A DNA stretch of 64,000 nucleotides from Candidatus Bathyarchaeia archaeon (GTDB lineage: Archaea > Thermoproteota > Bathyarchaeia > Bathyarchaeales > Bathycorpusculaceae). This document shows positions 1 through 64,000 of this stretch, piece by piece. Position 1 is the stretch's first letter, and each line of letters starts with the position of its first letter. The notes under the pieces were generated by a model that was given only the letters and a program-made list of their open reading frames with translations, ran no database searches and was not told the DNA's origin. The stretch is from assembly GCA_050010755.1 (NCBI GenBank), contig JBEKKK010000001.1:736001-800000 (forward strand), in the 5' to 3' direction. The position numbers and the translations under genes were made by a program.

Positions 1-1
1 A

Positions 2-373
2 TCCGCACGGAGGGAAATCGAAACCCTAACAGGCCTATCCGACCTTGATTCAGCCATAAAAGCCATGCACAGCCAGGGCCCCAGAATAGTCATCGTCACT
101 CTAGGACAGGAAGGCGCCTTGGTCTCCCTCGAAAACACTATCCATAGAGTCCCAGCCTACAAACCTGAAAAATTCGTCGATCCAACCGGAGCCGGAGACG
201 CCTTCATCGGCGCCTTCTTAGCAGAATACGCCCGAGGCGAAGACTGCGCCTGGTGCTCACAAGTAGGTTCTGCAGCAGCCTCGCTAGTCGTTGAAGCAAT
301 CGGTCCCACATCATTCGGCGACAAAGAGGAAATCTATCGAAGAGCGCACACTCTTGCTGAAAAAAGAAACTAG
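2..373 (+). CDS. PfkB/ribokinase-family carbohydrate kinase, 5'-truncated by window edge
   Basis: VTLGQEGA and DPTGAGDAFIGAF PfkB signature; frame is open upstream of the ATG at 65. Confidence 0.9.
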   Translation, partial: SARREIETLTGLSDLDSAIKAMHSQGPRIVIVTLGQEGALVSLENTIHRVPAYKPEKFVDPTGAGDAFIGAFLAEYARGEDCAWCSQVGSAAASLVVEAIGPTSFGDKEEIYRRAHTLAEKRN

Positions 374-430
374 GACATAGCGCGCGAGAGCGCAGGTTCA
401 ATGAACCCATGGGCGACAAGCCTGCCTGAC

Positions 431-518
431 TTCATATTTGGATCATATTTGGATCATATCGTTGACCGAGGGGGGAGGCCGTTGGCGCACACATATCGGA
501 ATTCGGCGAGTCTTGAAA
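431..518 (+). repeat. 88-bp repeat, inverted copy of the terminase-operon leader at 51830-51917
   Basis: 84/88 identity by manual alignment; contains CATATTTGGAT x2 + CATATC, GAGGGGGGAGG and a TTG start. Confidence 0.95.
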
Positions 519-776
519 AGTTAGAAACCGAATTCAAGAATGCCCATGCGCTCATAGTAGCCTGCGAAAGAAAGAGATTTCAACCATACAAATCAAAAAG
601 AGAATACTTAGAGCCCCCATCGGGGAAACGGCTAGATTCGTAGTGCGAAAAGCAGGAAGGTTTGGTATCTCTCCATACGTTCGGAATTCGAGTTCAGGAT
701 TTTCTTTCGGAAAAGAAGATTAAGGAATGACGCGTATGTACGTTTCGAACATCGGATTAAAGCTGAGGCGTTAAGT

Positions 777-983
777 GTGGGACGTATTGACAAGGGAGCG
801 AAGTGCAGCGTGTCGGGCTGCGCCGGAGAAGCAGTTCGTTCACTCTCAGGTGAAAAGGTAAGAGCGGCTGGTCTCAAAGTGGGCAACGAGAAGCGGGCTT
901 ACCTCTGCAAAGAACATTACAAAGAGTACAAGAAGAAGACAAAGAAAGATAAGCAGCTTGAGAAATGGCGCTACAGCGTGTAG
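777..983 (+). CDS. small basic Zn-finger protein (CxxxxC...CxxH) upstream of thrS
   Basis: CSVSGC and CKEH ligands, Lys-rich tail, 21 bp before thrS. Confidence 0.75.
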   Translation: MGRIDKGAKCSVSGCAGEAVRSLSGEKVRAAGLKVGNEKRAYLCKEHYKEYKKKTKKDKQLEKWRYSV

Positions 984-1004
984 AATCAGGAGGCACATGT
1001 ACAA

Positions 1005-2873
1005 ATGCGGATATTGCAGTTGCACTCAGACTTCATCGCGTATAAACCGGTGAAGAAGGAAGTTGCCAATGCTGAGGAAGCCGAAAAGAAAGAGGTTCGA
1101 TTAGAAGAAGTGGTTGTCCTGTTCACGGCAGTGGAGGAAGCCGACGACAGTACAGTAGCCCAGAGAGCCATAGACGAGATTCAGACTTTCCTTTCAAAAC
1201 AGAAGATAAACCGTATCCTGATTTATCCCTACGCACACTTGAGTAGCGATCTGGCTAAGCCGGCAGAGGCCTTGAAAACTGTAAAGGCCATGGAAGCCTA
1301 CGCCAAGAAGAAGGGCATAGAAACTTTCCGCGCACCCTTCGGTTGGAACAAGCAGTTCACTATTTCCATAAAAGGGCACCCTCTCGCTGAGCAGTCCCGC
1401 GTAATATTGCCCACAAAAGCTGAGAAGAAGGAAGAAGAAAAGATTTCCGAAGCAGCCAAAGCTGAAGAAAAACTCAAATCGTTCTGGTACATTCTTCAGC
1501 CGGACGGAAAACTCGTTCCAGTCGAAGACTTCAAATTCAAAGGCCATGAAAATCTGGAGAAATTTTCAAAATATGAAATATCCAAGGTTCGCGCAAGCCA
1601 GCAGATGCCTCCCCACGTGACATTGATGAAAAGACTGGAAATCGCAGACTACGAACTCGGAAGTGACCCAGGCAACATCCGCTGGTACCCCAAAGGACGG
1701 CTTGTCAAATCTCTGCTCGAACAGTTTGTAACCGCGAAGATGAACGAGTACGGCGCCATGGAAGTTGAGACTCCAGTCATGTATGATTTTCAACATCCCA
1801 GCCTCGCAGACTACCTGAATCGTTTTCCCGCAAGGCAATACCTACTCAAGTCGGAAGATAAAGAACTGTTCTTGCGTTTCGCCGCTTGCTTCGGACAGTT
1901 TTTGATGGTTCACGACGCCCAGTTCTCATACAAACAAATGCCAATGAAAGTCTACGAGTTGACCCGCTACAGTTTCAGAAGGGAAAAAAGCGGAGAACTC
2001 GTTGGCTTAAAACGTTTGAGAGCTTTCAGCATGCCCGACTGCCACGCCTTTTGCACGGACTTGGAGCAGGCAAAAGAAGAGTACGCGACAAGGTTCAACC
2101 TCTGCATAAAAATCCTAGAGGAAATAGGTCTGTCCGAAAAGGACTATGAAATTGCAGTGCGATTCACTAAAGACTTCTACGAGCAAAACAAGGAGTTCAT
2201 CGCCTCATTAGCAAAAATGGCTGGCAGACCGGTTCTGGCTGAAATGTGGAATGAACGCTTCTTCTACTATGTGCTCAAATGGGATTTCAACTTCGTCGAT
2301 AATCAGGACAAGGCTGCAGCGCTTTCAACAGACCAGCTTGACGTTGAAAACGCAGAAAGATACGACATAAACTACACCGACGAAAAAGGCCAAAAAATCC
2401 ACCCCTTAATTCTACACTGCTCCCCGAGCGGGGCAATCGAAAGAGATGTGTACGCGCTGCTCGAAAAAGCCTACAAGGAACAACAACGCGGCAAATCACC
2501 AATGCTTCCGCTGTGGCTCTCGCCCACCCAAGTTCGCATAATCCCAATATCGGACAGTTTCCTGAAAGACGTTGAAAAGATGGCTGAAAAAATTGAAACG
2601 CACTGCATACGAGTTGACATCGACGATAGAGCACTGACCCTGCAGAAAAAGATACGAGAAGCCGAGATGGAGTGGGTCCCCTACATAATCGTAGTAGGAA
2701 AAAGAGAAATCGACTCAGGCACGATTCCAGTAAGGGACAGAATAGCTGGGAAAGTACAAAGCATGAAGCTGGAGCAGTTGATGAAGGAAATCGAAAAAGC
2801 AACCCTTAACAAACCCTTCAAAGCGCTTCCATTGCCAAAATACTTATCAAAAAGACCGCAATTCCACGGCTAG
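1005..2873 (+). CDS. thrS: threonyl-tRNA synthetase, archaeal type
   Basis: archaeal N-terminal editing domain (MRILQLHSDF, IYPYAHLS, APFGW), LRFAACFG, FRREKSGE, HCSPSGAIER, anticodon-binding domain. Confidence 0.97.
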   Translation: MRILQLHSDFIAYKPVKKEVANAEEAEKKEVRLEEVVVLFTAVEEADDSTVAQRAIDEIQTFLSKQKINRILIYPYAHLSSDLAKPAEALKTVKAMEAYAKKKGIETFRAPFGWNKQFTISIKGHPLAEQSRVILPTKAEKKEEEKISEAAKAEEKLKSFWYILQPDGKLVPVEDFKFKGHENLEKFSKYEISKVRASQQMPPHVTLMKRLEIADYELGSDPGNIRWYPKGRLVKSLLEQFVTAKMNEYGAMEVETPVMYDFQHPSLADYLNRFPARQYLLKSEDKELFLRFAACFGQFLMVHDAQFSYKQMPMKVYELTRYSFRREKSGELVGLKRLRAFSMPDCHAFCTDLEQAKEEYATRFNLCIKILEEIGLSEKDYEIAVRFTKDFYEQNKEFIASLAKMAGRPVLAEMWNERFFYYVLKWDFNFVDNQDKAAALSTDQLDVENAERYDINYTDEKGQKIHPLILHCSPSGAIERDVYALLEKAYKEQQRGKSPMLPLWLSPTQVRIIPISDSFLKDVEKMAEKIETHCIRVDIDDRALTLQKKIREAEMEWVPYIIVVGKREIDSGTIPVRDRIAGKVQSMKLEQLMKEIEKATLNKPFKALPLPKYLSKRPQFHG

Positions 2874-2934
2874 CAAAGACAAGACCAGTTTTTTAATCCA
2901 AGGGCGCTCCTAAGCGACGTGCGGATCGATAGAC

Positions 2935-4146
2935 TCAATCATGCCCCTTGACCTTCATAAATGCCTCAACTTTGTCAAGGGCTTCCTCAAGCGTTTCAAG
3001 CGGCGGAAGAATCACGCCTCTTACGTGGCCAGAACCGTATTCGGGGTCAAACCCTGAGCCGTGCACGAAAAGAACGCCTGTCTCTTTCAGAAGGTCCAGC
3101 ACGAATTCGAAGTCTGTTTTCCATTTTGAGCCCACGGCGTCGATCTTGGGGAAAACGTAGAATGCGGCTTCTGGTCTTGCGCAGCTCATGCCATGGATTT
3201 CATTCAGTCTTTTCCAAGCGTATTCACTTCTTTGTCGGAGCTTTTCAACAGTGACTTTAATGTGGTCTTGCGGGCCATTCAAGGCAGCTACTCCCGCCTT
3301 CTGAACTGGCGTGTTTGCGCAAAGCCTTATCCTTGCTTCTTTTTCTATACACTGCTTAAACTCTTGTAGCTGTCCCTTCTGACAGCAGAAGTACATGTAG
3401 CCGAGTCTCCAGCCGGTCATGAGGTATGCTTTGGAGAAGCCGTTCAGCCCTATAATTGGAACATCATTGGCGATGTGCGCTGTGCTGACAGACCTTTTGT
3501 TGAAGACCAACTGATCATAGATTTCGTCTGACAAGACCGGGACATCGTATTCTGCGGCCATGTCTAGAATCTGTTTGATGACCTTTTCCTCATAAAGGGC
3601 ACCGCAAGGGTTGTTGGGGTTGATAATCACTATTCCGCGCGTTTTGTCTGATATTTTACTTCTGAGATCGTCGATGTCTGGTTGCCAGCCGTTTTCTTCG
3701 ACCGTTTTGTAGGTTACTGGTTTTCCGTTGAAGAATTTGGTGTAGGAAATGTAGGGTGGATATGTCGGTCCTGGAAGGAGGATTTCATCCCCTGGATCGA
3801 TGAGGGCTGCCATTGTCATTTGAATACCCTCTGAAATTCCCGAAGTGACAATAACATCTTCGGCTGAGACATCAACACCGTTGACCCTTTTCTCCTTGCT
3901 GCTGATTGCTTCTCTGAGCTCGGGCAATCCTTCTGAAGGAGAGTAACCGTTGGATCCCCCTTCGACAGCTTTCACAAGGGCCTGCTTGATGTGCTGCGGA
4001 GTGTCAAAATCAAAAGCGTTAGGATCTCCTATATTCAAATAGTAAATCTTCTTCCCAGTCTTCGCAATCTGTCTCGCCGGAATCACGACATCACGTATCG
4101 CATATTCAATGGTTTGCACCCTTTCAGTGGTCTTTACGTTGGTCAA
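2935..4146 (-). CDS. PLP-dependent aminotransferase class I/II (alanine aminotransferase-like)
   Basis: LNIGDP, INPNNPCG, SDEIYD, FSKAYLMTGWRLG. Confidence 0.92.
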   Translation of the reverse strand: MTNVKTTERVQTIEYAIRDVVIPARQIAKTGKKIYYLNIGDPNAFDFDTPQHIKQALVKAVEGGSNGYSPSEGLPELREAISSKEKRVNGVDVSAEDVIVTSGISEGIQMTMAALIDPGDEILLPGPTYPPYISYTKFFNGKPVTYKTVEENGWQPDIDDLRSKISDKTRGIVIINPNNPCGALYEEKVIKQILDMAAEYDVPVLSDEIYDQLVFNKRSVSTAHIANDVPIIGLNGFSKAYLMTGWRLGYMYFCCQKGQLQEFKQCIEKEARIRLCANTPVQKAGVAALNGPQDHIKVTVEKLRQRSEYAWKRLNEIHGMSCARPEAAFYVFPKIDAVGSKWKTDFEFVLDLLKETGVLFVHGSGFDPEYGSGHVRGVILPPLETLEEALDKVEAFMKVKGHD

Positions 4147-4216
4147 GGTTCATCCTCTTCTTTAGCAAGGGTTTATCCGAAAATGAAATAAAGATTGCGG
4201 AAAGCCTGCTAGACTT

Positions 4217-5938
4217 TCAATGACCAGTCAGCACATAATCTAGTAATGTTAGGGATAGAGGAACAGTTAATGTTAGGGATGCTTGGAACCCGTCAGCCGT
4301 CTGAACGATGACCGTCACATTCTGGTCGGCGTAGGGGCTCCAGTTCCATGGACAGGTAATTGTCTGGTTGGTTCCTGCGGCAAGTTGGTATTGTGGGCTG
4401 ATCTGCGGGTACGTTATCGTTCCGTCAATTGTCTGGTTTCCGTTTTCAGTTTGTACGAATATTTGTGTAATGCTTGCATTTGTTTCGGAGAACGGGCTGT
4501 TAGTGACTGTGACGTTAATGTATGGAATTCCAGGCGGGCTTGAGAATGAAACGTTGATTATTTCGTAGTATGTCACGTTTGCTAGGAAAGGTAGAACCAG
4601 AGAGCCGTTCTCGTAGGTTGCGTAAGCTGTTATGTTCACTTGGTGTCCAACATAGGCGGACCAGTCGAATGCACAAACGAAGACTGCTTGCTCTCCTATT
4701 GCAACCGACGGTTGGCTTATGTTGATTTCGTTATTGTTGAGATAGATCTGTGTAACGTTGATATTATCAAGCGAAATCTGTGTAACATTGATACTATCAA
4801 GCGAATATGGCAGGTTTGTCACGGTCACATTGAAATGTCCAGTGTCGGCTAAATCAAATTCTGCTTGATCCACCTGCGCCGCAACCTCATCTGGAGTTGT
4901 GTACGTAACTGTCTGGGAAGCGAAACCTTGGCTGGTGAAGGCCGTTACACTAATGGTCATGTTGCGGTAGCTTTCACTGCTCCAGTTCCAAACACAGTCG
5001 AGCGTGACGCTCGTATTCACGTCGAGAGTAAAAGGAAGTATTGGGCTTGAAAGTGTCCCATTAATCACGTCGGTGCTGTTGGTGCCGTATGCGATCGTGA
5101 TGTCTGTTACGTTGACGGATAGCGTCGAACTTGGTGAGTTGAGAAGCGTGACGTTGATGCGGTCCGAATTTGCCTCGTTAAACTGAAGATCGGTAATCAT
5201 CAAAGTTGTAGAAGCGTTGACCTGTTCAATGACCTCAGCATCGTATCCTTCTTGTGTTTGAACCACCACGTCGGGGTTGACGTGACTGTGCCAATCGAAG
5301 AAACACGTGAATTGTGTGCTGTTGCCAATGCCGAGAGTTTTCGGAAGAGTTATGCTCAAATCTGAAATGTCGGTGCCATCGATTGTAACGCCAGTTAAGG
5401 TCAGGTTTATGGCCGAACTTGCATTGTTTTGAACGATCATAAGAAAAGACTCCACGGTTTGCGAAGGGACGAAAAATGCGGAGGCGGTCAACTGAACGAA
5501 CGAAGGTTGAACCGTGAACGTTGCGCCAATACCGGTCTGGGGTGTAACGGTTACCGTGAGATTTTCTCCAGCATAAGCCCCCCAATTGAGGTTACACTGA
5601 ATGCTTACGGACGCTCCGATATTGAGAAAAACGGGCAGGGCCGGATCCGAGTTTGTCACGTTTAGCACGTTGGTTCCGTTAGGAGTTGTGAGGGAGACGC
5701 TGGTAATATTCGTTCCAGATGATGAATAAGACGGGTTAAGAACCGTCACCACGAAGTAATCTGCATGATACAAAGGAAAATTGACACTCGTAATCGACAG
5801 ATTCACATTAGTAGGAGTTGAGTAGAAAGGCGCTATAGCCCACATGTAAGAAATAAAGCCGCCTAGAATTGCTGCGGCAAGAATCAACAATATAGTGAGG
5901 AGGGTTGAAACCGCTCTGAAATCCTTTTGTAACCGCAA
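4217..5938 (-). CDS. surface protein with class III (pilin/archaellin-like) signal peptide and repeated Ig-like beta domains
   Basis: KDFRA|VSTLLTILLILAAAILGG N-terminus; about five repeats ending CxxxW...VxVxTxxG; many NxS/T sequons. Confidence 0.7.
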   Translation of the reverse strand: MRLQKDFRAVSTLLTILLILAAAILGGFISYMWAIAPFYSTPTNVNLSITSVNFPLYHADYFVVTVLNPSYSSSGTNITSVSLTTPNGTNVLNVTNSDPALPVFLNIGASVSIQCNLNWGAYAGENLTVTVTPQTGIGATFTVQPSFVQLTASAFFVPSQTVESFLMIVQNNASSAINLTLTGVTIDGTDISDLSITLPKTLGIGNSTQFTCFFDWHSHVNPDVVVQTQEGYDAEVIEQVNASTTLMITDLQFNEANSDRINVTLLNSPSSTLSVNVTDITIAYGTNSTDVINGTLSSPILPFTLDVNTSVTLDCVWNWSSESYRNMTISVTAFTSQGFASQTVTYTTPDEVAAQVDQAEFDLADTGHFNVTVTNLPYSLDSINVTQISLDNINVTQIYLNNNEINISQPSVAIGEQAVFVCAFDWSAYVGHQVNITAYATYENGSLVLPFLANVTYYEIINVSFSSPPGIPYINVTVTNSPFSETNASITQIFVQTENGNQTIDGTITYPQISPQYQLAAGTNQTITCPWNWSPYADQNVTVIVQTADGFQASLTLTVPLSLTLLDYVLTGH

Positions 5939-6076
5939 ATCTTATCCTCCAATTTTCAGCAATGGTGTAAATCATATTTCTCGGAAGTAGATAAGCGTTC
6001 TCTTGCAATATGAACTTCAATCAGTATGGAGGGCTAAGTTTAAATCTTATCCGATTTCATAATTGGCCCTCAAGTT

Positions 6077-7375
6077 TTGGGATGCAGCATGGCAGATTAC
6101 GACGTAGTCACAGTGGGCGCGGGAATCATTGGGTTGGCAACGGCGTATCACCTGAAAAGCCGCAACCCCAACCAGAAAATCTTGGTCGTTGACAAGAGAG
6201 GAGCCGCCGGCCAGGGCAGCACTGCGAAGAGCGCGGCCGCATTTCGCTGTCTCTTTGCCTCTCGAACAAACTTTGCCCTAGCAGACTCATCTGCAGAATT
6301 CTACAGACACGTCCAGACCGATCTGCACGTGGATTTGAAGCTGCGGTGGGCGGGCTACTTGTGGTTCTTTGACGAGGAAGGCTACCGCAGAATGCTCCCC
6401 GTCCTGAAAGAACTGGCGGCCAAAGGGTTCCAGTACAAGGAATACGATGAAGCTGAATTGGCCAGAAAGCTTGAGATGAAAACAAGCTTAAGTGATGACG
6501 AAGAAGCAAAAATGATGGGTTTGGGAAATGTTCATAAGGGAATACTGATTCCCAAGGCGGGGTTAATCGACGTTGACTCCCTCGTGAAGTTTTACGAATC
6601 AGAGTTCCTGAAACTTGGGGGAAAGATTCTGTACAACACCGAAGTGAAGGAACTCATTGTGGAACCCCGTCAGCCACTCGGAATGCCTGGTGAACCGTAC
6701 TTCTGGCAGGACGCATCCGTTACTGGAGTTAAGACTAGTAGAGGCGTAGTTAAGGCAGACAAGACGATAATTGCGACGGGGGCCTGGGCTTCACAGTTGC
6801 TGGACCCTGTTGGAATTGAATGTTTCATCAAGCCCAAGAAGCGGCAGATCTTCTCGATTAAAGCAGGAACCGAAGGGTTGAAAAAACTGTTGCTATCGAA
6901 GGAGTTCACAAACGCCGGATGCTTGCCGTTCACGATTCTTCCTAAACCCACAGCTTATATCCGGCCCGCTCCGGAAGAGAATGCCCTGTGGCTGGCTTAT
7001 GCTGACGAGTTTCCAAGAGCTTTCAAGATTGAGGAAGAACCTGAGGCGGAAGAGAACTACTACCGGTACGGCCTGTATCAAGTCATGGTAAAATACTTCC
7101 CACAGTTCACGGACTGCCAACCCTTCTCATCCTTCGCCGGATTGTACGAAATAAACAGCATCGACGGTCAACCCATAATCTTCGAAGAAAACGGCGTAAT
7201 GCTCGCCGGTGGAGCGAGCGGAAGCGGCATACTGAAGGCCGACTCAATCGGAAGAATAGCGGCAGCGCTCTGCCAAGGCGAAGAATACGCTCTACTGTAT
7301 GGGGATAGAAAATTCCGAGTAAGCGACTTAGGTTTGAAAAAGAGAAGTGTAGAACCGGAAAGACTGGTAATATAG
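6077..7375 (+). CDS. FAD-dependent oxidoreductase, DAO/sarcosine oxidase beta/proline dehydrogenase family
   Basis: VGAGIIG Rossmann motif, GSTAKSAA, IIATGAW; likely start at MADYD. Confidence 0.88.
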   Translation: MGCSMADYDVVTVGAGIIGLATAYHLKSRNPNQKILVVDKRGAAGQGSTAKSAAAFRCLFASRTNFALADSSAEFYRHVQTDLHVDLKLRWAGYLWFFDEEGYRRMLPVLKELAAKGFQYKEYDEAELARKLEMKTSLSDDEEAKMMGLGNVHKGILIPKAGLIDVDSLVKFYESEFLKLGGKILYNTEVKELIVEPRQPLGMPGEPYFWQDASVTGVKTSRGVVKADKTIIATGAWASQLLDPVGIECFIKPKKRQIFSIKAGTEGLKKLLLSKEFTNAGCLPFTILPKPTAYIRPAPEENALWLAYADEFPRAFKIEEEPEAEENYYRYGLYQVMVKYFPQFTDCQPFSSFAGLYEINSIDGQPIIFEENGVMLAGGASGSGILKADSIGRIAAALCQGEEYALLYGDRKFRVSDLGLKKRSVEPERLVI

Positions 7376-7448
7376 TTTCGGGCACAAGTAGATTTATTTA
7401 CTTTCGGATAGAAGTAACTACATACTGATTTTAGGGTCGGTTATCAAC

Positions 7449-9278
7449 ATGGCAGGATGGACTGGAAAATTCTTACGCGTAAATCTAGGCAAAGGCAAGG
7501 CAGTGATAGAAGCGTACGGGTCAAGCATGGCCCGCGACTTTCTGGGCGGTCGAGGATTCGCAGTCAAAATTCTCTGGGATGAACTCAGACGCGGAATCGA
7601 TCCGCTCTCGCCTGAAAACAAACTTGTATTCGCTGCTGGCCCGTTGACAGGTTTTTCCCTGCCAAGTAGCGGCAAACTCGTCGTGGCCTCCAAAAGTCCG
7701 CTAACCGGTGGCTACGGAGACGGAAACATCGGCACCCTTGCCGCCGTGCAGATGCGAAAGGCAGGCTATGACGCGGTTATCATCGAGGGCAGAGCGAAGA
7801 AGCCGATGATCTTGGTTGTTCGAGACGGGTCAACGGAGTTTCTTGAGACAAAAGATTTGTGGGAGTTGAACTCATTTGAAACTCAGAAGAGACTGAGCAG
7901 CCTTTACGGACGTACAGCTGGCATTCTCTGCATCGGCCAGGCTGGAGAGAATCTTGTCAAATACGCGACAATTGTTTCCCAAGAAGGCCGTTCGGGCGGC
8001 CGACCCGGCATGGGAGCCGTTATGGGTTCTAAAGTATTGAAAGCAGTTGTTTTCATAGGCTCATATGATTTGCAGGCAGCCTATCCCAAAGAAATGCAGG
8101 AACTGGGCGCCGAGGCTTACCGAGAAGTGTTGACGAGGCCCAACTATGCTTTCTGGAAGAGGCAGGGCACGATGAGCACGATAGAATGGAGTCAAGAAAA
8201 CGCTGTTCTCCCCACTTGCAACTATAAAGAAGGCGTTTTCGACATGGCAGCTGCCATCGGCGGTTTTGCTATGGAAAAAATCAAGGTTTCAAACCGAGGT
8301 TGTCCACAGTGCAACATGACCTGCGGCAACATCGTGAAGGATTCGGACAGAAAGGAATCAGAGCTTGACTACGAAAACGTTGCGATGCTCGGTTCAAACA
8401 TCGGACTGGGCGACCTGAAACAGGTTGCAGCCCTGAACAGGGTTGCCGACGAGTACGGCTTAGACACTATCTCTCTTGGAAATGTTCTCGGCTTCGCTAT
8501 GGAGGCCTCTGAAAAAGGATTGATTGACCAGAGCGTTCCTTGGGGCGGGTTTAAGACGACCAAGGCGCTGATAAAAGATATCGCCTACAGGAAAGGGCCG
8601 CTGGGCGACGCACTCGCTGAGGGCGTCCGCTCTGCATCGGAAGCTGTGGGCGGAGGCTCAGATCACTGGGCCATGCACGTGAAAGGACTGGAGATTTCAG
8701 CCTACGACTGCCATGCTGCACCAGCCATGGCCTTGGCGTACGGGACCTGTTCCATCGGTGCTCATCACAAAGACGCGTGGGCGATTTCCTGGGAGGTCAA
8801 AGTCGGTCGAGAAGGCTATAACGCTCAGAAGGTGGACAAGGTCATTGAGCTACAGCGCATTCGCGGCGGGGTCTTCGAATGTCTCACCGTCTGTCGGCTT
8901 CCGTGGATTGAGGTAGGATTAGAACTGGAATGGTACACGAGGCTTCTGCGCGCAGCAACAGGCATGGAAATGTCTTGGGATGAACTGAACACTGTTGCAG
9001 ACAGAGTTTTCAACCTGACGCGGGCTTTTTGGATAAGGGAGTACGGTAACAAGTGGGGCAGCCACATGGACGTTCCCCCTGCTCGATGGTTCGAAGATCC
9101 GCTCACTAAGGGTGCATTCAAAGGCAGAACACTCGACAGAACCAAGTACGACAACATGCTGCAAATGTACTATAGAAAGAGAGGCTGGGACGAAAGAGGC
9201 GTGCCTAGAAAATCCACCCTGAAAAGCCTCGGACTGGATAATATTTCAGGCCAGCTCGGGGTGAAACTGACAAAGTAG
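7449..9278 (+). CDS. tungsten aldehyde:ferredoxin oxidoreductase family (AOR/FOR-like)
   Basis: SKSPLTGG, GRPGMGAVMGSK, CPQCNMTC 4Fe-4S ligands, DEYGLDTIS, YYRKRGWD. Confidence 0.95.
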   Translation: MAGWTGKFLRVNLGKGKAVIEAYGSSMARDFLGGRGFAVKILWDELRRGIDPLSPENKLVFAAGPLTGFSLPSSGKLVVASKSPLTGGYGDGNIGTLAAVQMRKAGYDAVIIEGRAKKPMILVVRDGSTEFLETKDLWELNSFETQKRLSSLYGRTAGILCIGQAGENLVKYATIVSQEGRSGGRPGMGAVMGSKVLKAVVFIGSYDLQAAYPKEMQELGAEAYREVLTRPNYAFWKRQGTMSTIEWSQENAVLPTCNYKEGVFDMAAAIGGFAMEKIKVSNRGCPQCNMTCGNIVKDSDRKESELDYENVAMLGSNIGLGDLKQVAALNRVADEYGLDTISLGNVLGFAMEASEKGLIDQSVPWGGFKTTKALIKDIAYRKGPLGDALAEGVRSASEAVGGGSDHWAMHVKGLEISAYDCHAAPAMALAYGTCSIGAHHKDAWAISWEVKVGREGYNAQKVDKVIELQRIRGGVFECLTVCRLPWIEVGLELEWYTRLLRAATGMEMSWDELNTVADRVFNLTRAFWIREYGNKWGSHMDVPPARWFEDPLTKGAFKGRTLDRTKYDNMLQMYYRKRGWDERGVPRKSTLKSLGLDNISGQLGVKLTK

Positions 9279-9315
9279 ACGGGCTACAGCTTTCCTAAAA
9301 CGGGCGGAACTCCTC

Positions 9316-10758
9316 TCAGTATGCTCTTGCGAAGTAGACGGCTTCGCTGGCCTTTTCGCCACAGTGGACGCATCTTGAAGATGGATCCCTTTGTTCTGCG
9401 GATATCACTCTGATAGTGGCACCTGTCTCTTCCTTTATTTTCTGCTCACACTTGGAATCGCCGCACCATGAGGCTTTTATGAATCCGCCTTTCTCCTTCA
9501 GAACTTCTTTGAACTCGTCGTAGGTTTTCACGGTGGTGATGCTCTGCTCCAGAAGCTTTTTGGCTTTTTCCAGCAGGGCGTTCTGAATTTCTTCAAGCAA
9601 CTTGGTCACCGTTGTCACGGCCTCTTCTTCTTTTACGGTGGTCTTCTCATGGTTGTCTCGTCTGGCTAATGTCACTTGTTTGTGTTGCAGGTCTCGAGGA
9701 CCTATCTCTATCCTTATCGGCACTCCTTTGAGTTCCCACGCGTTGAATTTCCATCCCGGCGTGTATTCTTGGCGATCGTCCAACACGACTTCCACTCTGT
9801 TCTTCTGCAGATCTCCAAAGAGTTGCTTGGCCTTCGTGAGTATCAGTTCAGCATCAGAGTTTCTGTAGGGGATTGGGACTATTACAACCTGTACGGGCGC
9901 TATCCTTGGAGGCAGTACTAGTCCCTTGTCGTCGCCGTGGACCATCACTGCGGCGCCTATCATTCGGGTGGACATTCCCCAAGATGTCTGCCAAACATAG
10001 CGTTCTTTTTCCTGTTCGTCCAGAAATTTGATGTCGAAGACCTTGGAGAAATGCTGTCCGAGGTTGTGCGAAGTCCCCATTTGCAGTGCTTTACCGTCGG
10101 GCATCATGGCTTCAAGCGCCAGCGTGTAGAGGGCCCCAGCAAATTTCTCTTGTTCTGTTTTCTTTCCAGCGAGTACAGGGATGGCTAGGTAATTCTCCAT
10201 TATGTCCTTGTAGTCCCCTAGAATCTGCATGGCTTCCAAGTCTGCTTCTTCTTGAGTGGCGTGGGCCGTGTGTCCTTCTTGCCAGAGAAACTCTCTCGTA
10301 CGCAGGAACAATCTTGTGGCTTCGGTTTCCCACCTGACGACGCTGCACCACTGGTTCAGTTTGATGGGTAGGTCTCTCCAGCTTCTGACCCATTTTCCAT
10401 ACGTCGCATAGATGATTGTTTCAGAAGTTGGTCGTACGGCAAGCCTCTCTTCGAGCGGAGTGTTACCGCCCATCGTGACCCATGCGACTTCGGGCACGAA
10501 CCCCTCGAAGTGTTCCGCCTCTTTCTTCAAGAAACTTTCAGGTATGAAGAGTGGAAAGTACACGTTCTTGTGCCCTGTTGCTTTTATTTTCTTGTTAAAG
10601 GCTTCTTGGATTTTTTCCCAGATGGCGTAAGAGTGCTCACGGAAAATCATGCACCCTTTGACCGGAGCGTAGTCGGCTAACCCGGATTTTAGAACGACTT
10701 GAACGTACCACTCTGAGAAGTCTTCGGTTTTCTTAACTGTTATTCCCATATCTGACAT
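9316..10758 (-). CDS. proS: prolyl-tRNA synthetase, archaeal/eukaryotic type
   Basis: DFSEWY, VRPTSET, FLRTREFLWQEGHT, QMGTSHNLGQ, C-terminal Zn domain ending FARAY. Confidence 0.98.
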   Translation of the reverse strand: MSDMGITVKKTEDFSEWYVQVVLKSGLADYAPVKGCMIFREHSYAIWEKIQEAFNKKIKATGHKNVYFPLFIPESFLKKEAEHFEGFVPEVAWVTMGGNTPLEERLAVRPTSETIIYATYGKWVRSWRDLPIKLNQWCSVVRWETEATRLFLRTREFLWQEGHTAHATQEEADLEAMQILGDYKDIMENYLAIPVLAGKKTEQEKFAGALYTLALEAMMPDGKALQMGTSHNLGQHFSKVFDIKFLDEQEKERYVWQTSWGMSTRMIGAAVMVHGDDKGLVLPPRIAPVQVVIVPIPYRNSDAELILTKAKQLFGDLQKNRVEVVLDDRQEYTPGWKFNAWELKGVPIRIEIGPRDLQHKQVTLARRDNHEKTTVKEEEAVTTVTKLLEEIQNALLEKAKKLLEQSITTVKTYDEFKEVLKEKGGFIKASWCGDSKCEQKIKEETGATIRVISAEQRDPSSRCVHCGEKASEAVYFARAY

Positions 10759-10936
10759 TCGAATCTCTTCCTTCGTTTTCTGCTAGTTGAAACAATTTTC
10801 GCAAAACAAATCCTATTCTGGGCCGACGTTGCAAGAATCTAGCTTTGTGGAAGGCAATCGCCCATTTTCAACCACTTTCTAGCAAGTTAGGAAGAGAAAC
10901 TATTAAACATTTTCTTTGCGGGTTCTGTTAACTTGT

Positions 10937-11086
10937 GGCGCGCGAGGCGTGCCCCCCCCTTTTTCTGTGGTAACAACCGTGGTAATGTTGTGTGGTAACA
11001 ATGCATGTTGAAATTCTAAAAGAAAACGCCTCTATGGGGTTTGGGTGTTTTCGTTGGTAACAACCGTGGTAACACTGCTTGGTACC
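10937..11086. repeat. intergenic iteron-like array: two triplets of TGGTAA next to a C8/T5 run and GCGCGCG
   Basis: TGGTAA at 10968, 10980, 10993 and 11055, 11067, with TGGTAC at 11080; TGGTAACAACCGTGGTAA occurs twice, 87 bp apart. Confidence 0.85.
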
Positions 11087-11215
11087 GAGTGGAGCGCTGA
11101 GTCTTGCCAAGCCCTGTTATTTGGGAACATGTATGCGCGCTGGATGCGCAAGTGTTTTAACCGTTGCTGTCCAAGATTTAGTGCGTTCTGATTTGAGATA
11201 AGGTGGGGATCAGGT

Positions 11216-12457
11216 TTGGGGGTTGTTTTGGTTATCGCAGATGGGATGGCTGACAGGCCTATTAATGAACTGGGATGGAAAACTCCCTTGGAAGCAGCAT
11301 GTAGGCCCACGTTGAATCGGCTGGCTGAATCGGGCGTGAGTGGTATACTGGATCCTATAGCTCCTGGCATACCGCCGGGAACGGATACTGCTACTTTGGC
11401 GTTGCTTGGGTATGACTCTTTGCGAGTTTACACAGGCAGGGGTGCCTTAGAAGCTGTAGGTTCAGGTGTAGAGGTTCTGCCTGGGGATGTGGCGTTCAGG
11501 TGCAATTTTGCAACGGTGGACAAGAACCTTGTCGTTCTGGATAGAAGGGCGGGCAGAATCGCGAATGAGGATGCCGCCAAATTGGCTGAGAGTTTGCAGA
11601 GGGTCAAGCTTAAGAATTCTCTTAATGTTGAGTTCTTTTTCAAAAACACTGTTCAACACCGTACGGCTCTGGTCATCCGCGGACACAGCCTATCAACGGC
11701 CATAAGCGACTCAGACCCGGAAGTAGCTGGGAAGCCTGTTTTGGAAGTGAAGCCTATGGTCGATCTTCAAGAAGCCAGGCGCACGGCCAGAATCGTCAAC
11801 GAGTTGACACGAGAGTTTCACAAGGTTTTGGAGAAACACCCGGTTAACAAGAAACGTGCAGAACGCAAGCAACCGGTGGCAAACATGATCCTGTGCAGAG
11901 GGGCGGGCACGATTCCCAAGATAAGCCCTCTTTCCGAAGTCTTCGGAATCAAGTCTGCATGCGTTGCTGCTGTCCCCCTGATAAGGGGTATCTGCAAGGT
12001 TGCTGGCATGAAGATCATCAACGTCAAAGGCGCTACAGGCACGGTTCAAACAGACTATATGGCCAAAGCCAGAGCCGCGGTCGAAGCGCTGAAAACCAAT
12101 GATTTTGTGCTCGTACACGTGAAGGCCACTGATGTTGCTAGCCACGATGGAAATTTCAAGCTGAAGATTGAAGTCGTGCAGAAGATTGACGAGATGCTCC
12201 GCTTCATGCTTGACAACTCAAACTTGGATTCGACATTCATGGCCGTCACTGCTGATCACTCGACTTCATGCCTAACCGGGAACCATGTTGGAGATCCCGT
12301 TCCCGTAGTGATTAGCGGACCGTGCGTTCGCAGGGACGGTGTTGTCGAGTTTGGAGAAAGATCATGCGCCGAAGGCGGCTTGAACAGGATAAGAGGCGTG
12401 GATCTGATGCACATCCTGATGGACTTGATGGGTAAAACAAGAAAGTTTGGAGCCTGA
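11216..12457 (+). CDS. apgM: 2,3-bisphosphoglycerate-independent phosphoglycerate mutase, archaeal type
   Basis: ADGMADRP, KTPLEAA, YTGRGALEA, DRRAGRI, KATDVASHDG, TADHST. Confidence 0.92.
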   Translation: MGVVLVIADGMADRPINELGWKTPLEAACRPTLNRLAESGVSGILDPIAPGIPPGTDTATLALLGYDSLRVYTGRGALEAVGSGVEVLPGDVAFRCNFATVDKNLVVLDRRAGRIANEDAAKLAESLQRVKLKNSLNVEFFFKNTVQHRTALVIRGHSLSTAISDSDPEVAGKPVLEVKPMVDLQEARRTARIVNELTREFHKVLEKHPVNKKRAERKQPVANMILCRGAGTIPKISPLSEVFGIKSACVAAVPLIRGICKVAGMKIINVKGATGTVQTDYMAKARAAVEALKTNDFVLVHVKATDVASHDGNFKLKIEVVQKIDEMLRFMLDNSNLDSTFMAVTADHSTSCLTGNHVGDPVPVVISGPCVRRDGVVEFGERSCAEGGLNRIRGVDLMHILMDLMGKTRKFGA

Positions 12458-12460
12458 GCC

Positions 12461-13585
12461 TTACCGGACGGGCATCAGCTGCCATTCTCTGTAATCTGTC
12501 ATCACTCTAATGTAACCCTTCAACATCTCATCCACTTCAGCGTCGCCGGTGTCGACCCTCAAGATTTTTCCGTCAATACTCTGAAGTTTGCTCTTAGTTG
12601 CCAAAACTATTACCCGCTCTTTTCCGACACGCCTTATAATTTCTGGGCTTATTTGCTGATTTCCCCTTCCAAAGATTATTCCTTGATGCCCTATTGGCGA
12701 GACCACAATCCACGTGTTTTGCCAGCTGCCAACTTGCCTCACGATTTCTTCTTCATCCACGTCGAGAATCACGTTGCCATCCTTGTAGAGGTCCACCCCG
12801 AGAAGTGTTTTTCCGACGCCGAGCAATTCGGCGACGCTTTTCACGGTTGTTCCTGGACCAAGAATCCACGTTGCTCCTGATTGCTTCTCCTCCATTAGAA
12901 ACTTCGCAATTGCTGTTTGATTTTCTTTTTCGTCCGTCGTTTCTGGGCTTATCTGCTTGCTTCCTTGTATTTGAGCGGGCAGAAAAGGCCCCTTCATGTA
13001 ACCACGAAGCTTGACAGCGAAGGAGTCATTTCGCACACTTTTTTCGTCTGCGTCCATGATTTCAAATTCTGCTATTTCCGTCTCTTTTTTCGCGAAGGCC
13101 GATACGATATCTGAGGCGTCTGCTGGACTCACCGCAAAAATACCGCTGTACATCTTCACACCTGCTGGAACGCCTAAAACTGGCAGCTCTCCGTAGACTT
13201 GCTGTGCATCGAGAATGTCCTCGGCCGTACCGTCTCCTCCAACAAAAACCATCAAATCTACTCTTGCATCTATTAACAGCTTAACAGCCAGCTTCGTATC
13301 TTCAGCGGACGTTTTACTACCAATCTTCATGGGCAACGTCTTAGCTGGAAAACCTGCCGCTTCCGTCTCTTCTTTTCCCATGATCCCAGGGCAGGTGAGA
13401 ATATCAATCTTGACTTCTGTCAAATTCACCTCAAGTTTCTTCAGAAATTCTTTCGCTCTTGCGGGCGCCACACTGTGTGCTCCTTTATTCAGAGCTTCCT
13501 GTAGAACGTTGTCAGTTCCCTTAAGACCAACCTTGCCACCCATCCCTGCGATCGGGTTCACGATCAAGCCCAGCTTCATCGTCAA
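12461..13585 (-). CDS. ATP-NAD kinase-family protein
   Basis: VNPIAGMGG, GGDGTAED, PAGVKMYSG, GRGNQQISP. Confidence 0.88.
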   Translation of the reverse strand: MTMKLGLIVNPIAGMGGKVGLKGTDNVLQEALNKGAHSVAPARAKEFLKKLEVNLTEVKIDILTCPGIMGKEETEAAGFPAKTLPMKIGSKTSAEDTKLAVKLLIDARVDLMVFVGGDGTAEDILDAQQVYGELPVLGVPAGVKMYSGIFAVSPADASDIVSAFAKKETEIAEFEIMDADEKSVRNDSFAVKLRGYMKGPFLPAQIQGSKQISPETTDEKENQTAIAKFLMEEKQSGATWILGPGTTVKSVAELLGVGKTLLGVDLYKDGNVILDVDEEEIVRQVGSWQNTWIVVSPIGHQGIIFGRGNQQISPEIIRRVGKERVIVLATKSKLQSIDGKILRVDTGDAEVDEMLKGYIRVMTDYREWQLMPVR

Positions 13586-13784
13586 TCACCCATGAAATTT
13601 GCTTCCCACACTATAAACCATTATCACAGAATCCAACATGATCTTGAAACGTTAACAACAACTTCTCCAAGGTTTGGAATAACGGTACGACTAGTAAATG
13701 GGTGATACGAAAGAATCTTTTGATTTGAAAATTCTTATAAGCCGAAATTCTAAACGCTTGAAGAGGAGAATAGGGGGTCATGAA

Positions 13785-14762
13785 ATGCCGATCAAGAAGA
13801 TGAAGAGTATTCTGGTTACTGGCGCTACCGGTCAGATTGGTTCAGAGTTAACATTAGAGTTGCGGAAAAAATACGGCAGCGGCAACGTTGTTGCCGTGGG
13901 ACACGTTAAGAAGCCCAGCGACAAGCTGTTCAAGTCAGGCCCGTTTGAAACCGTTGACCTGAATGAAAAAGCTGAGATAGAAAAGACCGTGAAAAGGTAT
14001 GATGTTGACACGATATACCATCTGGCTGCGATCCTTTCGGCTACTGGTGAGCAGAACCCGCAGCTTGCTTGGAACGTGAACATGGGAAGTCTTTCCAATG
14101 TGCTCGAGGTCGCCAGAGAGCAAGGATTGACAAGGGTTTTTTGGCCGAGTTCCATCGCGGTTTTCAGTCCGCCAGCCCCTCGAATTAACGCTCCTCAGGA
14201 AACCATATTGATTCCTGGAACAATGTACGGGGTCACTAAAGTTGCTGGCGAGCTTCTGTGCAATTACTATTTCAACCGCTTCTGTTTAGACGTTCGAAGC
14301 GTCAGGTACCCAGGCATCATAAGCAGCGAAGTCCTTCCAGGAGGCGGAACCACGGATTATGCCGTAGCGATTTTCTACGAGGCACTAAAAAACAAGCACT
14401 ACACGTGCTTCGTGAGAGAGGACACGGTTCTGCCGATGATGTACATGCCGGACTGCATAAGGGCCACAATTGAGTTGATGGAGGCTGACCCGTCCGGGAT
14501 CAAACGTCACGACGGCTACAACGTGGCGGGAACCAGTTTTTCTGCAGGCGAGCTTGCTGCCGAAATCAAGAAGTACATTTCAGAATTCAGGTGCGACTAC
14601 AAGCCTGACTTCAGACAGAAAATAGCGGATTCGTGGCCGATGTCAATCGACGACAGCGTGGCTCGCAAAGAATGGGGCTGGAAACCCCGGTACGATTTGG
14701 CGGCGATGACGAAGGACATGATAGAGAAACTATCAAGGCGCTATTCTGAGGGTAAGCTGTGA
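13785..14762 (+). CDS. tdh: L-threonine 3-dehydrogenase, SDR/epimerase type
   Basis: TGATGQIG, YHLAAILSATGE, YGVTK, PGGGTTDYA, QKIADSWP; adjacent to kbl; start moved from 13698 to MPIKK. Confidence 0.88.
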   Translation: MPIKKMKSILVTGATGQIGSELTLELRKKYGSGNVVAVGHVKKPSDKLFKSGPFETVDLNEKAEIEKTVKRYDVDTIYHLAAILSATGEQNPQLAWNVNMGSLSNVLEVAREQGLTRVFWPSSIAVFSPPAPRINAPQETILIPGTMYGVTKVAGELLCNYYFNRFCLDVRSVRYPGIISSEVLPGGGTTDYAVAIFYEALKNKHYTCFVREDTVLPMMYMPDCIRATIELMEADPSGIKRHDGYNVAGTSFSAGELAAEIKKYISEFRCDYKPDFRQKIADSWPMSIDDSVARKEWGWKPRYDLAAMTKDMIEKLSRRYSEGKL

Positions 14763-14823
14763 GAAAGAACTGGTTCAGCCAGAAAGGGTTAAGAGAAGGA
14801 GTGCCCGACTAGGAAAAAGAGGC

Positions 14824-16026
14824 ATGATGAAAATGCGTGATCCCACGGGGTTTTTGCGAGAAGAGTATCAGGATCTTGTCAAGAACGCGCTCGATTGGAA
14901 GATAAGGGTTCTTGAGGGCCCAAGTTCACCATGGTGCATGGTTGACGGAAAAAAAGTTCTGATGTTTTGCTCCAACAACTATCTCGGTCTGAGCAATCAC
15001 CCTCGGCTGAAGGAAGCCGCGACGAAAGCAATTCAGACTCATGGTGCCGGCTCAGGTTCCGTTCGCCCCATAGCGGGAACGATGGATATTCACATTGAGC
15101 TTGAGAAGCGGCTTGCGAAATTCAAGCACGCAGAAGCTTCATTGGTCTATCAGACTGGTTTTGCCGCTAACGCGGGCCTGATTCCTCAGTTGGTCGGAAA
15201 AGAGGATTTGATAATAAGTGATGAGCTCAACCACGGCAGCATAATCGATGGTGTCCGACTGGCCCACGGTGAAAGAGCAGTTTACAAGCATTCTAACATG
15301 CAGGATCTGCAACGCGTCTTGGAAGAAGCAGAAAAACATTCGCCGCCTTACAGGCGAATCCTGATTATAACGGACGGTGTCTTCTCTATGGACGGCGACA
15401 TTGCACCTCTAGACGAAATAGCCAAACTCGGCGCGGAACACGGCGTAATGGTGTATGTTGATGACGCTCACGGTGAGGGTGTCCTCGGCGAAGGTGGCAG
15501 GGGCATCGTTTCGCATTTCAAGCTCGGCCGAGACAGGGTTCAAGTGGAGATGGGCACGTTCTCGAAGGCTTTCGGCGTCGTCGGCGGACACGTTTCAGGC
15601 TCCAAAGATCTTTATAGCTTTGCCTATAACAAATCTCGAACTTGGCTGCTCAGCGGATCGCATCCTCCGCCAGTGGCTGCGGCGTGCATCGCCGCAATTG
15701 ACGTTCTGGAGAGCGAACCGCAACACGTGAAGACGTTGTGGGATCACACCAGATATTTCAAGAAGGCAATGAAAGACCTAGGGTTTGACACTGGAAACAG
15801 TCAAACTCCTATCACACCCATAATAGTCGGTGAGAGCGGCGTGGCGAAGAAGTTTAGTTCACGGCTCTTCGAGGAAAGCGTGTTTGCGTTGTCGATAGTG
15901 TTTCCAATGGTTGCGAGAGACAAGGCGAGGATAAGGACTATCATGAACGCTGCTTTGACGCGGAAAGACGTGGACGTCGCCATTGGGGCCTTCGAAAAGA
16001 TTGGAAAGGAGCTTCACATAATCTAG
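14824..16026 (+). CDS. kbl: glycine C-acetyltransferase (2-amino-3-ketobutyrate CoA ligase)
   Basis: CSNNYLGL, DELNHGSIIDG, DGVFSMDGD, DDAHG, GTFSKAFG; follows tdh. Confidence 0.9.
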   Translation: MMKMRDPTGFLREEYQDLVKNALDWKIRVLEGPSSPWCMVDGKKVLMFCSNNYLGLSNHPRLKEAATKAIQTHGAGSGSVRPIAGTMDIHIELEKRLAKFKHAEASLVYQTGFAANAGLIPQLVGKEDLIISDELNHGSIIDGVRLAHGERAVYKHSNMQDLQRVLEEAEKHSPPYRRILIITDGVFSMDGDIAPLDEIAKLGAEHGVMVYVDDAHGEGVLGEGGRGIVSHFKLGRDRVQVEMGTFSKAFGVVGGHVSGSKDLYSFAYNKSRTWLLSGSHPPPVAAACIAAIDVLESEPQHVKTLWDHTRYFKKAMKDLGFDTGNSQTPITPIIVGESGVAKKFSSRLFEESVFALSIVFPMVARDKARIRTIMNAALTRKDVDVAIGAFEKIGKELHII

Positions 16027-17894
16027 TCGCAGCTTATTCTTTCCAAGGCTTTTTCAACGTCTCCGAGTCCGAGTTTTCTCAGGATTTTCGCTGTTGGTAT
16101 GCCGTTCTTGTCCCAGCCAACCGCCTTGTAATACCTGTGTTTGTACTCTTCAACCTCGACCTTGTCTGCAGCCTTGCCTTTGTAGGGTCCGCTGGGCAGC
16201 GGTTTGTAGAATTTTTCGGGATTGTCATCGTGGATTTTCGGGTTCCATTTCACGTCTGGACCTCCCAACAGTAGCATCGTCCTCTGAAGTTGCAATATCC
16301 TCAGGGCTTTAGTGAAGCACCATTCTCTCCGGGTGAGGCTCACTCCTGTGACAGCCTTGTAGAAGTCGAACTTGAGGTTCCGCGACCCACCGAAACCGTT
16401 GAAGGCGCAATAGACTCCTGAATCGTTGAATATCTGCATTGTTTCTCCGCCCCCGTCGAGTGGGAGGCTTGCCAGAGACGTGTGATCTCCGCATTGCACT
16501 GAGCAAGCGTAGGAAATGATATCGGCAAAGTCTTGACCACTACGGATGCCGTGGGCGCCTATGCTTATACCCTTGGATTGCACCGCATAGGGCAGCAGAT
16601 CCATCTTCTTTTGCTTTCCGATCTTCAACGCCGCACGATACGTCCCCTCAGCTAACGTTTCTCCAATGTTTTCTCTATAGGCAATTCTCTCGGCTAGGGT
16701 TGCGAAAGCTTCGGTATCTCCCCATTTGAGTTCCAAGCCGTCCAAATCTTTCTTGGTCAATATTCCTTCTTGAAAGAGCTCTGCAGCAAAGCCCATGACA
16801 TTGCCCGTCTGTATGCCGCACATGCCTAGATCATCAAGCAGAGATGCGAGAAACACGTTTTCTTCGGGCACGAATATTCCTAGGTTTGGACCTAAGTACG
16901 CCTGCATTTCATAATCAGGATTGTCGGTTATAGCACCCTTGAATTTTCCATTCTTCACGACTGCAAGTTTCAGACAAGTGGTTGGACATCCGAAATCGCC
17001 CCAGTACGGTTTCACCCAGAGCCTGTTCTCAAACTTGTCAACCCCATACCCCTTCTCGTCGTGCCATTCCTCCTGCCAGTTGCGTATGGGTTCCGAGCTG
17101 GTTTTGTTTCCGAAATTGTACCCTCCCCCTCCGGTTCCCCAGCGCCTCCACAGCTCCCCTTCGAAGACGCCGCTGCACACTGCGTCCATGAGCCTTTTCA
17201 CTTTTTTGATGTCCGACACTTCAGGCAAGGGTCCAGTGCCCTTCGCAACCACTGCCTTGAGTTTTTTCGAACCCATGACAGCGCCGTAGCCGCCGTAGCC
17301 TGCAGCGTGTGCCCATTTAGTGCAGACAATCGCTGTGCGCACCTTGTTTTCTCCCGCAGGGCCCACGTACAGCATTGCAGGTTCCTTCCATTCTCCATAC
17401 TTGGGATAACGCGTCTTCAGAAGCCCCCTGCACTCTCTGGTAAGCGCTGAAACAGTTTGCTTTCCGTCTTTGCCCCAGGCATCACTTGCGCTTCTCAATT
17501 CAACGTCGGAGTCCTTGAGAAACAGGTATACTGGCTTCTCCGATTCGCCGGACACTATTATTCCGTCGTACCCTGCGCATCTTAATTCAACACCAAATTC
17601 TCCGGAAAGGGTGGAACCTACAACACCGTTGCTTTGAGGAGACTTGCCTGACACGCACGTTCTCGCTCCTGGATAGAACCCTGTGAGAGGCCCAGTCATG
17701 AGGAGGAGCAGGTTTTCTGGTCCCAGTGGATCTACCATTTCCCATTTGGATCCCAACCGGTCCCAGAGGATCTTTGTTGCCAGTCCTCTGCCTCCAATGT
17801 AATCATTCAGAATTTTATCGCTGAACTTTGTCTCCTTAATGGCCTGCGTCGAAAGGTCGACGTCTAAGAACTTGCCTGCATACCCAAGAGTCAC
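16023..17894 (-). CDS. tungsten aldehyde:ferredoxin oxidoreductase family, large subunit
   Basis: GGRGLA, GKSPQ, GYGAVMGSKKLKA, GCPTTC, YYKAVGWD. Confidence 0.92.
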   Translation of the reverse strand: MTLGYAGKFLDVDLSTQAIKETKFSDKILNDYIGGRGLATKILWDRLGSKWEMVDPLGPENLLLLMTGPLTGFYPGARTCVSGKSPQSNGVVGSTLSGEFGVELRCAGYDGIIVSGESEKPVYLFLKDSDVELRSASDAWGKDGKQTVSALTRECRGLLKTRYPKYGEWKEPAMLYVGPAGENKVRTAIVCTKWAHAAGYGGYGAVMGSKKLKAVVAKGTGPLPEVSDIKKVKRLMDAVCSGVFEGELWRRWGTGGGGYNFGNKTSSEPIRNWQEEWHDEKGYGVDKFENRLWVKPYWGDFGCPTTCLKLAVVKNGKFKGAITDNPDYEMQAYLGPNLGIFVPEENVFLASLLDDLGMCGIQTGNVMGFAAELFQEGILTKKDLDGLELKWGDTEAFATLAERIAYRENIGETLAEGTYRAALKIGKQKKMDLLPYAVQSKGISIGAHGIRSGQDFADIISYACSVQCGDHTSLASLPLDGGGETMQIFNDSGVYCAFNGFGGSRNLKFDFYKAVTGVSLTRREWCFTKALRILQLQRTMLLLGGPDVKWNPKIHDDNPEKFYKPLPSGPYKGKAADKVEVEEYKHRYYKAVGWDKNGIPTAKILRKLGLGDVEKALERISCD

Positions 17895-18460
17895 AGGTAA
17901 TCTCCTCCTGCTTCTCCATAAATTTTCGCAGCTAAATCCTTAGTTATCTCTTCCGGTTTCCGAGCGTAGAGCTTGTAGGGCTCGTTTCCCCTCTCAACTA
18001 CCCTGAGGACGTTCCAACTTCCTTCCTGACAAACTTTGACACACTGGGGTTTCCCGTTGCATAAGTCGCAGATTACGATGTGCTTCTCTTTTGGATGCAT
18101 GTGAGGAACCCTGCCTGGACAAGCGCCAAAACACTGTCCACAGGCCGTGCAAGTTTCGTTGTTCACCAGCACCGCACCTGTCTTATTGCTTACTGACAGG
18201 GCTTTCACGGGACATGATTTCACGCAGGGATAGTCTTCGCATTGAGCGCAGAGGTGCGGAAATTCCAGTCCAGGGACAAGCATGAACACCCTCACTCTGG
18301 AAGCATCTGGCCAAATTCGATTTTCATGCGATAGCGAGCAGGCTATCTCGCATCTTCTGCATCCGCTGCATTTAGACAGGTCTCGGGCTATCCATATGGG
18401 TTCTTTTCTAGTCGGCAAACATTGTGCCTCTTGGAAATTCGTTGAATTTTCCTTAGTCAA
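17891..18460 (-). CDS. 4Fe-4S dicluster protein, probable AOR small subunit
   Basis: CSGCRRCEIAC, CAQCEDYPCVKSCP, CTACGQCFGACP, CDLCNGKPQC; overlaps AOR start. Confidence 0.92.
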   Translation of the reverse strand: MTKENSTNFQEAQCLPTRKEPIWIARDLSKCSGCRRCEIACSLSHENRIWPDASRVRVFMLVPGLEFPHLCAQCEDYPCVKSCPVKALSVSNKTGAVLVNNETCTACGQCFGACPGRVPHMHPKEKHIVICDLCNGKPQCVKVCQEGSWNVLRVVERGNEPYKLYARKPEEITKDLAAKIYGEAGGDYL

Positions 18461-18478
18461 TGGTGTGATTTAAGGATG

Positions 18479-18495
18479 GTGTAACATTGTTACAC
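18479..18495. promoter_or_regulatory. perfect palindrome GTGTAACA-T-TGTTACAC, candidate operator
   Basis: 8-1-8 dyad in the divergent region between the Fe-S/AOR operon and endoQ. Confidence 0.5.
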
Positions 18496-18591
18496 TTCAC
18501 AGATTATCCAGCAGTCAGTTCGCACCAAGAAATTTCGCGATAACCTAATAATGTCGAACCTGACAAGGGATGCGGGAGGGCAGAGGGACGC

Positions 18592-19875
18592 TTGAGGGTA
18601 ATAGCCGACTTCCACATGCACAGCCGTTACAGCATGGCGACGAGCGAAAGAATGTGCATCAAGGAGATTAATCGTTTTGCAAAGATTAAGGGTCTAAAGG
18701 TTGTGGGCACGGGGGATTTCACGCATCCGAAGTGGCTTCAAGAGCTGAGTGAGACGCTGGTTCCTGAACCAGATTCAAACCTGTACAAGTCGGTCTCAGA
18801 TGACAATTCGACCGTGCGTTTCATCGTTACGACTGAAGTCAACACCGTCTTTGCAGCCAAGACTGGATTTAAGAAAGTTCACCACGTCATTCTGACGCCG
18901 AGCTTGGAAACCGCGGGACAAATTAATGATAGACTGGCAAAATACGGTAATCTGGCTTCAGACGGCAGGCCAACCCTGGACGTTAACGCGGCGCATCTGG
19001 TTGAGGAGGTCATGGAAGTTTCAGCTGACAACATGGTTTTCCCCGCTCACGCATGGACGCCTTGGTTCGGTATTTTCGGTGCTTTCAGCGGTTTCAACAC
19101 CATCCAAGAATGCTACGAGGACATGGCTAGGCACATCTATGCTTTGGAAACCGGTCTTTCATCAGACCCGCCTATGAACTGGAGGCTGAGCGGCCTTGAC
19201 AGGTTTACGCTGGTTTCGAACAGTGACAGCCACAGTTTCTGGCCGTGGCGCATCGGAAGAGAGGCAAACGTCTTCGAACTTGAGAAGCCAGATTATCATG
19301 AAATGCTGGGTGCCATCCGTACAAAAGATACGGCACGATTAAAGTTTACGATAGAAACAGACCCTGCTTATGGCAAGTATCATTGGACCGGCCACAGAAA
19401 CTGCAATGTGTCGCTCTCGCCGCAGGAGGCAGCGAAGCTTGGAAACATCTGCCCAGTTTGCCGCAGAAACCTCACTAAAGGCGTTGAGCAACGTGTTGAA
19501 GAGCTTGCTGACCGCCCGGCGAATTTTAAGCCTGAAAACACCCCCGGGTTCGTGCGTCTGCTTCCGCTCTCGGAAATCATTGCCACATCATTAGGAGTTG
19601 ATTCACCATCCTCTGAGAAGGTGTGGGGCGTTTACAACCCGCTCATAGAGAGATTCGGGGACGAGTACTCCGTTCTGATTGATCGTTCGAGAGACGAACT
19701 GAGCTCCGTTGCGGGTGAACAGCTGGCCGAGGCAATACTGCGTGTTCGAGACGGGAAGGCCAGGGTTGTCCCTGGTTTCGATGGCGTTTATGGGCAACTT
19801 GTTCTTGATGAGAAGGCGCATGGTCAAATCTTGCCGAAAAGAGTTCAACAGTTGAATCTAAATGATTTCGTATAA
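18592..19875 (+). CDS. endoQ: endonuclease Q (PHP domain, Zn finger, C-terminal PIP box)
   Basis: DFHMHSRYS, GTGDFTHP, PAHAWTPW, ETGLSSD, SNSDSHS, GKYHWTGHRNC...CPVC, PGFDGVYG, QLNLNDF. Confidence 0.9.
   Translation: MRVIADFHMHSRYSMATSERMCIKEINRFAKIKGLKVVGTGDFTHPKWLQELSETLVPEPDSNLYKSVSDDNSTVRFIVTTEVNTVFAAKTGFKKVHHVILTPSLETAGQINDRLAKYGNLASDGRPTLDVNAAHLVEEVMEVSADNMVFPAHAWTPWFGIFGAFSGFNTIQECYEDMARHIYALETGLSSDPPMNWRLSGLDRFTLVSNSDSHSFWPWRIGREANVFELEKPDYHEMLGAIRTKDTARLKFTIETDPAYGKYHWTGHRNCNVSLSPQEAAKLGNICPVCRRNLTKGVEQRVEELADRPANFKPENTPGFVRLLPLSEIIATSLGVDSPSSEKVWGVYNPLIERFGDEYSVLIDRSRDELSSVAGEQLAEAILRVRDGKARVVPGFDGVYGQLVLDEKAHGQILPKRVQQLNLNDFV
19846..19859 (+). repeat. attL core CAACAGTTGAATCT within the endoQ 3' end
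   Basis: identical to 35336-35349; extends to 20/24. Confidence 0.88.
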
Positions 19876-20101
19876 GAAAACAGTTAGATGCTAGTTTCTG
19901 AACCCGCCCTCATTGCAAATGATAACTGCATGTCCGACGTTGCTCCCACTTACCTTCTCAAACATGTAGAGTTTCGTCCTGAATGCGTTTTGAAGTCTTT
20001 CGCGCGCGTACCTGTTTGGTCAAGAACAAGAATCCACTTAGCGAACGATATGGAAAAGACTTTCTATCGAACGAATTCGCATGAAAATGAGGCAAACCGA
20101 A

Positions 20102-20575
20102 TCAACTTGAGTCCACCGTCAGGCTAACCGTCTCAGTGTCAAATCTTGTTGAGTTGAAGTAAAACTCCGCATTTATTGGGTATGTGCTCGTGAGAGCCCC
20201 TCCTGTCGATGTTGGGATGACGGTCAAAGAGTAAGTCGATTGTTGACCAGCATTTAGGCTCATCTGGAAGTATGGCAACCCCTCACTATTAGGAAGCGGA
20301 GAACCATCCTTAAAGAAAGTCAAAGGACTAGTAGTGTTGAATATCAGCATTACGTTGTGCGGCTCAACTGCGTCATTATTCTTGATTGTAAAATTAAATA
20401 GGGCAGATTTATTTACGACCACTTCGCTCGGATTCAAAGAAACACCGCTCACTGTGAATGCCGAAGTTCCCTGAGTAGAATACCACCATGCGACCCCAAT
20501 GATTATACCGACAACAATCAAAACTAGAATTAGGATTCCACCTTTGGCTATTCCACTGTTTGAACGAGAATGCAA
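20102..20575 (-). CDS. membrane-anchored protein with extracellular Ig-like beta domain
   Basis: N-terminal hydrophobic helix, S/T/N-rich beta-strand pattern. Confidence 0.65.
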   Translation of the reverse strand: MHSRSNSGIAKGGILILVLIVVGIIIGVAWWYSTQGTSAFTVSGVSLNPSEVVVNKSALFNFTIKNNDAVEPHNVMLIFNTTSPLTFFKDGSPLPNSEGLPYFQMSLNAGQQSTYSLTVIPTSTGGALTSTYPINAEFYFNSTRFDTETVSLTVDSS

Positions 20576-20651
20576 AATAGTTCTTTCTCCAAGTTGATGA
20601 CACGACAGAGACGCTTTTAAGTTTAACTATAGAGTCAAGGATTCAAAGTCA

Positions 20652-20981
20652 AAAGACAGAAATCTTAAATCTGCACAGCAACAGAGGACAAACTACAGGC
20701 TCAAGAATGAGTAAGGCTTTGCCAGAGAATAGAAAACCATTGAAATGTGACTTTGAGGAATGCCCAGAAATGGTTCAATGGTATAGAAAGTATAAAGGAA
20801 AACTCTGGAAATTATGCACTAAACATGAGGCTTTTATGGCAAGGCAACATCAAGGTCATTCTGTAGACCGTGACCACTTAACCCCAGATGATTGGCGATA
20901 CTTGAGGCAAAAGGATTTAGAAGAAGAAGAGTAGTCTCTAGTCAAGCTGAAAGACAGAAATCTTAAATCTGCACAGCAACA
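20652..20981 (+). repeat. 32-bp exact direct repeat (promoter/leader) in front of two small ORFs
   Basis: AAAGACAGAAATCTTAAATCTGCACAGCAACA at 20652-20683 and 20950-20981; similarity continues to both ATGs. Confidence 0.92.
20707..20934 (+). CDS. small Zn-finger protein (CxxxxC...CxxH)
   Basis: CDFEEC and CTKH; directly behind the repeated leader. Confidence 0.65.
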   Translation: MSKALPENRKPLKCDFEECPEMVQWYRKYKGKLWKLCTKHEAFMARQHQGHSVDRDHLTPDDWRYLRQKDLEEEE

Positions 20982-21005
20982 AAAGACGAACTAGAGGTTC
21001 AACAA

Positions 21006-21392
21006 ATGACATTACCAAACTTGGACGAAGTGCGCTATGCTGTTTCAGATTCAATCAAGACCGTTGAGAATCTAATCGAAAAGCTATCTACTCAAAAATC
21101 TCTAACTCACCAAGAATTTCGTCATGATTACCACTCTATAATGATGGAGCTTCTTCAAATTGAGGATGAAACCCAATTGCTTACTGTAAATGACAAATAC
21201 AGTAAGGGATTTTATAAAATGAAGAAAATCCTTCTTTCGCTGCTTGACATAGACAAAATAGAGAAGAAACACGCAAACGACCACTTCATTTTCTTGGACA
21301 CTCAACTTACGAAAGACATGCGAAAAGACCTAATCAAGTTCTTCAAGAACATCTCCAAGCAGCTTAAACAAGTTCTGAAAACACTCAACTAA
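21006..21392 (+). CDS. hypothetical helical protein
   Basis: 128-aa ORF directly behind the second leader copy. Confidence 0.65.
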   Translation: MTLPNLDEVRYAVSDSIKTVENLIEKLSTQKSLTHQEFRHDYHSIMMELLQIEDETQLLTVNDKYSKGFYKMKKILLSLLDIDKIEKKHANDHFIFLDTQLTKDMRKDLIKFFKNISKQLKQVLKTLN

Positions 21393-21466
21393 AGCTCTTG
21401 TCAAGCTGAAAGCTGAATATGAGAAGACGAAAACTTGGCTGAAGAGCGCGCGCTATAGCATGCATT

Positions 21467-22684
21467 TTAGGCTCCAATGTTCATGAAATCTGCAAGTGAA
21501 GAATTTTTCTGTTCTGTAACCTCTTTCTCAGGATAAGCCTTAGTTACGAGTTTACCTTTGAATGCCTTAGACATCAGGGAGTCCTGCAGTTTAGCGATTT
21601 CTTTGGTTGATATGCCTTGGTTCCCCCTTAAGCTGTTGATTCCTTCAACGATACTCACAAATCGCTCCTGCAAATCCAATCGTGGAAGTGGGATTCGCAG
21701 GTCACCGACTTGTTTAAGGTTCAAATGTAGTCTTGTAGCTCCTCTCTTGATGTTCTCAATTTGCTCTCTAACATAGTCAGTAGATAGCGCATGAACTACA
21801 TAAGTCGGGTTGACCAAATCTTTCCTGAGACGGACCAATGCTTGGTCTTGGTTCATGTTCGCAGGACAGACATCTGCTGTTACTATCGCACACCGTCCCA
21901 AAGTTCCTGCTATGCTAATCACAACGTCATCAGGGTGAAGTTGTGACCGTTTCATTCTTGAGTGAACCGTTTCTGTAATGTAGTCTGCATCATCAAGCAC
22001 AATTCTGAAGTCTTTTATGTTCTTGATGCGAATTATGGGGACTCCGCTGCTCTGATATCTGTCCCCCTTCCAAAGAGGCGACTCACCTTTGGTAATTAAG
22101 GTGCTCACTTCTTTCAGTTTCTTCATGGGTACATTGAAATCATGTGTCTTAGGGTCTCTAAACATTTGCACGAAGACAGCTTGAAGAAGTTTGTTTGTCA
22201 GCAGATTCGCCTGTTTCCTCTTTACAAGAAGGGCGTCAGCTTTTTCAAGAATTCTCACTATCCGTTCTTGGTAATCTAATGGAGGGACGATGATTTTCTT
22301 CCTTTTAAGGAACCTATAATGCCGGCTGTATCCTGCGTTTTCAATGGGTATCCATCGAAGTTGGTAGTAGAAGAACTTGGGAATCAGGATGTTCTTTCTG
22401 ACTCTAATGATTTTGGTTCCGTCTGCACCCACACAAAAAGGAAAATTCACGAATTTGACAATTCTTGTATGGTCACCAAAAATAACTGAGTCCCCTTCTT
22501 TGGGAAAGACTTTGGAAATCTCATCCGAATATCCTGCAATGAACTCTTGCCCTTGGTCAATAATCGGAAACTTTCCCTTCTCTTTGTAGTCAGAACGTTT
22601 TATTTTGATTTTCGAAGGGGTGCTATCTCCTTCTATGCAACTCTCAAAATCTACAATCCTCCAATCCTTTGGCAACGTTGTCAT
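21467..22684 (-). CDS. hsdS: type I R-M specificity subunit
   Basis: LPKDW start, two TRDs each followed by PPLDYQERIV / LPRLDLQERF conserved helices, KAFKGKLV. Confidence 0.95.
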   Translation of the reverse strand: MTTLPKDWRIVDFESCIEGDSTPSKIKIKRSDYKEKGKFPIIDQGQEFIAGYSDEISKVFPKEGDSVIFGDHTRIVKFVNFPFCVGADGTKIIRVRKNILIPKFFYYQLRWIPIENAGYSRHYRFLKRKKIIVPPLDYQERIVRILEKADALLVKRKQANLLTNKLLQAVFVQMFRDPKTHDFNVPMKKLKEVSTLITKGESPLWKGDRYQSSGVPIIRIKNIKDFRIVLDDADYITETVHSRMKRSQLHPDDVVISIAGTLGRCAIVTADVCPANMNQDQALVRLRKDLVNPTYVVHALSTDYVREQIENIKRGATRLHLNLKQVGDLRIPLPRLDLQERFVSIVEGINSLRGNQGISTKEIAKLQDSLMSKAFKGKLVTKAYPEKEVTEQKNSSLADFMNIGA

Positions 22685-24192
22685 TCTATCATCTTTTTCA
22701 ATTCATCAAGGTCTTTCAAAATTTCCTCTTCACTTGTCATTACTTGGTCAATTATCTGAACGGGGTTCTCATAGTCAATTTGAACTTGTTCTATTTCCTT
22801 GTATTGTGAAATTGACAAACTAAAATTATTCTTCGTGATTCTATCAATAGGAACTACGATACTCTGAGTAGCTTCCTTACGTTTTCTGAACATCTCTATA
22901 ATGTTAGGAATGTCGCCTTTGCCATCAATGAAGTCCCTTTTTTGGTCCAGACTGTATCCATCTTTTAGCATTTCATAGAACCAAACATTCTCAGTCTTGC
23001 CACCTTTCACAAATACCAAAACTGCTGTGCTGACTCCCGCATACGGCTGAAACACTCCTGAGGGCATGGATACCACCGCTTCAAGCTGACATTTTTCCAA
23101 CAGCATTCTCCTAGCCTGCACATGAGCATTGGAAGAGCCAAACAAGACACCATTGGGAACAATTACAGCAGCTCTCCCACCGACTCTAAGCAGGTTATAG
23201 AACAACTCCAAGAATAGGAGTTCAGTTTTCGTGGTGGTAAGTTTGAATGCGTCATTGATGTCGCTTTTGTCTATTGACCCTGCAAAGGGTGGATTGGCAA
23301 AAACAATATCATACTGTTGTTTCTGTTCAAACTTTCTGGATAGTGTATCGGCATAGCGGATGTTTGGTCTTTCTATCCCGTGGAGAATCATGTTCATGAG
23401 TCCAATGCGAATCATCGTTGAATCAAAATCAAAACCGTAGAAAGTCTCTCTCTTCAGTAAGTTCCAATGAGCTTTTTCAACTATTCTGTCGCCTACAAGA
23501 TTATGCGCTTTGCCGTCCTCTTCGGTTACAATTATGTCGTTGCTTGTGTATTTTCTGAGGATGTGTTCATATGCCCCGATTAGGAAGCCTGCTGTTCCAC
23601 AGGCAGGGTCACAGACTGTTTGTCCAATGTCAGGGTCAACAAGCTCAACCATCATGCGGATTACGTGTCTTGGAGTCCTGAACTGTCCATTCTTCCCTGA
23701 GGTTTTCAACTCACTCAAGAGGTATTCATAGATGTCTCCTTGAGTGTCTTGGTTTCTTTCCGTGATGTTCATCTCATCAATTATTGCAACCGCTTCCTGT
23801 AGCAGAGAAGCCTTCGGGATGGCAAACATGGCATCTTTCATGTATTGAGAGTAGAGAACGTCATCTCCGTTGTGAAGAGTCTTTATGAAGGGAAAGACCA
23901 CTCCTTGAAAATGCTTGAGCATGTCCTCAGCATTCAGATGCTTCCATTGAGACCACCTGCAGTTTTCGTGCCCTTCAAAGACGGATTTGTGCTGTTCTCC
24001 TCTTGCTGCGGCCCTTTTGGCGTGGATTGCGTCCAAGTCTTCGAGTCTCTTGATGAAAATCAGATAGGACATTTGTTCAATTGCGGTTAGCGGATTTGCT
24101 ATTCCTCCTGACCAAAACCTATCCCAGAGCTTGTTAATCTGCGACTTGAGTTCAGGAGCTAACACGTGTTCCTTTCCTCTCCAATTGAGCAC
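22681..24192 (-). CDS. hsdM: type I R-M N6-adenine methyltransferase
   Basis: GQFRTPRH, DPACGTAGFL (motif I), ANPPF (motif IV); true start probably GTG at 24165. Confidence 0.96.
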   Translation of the reverse strand: MLNWRGKEHVLAPELKSQINKLWDRFWSGGIANPLTAIEQMSYLIFIKRLEDLDAIHAKRAAARGEQHKSVFEGHENCRWSQWKHLNAEDMLKHFQGVVFPFIKTLHNGDDVLYSQYMKDAMFAIPKASLLQEAVAIIDEMNITERNQDTQGDIYEYLLSELKTSGKNGQFRTPRHVIRMMVELVDPDIGQTVCDPACGTAGFLIGAYEHILRKYTSNDIIVTEEDGKAHNLVGDRIVEKAHWNLLKRETFYGFDFDSTMIRIGLMNMILHGIERPNIRYADTLSRKFEQKQQYDIVFANPPFAGSIDKSDINDAFKLTTTKTELLFLELFYNLLRVGGRAAVIVPNGVLFGSSNAHVQARRMLLEKCQLEAVVSMPSGVFQPYAGVSTAVLVFVKGGKTENVWFYEMLKDGYSLDQKRDFIDGKGDIPNIIEMFRKRKEATQSIVVPIDRITKNNFSLSISQYKEIEQVQIDYENPVQIIDQVMTSEEEILKDLDELKKMIE

Positions 24193-27011
24193 ATAGTTGT
24201 ATTACTTCCTTCAAATCTTCATCTTCAAACAATGGAATAGGAGCGTTGACTCCAAAATTGGTGAAAGGAGGCTCAAACAAGTCACCATAATCAATATGAT
24301 GCTTCTTGGTAAAAACTGTCTGTATAGTTCTCAGAAAGTTCACTTGGTCAGCATTAAGATAGTTCTTCTCAATCATGAACGTCTTAAAAGCATCTTCAAT
24401 CATCTTCTTAGGTTCAGGAAAACTGTACAAGCCTAAAACGTTCTTGATGAACTGCACAAGTGTTCCCCTGTTTTGTTTGAAGGCTTTCTGCAACACTTCT
24501 TCCGTGATGTAGAGCTCAGGACTATTCAGAGTCAACTCAAGATTTACCAAGTCTTCCTCGTTCAAGGCCTCATTATTCTTTATCTTTAGAATTGTCGGAT
24601 TTTTATCAGCAAGCTGCCTAATCCTCTCTTCAACTTTCTGAATGTAGGTTTTCACATACTCATGAGAAGGCAACGGTCCATACGCAATGATTTCTCTCTC
24701 TTTTATCCAATCATCAATATCCAATTTGATAGTAGGTCTTGGTTCAGAAAGCTTGTATCGCATCAACGGACCAAATTCTCTACCAAGCATCTGAGCATCT
24801 TCATAGGATATGCTTGTCCAAAAATCAGCACGGAGAACCCTGTTTAGCAAATGTTGCTTTTCCTTTACTGCATTAATCGTTGTTGGCAGACAGTTCAAGT
24901 ATTCTCCTATAGAGTCCCGAAGTGCTTCAATCTCTACTTGACTCTTGTGCAAGATTGCCAAACTCAACTGCTCAACTTTAAGCATGAAATAGGCTTCATC
25001 AGGATTGACATCAGACTTGTACTTCATAAGCGGAGCAATCTTTCCCTTCAAAAACTCCAACTGATTAACGCCTATCATATCCCAAAAATCAGGAGAAAGC
25101 GCCTTCTCCAACTCCCTCATATGTTCCTTAACAGAAGCTGAATCCACAGGCAAGCTATTCATATCAGCAGTCAGTTTTCCCTTGACCTGCTCAGACCTCA
25201 CATCTTTGACACTTAGGAAATAGTCCATTTGCTGCAATCTTGCAATGAAAATCTTTATAGGAACAGCCTCAGCAGGCTTCTCCTCTTTCCCAGGAGGATG
25301 CATCTTGAACCATTCAAAGTTCTTCCAAAAATCAAAAATCAAAAATCAAAAAATACTCTTTCTTACGGTTTGGCAACCAATGCCTATGAAGCTCTTTACA
25401 GGTTTGGTCATTTCTTGTACCTCTGCCAATCATCTGCCAAAACCTAATCTTGGAAAACACAGGCTTGGCAAAAGCAAGATTGCACACTTCGGGAACATCT
25501 ATCCCCGTATCAAGCATATCAACCGAAATGGCAACCTTCGGAAAATCATCATTTTTGAATTCGCTAATCAGCTGCTGTGCTCTGCTGTCTTCTGAAACTA
25601 TGATTCTTGTGAGCCTTCCTTTATACTGCGGATAGAGTTTTTCAAAGGCTTCCCACAGCCGTTTAGCATGCTTCTTTGAGACGGCAAATATGATTGATTT
25701 TGCAGGCAGAGTTCCTGTTTCATCCATCACGCAGTTGTCCATGAACTCTTTGACTATGGCTTCATTCGTGCCTACTACAACTACCTTTTTCTCAATGTCT
25801 GTGCCCTCAAAATTGAGTTCTTCCTCCTCAATCCCCAATTCCTCTAAAACTTTCTTCTTTACCTCGTCAGGCACGTCTTCAGGTTTTATACCTTCAATCT
25901 GAAAATAAGTTTGGGCAGCATAAACTTTGTAATCAACAAGGTAGCCCTCAGCTACAGCTTGTTCATAAGTGTAAAGATATGTTGGCACACCACCTTCACA
26001 TTCAAAAAACCTGAAGGTGTCTCTCTCTATCAATTCTGAAGGAGTGGCTGTCAAGCCTATTTCCATAGCGTCAAAATATGTGAAGACCTCTTTCCACTTA
26101 TTGTATATGGACCTGTGAGCTTCATCTGAAATGATAACGTCAAAATCACCGCAAGAGAATTGCTGATAACACTCCATGAAAGTCTGTATTGTGGACGCGT
26201 AAAGACGTGGGAACTTCTGCACGTCTCCTGAAAAAACCTTCACCTTGGATTCATTTGGAAAGAACGTTTTGAACCCCAAATCTCCGTAAGCCTGGTCTCT
26301 TAACGCTTTTCTGTCCGCAAGAAAAAGGATTCTCTGTCCTCTATTTGCCCTCAGCAGAACATCAATGAGTGCCATTGCCACACGTGTCTTGCCCGTGCCC
26401 GTTGCTTGAACAATGAGGAACTTTCTTTTCCCTTTCTCGATTCCTTCAAGAACTCTCTTAACCGCTTCAATCTGGTATGGTCTGTCAACAATTTCCTTCT
26501 TAATAGGCACATCTTGAAAGTCTTTCTTTGAATAATTTTGGAACCGTATCCTCTCAAGCGAGTTCCTGTCATGGAATCCACTGACCATTCGGGGATTCTC
26601 AAACGGCTTATTCCAAAACCAAATCTCATAACCATTAGTCAAAAAGATGAATGTATCCTTGCCTGTCTGCTGCCTAATATCTGCAACATAACCTTCAGCC
26701 TGCCTCTGCCCCAAAATAGGGTCTTTGGATGTCCTCTTGACTTCAACAACCGCCAAAGGAAGCCCTTTTGAATCCAACAACAGATAATCAGCATAAGCAC
26801 TATCCTCAGGATTCTTCAACGTCTCCGGCATCGTCTTGTACTTGCCATAGTTGAAGTCGGACTGTTTTGTATCGACTTCTTCAATGACTTTAGTTCTGTC
26901 TTTTGAGCCCCAACCACATCTTTTCAGCAATTTATCTATCTTTTCTCTACGAGTTCTATATTCAGACAGACCTGCCATTTCTGTCACTGATTCAGTCTGC
27001 AAATATGTCAC
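24152..27011 (-). pseudogene. hsdR: type I R-M restriction subunit (EcoEI/EcoAI-like), split by a frameshift at a 7-bp tandem repeat
   Basis: N part: ADYLL..VVEVK nuclease, ATGTGKT, DEAH, QMIGRGTR. C part: EcoEI-type C-terminus. Junction is (AAAAATC)3 at 25327-25347. Confidence 0.92.
25327..25347. repeat. (AAAAATC)3 simple sequence repeat in hsdR
   Basis: removing one unit restores EYFLIFDFWKNFEWF. Confidence 0.95.
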
Positions 27012-27119
27012 AAGATAGGCTATAGCATTTGTGCAGGTAAAGGTAGGCGCGCACTAACCAATCTATCAATGTAAATAAGACCTTTTAAGGTAGTACGTGT
27101 TTAACGATTCTGAGAAAGC

Positions 27120-28295
27120 ATGTTCTATACTGGATTTGACTCCACAAAATTAGCAAAAAAGTTCATCCCTTTAGAAGATTTCCTTAACAAGCCGCAGGAA
27201 TCTGACCAAACGAACGCTGAGGAACTGAACTCAGAATCTCCTAAACCTGAGCAACTCAAAGAGGAACCCATTGATTCCGAAGAGGCAAATGCAATGCCCA
27301 AGTTGCCTATTGTATTAAAGGCATTAATCGGAGCGTCAGTCACAACGCAAGACTCAGATTTTGACGAACATTATAAAACTACTCTTGGCAACGTATTTGA
27401 AAGACACGATATTCGACTGGAAAAAACGATTTACAAAGGCGCACACATAGTGAAGCAGATAGGCGCAAACTTTGACCAAGTATTTACTGAAATCTTGAAC
27501 GAAATAGGACCAGCTCTCGCTCATATAGACCTTTATTTTGCCACATATCCTAAACCGTTCGTTTCGATTTTTGGCAAGGCTCAAGGAGAGCGATTACGTC
27601 CTTTGGAATACATAGAGAAACATCAAAATGGATTTGCGCATGCGTGTGCATGGTGGCATTGGAGAACTTACTCTAGAGCTGAAACAGAATATGAATATCA
27701 TATTGACCATTTTGAAGGTAGGGCAACACCAGCATGGGCTGAAATGGAATCTAGCAAAGTGAACATAAAATCATACTACAATGGATCTGAATGCGACTGT
27801 CTTATTTCCTTTGCTGACCTTATCTTGAAAGCATTAGACATATTCCATTTTGGAACTATTGACTACCGAAGCATCTCTCAACCAATAAGGAAGAGAGCTA
27901 GAACCTTCGCCCTAACTCAAAAAATAAAGAGCTACGATTTAGCGAAATATGATTGGACAATAAAAGCAACAGTTCCTGAGTTGCCACTAGACATAAACCT
28001 CAATCGCTATGTGAAGCATCCAATATATTTCATTGCATGGACTCCAACATTACCAAGAAAAACAGTAAAAGTGAGTTTTGAATGGAGTAAATTATACAAC
28101 TCTATAATTCAGAAAGCGATTAAGGCAAAAGGGTGCGTGAAATTTCTGGACTTTGACAAAGACATGACTTTCTGGGATACAACCGATTTCATCATACCTT
28201 GGGAAGCCCCTGACGAAGAACATGTGAGGCTTCTATTAAGCATGGGATTTGAAAGGATGCCAAAAATACTAAAATCATCCGATATAATAACATAA
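27120..28295 (+). CDS. DUF3800-like RNase H-fold protein (tentative)
   Basis: N-terminal YTGFDS, central YHIDH, and GSECDCLISFADLI resembling the DUF3800 S..IQ.AD motif. Confidence 0.5.
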   Translation: MFYTGFDSTKLAKKFIPLEDFLNKPQESDQTNAEELNSESPKPEQLKEEPIDSEEANAMPKLPIVLKALIGASVTTQDSDFDEHYKTTLGNVFERHDIRLEKTIYKGAHIVKQIGANFDQVFTEILNEIGPALAHIDLYFATYPKPFVSIFGKAQGERLRPLEYIEKHQNGFAHACAWWHWRTYSRAETEYEYHIDHFEGRATPAWAEMESSKVNIKSYYNGSECDCLISFADLILKALDIFHFGTIDYRSISQPIRKRARTFALTQKIKSYDLAKYDWTIKATVPELPLDINLNRYVKHPIYFIAWTPTLPRKTVKVSFEWSKLYNSIIQKAIKAKGCVKFLDFDKDMTFWDTTDFIIPWEAPDEEHVRLLLSMGFERMPKILKSSDIIT

Positions 28296-28638
28296 CAAAA
28301 TAATGCGTTTTCACGCAAGGAGTGCACCCTTTGGGCTTAGAGTGTACCAAGTATACAGCGTTTATAAAGTCGTATTTAACACTTGTGGAGCACGGTTCTA
28401 TTTGTCATCGTCTCGCATGTGTCCCACGTCTGTCCAACGCGTGTCTCACATCTATATTACACTTGTTAGATGGACGACAATTATCTTATGGTTATTCTTT
28501 TCTTAATGCATTTGTTCCCATTCTTCCCGAGTCAAGACGCCTTTTCCTCCCGCTAGGCCTGAGAGTATAGTATCCAGTGGGTCTAATTCTAGCGCGCGCG
28601 GGCTCACCGCGTTAACACTGGTGACGAGCATTGATTGT

Positions 28639-29390
28639 TGACTGTTCAAAACCTGTTCTATAATATAGAGAGAACGCATATTGAACATCTAGGGTAGAGA
28701 ATTTGAGAGTGCATTCCAAGAGCTACCACAGCGATGCTTTAAACCTTCGGACACGATGCCAGGCTTGAAGTACTCGATTGGATGAAGTTCTTCCCGCTTA
28801 CACCAGAAATTGGTAAACCTGTCACGTGGATTCTGCAGCAGTTCATCAGCAGTCGCGTAGCCGATGAGGTGAACTGAGTTTTCATGAGCCGCGTTCAAAC
28901 CCAACACGTAAAAGCTTTCTTTGAGGGTGGTTTCTTTGAACGTTAAACCCCATTTGTTTTTGACGCGTGTTTTTACGTTGTACGGCTGGGCGCCTATGAA
29001 TCCATCTGGCTGATGCGGCCACACATTCACATCGTTGAACTTGAACACGAGACGCCAGGGTTCACCGAGCAACGTGTGAACTGCAATTTCACCGAAATAA
29101 CCGACCCAGTGGTTCCTAAGAATGTTAGAGAAGTGTTCATGCGTGAGTGCATTATCGTGTATAGCTTTCACTAAAGCTTCCCACGAGGTTTGAGGAGGCA
29201 GCTTCATCTCCTCAAGCAGATGCTTCAAGTCTTTATGCATGTTAGACACGCCCAGCTTCGTCAGTTCACGTATGTGCTGCTGAACGCCGCTTTCACTTTC
29301 AAAGATTTTTCGGATGTTTACCGCAATCATGCTGCTCCACCTGCTCAATATTTGTTCCTTATGTATTATAGAACAGGTTTTGAACAGTCA
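28639..29390. repeat. 752-bp module bounded by inverted repeats (27 bp perfect, 42/49 extended)
   Basis: TGACTGTTCAAAACCTGTTCTATAATA at 28639-28665 and its reverse complement at 29364-29390. Confidence 0.93.
28689..29330 (-). CDS. PD-(D/E)XK restriction-endonuclease-fold protein
   Basis: GYFGEIAV...QPDGFI...YNVKT motif; ATG at 29330 preceded by AGGTGG. Confidence 0.65.
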   Translation of the reverse strand: MIAVNIRKIFESESGVQQHIRELTKLGVSNMHKDLKHLLEEMKLPPQTSWEALVKAIHDNALTHEHFSNILRNHWVGYFGEIAVHTLLGEPWRLVFKFNDVNVWPHQPDGFIGAQPYNVKTRVKNKWGLTFKETTLKESFYVLGLNAAHENSVHLIGYATADELLQNPRDRFTNFWCKREELHPIEYFKPGIVSEGLKHRCGSSWNALSNSLP

Positions 29391-31652
29391 GCCTCGAACC
29401 CTCCTTATCGTGCTGACGCTAACCCCGTATTTTTCAGCGAAAACTTTATGTCTAATCTTAGAATCTGCAGTCTTTATCTCAGCAACCTCTTTTTCTGTAA
29501 GCTCACGCGGTCTTCCAGACTCCTTCGCTGGGAACTGCGCACGATAAGCCTCGTCAACGATGTCGTACGGCGTCGTGAAAGTGTTCTCTGCAAAGACGTT
29601 AACGTCGCGGTCGAGTTTGCGCTTGCCGTCGAACAACCAGCTGATCTTCTTTTTCTTGTGTTGAACTGAGTTTAGCGGAATGTTGTCGTGTATAAAGTCC
29701 ATCAAGCCTGTCAGCCGAGTCGTCTCGCTCTCAAGGATGACCTCTTTGCGTGCAGCTAAGTTTTCACGTATCATTCTTTCAAAGTTAAGTTTCTTTTCGT
29801 CCGAAGAGCCTGTCACCGCGATGCCTCCTTGTGCAGCGTGAACCAGCTTGCCCTGATACCATGCTGCATAACACCGATTTCTTCCAATCCAGAGCTCATC
29901 TATCGACGCTTCACGCCGTATGCCGCTGTAGAACTTCGCTAATTCTTTTGATAGGTTGCTTTGCTCAAACATCGGGTCACCGAGCCAGAAGCCGCCGTCT
30001 GTCGAGATAGTTAAACAACGTTCACCTTGATTGATAGCCCACCCTGCCATGCTGCGAGCTCTACCCACTATCAGCGACGCCCATTCGATGTTCCAACTAC
30101 CACCTACCTCGCTGCGCGTGTACATCGCACGCATCGCCTTCTTCTTGCCGTATTTTCTGAACTCCTCGCTTTGCAAGCCGCTCACGTGCAACAGCCGGGC
30201 AATATCTTCAGCCGTATGACTCGGCTTCATGTAAGCGAAGCGGCCGATGATGCCCACCATCTTTGCCTTTTCAATCTGATAGTCGGTGCTGTCGCGTTTA
30301 CCGCGCGCTTCAAGCTCAGTCTTCTTCTTCAGCATATCAACAAGGAACGGTCTCAGCTCATTTTCAACTTCGTTCTCCAGCGGCATAAAACCGTAGCCTC
30401 TGAACTTCGTAACATTCACACCCAGAGTCAGCGCCTGTCGAAGCTCAGCCAACGTGCAGTACGATAAGCCTCGTAATGGAAACATCAGTTTCGGATAATA
30501 GTTTACTTGAACAGGCAGCGTCGGGTACATCGTTGCATGAGGAAACTCGAACTCTACCTCGCAGAAGCCTTCAGCGCCTTCTTTAACATCCTGCAGCGTA
30601 ATCGGTTTGTACTCCGTGTCCTCGTTACTCAGAGGTTGCAGAATACCCGCTATGATGTAAAGAGATTTGAAGTCATAATAAGAGGCTTGAACGTGCGGGA
30701 AATATCCTCGTGCGAAAGCCTGATTGTTACCTCCCCAATACGACATTACGGCGAGAAGTCGTTCGTTCAAGTCGCCGCTGAAAGTTAACGTTTTCGCAAC
30801 ATGCTCGCGCCACGAGCCATTCTTCATCTTCTGGTTTATCTGTATACGTTCTTCTTCAGCTTTACATGGCAGCTTCTTCATCGTGCGCCGAAACGCTGCC
30901 ACCGTAATCGACGTGTACGTCGCGTAGCAGTGAGGGTCCAAGTTAAGTGGTTTATAAGAATCAACGATGCTGCGCCAAGCCTCGACTGCGATTTCAGCGT
31001 CTCGTACGGCGTAAGCCTCGTAGACCTCATGATGCCGTTGCAGCAACTCTTTCATGTGCAGCTTCCAATAGCTGTCATCTTTACCGTCAGCCTCGATTCG
31101 CAGCTTCGCGTAACCGATGGCAGCACCTACCTTGTCCAGAGATGTTTTCATGTGACCGAACAGATCAGCAATGTGTAGCGTGAAGTCTGAGCCTGAAACG
31201 CTGAATCGTCGTTGCCACATAACCGCCTTGTTAAACTCGCTGACCTTCGGCTTCACACGCACCGCGCGCCCGGCTTCAACGCTCTCATATTCGTCGTAAA
31301 AATCCTTGACCTTAGACAGTTCAGCAATCGCGAAATGCGCTATTAGAAAGATGTGCCTGCGCGGTTCGACATCCTGCTCGGCGAGGAATTTCAAAGTGTA
31401 ATCGAGAAGTTCGAGGGAGGAGATGCCTTCACGTTTGCCGATGTAATACACTTTTGAACGTCCGCGACCCAGTGAAAACTGCACGCTCAATAGTTCACGG
31501 TCAGCGCTGCTGTCCTCTGGCGTGAACTCAGTGTCGAAGCCGATGTCAATGTAGTCTTTCAACACTCGGCCTCTTTTCAATGGCGTGAGAACATGCTTCA
31601 AATCTTTCAGTTTAAGGTTTCCAACATCTTCTTTTCTCATACAAAAAACCAA
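29388..31652 (-). CDS. family B DNA polymerase, primer-independent (piPolB)-like, with C-terminal HTH
   Basis: ExoI FDTEF, ExoII AHFAIAEL, ExoIII YAVRDA, YWGGNNQ.F..G, motif A DFKSLY, FEFP...YPTLPV...LMFP..G, motif C ISTDG; tail FAEKYGVSVSTIRRV. Confidence 0.85.
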   Translation of the reverse strand: MVFCMRKEDVGNLKLKDLKHVLTPLKRGRVLKDYIDIGFDTEFTPEDSSADRELLSVQFSLGRGRSKVYYIGKREGISSLELLDYTLKFLAEQDVEPRRHIFLIAHFAIAELSKVKDFYDEYESVEAGRAVRVKPKVSEFNKAVMWQRRFSVSGSDFTLHIADLFGHMKTSLDKVGAAIGYAKLRIEADGKDDSYWKLHMKELLQRHHEVYEAYAVRDAEIAVEAWRSIVDSYKPLNLDPHCYATYTSITVAAFRRTMKKLPCKAEEERIQINQKMKNGSWREHVAKTLTFSGDLNERLLAVMSYWGGNNQAFARGYFPHVQASYYDFKSLYIIAGILQPLSNEDTEYKPITLQDVKEGAEGFCEVEFEFPHATMYPTLPVQVNYYPKLMFPLRGLSYCTLAELRQALTLGVNVTKFRGYGFMPLENEVENELRPFLVDMLKKKTELEARGKRDSTDYQIEKAKMVGIIGRFAYMKPSHTAEDIARLLHVSGLQSEEFRKYGKKKAMRAMYTRSEVGGSWNIEWASLIVGRARSMAGWAINQGERCLTISTDGGFWLGDPMFEQSNLSKELAKFYSGIRREASIDELWIGRNRCYAAWYQGKLVHAAQGGIAVTGSSDEKKLNFERMIRENLAARKEVILESETTRLTGLMDFIHDNIPLNSVQHKKKKISWLFDGKRKLDRDVNVFAENTFTTPYDIVDEAYRAQFPAKESGRPRELTEKEVAEIKTADSKIRHKVFAEKYGVSVSTIRRVRG

Positions 31653-31811
31653 CTTTTTCTTTCGCTCACACAGGGGGGATTTTGTTCCATTGTGTAACTA
31701 TTCGCGCGTATTTATTTAAACGTTACTTATTATTAAAAGTAACTCAAAAATGAATACTAATGATAAATCTTAAATATAAAGTAACGCGTATGTACCCCTG
31801 AGGACAAAGCA

Positions 31812-32210
31812 ATGCTGAGAAAGAGTGAAGTCAACTTTGTCGAGAAAAACAAAGGCCATAATGGAGTCATGATGGCTTCGGATAAACAAAAAATGTACAG
31901 GATTAGAAAGAAAGCGCAGAAAACTATTGAAGAACTGACTTACCTTGCCCAGAATCTCCCGGAGAAACAGCTTAAGCAAATTTTTAGTGAAGCTGCTCTT
32001 ATTCCGTTCTGCAAGGCGATTCTCCACAGGCCGGAAGCTGACAAGAAGCGCATTCGCAAAATCATCCTGGGGCTTATAGGGGACGTCTTTGGCGACGAGG
32101 AGTTTGCTCTGAGAATGGTTCCTGAAGACGCAAGAAGGCTGATTTCGAACACTGATAACCCGTTGGAACTCGTTGAGAGTTTGTTTTTCGCTTCAATGTA
32201 TTCAGAATGA
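31812..32210 (+). CDS. hypothetical basic helical protein divergent from the polymerase
   Basis: 132-aa ORF behind an AT-rich region with a TATA-like box. Confidence 0.65.
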   Translation: MLRKSEVNFVEKNKGHNGVMMASDKQKMYRIRKKAQKTIEELTYLAQNLPEKQLKQIFSEAALIPFCKAILHRPEADKKRIRKIILGLIGDVFGDEEFALRMVPEDARRLISNTDNPLELVESLFFASMYSE

Positions 32211-32464
32211 CTGCGCTTGCAGGTCAGACCATACTGGTACCTCAGAAGTGGGCTTCTCAGGAAATCAATTGAATAGTTCTTAGCGCGTGCTATATGAGTT
32301 ACGCAAAACCTTTTTTTCTCGACTCTGTTGAATGCCTATCCTTCTTGAGTGTGAGTAACTCGTAACCGATGTAATCATGATAACTACTTGGATTTGATTC
32401 GTGTTTGCTCCCTGCCGCGCGTGCTGAAAAGGCAGATAAGGTTGGTTAACCTATCTTCTGCAGG

Positions 32465-33868
32465 ATGGGATTAATGACTTCGCAGAGCTACTTTTCTTTG
32501 CTTTTGACTCTTGCAAAAATGACCCAGAAAATTACTACAGAATTTAATGAAAAAGGGCAGATAAGAAAAATCAAAATGCCATATCTCAAAGAAAAGATTA
32601 CGCGGTTTGAATACAAAGAAGGAAGCATTGCTCGGCAGTGGAGCTATGAACAAATCGTCAAAGAAGAGTGGGTCTGGGAGGACCTAGTCAGAATAATCGC
32701 GCCCGAGGCAAAAAAACTGGAAAGTTTTCCAAAAAGCGTCCAACAATTATCTGAGGTTTTTAAGGTTGATGTTACCCAAGCTGAATTTTGGGTATCTCGT
32801 TTTGTTGACGTAATTGCCAAAGAAACTTTGGAAAATGCCAATGAAGACAGAATTGCAGAATTGACTTTTTCCTTTGTGAGAGACCTAGAAGGTTCTCCAA
32901 GAACATGGTCTCCTAGACTGTGGCTTAAAGGAATATGGATGGTTGATGATGTTGTTGAAGTCTCTGAAAGTTTGCGATTTACAAAACCAGCGGCTGTTGA
33001 TCTTGAAAGAGAATGGAACTTGCGCATGTTCCCTTTTTTTTATGAAAATTGGCTACGTAATGACCCGAGCGCGATACTGGATGTATCATTCCGTGCTAAG
33101 AACCAGCCTGAAATGCAAAAGGAAATTGAAAAGCTGATGTTGGTGCTTCGTCTGTTCAGGGTTGGTTCAGTTTCCAACGTTAGAACAGTATGGAAGTCTG
33201 AGTCTATACTCGAATTTGGAGTAGGTGGCGTCTCCTTTGGGGGTCTATTATCTGAAAGTTATAAGTATTCCCTTTCAAAAGCAGATGTTCCCAAACTCAA
33301 AGAATTCTTTGAAAAGATAATTCCTCTTATTCCTCCGAACTTGTATGACCCTGCGATAAAACCAGTGGATTACTCCGTGATAGCTGTTCAAAGATACAAC
33401 GATGCAATTTCGAAGCCTGAGATATTTGAAAGCCGACTCAGTTTTGCAATAATGGCTCTAGAAGCGTTGTATTTGAAGGAAAACGAGCGTGAAGAACTAG
33501 AGCATCGTCTGAGTCAAAGGTTAGCTCGACTCTTGAGTTTTTGCCGCTATGAGCCAATCGAGGTTTACAACACAATGAAAGAGTCCTACGGATTGCGCAG
33601 CAGTTTCGTTCACGGTTCGCCAATCCCTGAGGAAAAGTTGAAAGGCATAGCGAAAATGGGTCAAGAAGTCATTGAATACGCGCGTTTATCAATTGTTTTG
33701 TTCTTGTTGCTAAAACAAGTGACTGAAAAAGACAAGTTTCTCAGTCTGATTGACCACTCATTGCTAAGCGAAAATGCTGTTGACAAGCTTGACAAAACTC
33801 TTAAAGAACACTGCACCATTTGTCTGGTTCAAGATTTAAGGTCCACTGAGGCTACTTCAAAGCCGTGA
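32465..33868 (+). CDS. ApeA-like HEPN domain protein (putative defence RNase)
   Basis: ALEALY..E..ELEHRLSQR helix and YGLRSSFVHG (RxxxxH); start probably later than 32465. Confidence 0.8.
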   Translation: MGLMTSQSYFSLLLTLAKMTQKITTEFNEKGQIRKIKMPYLKEKITRFEYKEGSIARQWSYEQIVKEEWVWEDLVRIIAPEAKKLESFPKSVQQLSEVFKVDVTQAEFWVSRFVDVIAKETLENANEDRIAELTFSFVRDLEGSPRTWSPRLWLKGIWMVDDVVEVSESLRFTKPAAVDLEREWNLRMFPFFYENWLRNDPSAILDVSFRAKNQPEMQKEIEKLMLVLRLFRVGSVSNVRTVWKSESILEFGVGGVSFGGLLSESYKYSLSKADVPKLKEFFEKIIPLIPPNLYDPAIKPVDYSVIAVQRYNDAISKPEIFESRLSFAIMALEALYLKENEREELEHRLSQRLARLLSFCRYEPIEVYNTMKESYGLRSSFVHGSPIPEEKLKGIAKMGQEVIEYARLSIVLFLLLKQVTEKDKFLSLIDHSLLSENAVDKLDKTLKEHCTICLVQDLRSTEATSKP

Positions 33869-33966
33869 AAAACCTCAAAAAGTTACTGCGCATTTCATCT
33901 TTAGCGCGCGCTGCATTTTCTGCCTAGGTTGCAACCCAAGCACAGAGAGAACCTAGGGGGCTAGGG

Positions 33967-35268
33967 TCAGTGTTCGACCACAATCTTCCCGCTGGCCAGG
34001 GACGTGACCACTTTCCAGCCATTCTTTAGGCATTCAGTCAACTCTGTTTCGGTTACAAGTTTCTGACAATGTTCGCCGTCGGGGCAATCTTCTTTCTGCT
34101 TATTCACCTGTCCCTTGGGCCGCTTGGCGCGGAGGACTTTGCCCACGTTCTCAGCGTCTCGTAACTGAATCCCTGCCCGCTTTGCTGCGTCACGTTGGTC
34201 AGGTGATAAGCTCTCCTTGAACTTTTCCAAGGCCTTGAGTCTCTCTGAGAACTCAAACGTTACCGTCGGTATCTCACTTGTAAATTCCAAAATCTGAACT
34301 GCCTCAGCGAACTTGCTCCGCAGCTGGTCAATCGCTGGCCTTGAATATGGAGCCTCTTCGCCCCGGACTTTTCGGCCTCTGATTTTCCTGGCCCAGTTTG
34401 GAGGCATTCGGATTTCTTCCATCGCTGTGTTTACGTAGCGTCTTGCATCATGCCAATTAAATGTGACACCGGCTTCTTTTGCCAAGCTCCACATCAGTTT
34501 GCCCATATGACCGTATTTGAGCGGGCCGTATGGAGATTGCGCTGAAAGAAAGATGTGGTCCTCAGGTGTAAGTCTTCTTCTCATTCTTGATTCGACCCAT
34601 TCTTTATAGTTTAACAAGTCGCGTTTGGCTTCGGGCGTGAGGAAGGTTATCTGTCTAACGTCTTTGTATCTTCCGATTCCATGCCCCTTTAAGAGCTCAG
34701 GAGGGATGTTAATGCATGGCAAGTCAATTTTTTCCCATCCTTCTTCAAGGTGTTTCCATTGAATCCGCGAAATAGTTTCTTTCGCGATGGCTGTGCTGCA
34801 CACGAAGGTTATGAGTGATTTGTCCCTTGGATTGAGAGCCCAGTTCCAAAGCTTGCGCAAGTCGGCTTTCCGAGGCATGTTGTACGGTCTCACTTTTTCA
34901 ACATTCAATGCGCCCGAGGCTTTGGCGAGGTCGATGTAGTTGTGCTTGAAGAAACTCTTGACTGCAGTGATTAGATGAAATTTCACAGCGTTCGTGAAAC
35001 CCACATTCTCTGTTGACACAAGCTCGTCCAGCAACTTCTCAACTTCCTTGTTTGAGGTTTCCATTTTCAGCAGCTCAGATGGTGTTTTTGCGGCCCATTC
35101 GCAGAACCTATAGAGACTGAAGGCGTTCATCGTCTTGTCTTGGAGTTTGGCAAGCCAACGTTTCACTTCTGGGTACTGGTCTGCCCACAGAGGAATAACA
35201 TTTGAGCTTTTCATCTTCTCAGCTACCTCGGTTGGCTTCTTGCCTTTCGGTCCTACATTACTCGTCAT
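33967..35268 (-). CDS. tyrosine recombinase/integrase
   Basis: RDKSLI, KGHG, HDARR (HxxR), APYSRP catalytic Tyr, C-terminal GWKVV domain seen in archaeal integrases; ~70 bp from attR. Confidence 0.88.
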   Translation of the reverse strand: MTSNVGPKGKKPTEVAEKMKSSNVIPLWADQYPEVKRWLAKLQDKTMNAFSLYRFCEWAAKTPSELLKMETSNKEVEKLLDELVSTENVGFTNAVKFHLITAVKSFFKHNYIDLAKASGALNVEKVRPYNMPRKADLRKLWNWALNPRDKSLITFVCSTAIAKETISRIQWKHLEEGWEKIDLPCINIPPELLKGHGIGRYKDVRQITFLTPEAKRDLLNYKEWVESRMRRRLTPEDHIFLSAQSPYGPLKYGHMGKLMWSLAKEAGVTFNWHDARRYVNTAMEEIRMPPNWARKIRGRKVRGEEAPYSRPAIDQLRSKFAEAVQILEFTSEIPTVTFEFSERLKALEKFKESLSPDQRDAAKRAGIQLRDAENVGKVLRAKRPKGQVNKQKEDCPDGEHCQKLVTETELTECLKNGWKVVTSLASGKIVVEH

Positions 35269-35335
35269 CCCAGACGCCTCGAAAAATGATGTACGCAGCC
35301 GAGTACTTATAGTTGCTTACTGTTTTCCTATACAA

Positions 35336-35349
35336 CAACAGTTGAATCT
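35336..35349 (+). repeat. attR core followed by the displaced endoQ tail (QQLNLTDFTF-stop)
   Basis: CAACAGTTGAATCT TACCGACTTCACTTTTTGA. Confidence 0.88.
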
Positions 35350-35460
35350 TACCGACTTCACTTTTTGATGTCTGGTCCATGCTTTTGCTGTATGTGTGGT
35401 GAACAAGTCTACGACAAGACTTATTAAATCGTAAGACGTGCGATTATTCTGTGATACCGA

Positions 35461-35799
35461 ATGGAGACAGTGACACAGCAAAAGTCCAGCAACAATGATG
35501 CCGTCCTGGCAGTAATAGACAGGGTTCTGAACCAAGTTTTCGGGAAAGAAGCCACGATTCTGATATTCAGGTACATGGAACAAAACTACTCCTTGAACCG
35601 CAGTGAAGTCAGCGACAAGATTGAATTGTTCGCACAGGGATTAGAGGACTTCCTGAGATCGGGCGCAACCATAATCGAGAGAAAGATTCTCGAAGACATA
35701 ACCTCCGATTGCAACCAGCTTCGCAGAATGGAACTTGAGAACGTTGAGGACGAACCGAGTTTTGTCGCTCAAATGAAAATAGCCATGCACAGATCTTAA
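35461..35799 (+). CDS. small archaeal hypothetical protein (DUF3227-like)
   Basis: VFGKEATILI...FAQGLEDFL..GATIIERKIL pattern. Confidence 0.6.
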   Translation: METVTQQKSSNNDAVLAVIDRVLNQVFGKEATILIFRYMEQNYSLNRSEVSDKIELFAQGLEDFLRSGATIIERKILEDITSDCNQLRRMELENVEDEPSFVAQMKIAMHRS

Positions 35800-35815
35800 T
35801 CATTTTTCATTTAAT

Positions 35816-37324
35816 GTGCCAAACGTCTCGCGCAGCATAATTGTTTTTCTTTTCATAAGCCATGCGCGCGTTGACAGTTTTATAAGTCCTAATGAACATT
35901 CTTCTGGAAGTAGATGTTTCGAAGCGGAAGCAGAAGATTTGAAAGACGTTTTATCTAAGGTAATCGAAACTGCCGTTAAGGCTTTCAAGGCTGAATACGT
36001 CGAGGTTCGTGCGCAGAAACTCTACAAGACAGCGGTCACCGTTAAGGAAGCTCGTGTTGAAGCGGCAAAACAGGGAATTGAAAATGGCGCGGCACTCCGC
36101 GTCCTCGTTAAAGGTGCTTGGGGATTTGCTTCTGTAGGCACTCTGGATGTTCAAGCTTTGAGTGATGCTGTCTCAGACGCGTGCAGAATGGCCAAAGCCG
36201 CGAGCGCAAGACGCAGATTGCCCGTGAAGCTTGCTCAAACTAAGACCGTTGAAGACAAGATTGTGTCGAAACCAAGAAAAGACCCAGCAGAAGTACCTGT
36301 TGAAAACAAGATGAACCTGCTGCTGAGTGTCAACAACACTGCCTTACGAGAGGACAACCGTGTCAAGAGTGTGACTACAAACTATCTTGATCTGACAGGC
36401 ATGAGTTATTTCATCAACAGCGAACATACGTACATCGAACAGGACAAACTTTATGTTTTTTTGGGGGTTTCCGTTACTGCCAAAGAAAACAATCTCTTTA
36501 CTTTCAGCAGTGAAGCCGTAGGGTCTACGTCTGGATATGAGGTGTTCGACGTTGAAACGCCCACTAAGGTGGGGGAAACCGTTGCTAGACGTGCAACTGC
36601 GCAGCTGAAGGCGAAACCTCCTAGAGGAGGTACGTTCCCAGTGGTTCTCGCTCCGAACGTGGTCGGCACGTTGGTTCATGAGGCCTTTGGACACTTGGCT
36701 GAGGCCGATCTCACGCTGGCTGGGTCGGTTTTGTCCGATAAGCTCGAGAAGAGGGTGGCTTCCAACGTCGTGACTTTCTATGACGATGGAACGGTAAACG
36801 GTGCTTTTGGCTCCTTCAAGTATGATGATGAGGGCGTTCAGGCGCAGAAGACGCTGCTCGTCAAAGACGGTGTATTGGTCGGGCTGATGCACAACCGCGA
36901 GACGGCTCAACAGCTCAGTGCAGATCCAACAGGCAATGCGAGGGCCGAAGACTTTCACTTTGAACCAATAGTTCGGATGCGGAACACGTTCATCGAAGCG
37001 AGGGATTACACGTTTGAAGAGCTGATTGAAGACGTGAAATTTGGTTATTACCTGAAGAGCTTCCGCGGCGGCGAAGCTAACTTGGACGGTACTTTCCAAG
37101 TTGGAATTCAAGAGGCCTATGAAATTGTTAGGGGAGAGGTCGGCGAACCCGTCAGAAATGCCTCCATAAGTGGCAACACGCTTGAAACACTGTTCAAGAT
37201 AGACGCCGTAGGAAAAGAGTTTGAACTCTGGCCTGGCCTCTGCGGCAAGGGTCAATCAGCATGTGTGGGTGACGGCGGTGCCCATACTAGAGTGAGGGAG
37301 GTGATGGTCGGTGGCAGCTCTTAG
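35816..37324 (+). CDS. tldD: TldD-family metalloprotease
   Basis: HEAFGHLAEAD, YDDEG, TGNARA, RMRNT, CGKGQ; true start downstream of 35816. Confidence 0.93.
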   Translation: MPNVSRSIIVFLFISHARVDSFISPNEHSSGSRCFEAEAEDLKDVLSKVIETAVKAFKAEYVEVRAQKLYKTAVTVKEARVEAAKQGIENGAALRVLVKGAWGFASVGTLDVQALSDAVSDACRMAKAASARRRLPVKLAQTKTVEDKIVSKPRKDPAEVPVENKMNLLLSVNNTALREDNRVKSVTTNYLDLTGMSYFINSEHTYIEQDKLYVFLGVSVTAKENNLFTFSSEAVGSTSGYEVFDVETPTKVGETVARRATAQLKAKPPRGGTFPVVLAPNVVGTLVHEAFGHLAEADLTLAGSVLSDKLEKRVASNVVTFYDDGTVNGAFGSFKYDDEGVQAQKTLLVKDGVLVGLMHNRETAQQLSADPTGNARAEDFHFEPIVRMRNTFIEARDYTFEELIEDVKFGYYLKSFRGGEANLDGTFQVGIQEAYEIVRGEVGEPVRNASISGNTLETLFKIDAVGKEFELWPGLCGKGQSACVGDGGAHTRVREVMVGGSS

Positions 37325-38675
37325 ACAGGAAGAGCTACTTCGTCTGGCTGAAAGAGCATCCGAACTCGCATTGAAAAAAGGAGCGAGCGAGGCTGAAGCG
37401 TACGTCTTTCAGGACTTGAGCACGTATGTCAGCATTGAAAGAGGACAGATTTCAAAGACCTCTCGAACGTTTGACAGAGGATTGGGCTGCAGGGCAATAG
37501 TCAACAAGTCTCTGGGTTTTTGTTACACGAACGTACTTGAGAGTGAAAATGCCGTAGAAGAAACAGTTCTCAAGGCATTGGATTTTGCGCGAGCAAACAG
37601 ACCAGACGATAACTGGCGTGGTCTCCCAGCTGAGAAACCCTTCCCGACTGTGAAAGACACTTACGACAGCAGAATAGAGAACCTGCGCGTGGAAAACCTG
37701 GTCGAAACAGCCTCTGTAATGTTAGACGCTGCAGAAAAAAAGGATAAACGCGCCTTTCCAATAGAAGGCGAAGTGCGCGCGAGCAGCTTGTCCGCCGCTC
37801 TTGCGAACTCGAACCGTGTCTCTGTTGACGACAGAGGGACCATGATTGAATGTAGTCTGGCGACGATAGGCCACGAAGCAGACGAAGTGACGCCAGTATG
37901 CTTCGAGTTCAACCTCGAAAGAACCTACGACATTGATGCTGCCGCGGTCGGCGAAGAAGCGGCCAGGCTTGCGGTTTCAGCGTTGAAGGCCAAAAAGACA
38001 GAGACAAAGGAGACTACGGTAATACTTACCCAGTTTGCTCTGCAACAGTTGCTATCTTACACTCTCATCAGCGCCATCAGCGCGGATCGCGTGCAGAGAG
38101 ACCAATCCTTCTTCAGAGGCCGAGTTGGCGAAAAAGTGGCGTCAGAAATTGTGACCGTTTATGACGATGGCCTTTTGCCCGGCGGCATCCGCACTTGGAA
38201 GTCTGACGGCGAAGGCGTTCCTCAGCAAAAAACGCTCATCATCGAAAAAGGAGTCCTCCGAGGCTTCATCTACGACAATTACGCGGCCAGAAAGGAAGGA
38301 AGAGAAAGCACTGGAAACGGTGCAAGAGCAAGCTATTTGTCCACCCCGAGCGTTGACGCGACGAACCTACACTTTCAAGCTGGAACAGAATCGGCAGAAG
38401 CGCTCATCCGTGACGTACAGGAAGGGCTTCTAGTCAATTCGGTTCAGGGTGCACACACGAGCAATCCAGCCAGCGGAGAATTCAGTGTTGTTGCCACCCC
38501 CGCCTGGGCCATCAAGAACGGCGAAATTGCTTATCCAGTTAAGGGAGCGATGCTGTCTGGAGATGTCTTTCACATGTTAGCGAATGTATCCGGCTTGGCT
38601 AACAACGAGAGGAAAATCGGGCAGGTCGTCGCACCATGGGTCCGGGTGGAAAATGTTAAAATCATAGGAAAATAA
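37311..38675 (+). CDS. pmbA: PmbA/TldE-family protein
   Basis: DGEGVP, STGNGAR, GAHTSNPASGEFS; no HExxH; paired with tldD. Confidence 0.92.
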   Translation: MAALRQEELLRLAERASELALKKGASEAEAYVFQDLSTYVSIERGQISKTSRTFDRGLGCRAIVNKSLGFCYTNVLESENAVEETVLKALDFARANRPDDNWRGLPAEKPFPTVKDTYDSRIENLRVENLVETASVMLDAAEKKDKRAFPIEGEVRASSLSAALANSNRVSVDDRGTMIECSLATIGHEADEVTPVCFEFNLERTYDIDAAAVGEEAARLAVSALKAKKTETKETTVILTQFALQQLLSYTLISAISADRVQRDQSFFRGRVGEKVASEIVTVYDDGLLPGGIRTWKSDGEGVPQQKTLIIEKGVLRGFIYDNYAARKEGRESTGNGARASYLSTPSVDATNLHFQAGTESAEALIRDVQEGLLVNSVQGAHTSNPASGEFSVVATPAWAIKNGEIAYPVKGAMLSGDVFHMLANVSGLANNERKIGQVVAPWVRVENVKIIGK

Positions 38676-38698
38676 ATAACTCAGTCCCTCATTAGAGC

Positions 38699-39658
38699 AT
38701 GGAGAAGGCGAAACGTTTGGCTGCACAGACAATGAGACAGAGACTGCTCAAGTATAACACGCCGCGCAGAGTGGTTCAGTTTCTGTCCTTCATCTTCTTC
38801 AGCTCAATAGTTTTCAGTCTCGGTGCGCTACCGCTGTTGTTTCCGGTTCTTTGGACGTGGGGCCTGAAGGCGAACAGCGTGGGTGACGCTTTCACGGCCA
38901 TGCAGCTGATGCCCACCGGATGGAACAACACCAGCATCCTTTTTCCTTGGATAGGATTAGCTTCGTTCCTTATCGTGGGTATACTCATCGGGAAATCGAT
39001 GTGCGGATGGGTCTGTCCCTTCGGCTTCGTCCAAGACATAATCGGTTTCTTTCGGCGTGAGCAGACTGATTTGTCACTGAGAACTCATGAAACCATGGTT
39101 TACGTGAAGTACATTGTTCTGGCAATTACGCTGTTCATCGTCGTCACTTTTTCAGCTTCAGAGATTGCGGGCGTCAGCGGAGGATACCAGAGTGGTCTCG
39201 GCATCTTTGCCTACGCGCCTTTCTCAACCTTGAGTCCGTCTGAAACCTTGTTCGCCACGTTGCCGAGTTATATTCACGGTTTCTCCGTTAACGTGTTTTC
39301 AAGCCAGGGCGTGAACGTGCTGAGCAGCATTTCGAGCTTGCCGGCGCTTTTTTGGATTCAATTTGCAGTAATGGTTTTTGTTCTGGCCTTTGTGTTCTAC
39401 GTGCCTCGAAGCTGGTGCAGGTACTTCTGCCCTCACGGAGCCATCATGGCTATCATGAACAATTTCAGCTTCCTCGGCTTGAAGAGAGAACCTACGAAAT
39501 GCGAGAAAGCTGGATGCGGCCTCTGCGTTCAGGTCTGTCCTACACGCGTTCCTATTCTGGACCTGCCTTGGGAAAAATTCAGCCATCCGGAGTGCATTTA
39601 CTGCATGCGATGCGCTGACGTTTGTGAACACGGAGCCATCAAGCCGACGTATCCCTAA
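38699..39658 (+). CDS. membrane 4Fe-4S binding protein (NapH/MauN-like)
   Basis: CGWVCPFG, WCRYFCPHG, two ferredoxin motifs, transmembrane helices. Confidence 0.88.
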   Translation: MEKAKRLAAQTMRQRLLKYNTPRRVVQFLSFIFFSSIVFSLGALPLLFPVLWTWGLKANSVGDAFTAMQLMPTGWNNTSILFPWIGLASFLIVGILIGKSMCGWVCPFGFVQDIIGFFRREQTDLSLRTHETMVYVKYIVLAITLFIVVTFSASEIAGVSGGYQSGLGIFAYAPFSTLSPSETLFATLPSYIHGFSVNVFSSQGVNVLSSISSLPALFWIQFAVMVFVLAFVFYVPRSWCRYFCPHGAIMAIMNNFSFLGLKREPTKCEKAGCGLCVQVCPTRVPILDLPWEKFSHPECIYCMRCADVCEHGAIKPTYP

Positions 39659-39675
39659 GGTTCGTTGCGACGCTT

Positions 39676-40893
39676 TCAGTTTTTCCTTGCCCAGGGGCTT
39701 TTTGAGTATTCGTTCAGAACCGTTTCGTACACGTTTTTGGTTTGTTGAGCTATAGTGTCCCAGTTGTATTTCTCTTGGATTTTTCTTTGCGCATTGGCTC
39801 TCAAGCGGTTTGCTAAGGCCTCGTCCGTGAGCACCCTCGTTATTCCCCAGGAAAGTGAATCGGGGTTGCCGGAGTAAACTTTGATTCCGTCTACTTCGTG
39901 GTTGACTATTTCTGATAGGCCGCCGGCGTCTGAGACTACGACAGGGCTTCCTGCGGCCATGGCTTCGAGGGCTACTATTCCGAAGGGTTCGAAGAGGGAG
40001 GGCACGACTGAGACGTCGGCGCACTTCTGCAGTTTTCGCAGAGTTTCGTTGTCTAGGAAGCCAGTGAACATGACTTTGTGGGCTATTCCCAGCTGTTGAG
40101 CGAGGTTTGAAAGCTGGTCTCTCATGTATCCGTTTCCGACGAACACGAACTTCGCGTCTATTCCTTCCAGCACCTTTGGAATGGCGCTTACGAGCACGTG
40201 GGCTCCCTTTTCATGCACTAGTCTTCCCACGAAGAGCACGATCTTTTCTTGCGGCAAGGCGAACTTGTTTCGAAATTGGCTCAGGTCTTCGTTTTCTTTT
40301 TTCGCGTAGGCTTCGAAGTTGACGCCGTTTGGCACCATGACCAACTTGTCAGGTGGAAGTCCGAAGGCCCATTGTACGTGTGTTATCATGTAGTCGCTGC
40401 AGCATATGACCTTCCAGGCTTCGTAGGTCAGCCACCCCTCAGTTTCATGTATCATCCTCTCATAGTCGGTGTGAATGCCGTTTCTGCGGCCGATTTCTGT
40501 GGAGTGCATCGTGGCAAAGAACGGTTTTCTGAAGACGTGCTTCAATCCTATCCCAGCCGTCGCAACGAGCCAATCGTGAGCGTGGAACACGTCAATGGCT
40601 CCACCGAGGCTGTGGACGAGCGCGGCGGCCTCTTTCTGCATATTTACGTTCATGAGGTAAACCCATGTTGCAAAATCCGGCGCGGGGTTCTTGTACGAGT
40701 CCACGCGGTAGACCTCAACGCCGTCTACGATCTCATGCGGGGGAGCTCCTGGAAAATCGCATGTCACCACGTAGACTTTTACGCCGTGCTTGGCCAAGTT
40801 TCTGGAAAGGTTGTAAATGTGCGGGGATATTCCTCCTATGATTCTCGGCGGGAATTCCCAAGTGAGCATCATGACGCTCAATTCTCCGTTCAT
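39676..40893 (-). CDS. GT4 glycosyltransferase (glycogen-synthase-like)
   Basis: WEFPPRIIGG, HAHDW, FVGRLVHEKG, EPFGIVALEAMA. Confidence 0.92.
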   Translation of the reverse strand: MNGELSVMMLTWEFPPRIIGGISPHIYNLSRNLAKHGVKVYVVTCDFPGAPPHEIVDGVEVYRVDSYKNPAPDFATWVYLMNVNMQKEAAALVHSLGGAIDVFHAHDWLVATAGIGLKHVFRKPFFATMHSTEIGRRNGIHTDYERMIHETEGWLTYEAWKVICCSDYMITHVQWAFGLPPDKLVMVPNGVNFEAYAKKENEDLSQFRNKFALPQEKIVLFVGRLVHEKGAHVLVSAIPKVLEGIDAKFVFVGNGYMRDQLSNLAQQLGIAHKVMFTGFLDNETLRKLQKCADVSVVPSLFEPFGIVALEAMAAGSPVVVSDAGGLSEIVNHEVDGIKVYSGNPDSLSWGITRVLTDEALANRLRANAQRKIQEKYNWDTIAQQTKNVYETVLNEYSKSPWARKN

Positions 40894-41507
40894 GCCGTGG
40901 CCCCCGAGTTTCTGTAGGTCTCCAGTATTTCTTTTATCCAGTTCTCAGATTTGGGCGATATGACTCTGATCTTGCCGGGCGGGGCTTTGTATATCCTGAT
41001 TATCTCTTCTTTCATCCATTCGGACTTGACGACTAGTTTTTCGGCTTCGGTTGTTCCAAGCCATTCGATGCTCTTTATCGACATGTTGAACGGTGAATTG
41101 GCGCCGTGAGAACGGTGTTCCTCCACGCTCTCGACGGAATAAATGAACGGGATGGCAAGTGCCCTTTTCAAAGTGACAGCGGCGGGTATGAAGTGCCAGT
41201 CATGTACGTCGATGAGATCAACTTGTTTGTCCGATGCGTAGTAGATGTTTGCGGCGACTCTTTCGACTTCTTGGTTCAAGGTGAGAACCCATGTTAGGAC
41301 GCCTATGTGAGTGTGAACAGGGTTAGTCACTCTGAAAGTCTTTACGCCCTCAGGCTCCTCATGCTCTCCGGTTAGAAAGTCATGATAGGTGACTACCCAT
41401 GCTTTCTCGTTGTTCTTAACAAGCTCAGTGGCTAATCTTTTCACGTAGTCTGCGAGTTCCCCGACGATTCTGGGCGGGTATTCCCAAGAAAATATCACAA
41501 TGTGCAT
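40890..41507 (-). CDS. stand-alone GT4 N-terminal domain
   Basis: WEYPPRIVG, HDW; lacks the C-terminal nucleotide-sugar domain. Confidence 0.8.
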   Translation of the reverse strand: MHIVIFSWEYPPRIVGELADYVKRLATELVKNNEKAWVVTYHDFLTGEHEEPEGVKTFRVTNPVHTHIGVLTWVLTLNQEVERVAANIYYASDKQVDLIDVHDWHFIPAAVTLKRALAIPFIYSVESVEEHRSHGANSPFNMSIKSIEWLGTTEAEKLVVKSEWMKEEIIRIYKAPPGKIRVISPKSENWIKEILETYRNSGATA

Positions 41508-41517
41508 TGAGGTTTCA

Positions 41518-41769
41518 CTACGTGAAGATTGCGCAGATTTTTATTATCCCGCTCCCTGTTAGGTAGTACTTCTTCTTTCCTTCGTTATCCGTGAAGCTTT
41601 CGGCAAAGCCTTGGCGTTTGTAATCATCAAGAATTCTTTCCAACTCTTGCAGGTCAACCTGCATGACCTGCGACAGTTCTTCGCTTCGTCTGGCCAGCTC
41701 GGGAGATGTTGCACAGAGATTATGTAAAGTTTGCAAAATCTTCTCTGGAAGTGGAAGCGCTTCGCTCAT
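41518..41769 (-). CDS. small winged-helix protein
   Basis: helix-turn-helix then wing (GKKKYYLTGSG). Confidence 0.6.
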   Translation of the reverse strand: MSEALPLPEKILQTLHNLCATSPELARRSEELSQVMQVDLQELERILDDYKRQGFAESFTDNEGKKKYYLTGSGIIKICAIFT

Positions 41770-41841
41770 ACAATCACCTTAATTGTGCCCTGAAGCTATT
41801 GTTGGCGAGTTTTTCTTATAAAGGCATGTGCGCATCCGAAG

Positions 41842-43391
41842 TTAGAAGTATTTGGTGGCGGAGCGCATCTCGGCCGTGAGTTTCGTTGACTCCTTGTCAA
41901 CGTGTTTGATTATTGCTTGTCTGAGAGGTTCGCCCATAAGTTTTGAGAGTCTTTCTTTCTTCAGATTTTGCTCCAATGCTGGGTCATGAAGCGACTTCAG
42001 AGCCCACTGTTCGAAGTCTCCTCGGTTGTTGTGGAATTCCAGGGATTTCATGCTCACGTTGCGAATGGCCTTTGTGAAGCCTTTCAGGCTCCAGGCCGTT
42101 GTTCCTGTGAAGTGCTTTTCTCCTACGCCCGTATAGAATCGGAAGGGTTCGTCCGCGACTACGGCGGCGAGTCTGACTCTGTTTTCGAAGTCCAGTATTG
42201 CTGCTTGCGCGGTTACGAAGGCGTCCATAGGTGTGCTGTAGGGGCTGAAGTACGAGTGGACCTCGCCAGGCGAGCCTCCGGCGGTGAACATGTAATAGAG
42301 GTGGTCGCTTGTCTGGAAATATCGCCACGTTCTCAGGAATTCTTTGTCCTCAGTTTCCCTGACGAAGGGTTCCAACCGTCTCAATGTCGTGTAGAAAGCC
42401 CACTGCAGGGTGTTTCCGAGCCAGCAGCTCGCGTCTCTCTCTCCAGATCCGCCCATGAGACTGTTCCTCCGAGCTCTGGGACGTCGATTTCTCCTGCGGG
42501 GACGTGTTTCTGTGCTGCTTCGGAGGGCGTGGTCATTTGGAGGTTCCACCACTTCAGTATTTCAGGCGGCAAGTGTCTCAGGAAGTCGTGAATGCCGGTT
42601 TCGGGCCAGTGGTGTTCTCCGAAGGTCTCGTAGTCTGGGAAGATGTTGATGCAGTCGCCAGGCGTTGCTGCTAGCCAACTCGCGTATTTGTCCGCGGTCA
42701 ATGGCCACTCGTTCCACCATCTCGCCGAGAACCTGAAGCCTATGTCGTCTGTGAGCTTGTAGTTTCGCAGGAGTATCTTGATTTTTTTCAGGCCTTTGGG
42801 CAGGTAGAGGTGGTTCGGCGATTTTCCATGGAGAATTCTTTCCACGCCTTCGGTGAAGATTCCTTTGTAACCTAGCTTTTCAACTGTTCTCGCGACGGCG
42901 TTGTTGTAGAGCAGCTCCGTGTTCTCGAAGACTGTTGACTTGTAGTCCAGCAGGTCTCTCATAACCTGCTGATGCATCTTCACCTGATCGATGAATTCTT
43001 CTCTCTCGGGGTAGAGGCTTGCCAGGGAGTGATAGTAGGTTTGGCTCAGGAACTCCACTTGGCCAGAATCTGCGAGTTGTTTGAACGTTTCCAGAAGGTC
43101 CTTGTTGAACATTTCGCACTGTTCCAGAAAGACGCCTGAGAGGCTGAACGAGAATTTGGGCTTTTTCTTTTCTCCTTTGTACCTGTCGATGAGTTCGAGC
43201 AGTATGCTGTTCGAGGGAAAGTAGCATTTTCTGCTTGTCCTTTCAAAAACTTCTCTGTTCATCGCGCTGTCAAAGTAGTAGTCGAAGTAGTCTTTTTTGG
43301 CAACGCGTTCGAACATTTTGCTTTCCCAAAAGAAGCTTCGTTTTATTCTGTGTGGTTGATGGACCTCAAAAACAAGAACAACGTCTGTCAA
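41842..43391 (-). pseudogene. GH57 alpha-amylase with C-terminal DUF5752-like domain, frameshifted at (TC)5
   Basis: FEVHQP, ENTEL, DYETFGEH in N part; SDHLYYM in C part; deleting one GA restores SWADLERDASCWLGN. Confidence 0.9.
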
Positions 43392-43478
43392 ACCTTTGTC
43401 CTCTGTGCCTTTATCGGTTAATCGTTTATTTCTTGTTTGCTGTCAGGGGAGCAGGCGTGGTTAGACAGGGGCGGCTGG

Positions 43479-44258
43479 TCATATTTCGAATTTGTCTATT
43501 ATCTTTCTCTCTCTTTCTCCTGTTATTTCGGCGATGACGTGGATGTACGGTTGAAGTCCCGAGTTTTCGATTCTGGGTTTGAGGAGTTCGTCTATTTGGA
43601 AGACTCCAGCGGAGTTTGACATTGTTATTCTTATCGTTACGGGTTTCGGTTCGCTTTCTTGGATGCTAACCTTTTCGATAGACAATGCGGAGACGGAGTG
43701 AATGTCAACTTTTCCAGCTTGGAACGGTATGCGAGCTCTTCCCTCTTCCATGTCCAAGGCGTCGGCAATGCGCACGATGCCCGCTTCAATTGTTAGGGGT
43801 TTGACTGGGTTCTCGTGTGCGACTATGCAGTGCAACACTTCGGAAAGGATGATGGTGCGTTCCTCCTCAGAGTAGACGGCTTGCAAGTATTTTTCGATGA
43901 GTTGCGAGGCCAGAAGCGCGCTATAATACGCGTGTCCCTCCCTTAGAACTGTCATACCGAGATCGTGGAAGATTGAGCCTAACACGACGACCACTTCGGC
44001 GTCGTCGTTTTTCATGTTGTAGTTTTTGACGATGCTGGGTACGACTTTTTTGTCAATCAGTATTCTGAGGATTTTGAGGGCAACGTTGGAGACGATTTTC
44101 ACGTGGGTGGGCCCGTGATCCGTGTAGCCCATGCGGTCGATGGCCATCACGTTTGCGCATCTCCATAGAGTCTGCAGCTTGGTGTCTTTCTTGACTTCCT
44201 CGATTACATGCTTCAGCTTCTGATTGTCACGAAACGGGATGTTGAAAACGTACGACAT
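43479..44258 (-). CDS. HD-domain phosphohydrolase
   Basis: DHGPTH, FHDLG, ADALDM. Confidence 0.9.
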   Translation of the reverse strand: MSYVFNIPFRDNQKLKHVIEEVKKDTKLQTLWRCANVMAIDRMGYTDHGPTHVKIVSNVALKILRILIDKKVVPSIVKNYNMKNDDAEVVVVLGSIFHDLGMTVLREGHAYYSALLASQLIEKYLQAVYSEEERTIILSEVLHCIVAHENPVKPLTIEAGIVRIADALDMEEGRARIPFQAGKVDIHSVSALSIEKVSIQESEPKPVTIRITMSNSAGVFQIDELLKPRIENSGLQPYIHVIAEITGERERKIIDKFEI

Positions 44259-44352
44259 TCCATCCGAGCCTATGCTCTTTTCTCATTCATATCCTCATGC
44301 GAGAATTTAAACAATTAGCTTACAGGCGCAGCCTGAGAAGGCGTAACTTTTG

Positions 44353-44787
44353 CTAGGATCGTTTCAGCTTTGGTCGGGTGTAGATTTCGATTACGTAGTT
44401 GTCCGGATCACAGTATGATACGGCGAAGTATCCCTGCTCAAATTCGGGATGCTCTTCGCAGGGAAACAGGGCTTTGAACCCGTTTTCCATCATCATTTTC
44501 TCGACAGCTTCAACGTTTCCCTTTTCTGGCACTAGAATCGCCAGGTGATCAGCTACAACAAACTCTTCTCCCGTGGGGCGGTCGCGTTTGACTCTTGGTT
44601 TTTGCGAGCTGCCAAGCCATACTTGAAAGTTTTGATTGGAGAATCCTGCTCCATCTTCCTCGTCCATTATCATGGAAAATCCTAGCCCTTCTAACAAGGT
44701 CTTGTAAAACTTTTTGGAACGGGTCAAATTGGAAACTTCGATTCCGACATGACCGACTACTGTTTGAGTCTGCTTGTTTGAAGCCAT
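44353..44787 (-). CDS. VOC/glyoxalase-family protein
   Basis: HVGIEVS, DHLAI, DPDNYVIE. Confidence 0.88.
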   Translation of the reverse strand: MASNKQTQTVVGHVGIEVSNLTRSKKFYKTLLEGLGFSMIMDEEDGAGFSNQNFQVWLGSSQKPRVKRDRPTGEEFVVADHLAILVPEKGNVEAVEKMMMENGFKALFPCEEHPEFEQGYFAVSYCDPDNYVIEIYTRPKLKRS

Positions 44788-44934
44788 AACCCCACGCTCG
44801 GCATGATTGATGTTATTGCTTACTTAAATCACTTTTACAGATGAGCAAGACCAGTGTCGCGGTCCTCATGGGAACTCGGCCCTTCCGCGAATCTTTTAAT
44901 AAACACGGTTTCTTCATTGGATTGCGTTGGGACC

Positions 44935-45270
44935 ATGGCGTATTTGCGGAAAGACGATGAGACGGTGGAGATAGACCACCCTCTGTGGAAAGTTTGGGCG
45001 GGTACCCAAAACGCGCTTAAGATTCTGCAATGGAGTACTGAACAAGTTGATGAGGCTGCACATCGTGTTAAGGCAAAGACGAAAGCAGGCCCATGGTCGT
45101 GGGGTTCAATACTTTTAATCAACGTAACTCCCGTAAACGAGAGCACGACGAGGGTTTCAGTTGCGGCAGAGACGACGATTACCATGATTACGGCGATAAT
45201 TGATTTTGGCCAAGGAAGAAGACGCATAGGTCAATTCTTCGCGGAACTGGCGAAACAATTAGCCAGCTGA
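44935..45270 (+). CDS. hypothetical protein (alpha/beta, DUF1499-like)
   Basis: compact ORF from MAYLRK; start estimated. Confidence 0.55.
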   Translation: MAYLRKDDETVEIDHPLWKVWAGTQNALKILQWSTEQVDEAAHRVKAKTKAGPWSWGSILLINVTPVNESTTRVSVAAETTITMITAIIDFGQGRRRIGQFFAELAKQLAS

Positions 45271-45312
45271 TGATTTATCAAAGCGTGCGCGCTTGGCAGC
45301 TGCGTTATCGGT

Positions 45313-46065
45313 CTAGGAATGCGTTTTCGGGAAGATCTTGATGTCAAACCCTTGAACCGAGTACTCGTAACGTTGATAGCTCTGTGGGTTGTACCGCCAC
45401 CCGGCTTTTTTGACTTCTAAGAATCTTTTTCCGCCTTCCCTCGATAGGTTCACAACAACCTGCGTTATGTGCTCGATTATCGCACAGAACTCTTTGGGGT
45501 GCGCATCTCTGACTATCGTCCAATAGGCTAAGGTCTTGTATGCGTACAGTGCTGGGCAGACGTGCCCAAAGAATCCTTTGACCGCGTCACTTCCCCAAAT
45601 GTGCTGCATCATGGATAAACTGTTGAAAACGAGCCTTGCACTGGGTGTTACGAATTCTCTTTCGATTCTACCGAAGAATTTGTGGAATTGTTCTGGATCT
45701 TTTGAGGTTGGAACTTTTCGCATCCAAGAGGGCGCCGTATCGTAGAAGTCATTGAATATCAATTCGCCCTGACCTGAAGATTCAGAGAAGCAGTCCAGCA
45801 CAAGGAATCTGTCCTCCCAGCCCTGCGGGAAAGTTTTGACGAGAGGAGTCAATTGGAGAATAAGGGCTTGAGGAGGATACATGAAGTCAAGGTATATGAT
45901 TTGGTTCTTGTCCACGACTCCTTGCTTCATAAAAGTGTAGAGGAACTCCCTTGCAAACGTTCCCGATTCTACCTCAAACACCACATTCTCGCCGATGTAG
46001 AGGCCCCCGCCCAAGAGCTTATCTAGAGTTTTGATACCTGTGGAGAACGTGCCAGTGTTGTTCAT
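45313..46065 (-). CDS. KaiC/RAD55-like RecA-fold protein with degenerate P-loop
   Basis: STGIKTLDKLLGGG; ESGTFARE in place of GxGKT; VFNS in place of Walker B DS; LEVKK. Confidence 0.8.
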   Translation of the reverse strand: MNNTGTFSTGIKTLDKLLGGGLYIGENVVFEVESGTFAREFLYTFMKQGVVDKNQIIYLDFMYPPQALILQLTPLVKTFPQGWEDRFLVLDCFSESSGQGELIFNDFYDTAPSWMRKVPTSKDPEQFHKFFGRIEREFVTPSARLVFNSLSMMQHIWGSDAVKGFFGHVCPALYAYKTLAYWTIVRDAHPKEFCAIIEHITQVVVNLSREGGKRFLEVKKAGWRYNPQSYQRYEYSVQGFDIKIFPKTHS

Positions 46066-46149
46066 TTTTGACAGTCATTCCCAGCCTTTGCTTTGAATAT
46101 CCACTGATAATAATGTTTAGGTATGTTCCACGGTGTTCATGTGTGTACA

Positions 46150-46180
46150 CTATGCACATAACCCTTGTATATTTGAACAT
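46150..46180 (+). promoter_or_regulatory. bipartite motif CTATGYACATA-N13-TGAACAT, copy 1 (upstream of gdh)
   Basis: same arms and spacing as 48028-48058. Confidence 0.65.
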
Positions 46181-46209
46181 TGCTTTGGTGTATCCTACAG
46201 AATGGAGGC

Positions 46210-48003
46210 ATGAAAAGAATGTTGACTTCAGTAGAGCTTTCAGGAAGAGAACTCGGAATGATAAAGCTGATGGCTGACTTCTTCGCTGAAAAACCAGAGC
46301 TAGTAGCAAAAATCGAGAGCTACACAACGGCCCACTATGCACTGATGACGACATACTCGGAGAACTTCGGTGTCCCTGTAGAAGACGCTTGGAAGGTCTT
46401 CGAGGAGGTTGAGAGGAAGATCAACGAGGCAGAATACATACGCGTTGAGGCACCGTATCCATTGAAGAAGTGGTACAGTCTGTCCAAAGAAGAAATAAAC
46501 ATGATGCGCGTCTTGTGCGACTACTTCTCAGCAAACCCTAAGATGAGCCCCGAGAGCGCCTTTGCCGCGACCAGAACAGAATCAATCATAGAGGCCTATA
46601 AATGGTTCTTCGGAACCACAGAGGGCAACGGCGAATATGCTAGAGAGAGCTACCGAAATCTTGTTGAGAAAACGCAAACGGCACTGTCGGTCAAGCTGGA
46701 AACACTGGCCTCGGTTGTAGCAACGCCAAACCCTTACGAAGCCGTCCTCAAGCTCCTGCAAATCGCCGGAGAGAAGTTGAAGCTAGACCCAGGAGTGCAT
46801 GAAGTCCTAAAGCGCCCCATGCGAACCATCATCGTTAATGTTCCAACCACGATGGACGACGGAAGCATAAGAGTCTTCACTGGCTATCGTGTCCAATACA
46901 ACGATGTCTTAGGTCCGACAAAAGGCGGTACAAGATATCACCCTGACCTGACGTTGGACGAGGTCATCGCGCTGGCCGCATGGATGACGCTGAAAACCGC
47001 TCTAACAGGGCTTCCTCTTGGGGGCGGCAAAGGTGGAATACGCTGCAACCCGAAAGAAATGTCCCCCGGGGAACTGGAAAGATTAACCCGAGGCTACACA
47101 CGGGCATTGGCAAGATTCATCGGACCACGCTCAGACGTACCCGCACCAGATGTTTACACAGACTCTCAAACAATGGCATGGATAATGGACGAGTATAGCC
47201 AGATAGTGGGATACAACGCCTTTGGAGTCGTGACGGGAAAGCCAGTTGACGTAGGAGGTTCACTTGGAAGAAACGAGGCAACATCTCGAGGCTTGATGTA
47301 CACCATAATCGAGGCAGCGAAGCACCTAAGCATAGAGCTTCAAGGGGCAACAGTTGCGGTTCAAGGATTCGGGAACGTGGGCTTTCACTCAGCCATGCTG
47401 CTCCATGAACTCGGTTGCAAGATAGTTGCAGTCTCAGACTCCAGAGGTGCGATACTTGATCCTGATGGGCTGAACCCAGCAAAAGTCCTGGAACACAAGA
47501 ACAAAACAGGCTCCGTTACAGGCTACAAGAATTGCAAAGCGCTCTCGAACAAAGAATTGCTAGAGTTGGAATGTGACATCCTCGTCCCATCAGCCATGGA
47601 AAACCAGATAACCACGGCAAACGCAGGCAAAATCAAGGCGAAAATCGTGGCTGAAGGCGCAAACGGACCAACCACGCCAGACGCGGACGAAACACTGTAC
47701 AGAAACGGAGTGTTCGTTATCCCTGATGTTTTGGCCAACTCGGGCGGCGTAATAGTCAGCTACTTTGAACAAGTGCAGAACCAAATGAACTACTATTGGA
47801 CCGAGGAGGAAGTGCGGAGCAAACTGAAGAGCGCGATAGTCAATGCATTCAAAGATGTTTTCGCAGTGTCCGAACAGTACAAGGTGAACATGCGAATAGC
47901 AGCCTACATGAACGCTGTAAAGAGACTTGCCGATGCAATGTCATTCCGCAACAGGAAAACCTTCGTTCCAGTCGCCGAGATAAATAACGTCACAGTCAAA
48001 TGA
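46210..48003 (+). CDS. gdhA: glutamate dehydrogenase with ~170-aa duplicated N-terminal extension
   Basis: GPTKGG, GGGKGG, DVPAPD, VTGKP, QGFGNVG, EGANGP, SYFEQVQN; start 46210 or 46219. Confidence 0.93.
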   Translation: MKRMLTSVELSGRELGMIKLMADFFAEKPELVAKIESYTTAHYALMTTYSENFGVPVEDAWKVFEEVERKINEAEYIRVEAPYPLKKWYSLSKEEINMMRVLCDYFSANPKMSPESAFAATRTESIIEAYKWFFGTTEGNGEYARESYRNLVEKTQTALSVKLETLASVVATPNPYEAVLKLLQIAGEKLKLDPGVHEVLKRPMRTIIVNVPTTMDDGSIRVFTGYRVQYNDVLGPTKGGTRYHPDLTLDEVIALAAWMTLKTALTGLPLGGGKGGIRCNPKEMSPGELERLTRGYTRALARFIGPRSDVPAPDVYTDSQTMAWIMDEYSQIVGYNAFGVVTGKPVDVGGSLGRNEATSRGLMYTIIEAAKHLSIELQGATVAVQGFGNVGFHSAMLLHELGCKIVAVSDSRGAILDPDGLNPAKVLEHKNKTGSVTGYKNCKALSNKELLELECDILVPSAMENQITTANAGKIKAKIVAEGANGPTTPDADETLYRNGVFVIPDVLANSGGVIVSYFEQVQNQMNYYWTEEEVRSKLKSAIVNAFKDVFAVSEQYKVNMRIAAYMNAVKRLADAMSFRNRKTFVPVAEINNVTVK

Positions 48004-48027
48004 CCTCATTCCCCTATTTTTTACTTC

Positions 48028-48058
48028 CTATGTACATATCCTGCTTTTCGCTGAACAT
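48028..48058 (+). promoter_or_regulatory. bipartite motif copy 2 (upstream of the RHH gene)
   Basis: CTATGTACATA-N13-TGAACAT. Confidence 0.65.
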
Positions 48059-48099
48059 GACTTAAAAGAGACAAGCGGAGAGCATAGAGCTGTGAGAGA

Positions 48100-50031
48100 A
48101 TGTCGATTCATCTCCACACCACGATAACAAGAAAGACAAACGAAATGCTCGAAGAACTGGCAAAGACGTACGGCACCAAAAGCCACGTTCTTGAACAAGC
48201 CATAGAGACACTGCTAAGAGTTGAAAAAGTCGGCTCCTGCGACGATTGTGCAGTGAAGACAAAGATGAAAGAGCAGACAAATCTAAGAGAAGCGCTGGAC
48301 CTCATGTCTATTGACAAGCACACCATTGACAGTCTTTTGGAAGTAGCCATCGGCAACAAGACGATGAAAGACTTCGTCGCTGGACAGAAAGCAGAAGCAA
48401 AGAACACCGTCGAAATCCTGAAAGGCTCTGTTGCATGGCGAAAGCCCTCAAGCTTCAAAGAATTCATGATTATTCTGGAAGAGATAAAGAATCTCACCAG
48501 ACTCATCGACATCGCATCATTCAATGAACTAGACAACACTATAATCTTGAGAACAAGAGTTTTCAAGCAACTACCAGAGATCGCCGCCTTCCAGATAGCA
48601 ACTGTCCTTGAAGGCTTGCAAATTCCATTCGACATGCGGGTCATGGGAGAAGATATCGTGATCAAAATGACCAGAGAGGACCTTTACCTTATGAAGAAGA
48701 AGGACTTCAGAGAGTCCCTGAGCGAACAAATCGAAAAGCGGCTGCTCAACTCCATTCCGGGGCTTTTCAGAAACACGCTTATGCTGGTCGGGCCTGCTTT
48801 CATGAACTGGGCTGAAAAACACCTTGAAGAACCAATATCCGACTTCGGCTCTTTCCTTGAAGACGTCAGAGTTGCCACAGACTTGGGAGAACTCCCGAAA
48901 GAACCAAAAGAATTCGTGAAGAGTCTGCTGTCTGCCTTCATCAACATGAATTGGTTCAAGCAAGCAAAGATTCTGCAAGAGACCGACAACACCATGGAGG
49001 TCTCGTTTCAATCCACCACCACATCGGTGACGAAACTCTCCGTCGTGATGCTCTCCGTTCTCCTCGCAACCCGAGGCTGGAAATTGGTCAATTTTTCAGC
49101 AGAACAAACCACGGCCAACATCTCAATACAGTACGTGGGTTCTGGAGACTCTAGCCTGATGGACCAGATAGTCGAAGTCAGCCTGTATCAGACAATCGGC
49201 AAGCAGTTCCTAGACGCCATCCCAGTCCCGCGCGAGCTCTTGAACTCGTTTGCTTCAAAAGTGTACGACAGCAACAAGGAGAAATTCAACGAGATTTACC
49301 AGACGATGGGTGTTCGCGTAGCAAATGCTATACGGATGATGGCAAGAGACGACCCGGAAAAAATGAGAAAACTGGCGCAAACCTACGTCTCCAAGAACGC
49401 AGCATTCGCTCAGCCTGAAGCAGAAATCCGGTTTGTCGACAGCGAGCATTTCACGATAATTTTCAAGAAGATCGACCTGCTCGCAATTAACAGTCAGCGC
49501 GCGCTCGTCGAGTCCATGTTCAAGGAGCTCGGTTACGACATCTCCACAACGGTCTTCCAAAATCTTCTAAGCTTCAAGCTTAAGCAACTGGAAAAACCGG
49601 TTCTTGAATCCGTACCTCGCAAGAAAATGATGAAGGCCTTGATAGGTGAAATGTCGGCAAGCTGTGCTGATGAAGCTTTCGAAAATGGTAAAGGAACCAT
49701 TGATGAAACTTTTCCAGAGGACTATCCGTGGACGATTAGAGAAGTTGGGGATAGGATAATGGAGATGTACAGGGAACTCGACGTTGAGGTCGAAGTTGAA
49801 TACTTTGAGGGAGGCTTCACACTCAAGTACAAAACATGCCCCTACTACACGCTCGTCAAGTCAGGCCAGAAAACATGGCTCTGCAGTCTGCGAAAGAAAA
49901 CCCTAGACTACGTCATCTCCAGAGTCTCGCACGGAAAGAAAGCTAAAATAAAAATCATCAAGTCGCTGCTGAAGAACGAGCATCCATGCGAATACGCCGT
50001 GTTCCTAACAGGATTCTTGGAAGACAGCTAG
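48100..50031 (+). CDS. ribbon-helix-helix protein with repeated V4R/H-NOX-like ligand domains
   Basis: HLHTTI...LEELAKTYGTKSHVLEQAI (RHH), CDDC, C-terminal CPY...C...HPCEY. Confidence 0.65.
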   Translation: MSIHLHTTITRKTNEMLEELAKTYGTKSHVLEQAIETLLRVEKVGSCDDCAVKTKMKEQTNLREALDLMSIDKHTIDSLLEVAIGNKTMKDFVAGQKAEAKNTVEILKGSVAWRKPSSFKEFMIILEEIKNLTRLIDIASFNELDNTIILRTRVFKQLPEIAAFQIATVLEGLQIPFDMRVMGEDIVIKMTREDLYLMKKKDFRESLSEQIEKRLLNSIPGLFRNTLMLVGPAFMNWAEKHLEEPISDFGSFLEDVRVATDLGELPKEPKEFVKSLLSAFINMNWFKQAKILQETDNTMEVSFQSTTTSVTKLSVVMLSVLLATRGWKLVNFSAEQTTANISIQYVGSGDSSLMDQIVEVSLYQTIGKQFLDAIPVPRELLNSFASKVYDSNKEKFNEIYQTMGVRVANAIRMMARDDPEKMRKLAQTYVSKNAAFAQPEAEIRFVDSEHFTIIFKKIDLLAINSQRALVESMFKELGYDISTTVFQNLLSFKLKQLEKPVLESVPRKKMMKALIGEMSASCADEAFENGKGTIDETFPEDYPWTIREVGDRIMEMYRELDVEVEVEYFEGGFTLKYKTCPYYTLVKSGQKTWLCSLRKKTLDYVISRVSHGKKAKIKIIKSLLKNEHPCEYAVFLTGFLEDS

Positions 50032-50106
50032 GACGCGCACGTCGCCTAGACGCCCGCTAAGCTGTTCTGGCCGCGGCTTTTTCCAGTGCGGCGTGATAAT
50101 TGCGTT

Positions 50107-51591
50107 CTAGGAGTTGCTGTTGTGTGGGAGTAGTATGGCTCCTGTTCCGGGTGGGGCGGCTTGTTGGCTTGCGAGGCAGGCTAGGGCTAGGGCGAAGAGT
50201 TGATCGTCGTGTCGGCCGGGTGGGTGCCAGAATTTGAGGTGGATTCTTTCTCGTGCTGTTTTCGGTTGCAGGTACTCGTATTGTTGCTCGTTCATCTGGG
50301 TTACTAGTTGTCGGTCATCGGCGGGGATTTTGAGCAGGTTTTTTTCCATCAGGATTTTGAGGTGGTTGAGCATGTTTTCTTTTTCGATGTCGGTGAAGAA
50401 GACTCCGTTGACGTGTCCGACTTGGATGGCTTGGAGTTCGTCGACTACTGCGTCCCCTATGCCTGTTTTGTCTACGTAGAGGCTTTCGAAGTTGAAGATT
50501 TGGTGGGCTCTGGTCGCGTAGGCTACGACGCTGGGGTAGGGCGTGTCGAGGGGCAGCTGGCGTTTGTGAACGAGTCTAACTTCGCCTTTTTCGTTTTTTT
50601 GCACGATGACTAGGACGCTGTAGTCGACTTGTTTGCCGAGGTCCAAGCCGGCGTAGTGGGGTCCCTTGAGTTTTTGCGGGTTTGCTTTTTCGATGTCTTC
50701 GATGTAGACGACGGGCGATTTTGGGTTGCCGAGTTCTGGGTCTAAGCACTGGGCGATGAGGTCTAGAGGAAAGAACGTGTGGAGGGCTTCTGTCCAGAGG
50801 GCTTCTACTTCGCGTTTCCATTCTTCCTGTGTCATGACGTCGTGCCATTCGGCGAGTTGTTGGGGGCTTACGAGGGGGCTTGAGTGGCTTGGGTAGTGGT
50901 GGACCGAGTAGTGTGTCTTGTCGAGGAAGGTTTTGTGGAAGACGTGGTTGAAGGCCATGGGTGTGCCGCTCATGACTAGGCCGGCGTTGGGTTTGGTGAG
51001 CATCATCATTATTTCGCTGGTGATCATTTCGCTGGGAACGATGCTGGCTTCGTCTATGAACACCCAGTCTGGATGGTAGCCTCTGAGCTTGTCTGGGGAG
51101 CATGGGAGGGCGACGAGTCTTCCGCCAAGGGGCGGTCTGAGTTTGATGATGGTGCGGGTTGTTCCTGGACGCTGAATCATCTCCTTCATGAGCGGGTTGG
51201 CCATGACGGTGGAGTAGCAGTAGTCGAACATTATCATGCTCTGACGCTGAGTGCTGCTTACGATTAGACACTCTACCTTGGGCTTCGTGAACAGCAGCCA
51301 CAGGTTCTTCCTGCTTAAAACTAGGCTTTTGCCCCAGCCTCTTCCGCAAGCGGCAACGGTTCGCGGGCTTGAGTCTCTGAGCAGTTTCTGATGGTCTGGA
51401 GCTTGAACGAGCCACTTGTCTCCGCACATGAGCACGGCGAAGAAGACAGGATCATCGACGAGCCTGCGCGCCACTTGGGCATAGGAGAGGAGCTGTCTTA
51501 ACGCCTTCGGCTTTTGCCTCAGCCCTTCAGAAACCGAAGCCGCAAACTCTAGATCCGTGGTTACCTTTTCCGCGAAAGCCTTCTCTTCCAA
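50107..51591 (-). CDS. terL: terminase large subunit
   Basis: Walker A GRGWGKS, LRG, Walker B VFIDEAS, GTP, RNase H domain GLDLGKQVDYS, VDKTGIG, HDDQLFALALA. Confidence 0.92.
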   Translation of the reverse strand: MEEKAFAEKVTTDLEFAASVSEGLRQKPKALRQLLSYAQVARRLVDDPVFFAVLMCGDKWLVQAPDHQKLLRDSSPRTVAACGRGWGKSLVLSRKNLWLLFTKPKVECLIVSSTQRQSMIMFDYCYSTVMANPLMKEMIQRPGTTRTIIKLRPPLGGRLVALPCSPDKLRGYHPDWVFIDEASIVPSEMITSEIMMMLTKPNAGLVMSGTPMAFNHVFHKTFLDKTHYSVHHYPSHSSPLVSPQQLAEWHDVMTQEEWKREVEALWTEALHTFFPLDLIAQCLDPELGNPKSPVVYIEDIEKANPQKLKGPHYAGLDLGKQVDYSVLVIVQKNEKGEVRLVHKRQLPLDTPYPSVVAYATRAHQIFNFESLYVDKTGIGDAVVDELQAIQVGHVNGVFFTDIEKENMLNHLKILMEKNLLKIPADDRQLVTQMNEQQYEYLQPKTARERIHLKFWHPPGRHDDQLFALALACLASQQAAPPGTGAILLPHNSNS

Positions 51592-51866
51592 CGTCCGTAA
51601 TCCACCCTGACTCGTCTTGCGATTCTCGACTCAACGCTTTTGATGAAGTCGCCCAAACTTGTCTCGTTCAACTCGGCGTCCACGCCTTTCTGGGCGAGAA
51701 GCTTGCTCAAAACGCTCGCGTGATAAGCATAGGAGTTTGCTGCGCTGATCTTGTCTTTCGCTGAAAGTTTAGGGTTCTTCATCATGTTCTTCAAGTCGAG
51801 AAGAATTTCCCTTTCATCCTCTATGAGACTTTCAAGATTCACCGAATTCCGATATGTGTGCTCCAA
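51561..51866 (-). CDS. small helical protein overlapping terL (putative small terminase subunit)
   Basis: TTG start after GAGGGGGGAGG; 31-bp overlap with terL; basic C-terminal tail. Confidence 0.6.
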   Translation of the reverse strand: MEHTYRNSVNLESLIEDEREILLDLKNMMKNPKLSAKDKISAANSYAYHASVLSKLLAQKGVDAELNETSLGDFIKSVESRIARRVRVDYGRWKRRLSRKR

Positions 51867-51917
51867 CGACCTCCCCCCTCGGTCAACGATATGATCCAAA
51901 TATGATCCAAATATGAA
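51830..51917 (-). repeat. 88-bp terminase-operon leader, repeated at 431-518
   Basis: 84/88 identity. Confidence 0.95.
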
Positions 51918-52303
51918 ACACCAAACTCGCCGATGCACGCTCTCTAATCCACCTCAGACGAATTCTTCAGACGCACTTCGTGCACTCGGAAGCTAAGAAA
52001 CTATTACTTAGGCCCTGATTTTCAAACAAACACCATCAGTGAGAATTGCCCTTGCGTATTCGGCCAGCAAATCGCGCACCCTAAAATTCAATGTCTGCTG
52101 TTTGCAATGCATAAACTTACGTGACGCCACTCGAAGGCGGCAGGAGAATCAGCGAGCGTACCAATTAGTGTTCTTCGGGGCAGCTAAAAAGGATAGCGGC
52201 AAAACAACATCCCCAAGCAGCAGAGAGTGAAGTTAAAGTAAATCGAACCTCGGGAAACGCGCCTAATTCAAGTTGAACATGGCGGGGCGCACTTCTGTCT
52301 TTG

Positions 52304-54358
52304 TCACTTTATGGTGTAAGTGTAGTATTGTCCGTTGTTATCGTTGGTCACGTAACTTCCAGCGCTGGTGATTGCTTTGGTGACGTATTGAATCTGGGTT
52401 CCTGCCGATTGTCCTGGAATTGTTCCTTCCCAAGCTCCTGTGGCATTGTTGAATGTCATGTAGTCGAACGTCCACGCAGTACCGTTTATCTCCTTTACCG
52501 AGTAGCCGATATACACGAATTGTGGGGGTTCCTCTCCATTATTAACGGTTATGATCTGTGAGACCGTTACGTTCTGGTTCTCCTGCACGTCGTCTGCAGG
52601 CGGGTTTTGAGTGCATCGACCCATGGTCGGAGGTTGGACATAGACGAAGACGGGTTGCAGCGTATAGTTTGCGTTTAGAGTTATTATGATGAAGTTTTGC
52701 GATGTTGCCTGTTGACCGTTCAGTAGCCAGTGGCTGAAGATGTATCCGCTGTAAACGTCAGGCTTAGCGGTTACGTTTACCTGGGCGTTCTCGAGGTGGG
52801 TGTAGGTTCTGGGCGGAGGACTTGTGGTTCCGTTATCTGCCGGAAGGATGGTGAGAGCATAGGTTTCGTTGAGGCCGTAGGGGTTCATGAGCGGGTACAT
52901 GTCGACGTTGGAGTCGTCTGTTGTCCGGTAGGGCGTGTCGCCGATTCCGTCGCTGCCTGTGACGTTTTGACTAATACCGCTATAGTTGTCGCTTCCGGTG
53001 TAGCCGCTCCAGAAGTTTCCGCCTGAAGGATATCCGTTGTCAAGGGTGTTCGGAAGAAAATAGCCAAAGTACTGGAATTGGACTTGGTTGAGGTCGAAGT
53101 TGTTGTGAAAAATTGTTTCGTTAGTTGAGCCGTAGAGGAGTATCCCAGCCCAGTTTTGGAGCATGCTGTTTCCCACTATGTCGTTGAAATCTGAGTACCA
53201 GTCGAGTTCGATTGCTGCTCCGGAGTTAAGGGCGTTGCTGAAAAGGTAGTTGTCAAGTATCTTGTTGTTTGAAGCGTACCAGAAGTAGATGCCGCAGTTG
53301 CCGTTTGATGAAATGTTATTGTCGGAGATCGTGTTGCCTGTTGAGTATTCAAGAGCCTCGACACCGTTCGTGATGTTCAGGATCAGGTTGTTGTTTATGC
53401 TGCAACCAGTTGAGTTTTGAAGGTGAATGCCCGCTTCGAAGTCTCTGATGTCTACGTTCGTCACCGTGACGTTTTTTCTATCTGTCAAGTCTATTCCGGT
53501 TCCATTTCCAACCCCTTGAATTGTGTGGCCTGCTCCATCAATCACCGTGTTGTCCCTTTGTACGATGAGCGAAGCGTTGATGTCGTTGACCAGAAAATAC
53601 GTAGCGTTGTCCTGCGTGACGATTCCGCCGCTGCCCTGGATAGAGCCGTCAGGTCTGATGTAAACGAGCGGGTACTGTTTCGGATTCGCCGTTGGCTGAG
53701 CAGTGAAGTTAACAAGGGCCAAAACAATTATGAGCAGGGGAAGGAGAATGAGCAAAGTTGCACGTTTGACTCCCAGGAGCACACATGCAGACGTTGCCAA
53801 GAGCGCAACTCCCACAATGGATAGTTCGATTGTGAGGAATAAAGAAGAGTCGGGTTTTGTGACATATTCGCCTATTGATACTGGAAACTGAAAATCGCCA
53901 AACCCCGGCGTCTGGTCGTAGAACGGCATGACAAGATACCACGTTCCAGGCTTCGCGTCTACCCCAAGATTTCCCAAGGAAATCCCGTTTGGAGAGGATG
54001 TGAAAAAAGACTCGTCGCCGAGGCCAGTCTCGTCTTCGCTGAACAGTGTTCCTTTCTCGGTGACGTTGAAGCGCACTGTAACGTAGCCTTCGAGGAAATG
54101 CAGGACTGAGTGTTCACCGTTCAAGCCATTTGAGAGCTTGTCGAAGCTGGAGAACTCGTCTTGGTGGAACGTGACGTTTACGGATAGTAGTCTGTCCGGC
54201 TGAACAGTGCCGTTGATTATGTGGGCGGTCTGGTTCACGAGGAACTCTTGATCTTGGTAAGTCGGAAACCCATTTGTCTGATAATACTGAACCGGCAGGT
54301 TGAGTATCAGCAGGACGCCTACAATAAGGAGTAGCCATGCAAATTGCTTAACATTCAT
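52304..54358 (-). CDS. membrane protein with NosD/right-handed parallel beta-helix and Ig-like domains
   Basis: GIxL repeats with N ladders, GNFWSGY...DGIGDTPY...DMYPL; internal transmembrane pair. Confidence 0.8.
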   Translation of the reverse strand: MNVKQFAWLLLIVGVLLILNLPVQYYQTNGFPTYQDQEFLVNQTAHIINGTVQPDRLLSVNVTFHQDEFSSFDKLSNGLNGEHSVLHFLEGYVTVRFNVTEKGTLFSEDETGLGDESFFTSSPNGISLGNLGVDAKPGTWYLVMPFYDQTPGFGDFQFPVSIGEYVTKPDSSLFLTIELSIVGVALLATSACVLLGVKRATLLILLPLLIIVLALVNFTAQPTANPKQYPLVYIRPDGSIQGSGGIVTQDNATYFLVNDINASLIVQRDNTVIDGAGHTIQGVGNGTGIDLTDRKNVTVTNVDIRDFEAGIHLQNSTGCSINNNLILNITNGVEALEYSTGNTISDNNISSNGNCGIYFWYASNNKILDNYLFSNALNSGAAIELDWYSDFNDIVGNSMLQNWAGILLYGSTNETIFHNNFDLNQVQFQYFGYFLPNTLDNGYPSGGNFWSGYTGSDNYSGISQNVTGSDGIGDTPYRTTDDSNVDMYPLMNPYGLNETYALTILPADNGTTSPPPRTYTHLENAQVNVTAKPDVYSGYIFSHWLLNGQQATSQNFIIITLNANYTLQPVFVYVQPPTMGRCTQNPPADDVQENQNVTVSQIITVNNGEEPPQFVYIGYSVKEINGTAWTFDYMTFNNATGAWEGTIPGQSAGTQIQYVTKAITSAGSYVTNDNNGQYYTYTIK

Positions 54359-54454
54359 GTTTGCATCGCTATGGACAATTATGGGGTTGACGAGGGGAAA
54401 AACCTTACTGTGAAGAGCATCAGTCTGGGTGAAAAGACCGCGTGAGAGTGTTAA

Positions 54455-56427
54455 GGGGTAAAGTTTACCCCCAACCCAAAACGTTTTATTATGCTATTGT
54501 GTCTGATTGCACTAGACAATAGAATTATTAGTTGCAGTTGCGCGCGCGCTCGACACTGCATAAGGTTAGGGATGAAAGTCTGAATGAAATTGCTTATGAA
54601 TATAGGACACATAGTTATCATACTGTTTTTAATCGTCTTGTTTCTTATCAGGAGTTAATCAGTATTCTTGCATGGTTGTGTCTTTTCACAAAAGATACTA
54701 AGCTGATTACTTGGTATCTTCTCCAGAACATTAAAGGAACGTACACTCTTAGACTTGGATTCAAGGGAAAGAAGAAGCCTCCGAAAATCGTTTACCGCTT
54801 CGGCAATCAGGATAAGCAAATTGCAAAATACCTTTCTAATCGTTATTTCGTCCTCAATTTTCTAGCGCGCGCGAAAGAAAAGCAAAATAAGAAAGAGCGT
54901 GCGCTCATCATAAAATAATGGAGAGATTCGATGAAATTATTGTCTCTAGCATTATTAGTATTATTATGTACGTTCTGTGTTGTGATAGTAATTCCAGTAG
55001 TTTCTATTCCTAAAGTTCATGCTGATAGCAATTCAGCAGATGTAGTAACAATATCTCTTCTGTTAGAAACCAATAGTGATTTTGACCAATTAGCTGCTTG
55101 GTTACCTACTACTGGATATAAACAATTCACATTCGTTATAGATGATTTTCCTCCTACATACGCCTATATTCTCCATAATTCCACTAGGGTAAATATTCTC
55201 AAAACTTATGGAGAATTAATTCCAAGATTTGATTATATGCAGCAATACACTCCAGCACAAAGAGAAGCTCAAGTGAATCAAATTACTTCTGATTGGATAA
55301 CTTATGTTGGATATGCTCCAAAAGGATGTTTTGATTTTATTCCAGATACGTTTACAACAAATTATGCAAAATCTTTAGGATATATGTACATTGGTGGATA
55401 TTGTCAAGACCAATACGCTGTAGATGCAATAACCGAAATTGGAGGATGGCAAGAACCATATTATGCAAGTTCGTATAATATATTAGTTCCAGACAATTCT
55501 ACTACACAATGTACTGGAATGGTAGTTCTTCCTCACGCTACAGCAGATTGGATAGATAGTTATACTGTTTGGCAAGGATTGCAATTACATCCAATGAATA
55601 TAATGACCGAATTTAAGAATAATACTGCTGATGCTAGGACGTACTTTTATGCATTAATTAATGACACTTTGTTAGATGTTTCTCCTGTAAGTTTAGCCAA
55701 CATTCAATTTGAATGGGATTGGTGTGTTAATTATGGATTAACTAGCACAGTATCTACATGGATAAAAGGATTAGTTACTGGTACTTCTGCTGTTAGTGCT
55801 CATTATGAATTAACGGATTACACAGCATTCGTAATTTGGTTCAAGGCAACATATTCAACTAATCCTACTTATGAAGTGAAATTTACTTCTCCATATGATT
55901 CATCTGATACTATAGAATGGTATTGGAGTTCTCAATATCGTATTGCTAGAGTCAATGGAAAAGTGGTAGATTTCGTTGATTATAATATTCAAGCTCCAGA
56001 TAAGTTCTTAACAGAAAGTTTTGCCATAAACTGGACTAGACCAATGGATAATGACCCAGATAACTGCATAGATGATTCTCTTTTTGTAACTATTGCAGCA
56101 TTAGGTGGTGGGATGTTAAGATATCCAGCGATTAGTACACAAGAGATTCCGTACACTGGACTTTTGGCCGATTTTCCATCCACGCATTATAGACAAAGTA
56201 TCAATTCTATTAATGTTCCATTTATAGCTGCAGTAACGGCAGCGGCTGCAGCTATAATCGGAATGACTGCAGCGGTAGCTAAAGCCAAAAGCGCAAAAAG
56301 AACAAACAAGTGTAAAAAAAGTAATTTAATCTTTGAGCGCGCGCTAAAGTGGATTTATAAATAGATTACATAAAGCGGTGTAAAAAGTAAACTGGGTTGC
56401 GGTTGGGTTGGGGGTAAACTTTACCCC
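54455..56427. mobile_element. AT-rich cassette bounded by perfect 25-bp inverted repeats (non-autonomous element?)
   Basis: GGGGTAAAGTTTACCCCCAACCCAA at 54455-54479 and reverse complement at 56403-56427; no transposase inside. Confidence 0.6.
54931..56364 (+). CDS. secreted/membrane-anchored protein, possibly glycoside hydrolase/deacetylase barrel fold
   Basis: signal peptide, C-terminal hydrophobic anchor, VGYAPKG and GGWQEPYY; strongly AT-biased codons. Confidence 0.7.
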   Translation: MKLLSLALLVLLCTFCVVIVIPVVSIPKVHADSNSADVVTISLLLETNSDFDQLAAWLPTTGYKQFTFVIDDFPPTYAYILHNSTRVNILKTYGELIPRFDYMQQYTPAQREAQVNQITSDWITYVGYAPKGCFDFIPDTFTTNYAKSLGYMYIGGYCQDQYAVDAITEIGGWQEPYYASSYNILVPDNSTTQCTGMVVLPHATADWIDSYTVWQGLQLHPMNIMTEFKNNTADARTYFYALINDTLLDVSPVSLANIQFEWDWCVNYGLTSTVSTWIKGLVTGTSAVSAHYELTDYTAFVIWFKATYSTNPTYEVKFTSPYDSSDTIEWYWSSQYRIARVNGKVVDFVDYNIQAPDKFLTESFAINWTRPMDNDPDNCIDDSLFVTIAALGGGMLRYPAISTQEIPYTGLLADFPSTHYRQSINSINVPFIAAVTAAAAAIIGMTAAVAKAKSAKRTNKCKKSNLIFERALKWIYK

Positions 56428-56525
56428 CACACAGGAATGACGACGCGACGACGATAGAACATTTTGAATTTGTTCTAGCGCGCGCTAGAAATTATTTGCA
56501 GTTTAAGAGAAACTTAAGACGTTTT

Positions 56526-56981
56526 CTATGAGGTATGCTGCGCGCGCTTATCGTAATTGTGATTTGTACATTTCCGTTTTTGTTGAGAGAAATAAGAAGA
56601 ATTGGAGACGTTTCGTTTAACAGTTTTTAGCACGTGCGCTGTCTGTGTTGGTGGACTCGCCAAGCATAGGGCTAGGTCTTCGAGTGACAAAACAGTCCCT
56701 ACACCTAATAGCTTAAGAGAAAACGCGGAATAAGGGTAAACAACATATCGGGGAATTTGAGGGCCTAAAACGCTTAGAAACCCTGTATAATGATGATAAG
56801 TGGCTAATATTCCGCCTGCCAAGAGTAGCACGCCTGAAATTATTCCTGTGACAACAATTAGCCAAAAATCGCTTCTTTTCATATTATTCCCCGTCTTTTC
56901 CCTAATAAATGATATAGCCTCTTCAACTATTAGTCTTTCTGTTCTGCGCGCGCTTTCTCCATCCATACACTGTGATTTCAC
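56526..56981 (-). CDS. hypothetical membrane protein
   Basis: two hydrophobic segments; start uncertain. Confidence 0.35.
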   Translation of the reverse strand: MKSQCMDGESARRTERLIVEEAISFIREKTGNNMKRSDFWLIVVTGIISGVLLLAGGILATYHHYTGFLSVLGPQIPRYVVYPYSAFSLKLLGVGTVLSLEDLALCLASPPTQTAHVLKTVKRNVSNSSYFSQQKRKCTNHNYDKRAQHTS

Positions 56982-57184
56982 TTATTAGGAGAATGATAGC
57001 AAACATTCCAATGCAACCTGTTGCTAATGCTCCAAGTCCAGAACCGATATAACCATACTCTATTAGCGCGGGCTCTTTTCAAAAGCAAATTTCATAGAAA
57101 ATCCCTCAAGTTTCTTTTGAAGTGCAAATAATTCTTAGTCTCATTGTTCTGTTTTCCAAACTTGAAAACAGTCAACGCTCTTTC

Positions 57185-58423
57185 TTAGGATGTTCGTGTT
57201 GCGGCTTTTTCGAGTGCAGCGATTCCTGGAAGCTTTTTGCCCATAAGAAACTCTATTAGTGCTCCGCCGGCTGTGCTGATGTATGAGATTTTCTTGGTTA
57301 GCCCGAACTCTTCGATGGCGGATATCGTGTGTCCTCCTCCAGCTAGGGAGAATGCTTTGGAGTTCGCTATTTCTTCAAGAATTCTTTTTGTTCCGATACT
57401 GAATTCCTTGTTTTCATAGACTCCCATGGGCCCGCTGATGACGATTGACTTTGCCTTCCTTATAATATTCGTGTACTCCTCAACTGTCCTCGTTCCAATG
57501 TCATAGGTCGGGTATTCCGTGGGTAACTCGCTGACGGATATCTCCTTTCTTTTTCCCTTCACTTCAACCGCCATGTCGAGTGGAGTCTTGATTTTGTCGG
57601 GATATTTTTGGATGAGCATCTTTATTCCGGGTAGGAACCCCATGAGTTCTTTCTTTACCAGGTAATCCATGTTCGGTTTGCCGAGGTCTACGCCTTTTGC
57701 TGCAAGGAATACTTGGCCCACGACTCCTCCTGTGAGCACGTAGTTCGCTATTGCCTTGTCCAACACGTACTTCGATATTTCAAGGGAGTCATCGGCCTTT
57801 GCACCGCCGATGATGAATATGCACGGTTTCTCAGGGTTTTCCACGACTTTGCCGAGAGATTTCAGTTCCCTCTCCATTATGCGTCCAGCAACGCTCGGTA
57901 AAACGGCTGTGAAGCCTACCATCGACACGTGCGCCCGGTGCGCGGCTGCAAAGGCATCGTTCACGAAGAGATCCGCCACCGGAGCAAGGTTTTTGACAAG
58001 CTCCGTTTTCGCATGCTCTTCCGGAGTTCCGTCCTTTGTCTCGCCGTCAAACGTTCTCACGTTTTCCAATACGAGAATTTCGCCGCTCTTCAAGCCCTTG
58101 ATAGCGTTCTTGGCCTTCTCTCCGTAGAGATCGTCAACGTACTTGACTGGCTTCTTCAGGATTTTGCTCAGGATTTCAGCGTGCTGCTTCAACGGGATAA
58201 AGTCTGGATCGCCTTTGCGTCCCTGATGCGTCAGGATAACGACTTTTGCACCCTTCTCAGAGAGTTCCTTAATTGTTGTTTCACCGCTTGCACGGATTCT
58301 CGCGTCTTCCAAGATTTTATGGGTTTTCGGGTCGATGGCTGAATTGAAGTCAACCCTTACCAGCACAACTTTGTCCTTAACTTTCACATCATCCAACGTA
58401 AGGAACTTCGGCATATTTTCCAA
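57185..58423 (-). CDS. pgk: phosphoglycerate kinase, archaeal type
   Basis: RVDFNS, HQGR, LENVR, NDAFAAAHR, GGAK, GGGHT, STAGGA. Confidence 0.97.
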   Translation of the reverse strand: MENMPKFLTLDDVKVKDKVVLVRVDFNSAIDPKTHKILEDARIRASGETTIKELSEKGAKVVILTHQGRKGDPDFIPLKQHAEILSKILKKPVKYVDDLYGEKAKNAIKGLKSGEILVLENVRTFDGETKDGTPEEHAKTELVKNLAPVADLFVNDAFAAAHRAHVSMVGFTAVLPSVAGRIMERELKSLGKVVENPEKPCIFIIGGAKADDSLEISKYVLDKAIANYVLTGGVVGQVFLAAKGVDLGKPNMDYLVKKELMGFLPGIKMLIQKYPDKIKTPLDMAVEVKGKRKEISVSELPTEYPTYDIGTRTVEEYTNIIRKAKSIVISGPMGVYENKEFSIGTKRILEEIANSKAFSLAGGGHTISAIEEFGLTKKISYISTAGGALIEFLMGKKLPGIAALEKAATRTS

Positions 58424-58482
58424 CCCCTGACAAATAACAAAAAAACGGCGGGTGTTTTGGATTTAATCGCCTAGCGTTTAGT

Positions 58483-59538
<1,056 letters not shown>

Positions 59539-59698
59539 CTAATTAAGTTTCCGATCCCAGGTTCTGGTAACTTCATTGGCGATGCTTCTCCCTGTTACAA
59601 AACAGGTGACAGAAACGCCCTTGATTTGGGTTCATGTTAAAAATCGGGTGATAATCTGTTGAGTGGATGTACTCGTTAAGGAAAGTCAGGATTTATAA

Positions 59699-60430
59699 AT
59701 GGAAGGCTTGATACAATATTTCATGAATAGAACTGTTACACTCATAATTACTTCTGCTCTGGCATTATCTTTGGTTTTCTCTGCCTTAACTATCTGGTCT
59801 GAGACTGATGTTCTTGTCGAAACGCTTTATGGCCCTACCCGTACTTTACTTATGCCTCCAAACTCTAATGCAACTATTTTGCTGGCAGGGCTTTCAATCG
59901 ACAGATCATATGTGAGCTTTGGCAACTTGTTTAATGCCTCGGAAACATTCAGCATACCAGCAAACTACAACATGCAATTCACCTTATCACTGTCAATATG
60001 GGTTAACAAGTCATATTTTGCACTACTTGAAACTCTGGGATACCCCCCTGAGAACACGACAATTGATGATAGAGTTTCTGATTCAAGCAACTGGAACAAT
60101 CCTTTAGTTACTGGGGAGGGAACTGGATTTCAAGTTAACATGGAACCAAATGTCATATATCAATTGACTATCGGAAACTATGAAGCCTTTGGGGAAAACG
60201 TGACTACTCGTCCCACCCCCTTTACTATTCAAAATACAAGTAACAGCTTACAGATAACGATAGGTGATCCATTATCAATAATCGTCACCTATACAAGAGA
60301 ACCCAACATTAACTTATCTGGCGGTCTCATCATTCTGGATGCAATACTTGTGACGATGACGATATTCTTCGCACGTAACAAGAATCGATCGAACGATCTG
60401 CAAAAGAGCCTTCAAGAAGAAAGCAGGTAA
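59699..60430 (+). CDS. hypothetical membrane protein with N- and C-terminal transmembrane helices
   Basis: hydrophobic termini, sequon-rich middle, AT-rich. Confidence 0.65.
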   Translation: MEGLIQYFMNRTVTLIITSALALSLVFSALTIWSETDVLVETLYGPTRTLLMPPNSNATILLAGLSIDRSYVSFGNLFNASETFSIPANYNMQFTLSLSIWVNKSYFALLETLGYPPENTTIDDRVSDSSNWNNPLVTGEGTGFQVNMEPNVIYQLTIGNYEAFGENVTTRPTPFTIQNTSNSLQITIGDPLSIIVTYTREPNINLSGGLIILDAILVTMTIFFARNKNRSNDLQKSLQEESR

Positions 60431-60564
60431 CTTTGTTTTCAAATTCGTTTCTTGCTAGCATGGACAGCCAATAGGGCTCGTTTGTCACCCGATTTTTAAC
60501 AGCGAAAACCATCGCCTATGAAGTCACCAGAACCCGATCCCATATATGGGAAGAAGGGGCGGTT

Positions 60565-61947
60565 CTAGCGAAGCTTCATCAGAACCATTTCAGCCGCGAG
60601 CACTATCGGCTCCCAAGTTTCGCAGAGCGGCGGTGCGTATGCCGTGTCTGCCTTCACAAGGTCTCTAGCAGTCATCTGTCTCTGTATGGCCAAGGATATG
60701 GCGTTGATTCTCTGCGTCACTTCTTCTCCGCCGATGATTTGAGCTCCGATTATCCGCTGAGACTCCTTCTCGACAACGAGCTTGACTTTTATCGGCAGAG
60801 CCCCAGGATAGTAATCAGCTTTGGTCTTTGAAGTGATCGTGCCCGCGATGGTTTCGATCCTTGCCCTCTGCGCCGCAACTTCTGTAAGCCCAGTCCAGCC
60901 GCAATCGACGTCGAACAATCTTGAAACGGCCGAGCCTAGGGCTCCTGTGAAGAGCGAGTAACCGCCTGCAGCGTTGGTTCCCGCAACTTTTCCCTGTCTA
61001 ACGGCCACTGTGCCGAGTTGCGGCAGGCAAGGTCTCTGAGTCACTATGTTTATCGTTTCTGCGCAGTCACCTATCGCGTAAACGTCTTTAGCGCTTGTCT
61101 CCATCCGCGCGTTAGTCTTTATGGCCTTTGTCTCTCCCAGGACTATTCCAGCGTTAGCAGCGAGTTGAGTGTTTGCTCTCACCCCGAACGCGCTCACAAA
61201 CAGGTCTGCGTTGATCTGTTCGCCCCCAGCAATGATGCCCGTCACCGTGTCGGTGCCGACAAATTCCTCCACCGTCTTGCCTACCATGATGGTTACTCCT
61301 TTTTGTTCAAGCTTTTCTTGGATCATCTTCGCCATTTCAGCATCAAGAGCCTGCGGCAGAACCTGAGGCAACATCTCCACAACGGTTACTTTCAACCCTT
61401 TCTCATACAGTGCGATGCCTGTTTCAAGACCGATTAGTCCGGCTCCCATGATTATCGCGGATTTTGCCCCGTTCTTGACTGCCTCGGATATTCTCTCTCC
61501 GTCGTCAAGCGTTCGAAGGGAGCGTATGCCCTGTTTTTCTTTCCCCTTTATAGGCGGTATGAAAGAGGTTGCTCCCGTGGATATGATGAGACTATCGTAT
61601 GATATGATTTCAGTTTTGCCGTTCTTGTCCGTGGTTTCGACCGTCTTGTTTTGAGTGTTTATTGCTGTAGCTCTAGTCTCGGTTCTAAGGTCCAGCTTCA
61701 TCATCTGGAAGAAGGCTTGGGGAAAAACGATTAGATCCTTGAAGTTCGGTATTTGCCCACCAATCACGAAGGGAAGACCGCAACGCGAGTAGCCTGGATG
61801 TTCTTCTTCAGTTAACAGCGTGATTTCCGCGGTGCGATCCGTCTTTCTGGCTGCAGAAGCTGCATCAACGCCAGCAGCGTGTGCACCGATGATTACTACG
61901 CGTTTTGGCATTTGTTCTTCCTTCACTTTTTGAGAGATTTGTGCCAT
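60565..61947 (-). CDS. CoA-disulfide reductase/NADH oxidase-family flavoprotein
   Basis: single-Cys YSRCGLPF, GAGLIGLE, YAIGDCA, AYAPP. Confidence 0.9.
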   Translation of the reverse strand: MAQISQKVKEEQMPKRVVIIGAHAAGVDAASAARKTDRTAEITLLTEEEHPGYSRCGLPFVIGGQIPNFKDLIVFPQAFFQMMKLDLRTETRATAINTQNKTVETTDKNGKTEIISYDSLIISTGATSFIPPIKGKEKQGIRSLRTLDDGERISEAVKNGAKSAIIMGAGLIGLETGIALYEKGLKVTVVEMLPQVLPQALDAEMAKMIQEKLEQKGVTIMVGKTVEEFVGTDTVTGIIAGGEQINADLFVSAFGVRANTQLAANAGIVLGETKAIKTNARMETSAKDVYAIGDCAETINIVTQRPCLPQLGTVAVRQGKVAGTNAAGGYSLFTGALGSAVSRLFDVDCGWTGLTEVAAQRARIETIAGTITSKTKADYYPGALPIKVKLVVEKESQRIIGAQIIGGEEVTQRINAISLAIQRQMTARDLVKADTAYAPPLCETWEPIVLAAEMVLMKLR

Positions 61948-62333
61948 TCAACTGACTTGTTGAAGTCCATAAGATTGGCCAATTCTGCTTGGAGGTTTGC
62001 AGGCTTCACGATCAGCAGCCATCCCTTGTTGTACGGGTCTTCGTTCAGCAGCTCGGGTTTCGACTGGACTTCCGCGTTCACCTGCTCTATGGCTCCGCTT
62101 ATCGGTGCTACCAAGTCTGATACGGCTTTGACTGATTCCACAGTGCCGTAGGGGTCATTCTGTTTTATGGCTCCTCCCGCAGCGGGAAGTTCCGCGTAGA
62201 CGATTTCTCGCAGTTGTTTCTGAGCGTAGTCTGTTATGCCCACCCTGACCTTGTCGCCCTCGATTTTTAGCCACTCGAACTCTTTTGTGTAGTATAATCC
62301 TTCAGGCACTTCGTACCCTTCAACTTTCACCAT
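61923..62333 (-). CDS. gcvH: glycine cleavage system H protein (lipoyl carrier)
   Basis: GITDYAQ, VESVKAVSD, NEDPY..GW. Confidence 0.96.
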   Translation of the reverse strand: MVKVEGYEVPEGLYYTKEFEWLKIEGDKVRVGITDYAQKQLREIVYAELPAAGGAIKQNDPYGTVESVKAVSDLVAPISGAIEQVNAEVQSKPELLNEDPYNKGWLLIVKPANLQAELANLMDFNKSVEWHKSLKK

Positions 62334-62510
62334 GTTTGTTCACCTTTGAGTAATGTAGTTATTGTTCCATGCTGCAACGTTTAAAATTAACTGTTCACAA
62401 AGATAAATGCGTCCGAACATTTCCAGTTTCAGATAGACCAGTGTTTGCAAGATACGGACGCGGCATCCAAGACATAAAGCGATAAATAGCGAGAAAAAAA
62501 GAAGAGAATC

Positions 62511-63236
62511 ATGGAATTCTCCAATTCCTATGAGGATCCTAAACGCGCAGAAGCCTATGCTAAACTAGAGTTTCCAGGCACGTACTATTTGGCATACAGG
62601 GATTTGCCAAACATCATATTTCAGCACGTCAAAGGAAGGAAAGCATTAGATTTCGGGTGCGGTGCGGGACGTTCCACAAGGTTTCTAAATAAACTCGGGT
62701 TCAACACCGTAGGCGTGGACATATCACCAGACATGATAAAGAAAGCAAGAGAAATCGATCCCAAAGGAGATTATCGCCTCATCGAAGAAAGCGACTTTAC
62801 ACGGTTCAAAGAAAACGCCTACGATCTAGCACTCTCTGTTTTCACGTTTGACAATATCCCCACAATGGAAAAGAAAGTCAAGAACTTCATAGGACTCAGA
62901 AGGCTACTGAACAGCGAAGGAAGAGTGGTAAGCGTGGTCTCCTCACCAGAAATATACGTCCATGAATGGGCATCATTTTCCACAAAAGACTATCCCGAGA
63001 ACAAACACGCGAAAAGCGGAGACAAAGTGAAGATAATTCAAACAGACATCGAAGACAAAAGGCCAGTGGAAGATATCGTCTGGACAGACGAGTACTATCA
63101 AAAGACCTACAAGAGAGCTGGATTGGAAATGATCAAGACGTACAAACCCTTAGCAAAAGAGGATGAACCGTACGAATGGGTCAATGAAACAAAGATCGCC
63201 CCTTGGGTAATCTACGTTCTAGAAAGAAGCGTATAG
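62511..63236 (+). CDS. class I SAM-dependent methyltransferase
   Basis: ALDFGCGAGRS, GVDISPDM. Confidence 0.9.
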   Translation: MEFSNSYEDPKRAEAYAKLEFPGTYYLAYRDLPNIIFQHVKGRKALDFGCGAGRSTRFLNKLGFNTVGVDISPDMIKKAREIDPKGDYRLIEESDFTRFKENAYDLALSVFTFDNIPTMEKKVKNFIGLRRLLNSEGRVVSVVSSPEIYVHEWASFSTKDYPENKHAKSGDKVKIIQTDIEDKRPVEDIVWTDEYYQKTYKRAGLEMIKTYKPLAKEDEPYEWVNETKIAPWVIYVLERSV

Positions 63237-63293
63237 CCTCGTAGCGTACGCGAAGCTATTATACTTCGGATTCCCAACTAGGCTGATTTAGTT

Positions 63294-64000
63294 ATGAAGG
63301 CCGTTTATCTGCCCTGGTTACACATGCACCAGCCGATGGTGTTCTCTGACGATAACGAAATCGAGGGCAACTTGGAAAAAATGTTCAGTTCCGAAGACTC
63401 AAGAGATCAGTGGGATGCCAGACTGATGGCGATGGCTTATAGAAACCCTGCTTTCTGGGTCAGAAACCTTGAAGGCGAAGGAAAACAGCCGAGGGTTGCA
63501 GTCGATTTCTCCGGGCTTCTCCTTGAAAATCTCGAAAAAACGAGGAAACTCTATTCTCAAAAGGACGTGGATGGCAACGTAATAGGAGACATAATCGAGC
63601 TTTGGAAGCAGGTTCTTCATGAATATCCTAGCTCCATAGAGTTTTCGGGAACAGCGTACGCTCACTGTTACTTCCCCGTCACTCCAGAAGAAGACTGGGA
63701 ACCCCAGATCGACTTCTGGAGAAAAACATTCCGTTCGCTTTTTGGTCCCGAACCCATCAAGAAGGTCAAAGGATTCTGGCTGCCAGAGATGGGTGTTCCA
63801 GCTACTGAGGGACTGAGTAGACTGGTGACGCTGCTGAAGAGCAGGGGCTACGAATGGCTGATTCTGCCGATCGAAGCCGTGAAGGCTGAGAGAACCATGT
63901 CCTACGAAAAACACGTTGAGACCTTCAGCCATCCCCACGTTCTCAGAACCGAGGGCGAAGAGATAACCGCCGTTTTCAGGCCGAAGTACAATTTCATTAA
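63294..64000 (+). CDS. GH57 glycoside hydrolase, 3'-truncated by window edge (absent from the ORF track)
   Basis: manual translation MKAVYLPWLHMHQP...DFSGLLLE...GTAYAHCYFP...GFWLPEMG. Confidence 0.88.
   Translation, partial: MKAVYLPWLHMHQPMVFSDDNEIEGNLEKMFSSEDSRDQWDARLMAMAYRNPAFWVRNLEGEGKQPRVAVDFSGLLLENLEKTRKLYSQKDVDGNVIGDIIELWKQVLHEYPSSIEFSGTAYAHCYFPVTPEEDWEPQIDFWRKTFRSLFGPEPIKKVKGFWLPEMGVPATEGLSRLVTLLKSRGYEWLILPIEAVKAERTMSYEKHVETFSHPHVLRTEGEEITAVFRPKYNFI

What the first reader, a model, noticed from the sequence alone, without database searches (positions are those of the whole stretch)
19846..35349. Candidate archaeal pipolin: integrated element with a primer-independent-type PolB and defence cargo
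Seen: a 15.5-kb att-bounded element with a tyrosine integrase and a 754-aa PolB. The PolB motifs include ExoII AHF..AE, YWGGNNQ.F..G, FEFP..YP.LPV..L.FP..G and a motif C of STDG instead of YxDTDS. Cargo includes type I R-M, HEPN and nuclease genes. Established: these motif features and the integrase + piPolB + R-M/defence layout define pipolins, which I know as described from bacteria and mitochondria. Inference: this is an archaeal member, possibly a new branch. Motif B is degenerate (KAKMVGIIGRF) and there is no casposase, capsid or terminal protein.
Basis: partly seen in the sequence, partly recalled or inferred. Interest (0 to 1): 0.93.

Follow-up and report, generated by a model that had tools for sequence, protein, structure and literature searches.

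The report
Pipolin-like mobile element in an archaeon
A 15.5-kb mobile element sits precisely inside the end of a DNA-repair gene of a peat-soil archaeon and carries its own DNA polymerase, which belongs to a large undescribed sister group of the bacterial "primer-independent" polymerases, though two of that group's signature residues are missing here.

Summary
A 15,490-bp low-GC island lies between imperfect 24-nt direct repeats (14-nt identical core) at the 3' end of endoQ. All 4 same-genus genomes have the uninterrupted site with one repeat copy. The host is archaeal, probably Bathyarchaeia.

The island encodes a divergent tyrosine integrase, a 754-aa PolB with a C-terminal HTH, a conserved nuclease-like partner (o219), a type I R-M system with a frameshifted hsdR, and an Rx4H protein.

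The PolB belongs to a large metagenomic assemblage (251 clusters at E<=1e-30). In two ML trees this assemblage is sister to canonical piPolBs (SH-aLRT 98) and separate from the phi29, PRD1, Bam35, His1, ABV and thaumarchaeal pPolBs sampled.

It shares the loss of the first motif-C aspartate and the TPR1/TPR2 inserts with piPolBs. However, it keeps the ancestral Glu where piPolBs have the priming lysine, and it keeps the KxY tyrosine. In 11 of 32 related loci an AEP primase gene directly precedes the PolB; this element has none.

Verdict: a pipolin-like archaeal integrative element and a new variant of a known kind. Primer-independent synthesis is not supported by the residues and remains untested.

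The parts
18592..19875 (+). endoQ (TIGR00375 / endonuclease Q family), the integration target. Its last codons are supplied by the element.
   Evidence: NCBIfam TIGR00375 at 2.2e-63. Homologues are named endonuclease Q, Ca. Bathyarchaeia. The native C-terminus RVQQLNLTDFT[FLS] is conserved; the window reads ..QQLNLNDFV.
19846..19869 (.). attL. The 14-nt core CAACAGTTGAATCT is followed by element-derived bases.
20102..20575 (-). o157, a small protein with an N-terminal hydrophobic segment and a weak CARDB-like match. Cargo, function unknown.
   Evidence: Translation. Pfam CARDB at E 0.012, below cut-off.
20652..21005 (+). Two 56-nt direct repeats (20652-20707 and 20950-21005, 89% identical), each preceding a small ORF (o75 at 20707-20934, o128 at 21006-21392). 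The first ~40 nt of the repeat are dispersed around the host genome.
   Evidence: 17 blastn hits including these two. Run X4 has a 298-bp deletion between the repeats.
21467..22684 (-). hsdS, type I R-M specificity subunit
   Evidence: Pfam Methylase_S at 3.2e-21
22681..24192 (-). hsdM, type I R-M methyltransferase
   Evidence: Pfam N6_Mtase at 5.8e-65 and HsdM_N
24152..27011 (-). hsdR in two frames: N-part 25332-27011 and C-part 24152-25342. The frameshift lies in a (TTTTTGA)x3 heptamer run near 25330-25350.
   Evidence: Pfam ResIII, HSDR_N and EcoEI_R_C. PADLOC REase_I PDLC03047 covers profile positions 236-704 and then 719-1076. Sequence. No indel variant in contigs of 4 runs.
27120..28295 (+). 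o391, unknown cargo protein found only in this element among the loci examined
   Evidence: No family match. tblastn hits only the window's own contig, L053.
28689..29348 (-). o219, a conserved partner gene directly downstream of PolB. It has an E..PD..(D/N)xK pattern and is possibly a PD-(D/E)xK-type nuclease.
   Evidence: Present within 700 nt downstream, on the same strand, in 23 of 33 loci with enough sequence. Alignment A4. Model pLDDT 88. BFVD gives 25 matches at E<=1e-3, mostly unnamed phage proteins. No significant PDB match.
29388..31652 (-). Family-B DNA polymerase of the piPolB sister assemblage. The exonuclease and polymerase catalytic residues are kept. The C-terminal ~45 aa form a helix-turn-helix.
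31812..32210 (+). o132, a small conserved ORF divergent from PolB, unknown function. The overlapping 85-aa ORF on the minus strand is probably spurious.
   Evidence: tblastn homologues in L060 and L080 at 35-37% identity
32465..33868 (+). o467, a cargo protein with an invariant R378-x4-H383. It is HEPN-like by motif only.
   Evidence: Atlas lead to HEPN_Apea in 15-17% of members of near clusters. No HMM match.
33967..35268 (-). Divergent tyrosine recombinase (integrase) next to attR, with a conserved ~45-aa C-terminal extension (C.DG.HC ... GW)
35336..35359 (.). attR. This copy matches the native endoQ 3' end seen in relatives.

Best explanation
This is a 15.49-kb integrative mobile element of a Bathyarchaeia-like archaeon. 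It is built like a bacterial pipolin.

Shown. A tyrosine integrase encoded next to attR recombined a circular form into a 14-nt core that encodes the conserved QQLNL end of EndoQ. The element supplies a replacement C-terminus for EndoQ.

Inferred. The element's replication module is a PolB-HTH fusion and, usually, the small nuclease-like o219. The rest is exchangeable cargo. Here the cargo is a type I R-M system whose hsdR is out of frame, an Rx4H (HEPN-like) protein and several unknown proteins.

Shown. The PolB has the phi29-type fold with TPR1- and TPR2-like inserts and intact exonuclease and polymerase carboxylates. It belongs to a large uncharacterised clade that is sister to canonical piPolBs.

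Inferred. I take the PolB to be the replicase of the excised circle, directed to the element by its HTH.

Priming is the open step. My estimates are:
- about 0.45 that primers come from a separate enzyme (the host primase here, the operon-encoded AEP primase in related elements);
- about 0.35 that the PolB starts chains de novo as the E. coli piPolB does;
- the remainder to nick-priming or other modes.
For: Insertion and boundaries are supported: 4 of 4 same-genus genomes have the empty site. The genome is archaeal: Ribosomal_S8e lies on the same contig and the family rings only in the 4 archaeal controls. EndoQ relatives are named Ca. Bathyarchaeia.

The distribution is sporadic. The PolB was found in 0 of 40 relatives and in 2 of 401 genomes of the phylum sample including the window's own.

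Core versus cargo. Integrase-family hits occur in 23 of 57 related loci (21 at E<=1e-20, 2 weak) and o219 hits in 24 of 57, many of them short contigs. An o219 hit lies directly downstream of PolB in 23 of 33 loci with enough sequence (15 strong at E<=1e-60, 8 weak at 1e-7 to 5e-4). R-M genes are shared with only one other locus, at 26-27% identity.

A minimal 5,051-bp relative, L089, lies between 45-nt tRNA-Pro repeats. It holds only an integrase, the PolB-HTH and two small ORFs.

PolB placement:
- phmmer and tblastn reach enterobacterial, Staphylococcus and Fusobacterium PolBs but no phage record.
- 11 of 12 named proteobacterial hits examined carry SxTTDG and KH-x8-KTRG.
- FastTree (103 rows), IQ-TREE C20-PMSF and IQ-TREE LG+G4 (55 rows each) all join canonical piPolBs with the assemblage at support 98.
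- The alternative that joins the assemblage with pPolBs is 31 lnL worse, p-AU 0.044.

Fold and selection. The model has pLDDT 85.1 and its best PDB match is phi29 DNA polymerase at E 6.5e-15. D40, E42, E111, Y214, D218, D327, K462 and D552 are invariant in 23 sequences. dN is 0.16-0.33 with dS saturated; omega is 0.06 in the one computable pair.
Against: No excised circle or empty site was seen in contigs of 4 metagenome runs. All bridge attL and attR, but contigs drop rare forms.

The repeats share only 14 exact bases. hsdR is frameshifted.

The integrase's first catalytic arginine is not evident in alignment A5.

Against a close tie to piPolB: Pfam DNA_pol_B_2 scores 23.7 bits, below its 25.8 cut-off. 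Identity to canonical piPolBs is 21-24%. The AU rejection is marginal, was made under LG+G4, and used groups named after a first tree was seen. The mixture-model AU test did not finish.

Against self-priming: there is Glu at the K613 position, RNRCY instead of KTRG(Q), and motif B lacks N, S and Y. An AEP primase gene lies next to PolB in 11 of 32 loci.

References for casposon families 2-4, polintons, adenoviruses and mitochondrial plasmids were not in the tree.
Confidence: 0.8

Rival explanations
1. The element is a true archaeal pipolin in the functional sense. Its PolB starts DNA chains de novo on the circular element, with no primase or terminal protein, as shown for the E. coli piPolB.
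For: The PolB is sister to canonical piPolBs. Both have lost the first motif-C aspartate, and both share the FxFP..YP.LPV..L.FP..G signature in TPR1. No primase family was found in the element or the genome: PF22548 gives no hit in the own genome and no AEP was found by tblastn. The minimal relative L089 has no recognisable replication gene other than PolB. Integration by a tyrosine recombinase implies a circular form, which does not suit protein priming. This reasoning follows PMC5695915 (passages read).
Against: The lysine whose K613A change strongly reduced priming in the E. coli enzyme (PMC5695915, passages) is Glu here, as in primer-dependent PolBs. KTRG is not conserved and the KxY tyrosine is kept. 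Motif B is degenerate. In 11 of 32 related loci an AEP primase gene overlaps the start of PolB.
Confidence: 0.35
2. The PolB depends on primers. It extends primers made by another enzyme: an operon-encoded AEP primase in one subclade, and the host primase in elements such as this one that lack it.
For: AEP-TOTE domain genes (104-118 bits, cut-off 27) were confirmed in 11 of 11 upstream ORFs tested. They lie directly upstream of, or overlap, PolB in 11 of 32 loci with at least 900 nt of upstream sequence. The Glu and the RxRxY tyrosine are ancestral, primer-dependent-type residues.
Against: AEP is absent from the window's subclade, which is 0 of 8 loci with known upstream sequence on the family tree. 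It is also absent from all outgroup loci with enough upstream sequence, so it is not a general requirement. Nothing shows that a host primase is recruited.
Confidence: 0.45
3. Replication is primed from a nick. The o219 nuclease-like protein nicks an origin and the phi29-like PolB extends the 3'-OH by strand displacement (rolling circle).
For: o219 follows PolB on the same strand in 23 of 33 loci. It has a conserved E..PD..(D/N)xK pattern. Weak fold matches are enriched in restriction-endonuclease-fold proteins. A TPR2-like insert is present.
Against: There is no significant match to any solved nuclease; the best PDB E-value is 1.7. The window's copy has Asn where most homologues have Asp. The partner is missing in 10 of 33 loci.
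Confidence: 0.1
4. The element is a decayed, immobile remnant, or the PolB serves repair or defence rather than replication of the element.
For: hsdR is frameshifted. Only the integrated form was seen. The att copies differ outside a 14-nt core. One relative, L085, has 3 in-frame stops in its PolB.
Against: The integrase, PolB and o219 are intact. The PolB's catalytic residues are invariant and it is under strong purifying selection. The insertion is absent from all 4 congeners, so it is recent at genus scale.
Confidence: 0.1

Closest known systems
Bacterial pipolins (piPolB-encoding elements, e.g. of E. coli 3-373-03_S1_C2; PMC5695915 and PMC11551731, passages read)
   Same: An integrative island flanked by direct repeats at the 3' end of a conserved gene. 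It has a tyrosine recombinase, a pPolB-like PolB lacking the first motif-C aspartate as the only replication protein, and a small conserved core plus variable defence cargo that includes type I R-M. There are no virion genes.
   Different: The host is an archaeon. The target is a protein-coding gene (endoQ) rather than a tRNA or tmRNA, although relatives L071 and L089 use tRNA-Pro. The PolB is sister to the canonical clade, not inside it. Motif C reads STDG rather than TTDG. The KH lysine is Glu and KTRG is RNRCY. The PolB carries a C-terminal HTH. The partner gene o219 and the integrase family are different. Some relatives carry an AEP primase.
Protein-primed PolBs of phages and archaeal viruses (phi29, PRD1, Bam35, His1, ABV)
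   Same: The best structural match is phi29 DNA polymerase. TPR1- and TPR2-like inserts are present. Glu and R-x-(K/R)-x-Y are retained in the KxY strand.
   Different: These PolBs fall outside the clade in all three trees. tblastn finds no match in 50,697 phage records. There is no terminal protein and there are no terminal inverted repeats. The element is integrated by a tyrosine recombinase.
Casposons (Cas1-integrated self-synthesising elements of archaea)
   Same: Archaeal integrated elements that carry their own PolB.
   Different: No Cas1 was found among the island ORFs. The element has direct rather than inverted repeats and a tyrosine integrase. Thaumarchaeal 596-aa PolBs from the same phylum, which I take to be family-1 casposon type without having verified Cas1 next to them, group with His1 away from this protein.
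Archaeal integrative plasmids replicated by AEP prim-pol proteins (pRN1- and pTN2-type; recalled, not examined here)
   Same: Related elements of this family encode an AEP-domain protein in the replication operon.
   Different: Here the AEP, where present, is coupled to a PolB. The window's element has no AEP at all.

Membership tests
piPolB (primer-independent PolB) | First aspartate of motif C replaced (SxTTDG instead of YxDTDS) | tested here: met
   The window reads T-I-S-T-D-G, so the Asp is replaced, but by Ser rather than Thr. The same holds in all 45 close homologues that cover the motif. The wider assemblage shows STDS, STDA, TTDS and HTDS.
piPolB (primer-independent PolB) | KTRG in place of the KxY motif | tested here: not met
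   The window reads R-N-R-C-Y. The central Arg is shared, but the KxY tyrosine is kept, as in phi29 RQKTY. Canonical piPolBs read KTRGQ/N.
piPolB (primer-independent PolB) | Invariant KH eight residues upstream of KTRG (K613 needed for de novo priming) | tested here: not met
   The window has E-A at that position with identical x8 spacing. The position is Glu in all 8 subfamily rows (the second residue is A, G or S). Glu is also the residue in Bam35, PRD1, RB69 and phi29. Some members of the wider assemblage (P0079, P0085) do have KH.
piPolB (primer-independent PolB) | TPR1 and TPR2 subdomains of pPolB type | tested here: met
   In the alignment, 87 residues of the window fall in the phi29 TPR1 span and 38 in the TPR2 span. 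RB69 has 2 residues in the TPR2 span and an archaeal cellular PolB has 3. The best fold match is phi29 DNA polymerase. The TPR2-like stretch has low model confidence.
piPolB (primer-independent PolB) | Placement inside the piPolB clade in a PolB phylogeny | tested here: inconclusive
   The protein is sister to the canonical clade, not nested in it. The join has support 98 in three trees, and the canonical clade itself has 99-100. AU p is 0.044 against the pPolB alternative. piPolB group 1 is represented only by the S. epidermidis plasmid.
piPolB (primer-independent PolB) | Match to the ExplorePipolin piPolB HMM at E<=1e-50 (PMC11551731, passage read) | not testable with these tools
   That HMM is not held here. 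phmmer E-values to enterobacterial piPolBs are about 1e-17, so by inference it would probably fail that threshold.
piPolB (primer-independent PolB) | [quoted passage not shown] | not testable with these tools
   This needs a biochemical assay.
Pipolin (element) | [quoted passage not shown] | tested here: inconclusive
   A recombinase, direct repeats and the absence of a primase are met for this element. The hallmark depends on whether the sister clade counts as piPolB. Relatives with an AEP gene break the no-primase rule.
Tyrosine recombinase | Catalytic R..HxxR..Y residues and a Phage_integrase domain | tested here: inconclusive
   H273, R276 and Y308 are invariant. Seven of 12 family members match PF00589. 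The window's own protein has only weak hits, and the first Arg is not evident in alignment A5.
Casposon | Cas1 integrase and terminal inverted repeats | tested here: not met
   No Cas1 family hit was found for the island ORFs scanned. The ends are direct repeats.
HEPN (o467) | Rx4-6H motif in an all-helical domain, matched by a HEPN profile | tested here: inconclusive
   R378-x4-H383 is invariant in 20 of 20 sequences. There is no HEPN profile match. The only lead is from the Atlas: HEPN_Apea in 15-17% of members of near clusters.

The most novel reading that the evidence does not exclude
The PolB belongs to a large, unnamed clade that is an evolutionary intermediate between protein-primed and primer-independent PolBs. 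It has already lost the first motif-C aspartate and lives on circular, integrase-borne elements. It still has the ancestral Glu and the KxY tyrosine, and in one subclade it is coupled to an AEP primase. If this is right, archaeal 'proto-pipolins' record how a PolB became independent of a terminal protein. Natural E/K and Y/Q variants within the clade would show which residues confer de novo priming.
Probability: 0.3. Interest if true: 0.85.

Novelty: new variant of a known kind. Interest (0 to 1): 0.72.

Why it matters
Pipolins and piPolBs are described from bacteria and mitochondria. The 2024 survey (PMC11551731, passage read) found only 9 piPolBs in about 13,000 archaeal assemblies and called them negligible. 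The 2019 thaumarchaeal mobilome paper (PMC6563490, passage read) listed pipolins among bacterial element classes without a known archaeal counterpart.

This window gives a precisely delimited archaeal element with an empty-site control. It also uncovers a large sister clade of piPolBs: 1,693 cluster representatives at E<=1e-3. By inference, an HMM threshold of 1e-50 would miss that clade.

The clade varies naturally at the residues linked to priming, and some members carry an AEP partner. Both features make the origin of primer independence testable. The enzymes may also interest those who use piPolB for primer-free DNA amplification.

Tried and rejected
Things that led nowhere:
- Solved structures by sequence: no PolB hit with either the single protein or the profile. 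The profile search found only a weak HTH match.
- The first genome-contig scan with the single protein found no relative.
- No SSU rRNA was found in the genome, so the domain was set from Ribosomal_S8e instead.
- IQ-TREE with the mixture model on 103 rows did not finish. I cut the set to 55 rows, and that run finished on its second call.
- The mixture-model AU test did not finish. I ran it under LG+G4 instead.
- Contigs of runs X1-X4 show no attP or attB joint. Because these are contigs, this says nothing about rare excision.
- PDB fold search for o219 gave nothing significant.
- HEPN_Apea gave no match in the genome. PADLOC, Pfam and PHROGs gave nothing for o391, o132, o75, o128 or o467.
- A 600-650-aa subgroup (P0150) was tested as a possible known Firmicutes piPolB group. 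Its only plasmid hits were B. cereus linear-plasmid PolB and Fusobacterium plasmids at 5e-7 to 3e-6, so the idea was dropped.
- Protein priming was rejected as unlikely: no TIRs, no terminal-protein candidate, and integration by a tyrosine recombinase.
- I did not run complex prediction or profile-profile (hhalign) comparisons.
- Supplements are closed. Supplementary Dataset 1 of PMC11551731, which lists the 9 archaeal piPolBs, may bear on whether relatives of this protein were already recorded.

Rows left out of the trees:
- L011 and L041 were left out as partial.
- L012 and L018 were left out as near-duplicates.
- The 103-row set was my own sample of 211 proteins plus locus ORFs. The 55-row set was a subsample of that.

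Full report
**The observation.** The window holds a low-GC island. GC is 0.39-0.45 over 20-29 kb and 31-34 kb, 0.48-0.50 over the PolB gene, and about 0.50 in the flanks. The only long-range direct repeat around it is 19846-19869 against 35336-35359. It matches at 20 of 24 positions, has an exact 14-nt core CAACAGTTGAATCT, and has start-to-start spacing of 15,490 bp.

The left copy lies in the last codons of a 427-aa ORF that matches TIGR00375, the endonuclease Q family, at 2.2e-63. Downstream of the right copy lies an archaeal-type TldD.

On its own the repeat is weak evidence. The decisive control is the empty site. In all 4 same-genus genomes the endoQ match stops at window 19869. The right-flank match starts at window 35336 in 3 of the 4 and at 35335 in G001. 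In G002 the two matches overlap by the 24 nt. The alignment shows one att copy, with the left flank of attL and the right flank of attR on either side. The attR copy looks like the native sequence. The bases after the core in attL come from the element, and they give EndoQ the ending ..QQLNLNDFV in place of the conserved ..QQLNLTDFT[FLS].

**The host.** No SSU rRNA was found in the 2.19-Mb, 8-contig assembly. Ribosomal_S8e is on the same contig as the window, and the same search rings only in the four archaeal control genomes. The only named close EndoQ homologues, at 71-72% identity, are from Candidatus Bathyarchaeia MAGs. The runs that hold the element are peat and wetland metagenomes.

**Gene content.** Reading from attL:
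- A small membrane-anchored protein, o157.
- Two small ORFs, each preceded by a copy of a 56-nt repeat.
- hsdS, hsdM and hsdR of a type I R-M system.
- An unknown 391-aa protein.
- o219 and the PolB on the minus strand.
- A small divergent ORF, o132.
- A 467-aa protein, o467.
- The integrase, next to attR.

hsdR is in two frames. The PADLOC REase_I profile is covered at positions 236-704 by one ORF and at 719-1076 by the next. The shift lies in a run of three TTTTTGA heptamers. One unit fewer would restore the frame, by my reading of the sequence. No length variant appears in contigs of four runs.

The integrase has no Pfam match itself. It matches a PHROG integrase family at 1.5e-5 and NCBIfam XerA at 6.7e-4. 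Seven of its 12 aligned homologues match PF00589. HxxR and the tyrosine are invariant. The first catalytic arginine is not evident in that alignment.

o467 has no profile match. R378-x4-H383 is invariant in 20 of 20 homologues, so 'HEPN' stays a motif-level reading. No Cas1, capsid, terminal-protein or primase family was found (same calls).

**The polymerase.** Pfam DNA_pol_B_2 scores 23.7 bits, just under its 25.8 cut-off.

The word-indexed search found 45 close homologues at 46-80% identity, all unnamed and from metagenomes. It also found one intermediate at 30%. It then found 19 proteins at 24-28% identity, E 1e-17 to 4e-5. Three of these are named, from Leclercia and Enterobacter, and most of them are 860-990 aa. 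Those named proteins, and 11 of 12 named proteobacterial loci I examined out of 31 fetched, carry the published piPolB signatures SxTTDG and KH-x8-KTRG (motifs from PMC5695915, passages read).

tblastn found nothing in 50,697 phage records at E<=0.01. It found 11 plasmids, 8 from Staphylococcus and 3 from Fusobacterium. One is S. epidermidis pSE-12228-03, which PMC11551731 (passage read) names as a piPolB plasmid.

An exhaustive profile search shows the family is far larger than the word search suggested. There are 1,693 cluster representatives at E<=1e-3, 879 at E<=1e-10 and 251 at E<=1e-30. Among the 150 listed, motif C reads STDG, STDS, STDA, TTDS or HTDS, so the first aspartate is missing throughout.

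**Phylogeny.** The references came from named records: phi29, PRD1, Bam35, His1, ABV, RB69 and the Staphylococcus plasmid. PF03175-type PolBs from the same archaeal phylum were added.

Three trees agree: FastTree on 103 rows x 653 columns, IQ-TREE LG+C20+F+G4-PMSF on 55 rows x 532 columns, and IQ-TREE LG+G4 on the same set. In each:
- Canonical piPolBs form a clade with support 99-100.
- The metagenomic assemblage that holds the window's protein forms another clade, with support 94, 100 and 99.
- The two are joined with support 98.
- phi29, PRD1, Bam35, His1 plus the thaumarchaeal 596-aa PolBs, ABV and the cellular PolBs all lie outside.

Holding the assemblage together with the pPolBs costs 31 lnL, p-AU 0.044. 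That rejection is marginal, was made under the simpler model, and used groups named after the first tree was seen. Casposon families 2-4, polintons and mitochondrial plasmids were not sampled. I did not verify that the 596-aa PolBs lie in casposons.

**Structure and residues.** The AlphaFold model has pLDDT 85.1 and pTM 0.79. Its best solved match is phi29 DNA polymerase at E 6.5e-15, ahead of archaeal cellular PolBs at about 1e-10. Inserts corresponding to TPR1 (87 aa) and TPR2 (38 aa, low confidence) are present.

The catalytic residues of ExoI, ExoII (Glu instead of Asp), ExoIII, motif A and the second motif-C Asp are invariant in 23 sequences down to 29% identity. dN is 0.16-0.33 with synonymous sites saturated. 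The last ~45 residues form an HTH. This rests on a weak profile match, an HTH_38 match in the L089 homologue and three helices in the model.

Two piPolB hallmarks fail. With the same x8 spacing, the KH lysine position holds Glu. Glu is also found there in phi29, Bam35, PRD1 and RB69. KTRG(Q) reads RNRCY, which keeps the KxY tyrosine. Motif B keeps only the Lys and Gly. On these residues the protein looks ancestral rather than piPolB-like.

**The element family.** I fetched 55 metagenome loci and added 2 genome loci, for 57 in all. Integrase-family ORFs occur in 23 of them and o219 ORFs in 24; many of the loci are short contigs. o219 lies within 700 nt downstream of PolB, on the same strand, in 23 of 33 loci with enough sequence. 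The R-M genes, o391 and o467 are not shared, apart from one distant R-M system. The layout is therefore a small core plus variable cargo, as described for enterobacterial pipolins (PMC11551731, passage read).

L089 is a minimal element of 5,051 bp. It lies between perfect 45-nt repeats that form the 3' part of tRNA-Pro(CGG). It holds an integrase, a 239-aa ORF, the PolB-HTH and a 145-aa ORF. L071 has its integrase next to a tRNA-Pro gene.

The PolB is rare in reference genomes. It was found in 0 of 40 relatives and in 2 of 401 genomes of the phylum sample, counting the window's own.

**An unexpected partner.** In L061 the ORF that overlaps the start of PolB matches the AEP-TOTE primase domain at 116 bits. 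Ten further upstream ORFs tested all match at 104-118 bits. By tblastn this gene lies directly upstream of PolB in 11 of 32 loci that have at least 900 nt of upstream sequence, or 13 counting two shorter loci. All of these have PolBs 59-67% identical to the window's. The six loci of the window's 75-100% subgroup have none, and the outgroup loci have none. On a family tree the trait needs at least two changes, and the direction of change is open. Neither the window nor its genome has this domain.

**How it most likely works.**
- Shown: site-specific insertion at a 14-nt core in endoQ; an intact integrase, PolB and o219; purifying selection on the PolB.
- Inferred: the element excises as a circle, and the PolB, guided by its HTH, replicates that circle.
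- Open: the source of the primer.

For self-priming: the sister relation to piPolBs, the shared loss of the motif-C aspartate, the lack of any primase here, and minimal relatives such as L089. Against self-priming: the Glu and Tyr residues, the degenerate motif B, and the AEP partner in a third of the related loci. My estimates are about 0.45 for external priming, 0.35 for self-priming, 0.1 for nick-priming by o219, and less for protein priming.

**Novelty.** Four full-text searches found no description of archaeal pipolins or of this clade, nor did passages of six papers. PMC11551731 reports 9 piPolBs in about 13,000 archaeal assemblies 'of inconclusive taxonomy' and uses an HMM threshold of 1e-50. 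By inference, that threshold would not catch this protein. Its supplementary list could not be read. I therefore rate the finding as a new variant of a known kind.

Noticed in passing
window 20652-20707 and 20950-21005; host genome contigs C1-C4 and C8: A 56-nt repeat precedes each of two small island ORFs. Its first ~40 nt recur at 15 or more other places in the host genome at 87-100% identity (blastn). Several different contigs in the metagenome runs also carry it. It may be a shared promoter or leader, or a small dispersed repeat. Run X4 holds a variant with the 298 bp between the two copies deleted.
   Followed up: partly
window about 25330-25350 (minus strand): The hsdR frameshift lies in three tandem TTTTTGA heptamers. 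One unit fewer would restore a full-length HsdR. This could be slipped-strand switching of restriction, or a simple inactivating mutation. No length variant appears in contigs of 4 runs.
   Followed up: partly
L061:9015-10004, and the ORFs upstream of PolB in L059, L060, L063, L065, L066, L068, L069, L074, L080 and L081: An AEP-TOTE primase-domain gene overlaps the start of the PolB gene and forms an AEP-PolB(-o219) operon in one subclade of the family.
   Followed up: yes
L089:1358-6453: A minimal 5,051-bp element lies between perfect 45-nt tRNA-Pro(CGG) repeats. It holds an integrase (PF00589 and PF16795, archaeal phage integrase), a 239-aa ORF, the PolB-HTH and a 145-aa ORF. The integrase ORF starts inside the repeat.
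   Followed up: partly
window 33967-34110 (integrase C-terminus); alignment A5: The integrase family has a conserved ~45-residue C-terminal extension (C.DG.HC ... E..L..L..GW ... G.V.V) that matches no family.
   Followed up: no
L059, L061, L062 and L069, between PolB and the integrase or in the flanks: Several related loci carry very large ORFs with 66-nt tandem repeats, or beta-helix, NosD, PKD or CARDB domains. These look like surface proteins carried as cargo or lying next to the elements.
   Followed up: no
protein P0217 (an EndoQ homologue, 82% identity): Its C-terminus reads ..RVQQLNLIDFIQENS instead of the conserved ..TDFTF. This may mark another insertion at the same att core.
   Followed up: no
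L085:10001-12258: This PolB copy (66% identity) has three in-frame stops, so it is a decayed member of the family.
   Followed up: no

Follow-up and report, generated by a model that had tools for sequence, protein, structure and literature searches.

Phage 21 integrates into the icd gene of Escherichia coli. The element e14 occupies the same gene: it inserts in the 3′ part of this protein-coding housekeeping gene and brings a substitute gene end that keeps icd whole, while the original C-terminal fragment persists beyond the other end of the element as a pseudogene (PMC13626634, available text). Protein-coding 3′ ends are a minority integration target, used by 14 of the 68 thaumarchaeal elements in the available text of PMC6563490, which have short attachment (att) sites (13 bp in NitEve-E2) and rebuild the ORF with an element-derived alternative stop codon. 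Bacterial pipolins combine a phi29-like family B DNA polymerase (PolB), a tyrosine recombinase, direct repeats and restriction-modification (R-M) or defence cargo; 99.8% of the delimited ones lie at tRNA or tmRNA 3′ ends, and only 9 of their polymerases (piPolBs) are counted in ~13,000 archaeal assemblies (PMC5695915 and PMC11551731, available text). The SSV-type integrases, archaeal tyrosine recombinases of integrative elements, carry attP inside int, which is split on integration (PMC7253208, available text).

Like e14 in icd, the element described here sits within a protein-coding housekeeping gene, endoQ, in its 3′ part, keeps that gene whole with a substitute end and leaves the C-terminal fragment at its far end. 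In contrast to e14, which has a bacterial host, a far longer replaced stretch and another integrase family, about 4–5 codons are exchanged here and they encode a protein-protein interaction motif. With the thaumarchaeal elements it shares an archaeal host, a short att site and an element-derived stop codon; it differs from them in that the host belongs to the Bathyarchaeia and the swapped residues form a clamp-binding motif, EndoQ not being among the target genes named for those elements in the available text of PMC6563490. Since protein-coding 3′ ends are already known targets, the integration principle is not new and the gene-end replacement strategy is known as well; unusual here are the target and the archaeal, pipolin-like carrier.

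We analysed a stretch of 64,000 nt from a Candidatus Bathyarchaeia archaeon genome (in the following called the window). It is highly probable that a 15.5-kb element integrated here by site-specific recombination of the tyrosine-recombinase type into the 3′ end of endoQ and supplied a replacement tail. The attP of the element would have recombined with an attB made up of the final endoQ codons, strand exchange taking place inside a 14-bp identity that encodes Q-Q-L-N-L, positions 1–4 of the C-terminal PCNA-interacting motif (PIP box) of EndoQ. The element side of attP would be a look-alike of the remaining endoQ end, and because attP carries this look-alike, the integrated endoQ would stay complete, with NDFV-stop replacing TDFTF-stop and the original tail stranded at the far end. 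The features of the junctions and their flanks are as follows.

18592..19875, plus strand: endoQ in its hybrid form, 427 aa (PfuEndoQ match, translation)
19846..19859, plus strand: attL core, spanning codons Q-Q-L-N plus bases 1 and 2 of the L codon
19860..19875, plus strand: element-supplied endoQ end (third Leu base, N, D, F, V, TAA)
19860..35335, no strand: integrated element, 15,476 bp from core to core or 15,490 bp counting one core
19870..19887, no strand: left inverted-repeat arm, 18 nt, including the new endoQ stop codon
35316..35333, no strand: right inverted-repeat arm, complementary to the left arm at 16/18 positions
35336..35349, plus strand: attR core, the second copy of the 14-bp core (core searches and contig joints)
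35350..35368, plus strand: displaced native endoQ end, lacking the gene body (third Leu base, T-D-F-T-F, TGA)
35461..35799, plus strand: conserved gene of 112 aa, marker of the host flank (among 29 loci from relatives, 20 have a tblastn match directly 3′ of endoQ)
35816-37324: tldD, following the 112-aa gene (Pfam TldD/PmbA match)
37311-38675: pmbA, following tldD (Pfam TldD/PmbA match)

The core, CAACAGTTGAATCT, occurs in the window only at 19846-19859 and 35336-35349, even if one mismatch is allowed, and none of 100 shuffled windows contained at least two matches to it. These are also its only two places in the whole genome (2,186,690 bp, ~2.19 Mb), where the reversed control pattern had 0 matches, so that the two copies noticed in the first-pass annotation are exactly the genomic complement. 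The element has a GC content of 0.434, compared with 0.485 in the remaining window. Such direct repeats of a core at both junctions, together with a recombinase gene beside one of them (67 bp from the core), are the anatomy of an integrative element with an att core. When the DNA was aligned to the attB of relatives, host homology stopped at both core edges; from the attL alignment and the empty-site joint described below, strand exchange must have been confined to the 14-bp core. Rfam returned no RNA family over 18000-37000, and a promoter and terminator scan at attL, whose bacterial model is not applicable to archaea, returned nothing.

In all four genomes of the same genus (G001 to G004), the homologue of the 112-aa gene lies directly 3′ of endoQ. 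The EndoQ proteins of G002, G003 and G004 end in QQLNLTDFTF-stop and their attB contains the exact 14-bp core; the one of G001 ends in QQSNLTDFSF. The first-pass annotation had anticipated both the QQLNLTDFTF end and its neighbourhood to the 35461 gene, which is thus exact in three of these genomes. The gene order ferredoxin-endoQ-112aa-tldD is kept more widely: 24 of the 29 loci from relatives have the 112-aa gene or tldD at most 1.5 kb 3′ of endoQ; in the other five, lacking the usual downstream genes, the ORFs 3′ of endoQ resemble ordinary host genes. A survey for islands at other endoQ 3′ ends, also proposed by the first-pass annotation, found none among the 29 relatives.

The empty and the occupied allele were both found in metagenomes of other studies, using Logan contigs. 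A contig of 1,994 nt (depth 15.3) from a peat metagenome, run X9, joins position 19845 to 35336 without a mismatch and with 0 extra letters, the 14 letters of the core fitting either side, and is therefore an exact empty site. Its flanks are identical to the window across 648 and 1,346 nt. It is this joining contig that constitutes the evidence for the empty site; missing depth over the element was not relied on alone. Together with the attB of G002 to G004, the close relatives thus provide empty sites with a single core, and the element boundaries, proposed earlier from the repeats, map to the 14-bp core. In a second data set, run X3, contigs from the metagenome of another study, assembled separately, span both occupied junctions with the element present and 0 extra letters.

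These contigs also bear on the idea that the locus is an assembly chimera, in which an unrelated low-GC contig was joined into endoQ. The window does come from a metagenome-assembled genome with a stated contamination of 4.4%; however, the separately assembled X3 contigs cross both junctions, a 306-kb metagenome contig, which may stem from the same source, is identical to the window region over 21,299 nt, and the anatomy of repeat and tail is that of a recombination product. We regard the probability of a chimera as negligible.

The ORF at the left junction encodes EndoQ. A phmmer search of PDB sequences matched it to PfuEndoQ (5zb8) with an E-value of 1.8e-63 across residues 3-422, a full-length likeness to a characterised EndoQ, and NCBIfam TIGR00375 gave an E-value of 2.2e-63 at 214.9 bits, under its curated cut-off of 326.6. 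The hybrid gene has its body and PIP positions 1–4 from the host, and N-D-F-V and the stop codon from the element. The left core copy translates into ...QQLNLNDFV-stop, the end of the 427-aa ORF, and the right copy into ...QQLNLTDFTF-stop, in agreement with the earlier reading that a QxxLxxF motif is preserved in the integrated and in the excised state. As protein, the displaced remnant at 35336-35368 has exactly the sequence in which EndoQ ends in G002, G003 and G004. On the left, the bases following the core match the attB of G002 and G004 at 8 of 10 positions. Among 19-mers drawn at random from the element, 575 of 2,000,000 draws (2.9e-4) gave x-D-F and a stop within three codons.

For EndoQ of Thermococcales the PIP box has been demonstrated experimentally: the delta-PIP protein loses PCNA binding, for which a KD of 55 nM is given (PMC4858679, available text). 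In the family around the present locus, Q-x-x-[LIMV]-x-x-[FWY] is found at the EndoQ C-terminus in 28 of 29 relatives. Both D6 and F7 are kept in 27 of these 28, the tail ends one residue past the aromatic in 21, as it does in the hybrid, and motif position 8 is non-aromatic in most. Both versions read as PIP-box-like C-terminal motifs of the type Qxxhxxaa, the hybrid with QLNLNDFV and the native form with QLNLTDFT(F), and the NDFV-stop tail retains the family motif Q-x-x-L-x-D-F with Q1, L4, D6 and F7. The target is thus a protein-coding clamp-binding motif, as had been proposed, and integration swaps TDFTF-stop for NDFV-stop.

The replacement tail might nevertheless be inert or harmful, leaving EndoQ uncoupled from PCNA, and its likeness to the family might merely reflect that attP descends from the endoQ of another host. 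Asn at motif position 5 is absent from all 28 natural EndoQ motifs, and the native end of the genus, TDFTF, is longer. We consider this quite unlikely, because the four motif residues are kept, the commonest family layout with one residue after the Phe is restored and Val, the hybrid residue at position 8, occurs in 2 of the 28 natural motifs. A predicted complex argues in the same direction. Modelling the PCNA of this genome with EndoQ residues 385-427 gave a score of 0.76 compared with 0.00 for the best control; 51 of 78 solved complexes, but also 2 of 108 mismatched pairs, attain the score mark, and contact agreement between runs was at least 58% and partner pLDDT at least 45. The modelled interface pairs EndoQ 417-427 with PCNA 43-50, 127-131, 229-230 and 246-253, which would seat the hybrid tail in the PIP pocket. 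Since PCNA-PIP complexes are textbook solved structures, passing this mark shows likeness, not binding, and serves as support only. The hybrid tail would, in all, presumably still bind PCNA.

The element ends carry inverted arms. Across the window, the 18-nt arm at 19870-19887 recurs just once, in reverse complement and with two mismatches, at 35316-35333, and 0 of 100 shuffles had at least two matches. This bears out the 16/18 arms and the geometry around the core described in the first-pass annotation: at the left end, core, 10 nt and arm follow each other, at the right end arm, 2 nt and core. In the predicted joined attP, the arms would stand 26 nt apart and symmetric about the 3′ part of the core, and they would be likely binding sites of the integrase. 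The back-joint of an excised circle was not seen in the metagenome contigs, which are unable to reveal rare forms, and present-day excision is presumed.

A PolB, inverted repeats near both ends and a direct repeat of 14 bp also bring to mind a casposon-like, self-synthesizing transposon, in which the repeat would be a target-site duplication made by a transposase or casposase, the arms would be terminal inverted repeats, PolB would replicate the element and the recombinase would be cargo or have another role. Family 1 casposons likewise have a PolB, inverted repeats and direct repeats of ~14 bp and lie at archaeal protein-gene 3′ ends. They differ, however, from the endoQ element, which encodes a tyrosine recombinase: no Cas1 or transposase was matched by Pfam (E≤0.01) in the 14 element ORFs scanned, nor by NCBIfam or PHROGs in eleven of those 14. 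The arms are subterminal, 10 nt and 2 nt away from the core, and the 10 nt past the left core mimic the native gene end and restore its motif, fitting an attP with homology to the target and not a transposon end. The recombinase gene, finally, lies in the canonical place beside the junction. A casposon-like origin is therefore very improbable.

This recombinase gene, the putative int of the site-specific recombination reading, is the following.

33967..35268, minus strand: integrase, a divergent tyrosine recombinase of 433 aa, intact (homologues, phrog_216, fold), its 5′ end facing the right attachment site at 67 bp

A protein search yielded 453 homologues, some with PF00589 or named integrase; among the matches listed, PF00589 was present in 9 of 120. 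The 433-aa protein itself had no Pfam match to PF00589 and is not among the three PF00589 places of the genome, and PHROGs assigned it to phrog_216 (integrase) with an E-value of 1.5e-5. Its structural model (pLDDT 79.5) matched XerA (5hxy/4a8e) in Foldseek with an E-value of 1e-6 and probability 1.00, followed by Brujita Int, Cre and lambda Int over 310-330 aligned columns. It thus has the two-domain tyrosine recombinase fold with a core-binding and a catalytic domain. The catalytic H273-x-x-R276 and Y308 do not vary among 22 sequences, and a MAFFT alignment places them opposite HSLR and AYSKP in another recombinase encoded by this genome, one that is PF00589-positive. In this alignment, the column of the first catalytic Arg has A162, followed by an invariant K163, and the His/Trp column has R299, both departing from the canonical residues. 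Given the missing PF00589 match and these two columns, recombinase activity is putative. The 433-aa protein would be the presumed catalyst of the exchange, at presumed exact cleavage positions. Unlike the SSV-type integrases, its gene is one ORF that was not split by integration, with attP upstream of it.

We also looked at where the relatives of this integrase reside. No homologue was found at 30 endoQ loci, and conversely none of 22 integrase-homologue loci (from 17 genomes, out of 300 others in the order), 12 from GTDB, one from a metagenome and one from IMG/VR lay at endoQ, the 112-aa gene or tldD; hence the target specificity is not common to any relative seen. ARAGORN found no tRNA gene at any examined homologue locus, and relatives in IMG/VR were distant only. 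In related elements, direct repeats of at least 12 nt between the integrase-proximal 400 nt and the 10-40 kb downstream were only chance-level 12-13-mers, and neither a search for a second gene-end copy in one genome nor a tblastx comparison of two elements that share a neighbour delivered boundaries. Comparing the integrase-family profile to PDB sequences and, by hhalign, to one XerA-like protein gave nothing useful.

Further inside, the element encodes type I R-M proteins and a polymerase.

21467-22684, minus strand: hsdS, type I R-M (Pfam Methylase_S, E 3.2e-21; PADLOC Specificity_I, E 8.9e-78)
22681-24192, minus strand: hsdM, type I R-M (Pfam N6_Mtase, E 5.8e-65; PADLOC MTase_I, E 6e-171)
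24152..27011, minus strand: hsdR, broken into the ORFs 25332-27011 and 24152-25342 (PADLOC REase_I PDLC03047)
29388..31652, minus strand: family B DNA polymerase of 754 aa with phi29-like fold and a helix-rich C-terminal tail (Pfam, model, Foldseek, motifs)

The polymerase matched Pfam DNA_pol_B_2 with an E-value of 2.7e-5, under the cut-off, and its model (pLDDT 82.8) matched phi29 DNAP (2pyj) in Foldseek with an E-value of 2.4e-14; it had no PDB match by sequence, no phage match and no close relative in IMG/VR. Its closest homologues, at 75-80% identity, are encoded on metagenome contigs of 16-32 kb. Its nearest named relatives are Enterobacter and Leclercia proteins with KH-x8-KTRG and proteins of small Staphylococcus plasmids, at 22-28% identity; the best match to KTRG-bearing proteins had an E-value of ~1e-17. 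The PolC motif reads T-I-S-T-D-G, its first Asp being replaced, but by Ser, where piPolB has SxTTDG (PMC5695915 and PMC11551731, available text). By contrast, the position of KTRG reads R-N-R (G-R-N-R-C-Y), with Arg alone in common, and the KH pair is missing. Judging from these motifs and matches, the 754-aa protein is probably a distant relative of the primer-independent PolBs of pipolins. With its phi29-like PolB, its R-M cargo and a recombinase with flanking direct repeats, the element is built like a bacterial pipolin; it differs in its archaeal host and in occupying a protein-coding gene.

The hsdR gene is broken inside a 7-nt tandem repeat of 3.9 copies (25326-25352), positions 236-704 and 719-1076 of the PDLC03047 profile falling in the two ORFs. 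The split may be a sign of decay and could suggest, together with the circle junction missing from the contigs and the two odd catalytic columns of the integrase, that a real integration has since become an immobile relic and that the two alleles, occupied and empty, have been segregating for a long time. This is a serious alternative that we still hold to be unlikely. The identity of the empty-allele flanks over 648 and 1,346 nt argues for a recent event. Integrase and PolB are full length, their closest homologues aligning at 96% and 99% query coverage, respectively, and the integrase ORF covers 93-100% of its homologues. As A162 and R299 are invariant in the 22 family members, they characterise the family and do not indicate decay, and the break in the 7-nt repeat could be a reversible switch.

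If the preferred reading of a recombinase-mediated tail replacement holds, the locus amounts to an experiment of nature on how EndoQ interacts with PCNA, the tail having been swapped. A short functional protein motif would serve here as the landing site of an element that also repairs it, and public peat metagenomes hold this natural case in both its occupied and its empty state. The locus also yields a defined pair of attB and attP sites and a large integrase family that is new (the 453 protein-search matches) for Bathyarchaeia, for which we know of no genetic tools, and a delimited archaeal element with a piPolB-related polymerase, a class reported to be near-absent from archaea. A further-reaching proposal, speculative and improbable in our estimate, is that no self-replicating, pipolin-like element of archaea has been delimited precisely before this one, that its integrase family, without the canonical first Arg, targets the ends of housekeeping protein genes instead of tRNA genes, and that the choice of a PIP box may be non-neutral, retuning EndoQ-PCNA coupling. 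The tail exchange could then alter uracil/hypoxanthine-directed nicking at replication forks, favouring a damage-tolerant, PolB-driven replication of the element.

The host of the element is a peat archaeon.

The core, a direct repeat of 14 nt, is present at 19846–19859 (attL) and 35336–35349 (attR). These are its only copies in the window, with one mismatch allowed (none of 100 shuffles gave two matches), and its only copies in the whole 2.19-Mb assembly. The left copy ends a 427-aa ORF (18592–19875) with the C-terminus QQLNLNDFV-stop, and the right copy reads QQLNLTDFTF-stop in frame without a gene body upstream. Coordinates and both translations are those given by the first-pass annotation, and the same is true of the 18-nt inverted arms: the arm at 19870–19887 has one further copy, reverse-complemented and with 2 mismatches, at 35316–35333 (matched in none of 100 shuffles). 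The element between the cores measures 15,476 bp and has a GC content of 0.434, vs 0.485 in the rest of the window. We assign the ORF by its sequence to endonuclease Q (EndoQ), because it aligns with the Pyrococcus furiosus EndoQ crystal-structure sequence over residues 3–422 (E 1.8e-63) and matches TIGR00375, but under the cut-off of that model. No tRNA gene was found across the window, and the proposal that the target is a protein-coding clamp-binding motif, not a tRNA gene, was borne out. The following features surround or belong to the element:

upstream of endoQ: genes for a 4Fe-4S protein and an aldehyde:ferredoxin oxidoreductase
within the element: a type I restriction-modification (R-M) system, hsdS, hsdM and hsdR
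29388–31652: family B DNA polymerase (PolB), 754 aa
33967–35268, minus strand: integrase ORF, 433 aa, starting 67 bp inside the right core
elsewhere in the element: several ORFs of no assigned function
downstream of the right core: a gene for a 112-aa protein of no known family (35461–35799, plus strand), then tldD and pmbA

Of 41 genomes searched, including that of the window, 37 have EndoQ, and the loci of 29 relatives were examined. The 112-aa gene directly follows endoQ in 20 of them and tldD does so in 4 more; neither lies within 1.5 kb of endoQ in the remaining 5. All four same-genus genomes, which lack the element, carry the 112-aa gene ~100 bp after endoQ. The predicted empty arrangement, with an endoQ end of QQLNLTDFTF abutting this gene, is exact in three of them (G002, G003 and G004), whose EndoQ end is identical to the remnant stranded at 35336–35368; the fourth (G001) ends in QQSNLTDFSF-stop. 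In DNA alignments of the relatives' empty sites (attB), host homology stops exactly at the left edge of the core for the right junction and exactly at its right edge for the left junction. The G001 endoQ matches as two pieces in different frames, overlapping at about residue 75 (locus L028), reflecting either a frameshift or an assembly error of this draft genome.

The stretch is also present in public peat and wetland metagenomes, and contigs of four runs were compared with positions 18000–37500. A 1,994-nt contig (depth 15.3) from X9, a 2024 peat metagenome of another study, consists of 19198–19845 followed by 35336–36681 and no other letters, omitting 15,490 bases; 14 letters at the joint can be assigned to either side. 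This contig is the unoccupied attB of a near-identical strain, the exact empty site anticipated earlier. In X3, a 2020 peat metagenome of a further study, the contigs of records 13 and 15 span the two junctions of the occupied allele and show no differences. An assembly chimera has practically no probability, being excluded by these independent contigs. We conclude that integration into endoQ is real, that the earlier interpretation was correct and that it is unusually well supported. No circular-type joint was reported from the contigs of the four runs, in which rare forms are not visible; we think it rather unlikely that the element is now immobile.

In Thermococcales, EndoQ with its PIP box deleted loses PCNA binding (KD 55 nM) and stimulation (PMC4858679). 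A C-terminal Q-x-x-[LIMV]-x-x-[FWY] motif is found in 28 of the 29 relatives' EndoQ proteins. D6 and F7 are shared by 27 of these 28 tails, and in 21 a single residue follows the aromatic; the residue at position 8 varies (M in 8, L in 5, T in 4, F in 3, W in 3, V in 2, and I, C and S in 1 each). The hybrid QLNLNDFV-stop keeps Q1, L4, D6 and F7 at the length commonest in relatives, with an Asn at position 5 that is absent from the 28 motifs. As claimed at the outset, integration swaps the last residues of EndoQ, NDFV-stop replacing the now stranded TDFTF-stop, and the QxxLxxF motif is kept both in the hybrid and in the native tail. That the new tail is defective appears improbable. Among random element 19-mers placed after the core, x-D-F with a stop within three codons arose in 575 of 2,000,000 draws, so the likeness of the tail stems from ancestry or selection rather than chance.

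We further modelled the genome's single PCNA together with EndoQ residues 385–427. The complex scored 0.76 vs 0.00 for the best control (a mark that 51 of 78 solved complexes, but also 2 of 108 mismatched pairs, attain), with at least 58% of contacts agreeing among runs and a partner pLDDT of at least 45. Modelled contacts join EndoQ 417–427 to PCNA 43–50, 127–131, 229–230 and 246–253. Because PCNA–PIP peptide complexes are abundant among solved structures, the model speaks only to likeness: to it the hybrid tail looks like a PIP box, and binding itself is a prediction.

Joining the element ends gives a predicted attP that would run right-end arm, 2 nt, core, 10 nt, left-end arm, with the arms 26 nt apart and the dyad close to the core 3′ end. 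An overlap region of 6–8 bp centred on the dyad would fall almost entirely within the identity. Of the 10 bases after the left core, 8 are shared with the attB of G002 and G004 and 6 with that of the window's own remnant. The attP thus includes ~24 bp that imperfectly duplicate the endoQ end, and it is this duplicate that restores the reading frame N-D-F-V-stop. Casposon-like transposition would also yield a 14-bp repeat, inverted repeats and a PolB, but neither Cas1 nor a transposase was found in the 14 element ORFs scanned, the arms are subterminal and the element end mimics the end of the gene, making such an origin of the insertion very improbable.

The integrase ORF had no match in a Pfam scan, a weak XerA match in NCBIfam (E 6.7e-4) and a match to an integrase family in PHROGs (E 1.5e-5). 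It has 453 homologues at E ≤ 0.001; among the 120 listed, PF00589 is present in 9, and the source records of a few give the name integrase or XerD. An AlphaFold2 model built from 22 sequences (pLDDT 79.5) matches archaeal XerA (E 1e-6), the Brujita integrase, Cre, lambda Int and XerH over both domains. When it is aligned with a recombinase from the same genome that does have PF00589, its H-x-x-R box (H273, R276) and its nucleophile (Y308) match. The first arginine column holds Ala162, with an invariant Lys163 next to it, and Arg299 occupies the His/Trp column. Ala-Lys and Arg at these positions are found across the family (alignment A1), which also has a C-terminal extension (~100 aa) that includes a conserved C-x-D-G-x-H-C stretch as well as a small beta domain (G-W ... 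S-G); recombinase L079 of the same genome has a similar C-terminal stretch. Since the integrase gene is intact, the element is not of the SSV type, in which integration splits int. The int promoter is probably wholly inside the element, given a TATA-like box between the arm and the start codon.

Other endoQ 3′ ends were surveyed for islands, as had been suggested, without a second case: the 29 relatives' loci contain no integrase homologue. The other loci with integrase homologues (22, 12 and 2) are all away from endoQ, the 112-aa gene and tldD, and a scan of 38 loci turned up no tRNA gene. The 12 GTDB records that contain homologues all bear the title Bathyarchaeia or Bathyarchaeota. In seven related loci (L054–L059, L065) a co-oriented gene ends ~40–280 bp upstream of the integrase ORF, encoding CofD, a ribophorin-like protein, a 2-oxoacid oxidoreductase (OFOR) beta subunit, cytidine deaminase, a nucleotidyltransferase, an eRF1/Pelota-like protein or an LPG-synthase-like membrane protein; in other loci the upstream neighbour is divergent, as in the window. 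A search for the boundaries of these related elements mapped none. There are hints, to be taken as a lead, that the family generally uses the ends of protein genes. A 41%-identical homologue at the start of a 32.7-kb IMG/VR contig classed as viral (L068) has as its neighbour another PF00589 recombinase (529 aa) in divergent orientation.

The carrier is archaeal and pipolin-like, and its recombinase is atypical. It shares the module layout of pipolins, whereas its polymerase fails part of the piPolB definition. The polymerase matches Pfam DNA_pol_B_2 under the cut-off, and its model (pLDDT 82.8) best matches phi29 DNA polymerase (E 2.4e-14, TM 0.65 on the target), with archaeal PolBs next. A 17-sequence alignment shows ExoI (D40, E42), ExoIII (Y214, D218), the D327...S-L-Y332 motif and K462 retained and I-S-T-D-G as the PolC motif. 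Its sole named relatives are distant (22–28% identity): Enterobacter and Leclercia proteins with SxTTDG and KH-x8-KTRG, and proteins of small Staphylococcus and Fusobacterium plasmids; no phage record matched. SxTTDG and KH-x8-KTRG are signatures of primer-independent PolBs (PMC5695915); the element's polymerase has R-N-R at the KTRG position and lacks the KH pair. The family, which may be an archaeal sister group of the bacterial piPolBs, is rare among relatives, with 3 carriers in 300 other genomes of the order. Metagenomes hold ~45 close homologues, several on contigs of 15–22 kb, and the last ~50 residues are helix-rich with an HTH-like look.

Mateo-Caceres et al. counted only 9 piPolBs in ~13,000 archaeal assemblies and placed 99.8% of delimited pipolins at tRNA or tmRNA ends (PMC11551731). 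Integration at protein-gene ends with replacement of the gene end is an established principle. The e14 prophage sits in icd, which runs into it, and its opposite end is bordered by a C-terminal icd pseudogene (PMC13626634); in Thaumarchaeota, 14 of 68 integrated elements lie in 3′-distal regions of protein genes, and for one of these the att is 13 bp long and the stop codon comes from the element (PMC6563490). The novelty lies in the target (EndoQ, more exactly its clamp-binding motif), in the class of host, in the integrase family, in a carrier related to piPolB elements and in direct population evidence for both empty and occupied alleles. Among the papers listed by a loosely matched literature search, none mentioned endonuclease Q; the target may already have been reported.

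The island may carry more defence cargo than the R-M system. ORFs 32465–33868 and 27120–28295 have no family match; weak Atlas leads connect the 467-aa ORF to HEPN/ApeA-like defence proteins (score 0.90, the family on 15% of the cluster's members) and the 391-aa ORF to DUF8203/DUF3800-like proteins. On the minus strand, a break that falls exactly within a perfect 7-nt tandem repeat of 3.9 copies (25326–25352) divides hsdR into two ORFs; the repeat contains the stop of the first and the start of the second, with frames differing by one. The break resembles a slipped-strand phase-variation switch that is set to off; the metagenome contigs compared showed no length variants. A 29-nt exact direct repeat (20655–20683 and 20953–20981) precedes the start codons of two small ORFs (20707–20934 and 21006–21392) by ~25 nt. 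The ~60-nt unit to which it belongs, without an Rfam match, has related copies at 18 further sites of the genome and, at high depth, in peat metagenomes, and could be a shared promoter or leader or the boundary of a small mobile cassette.
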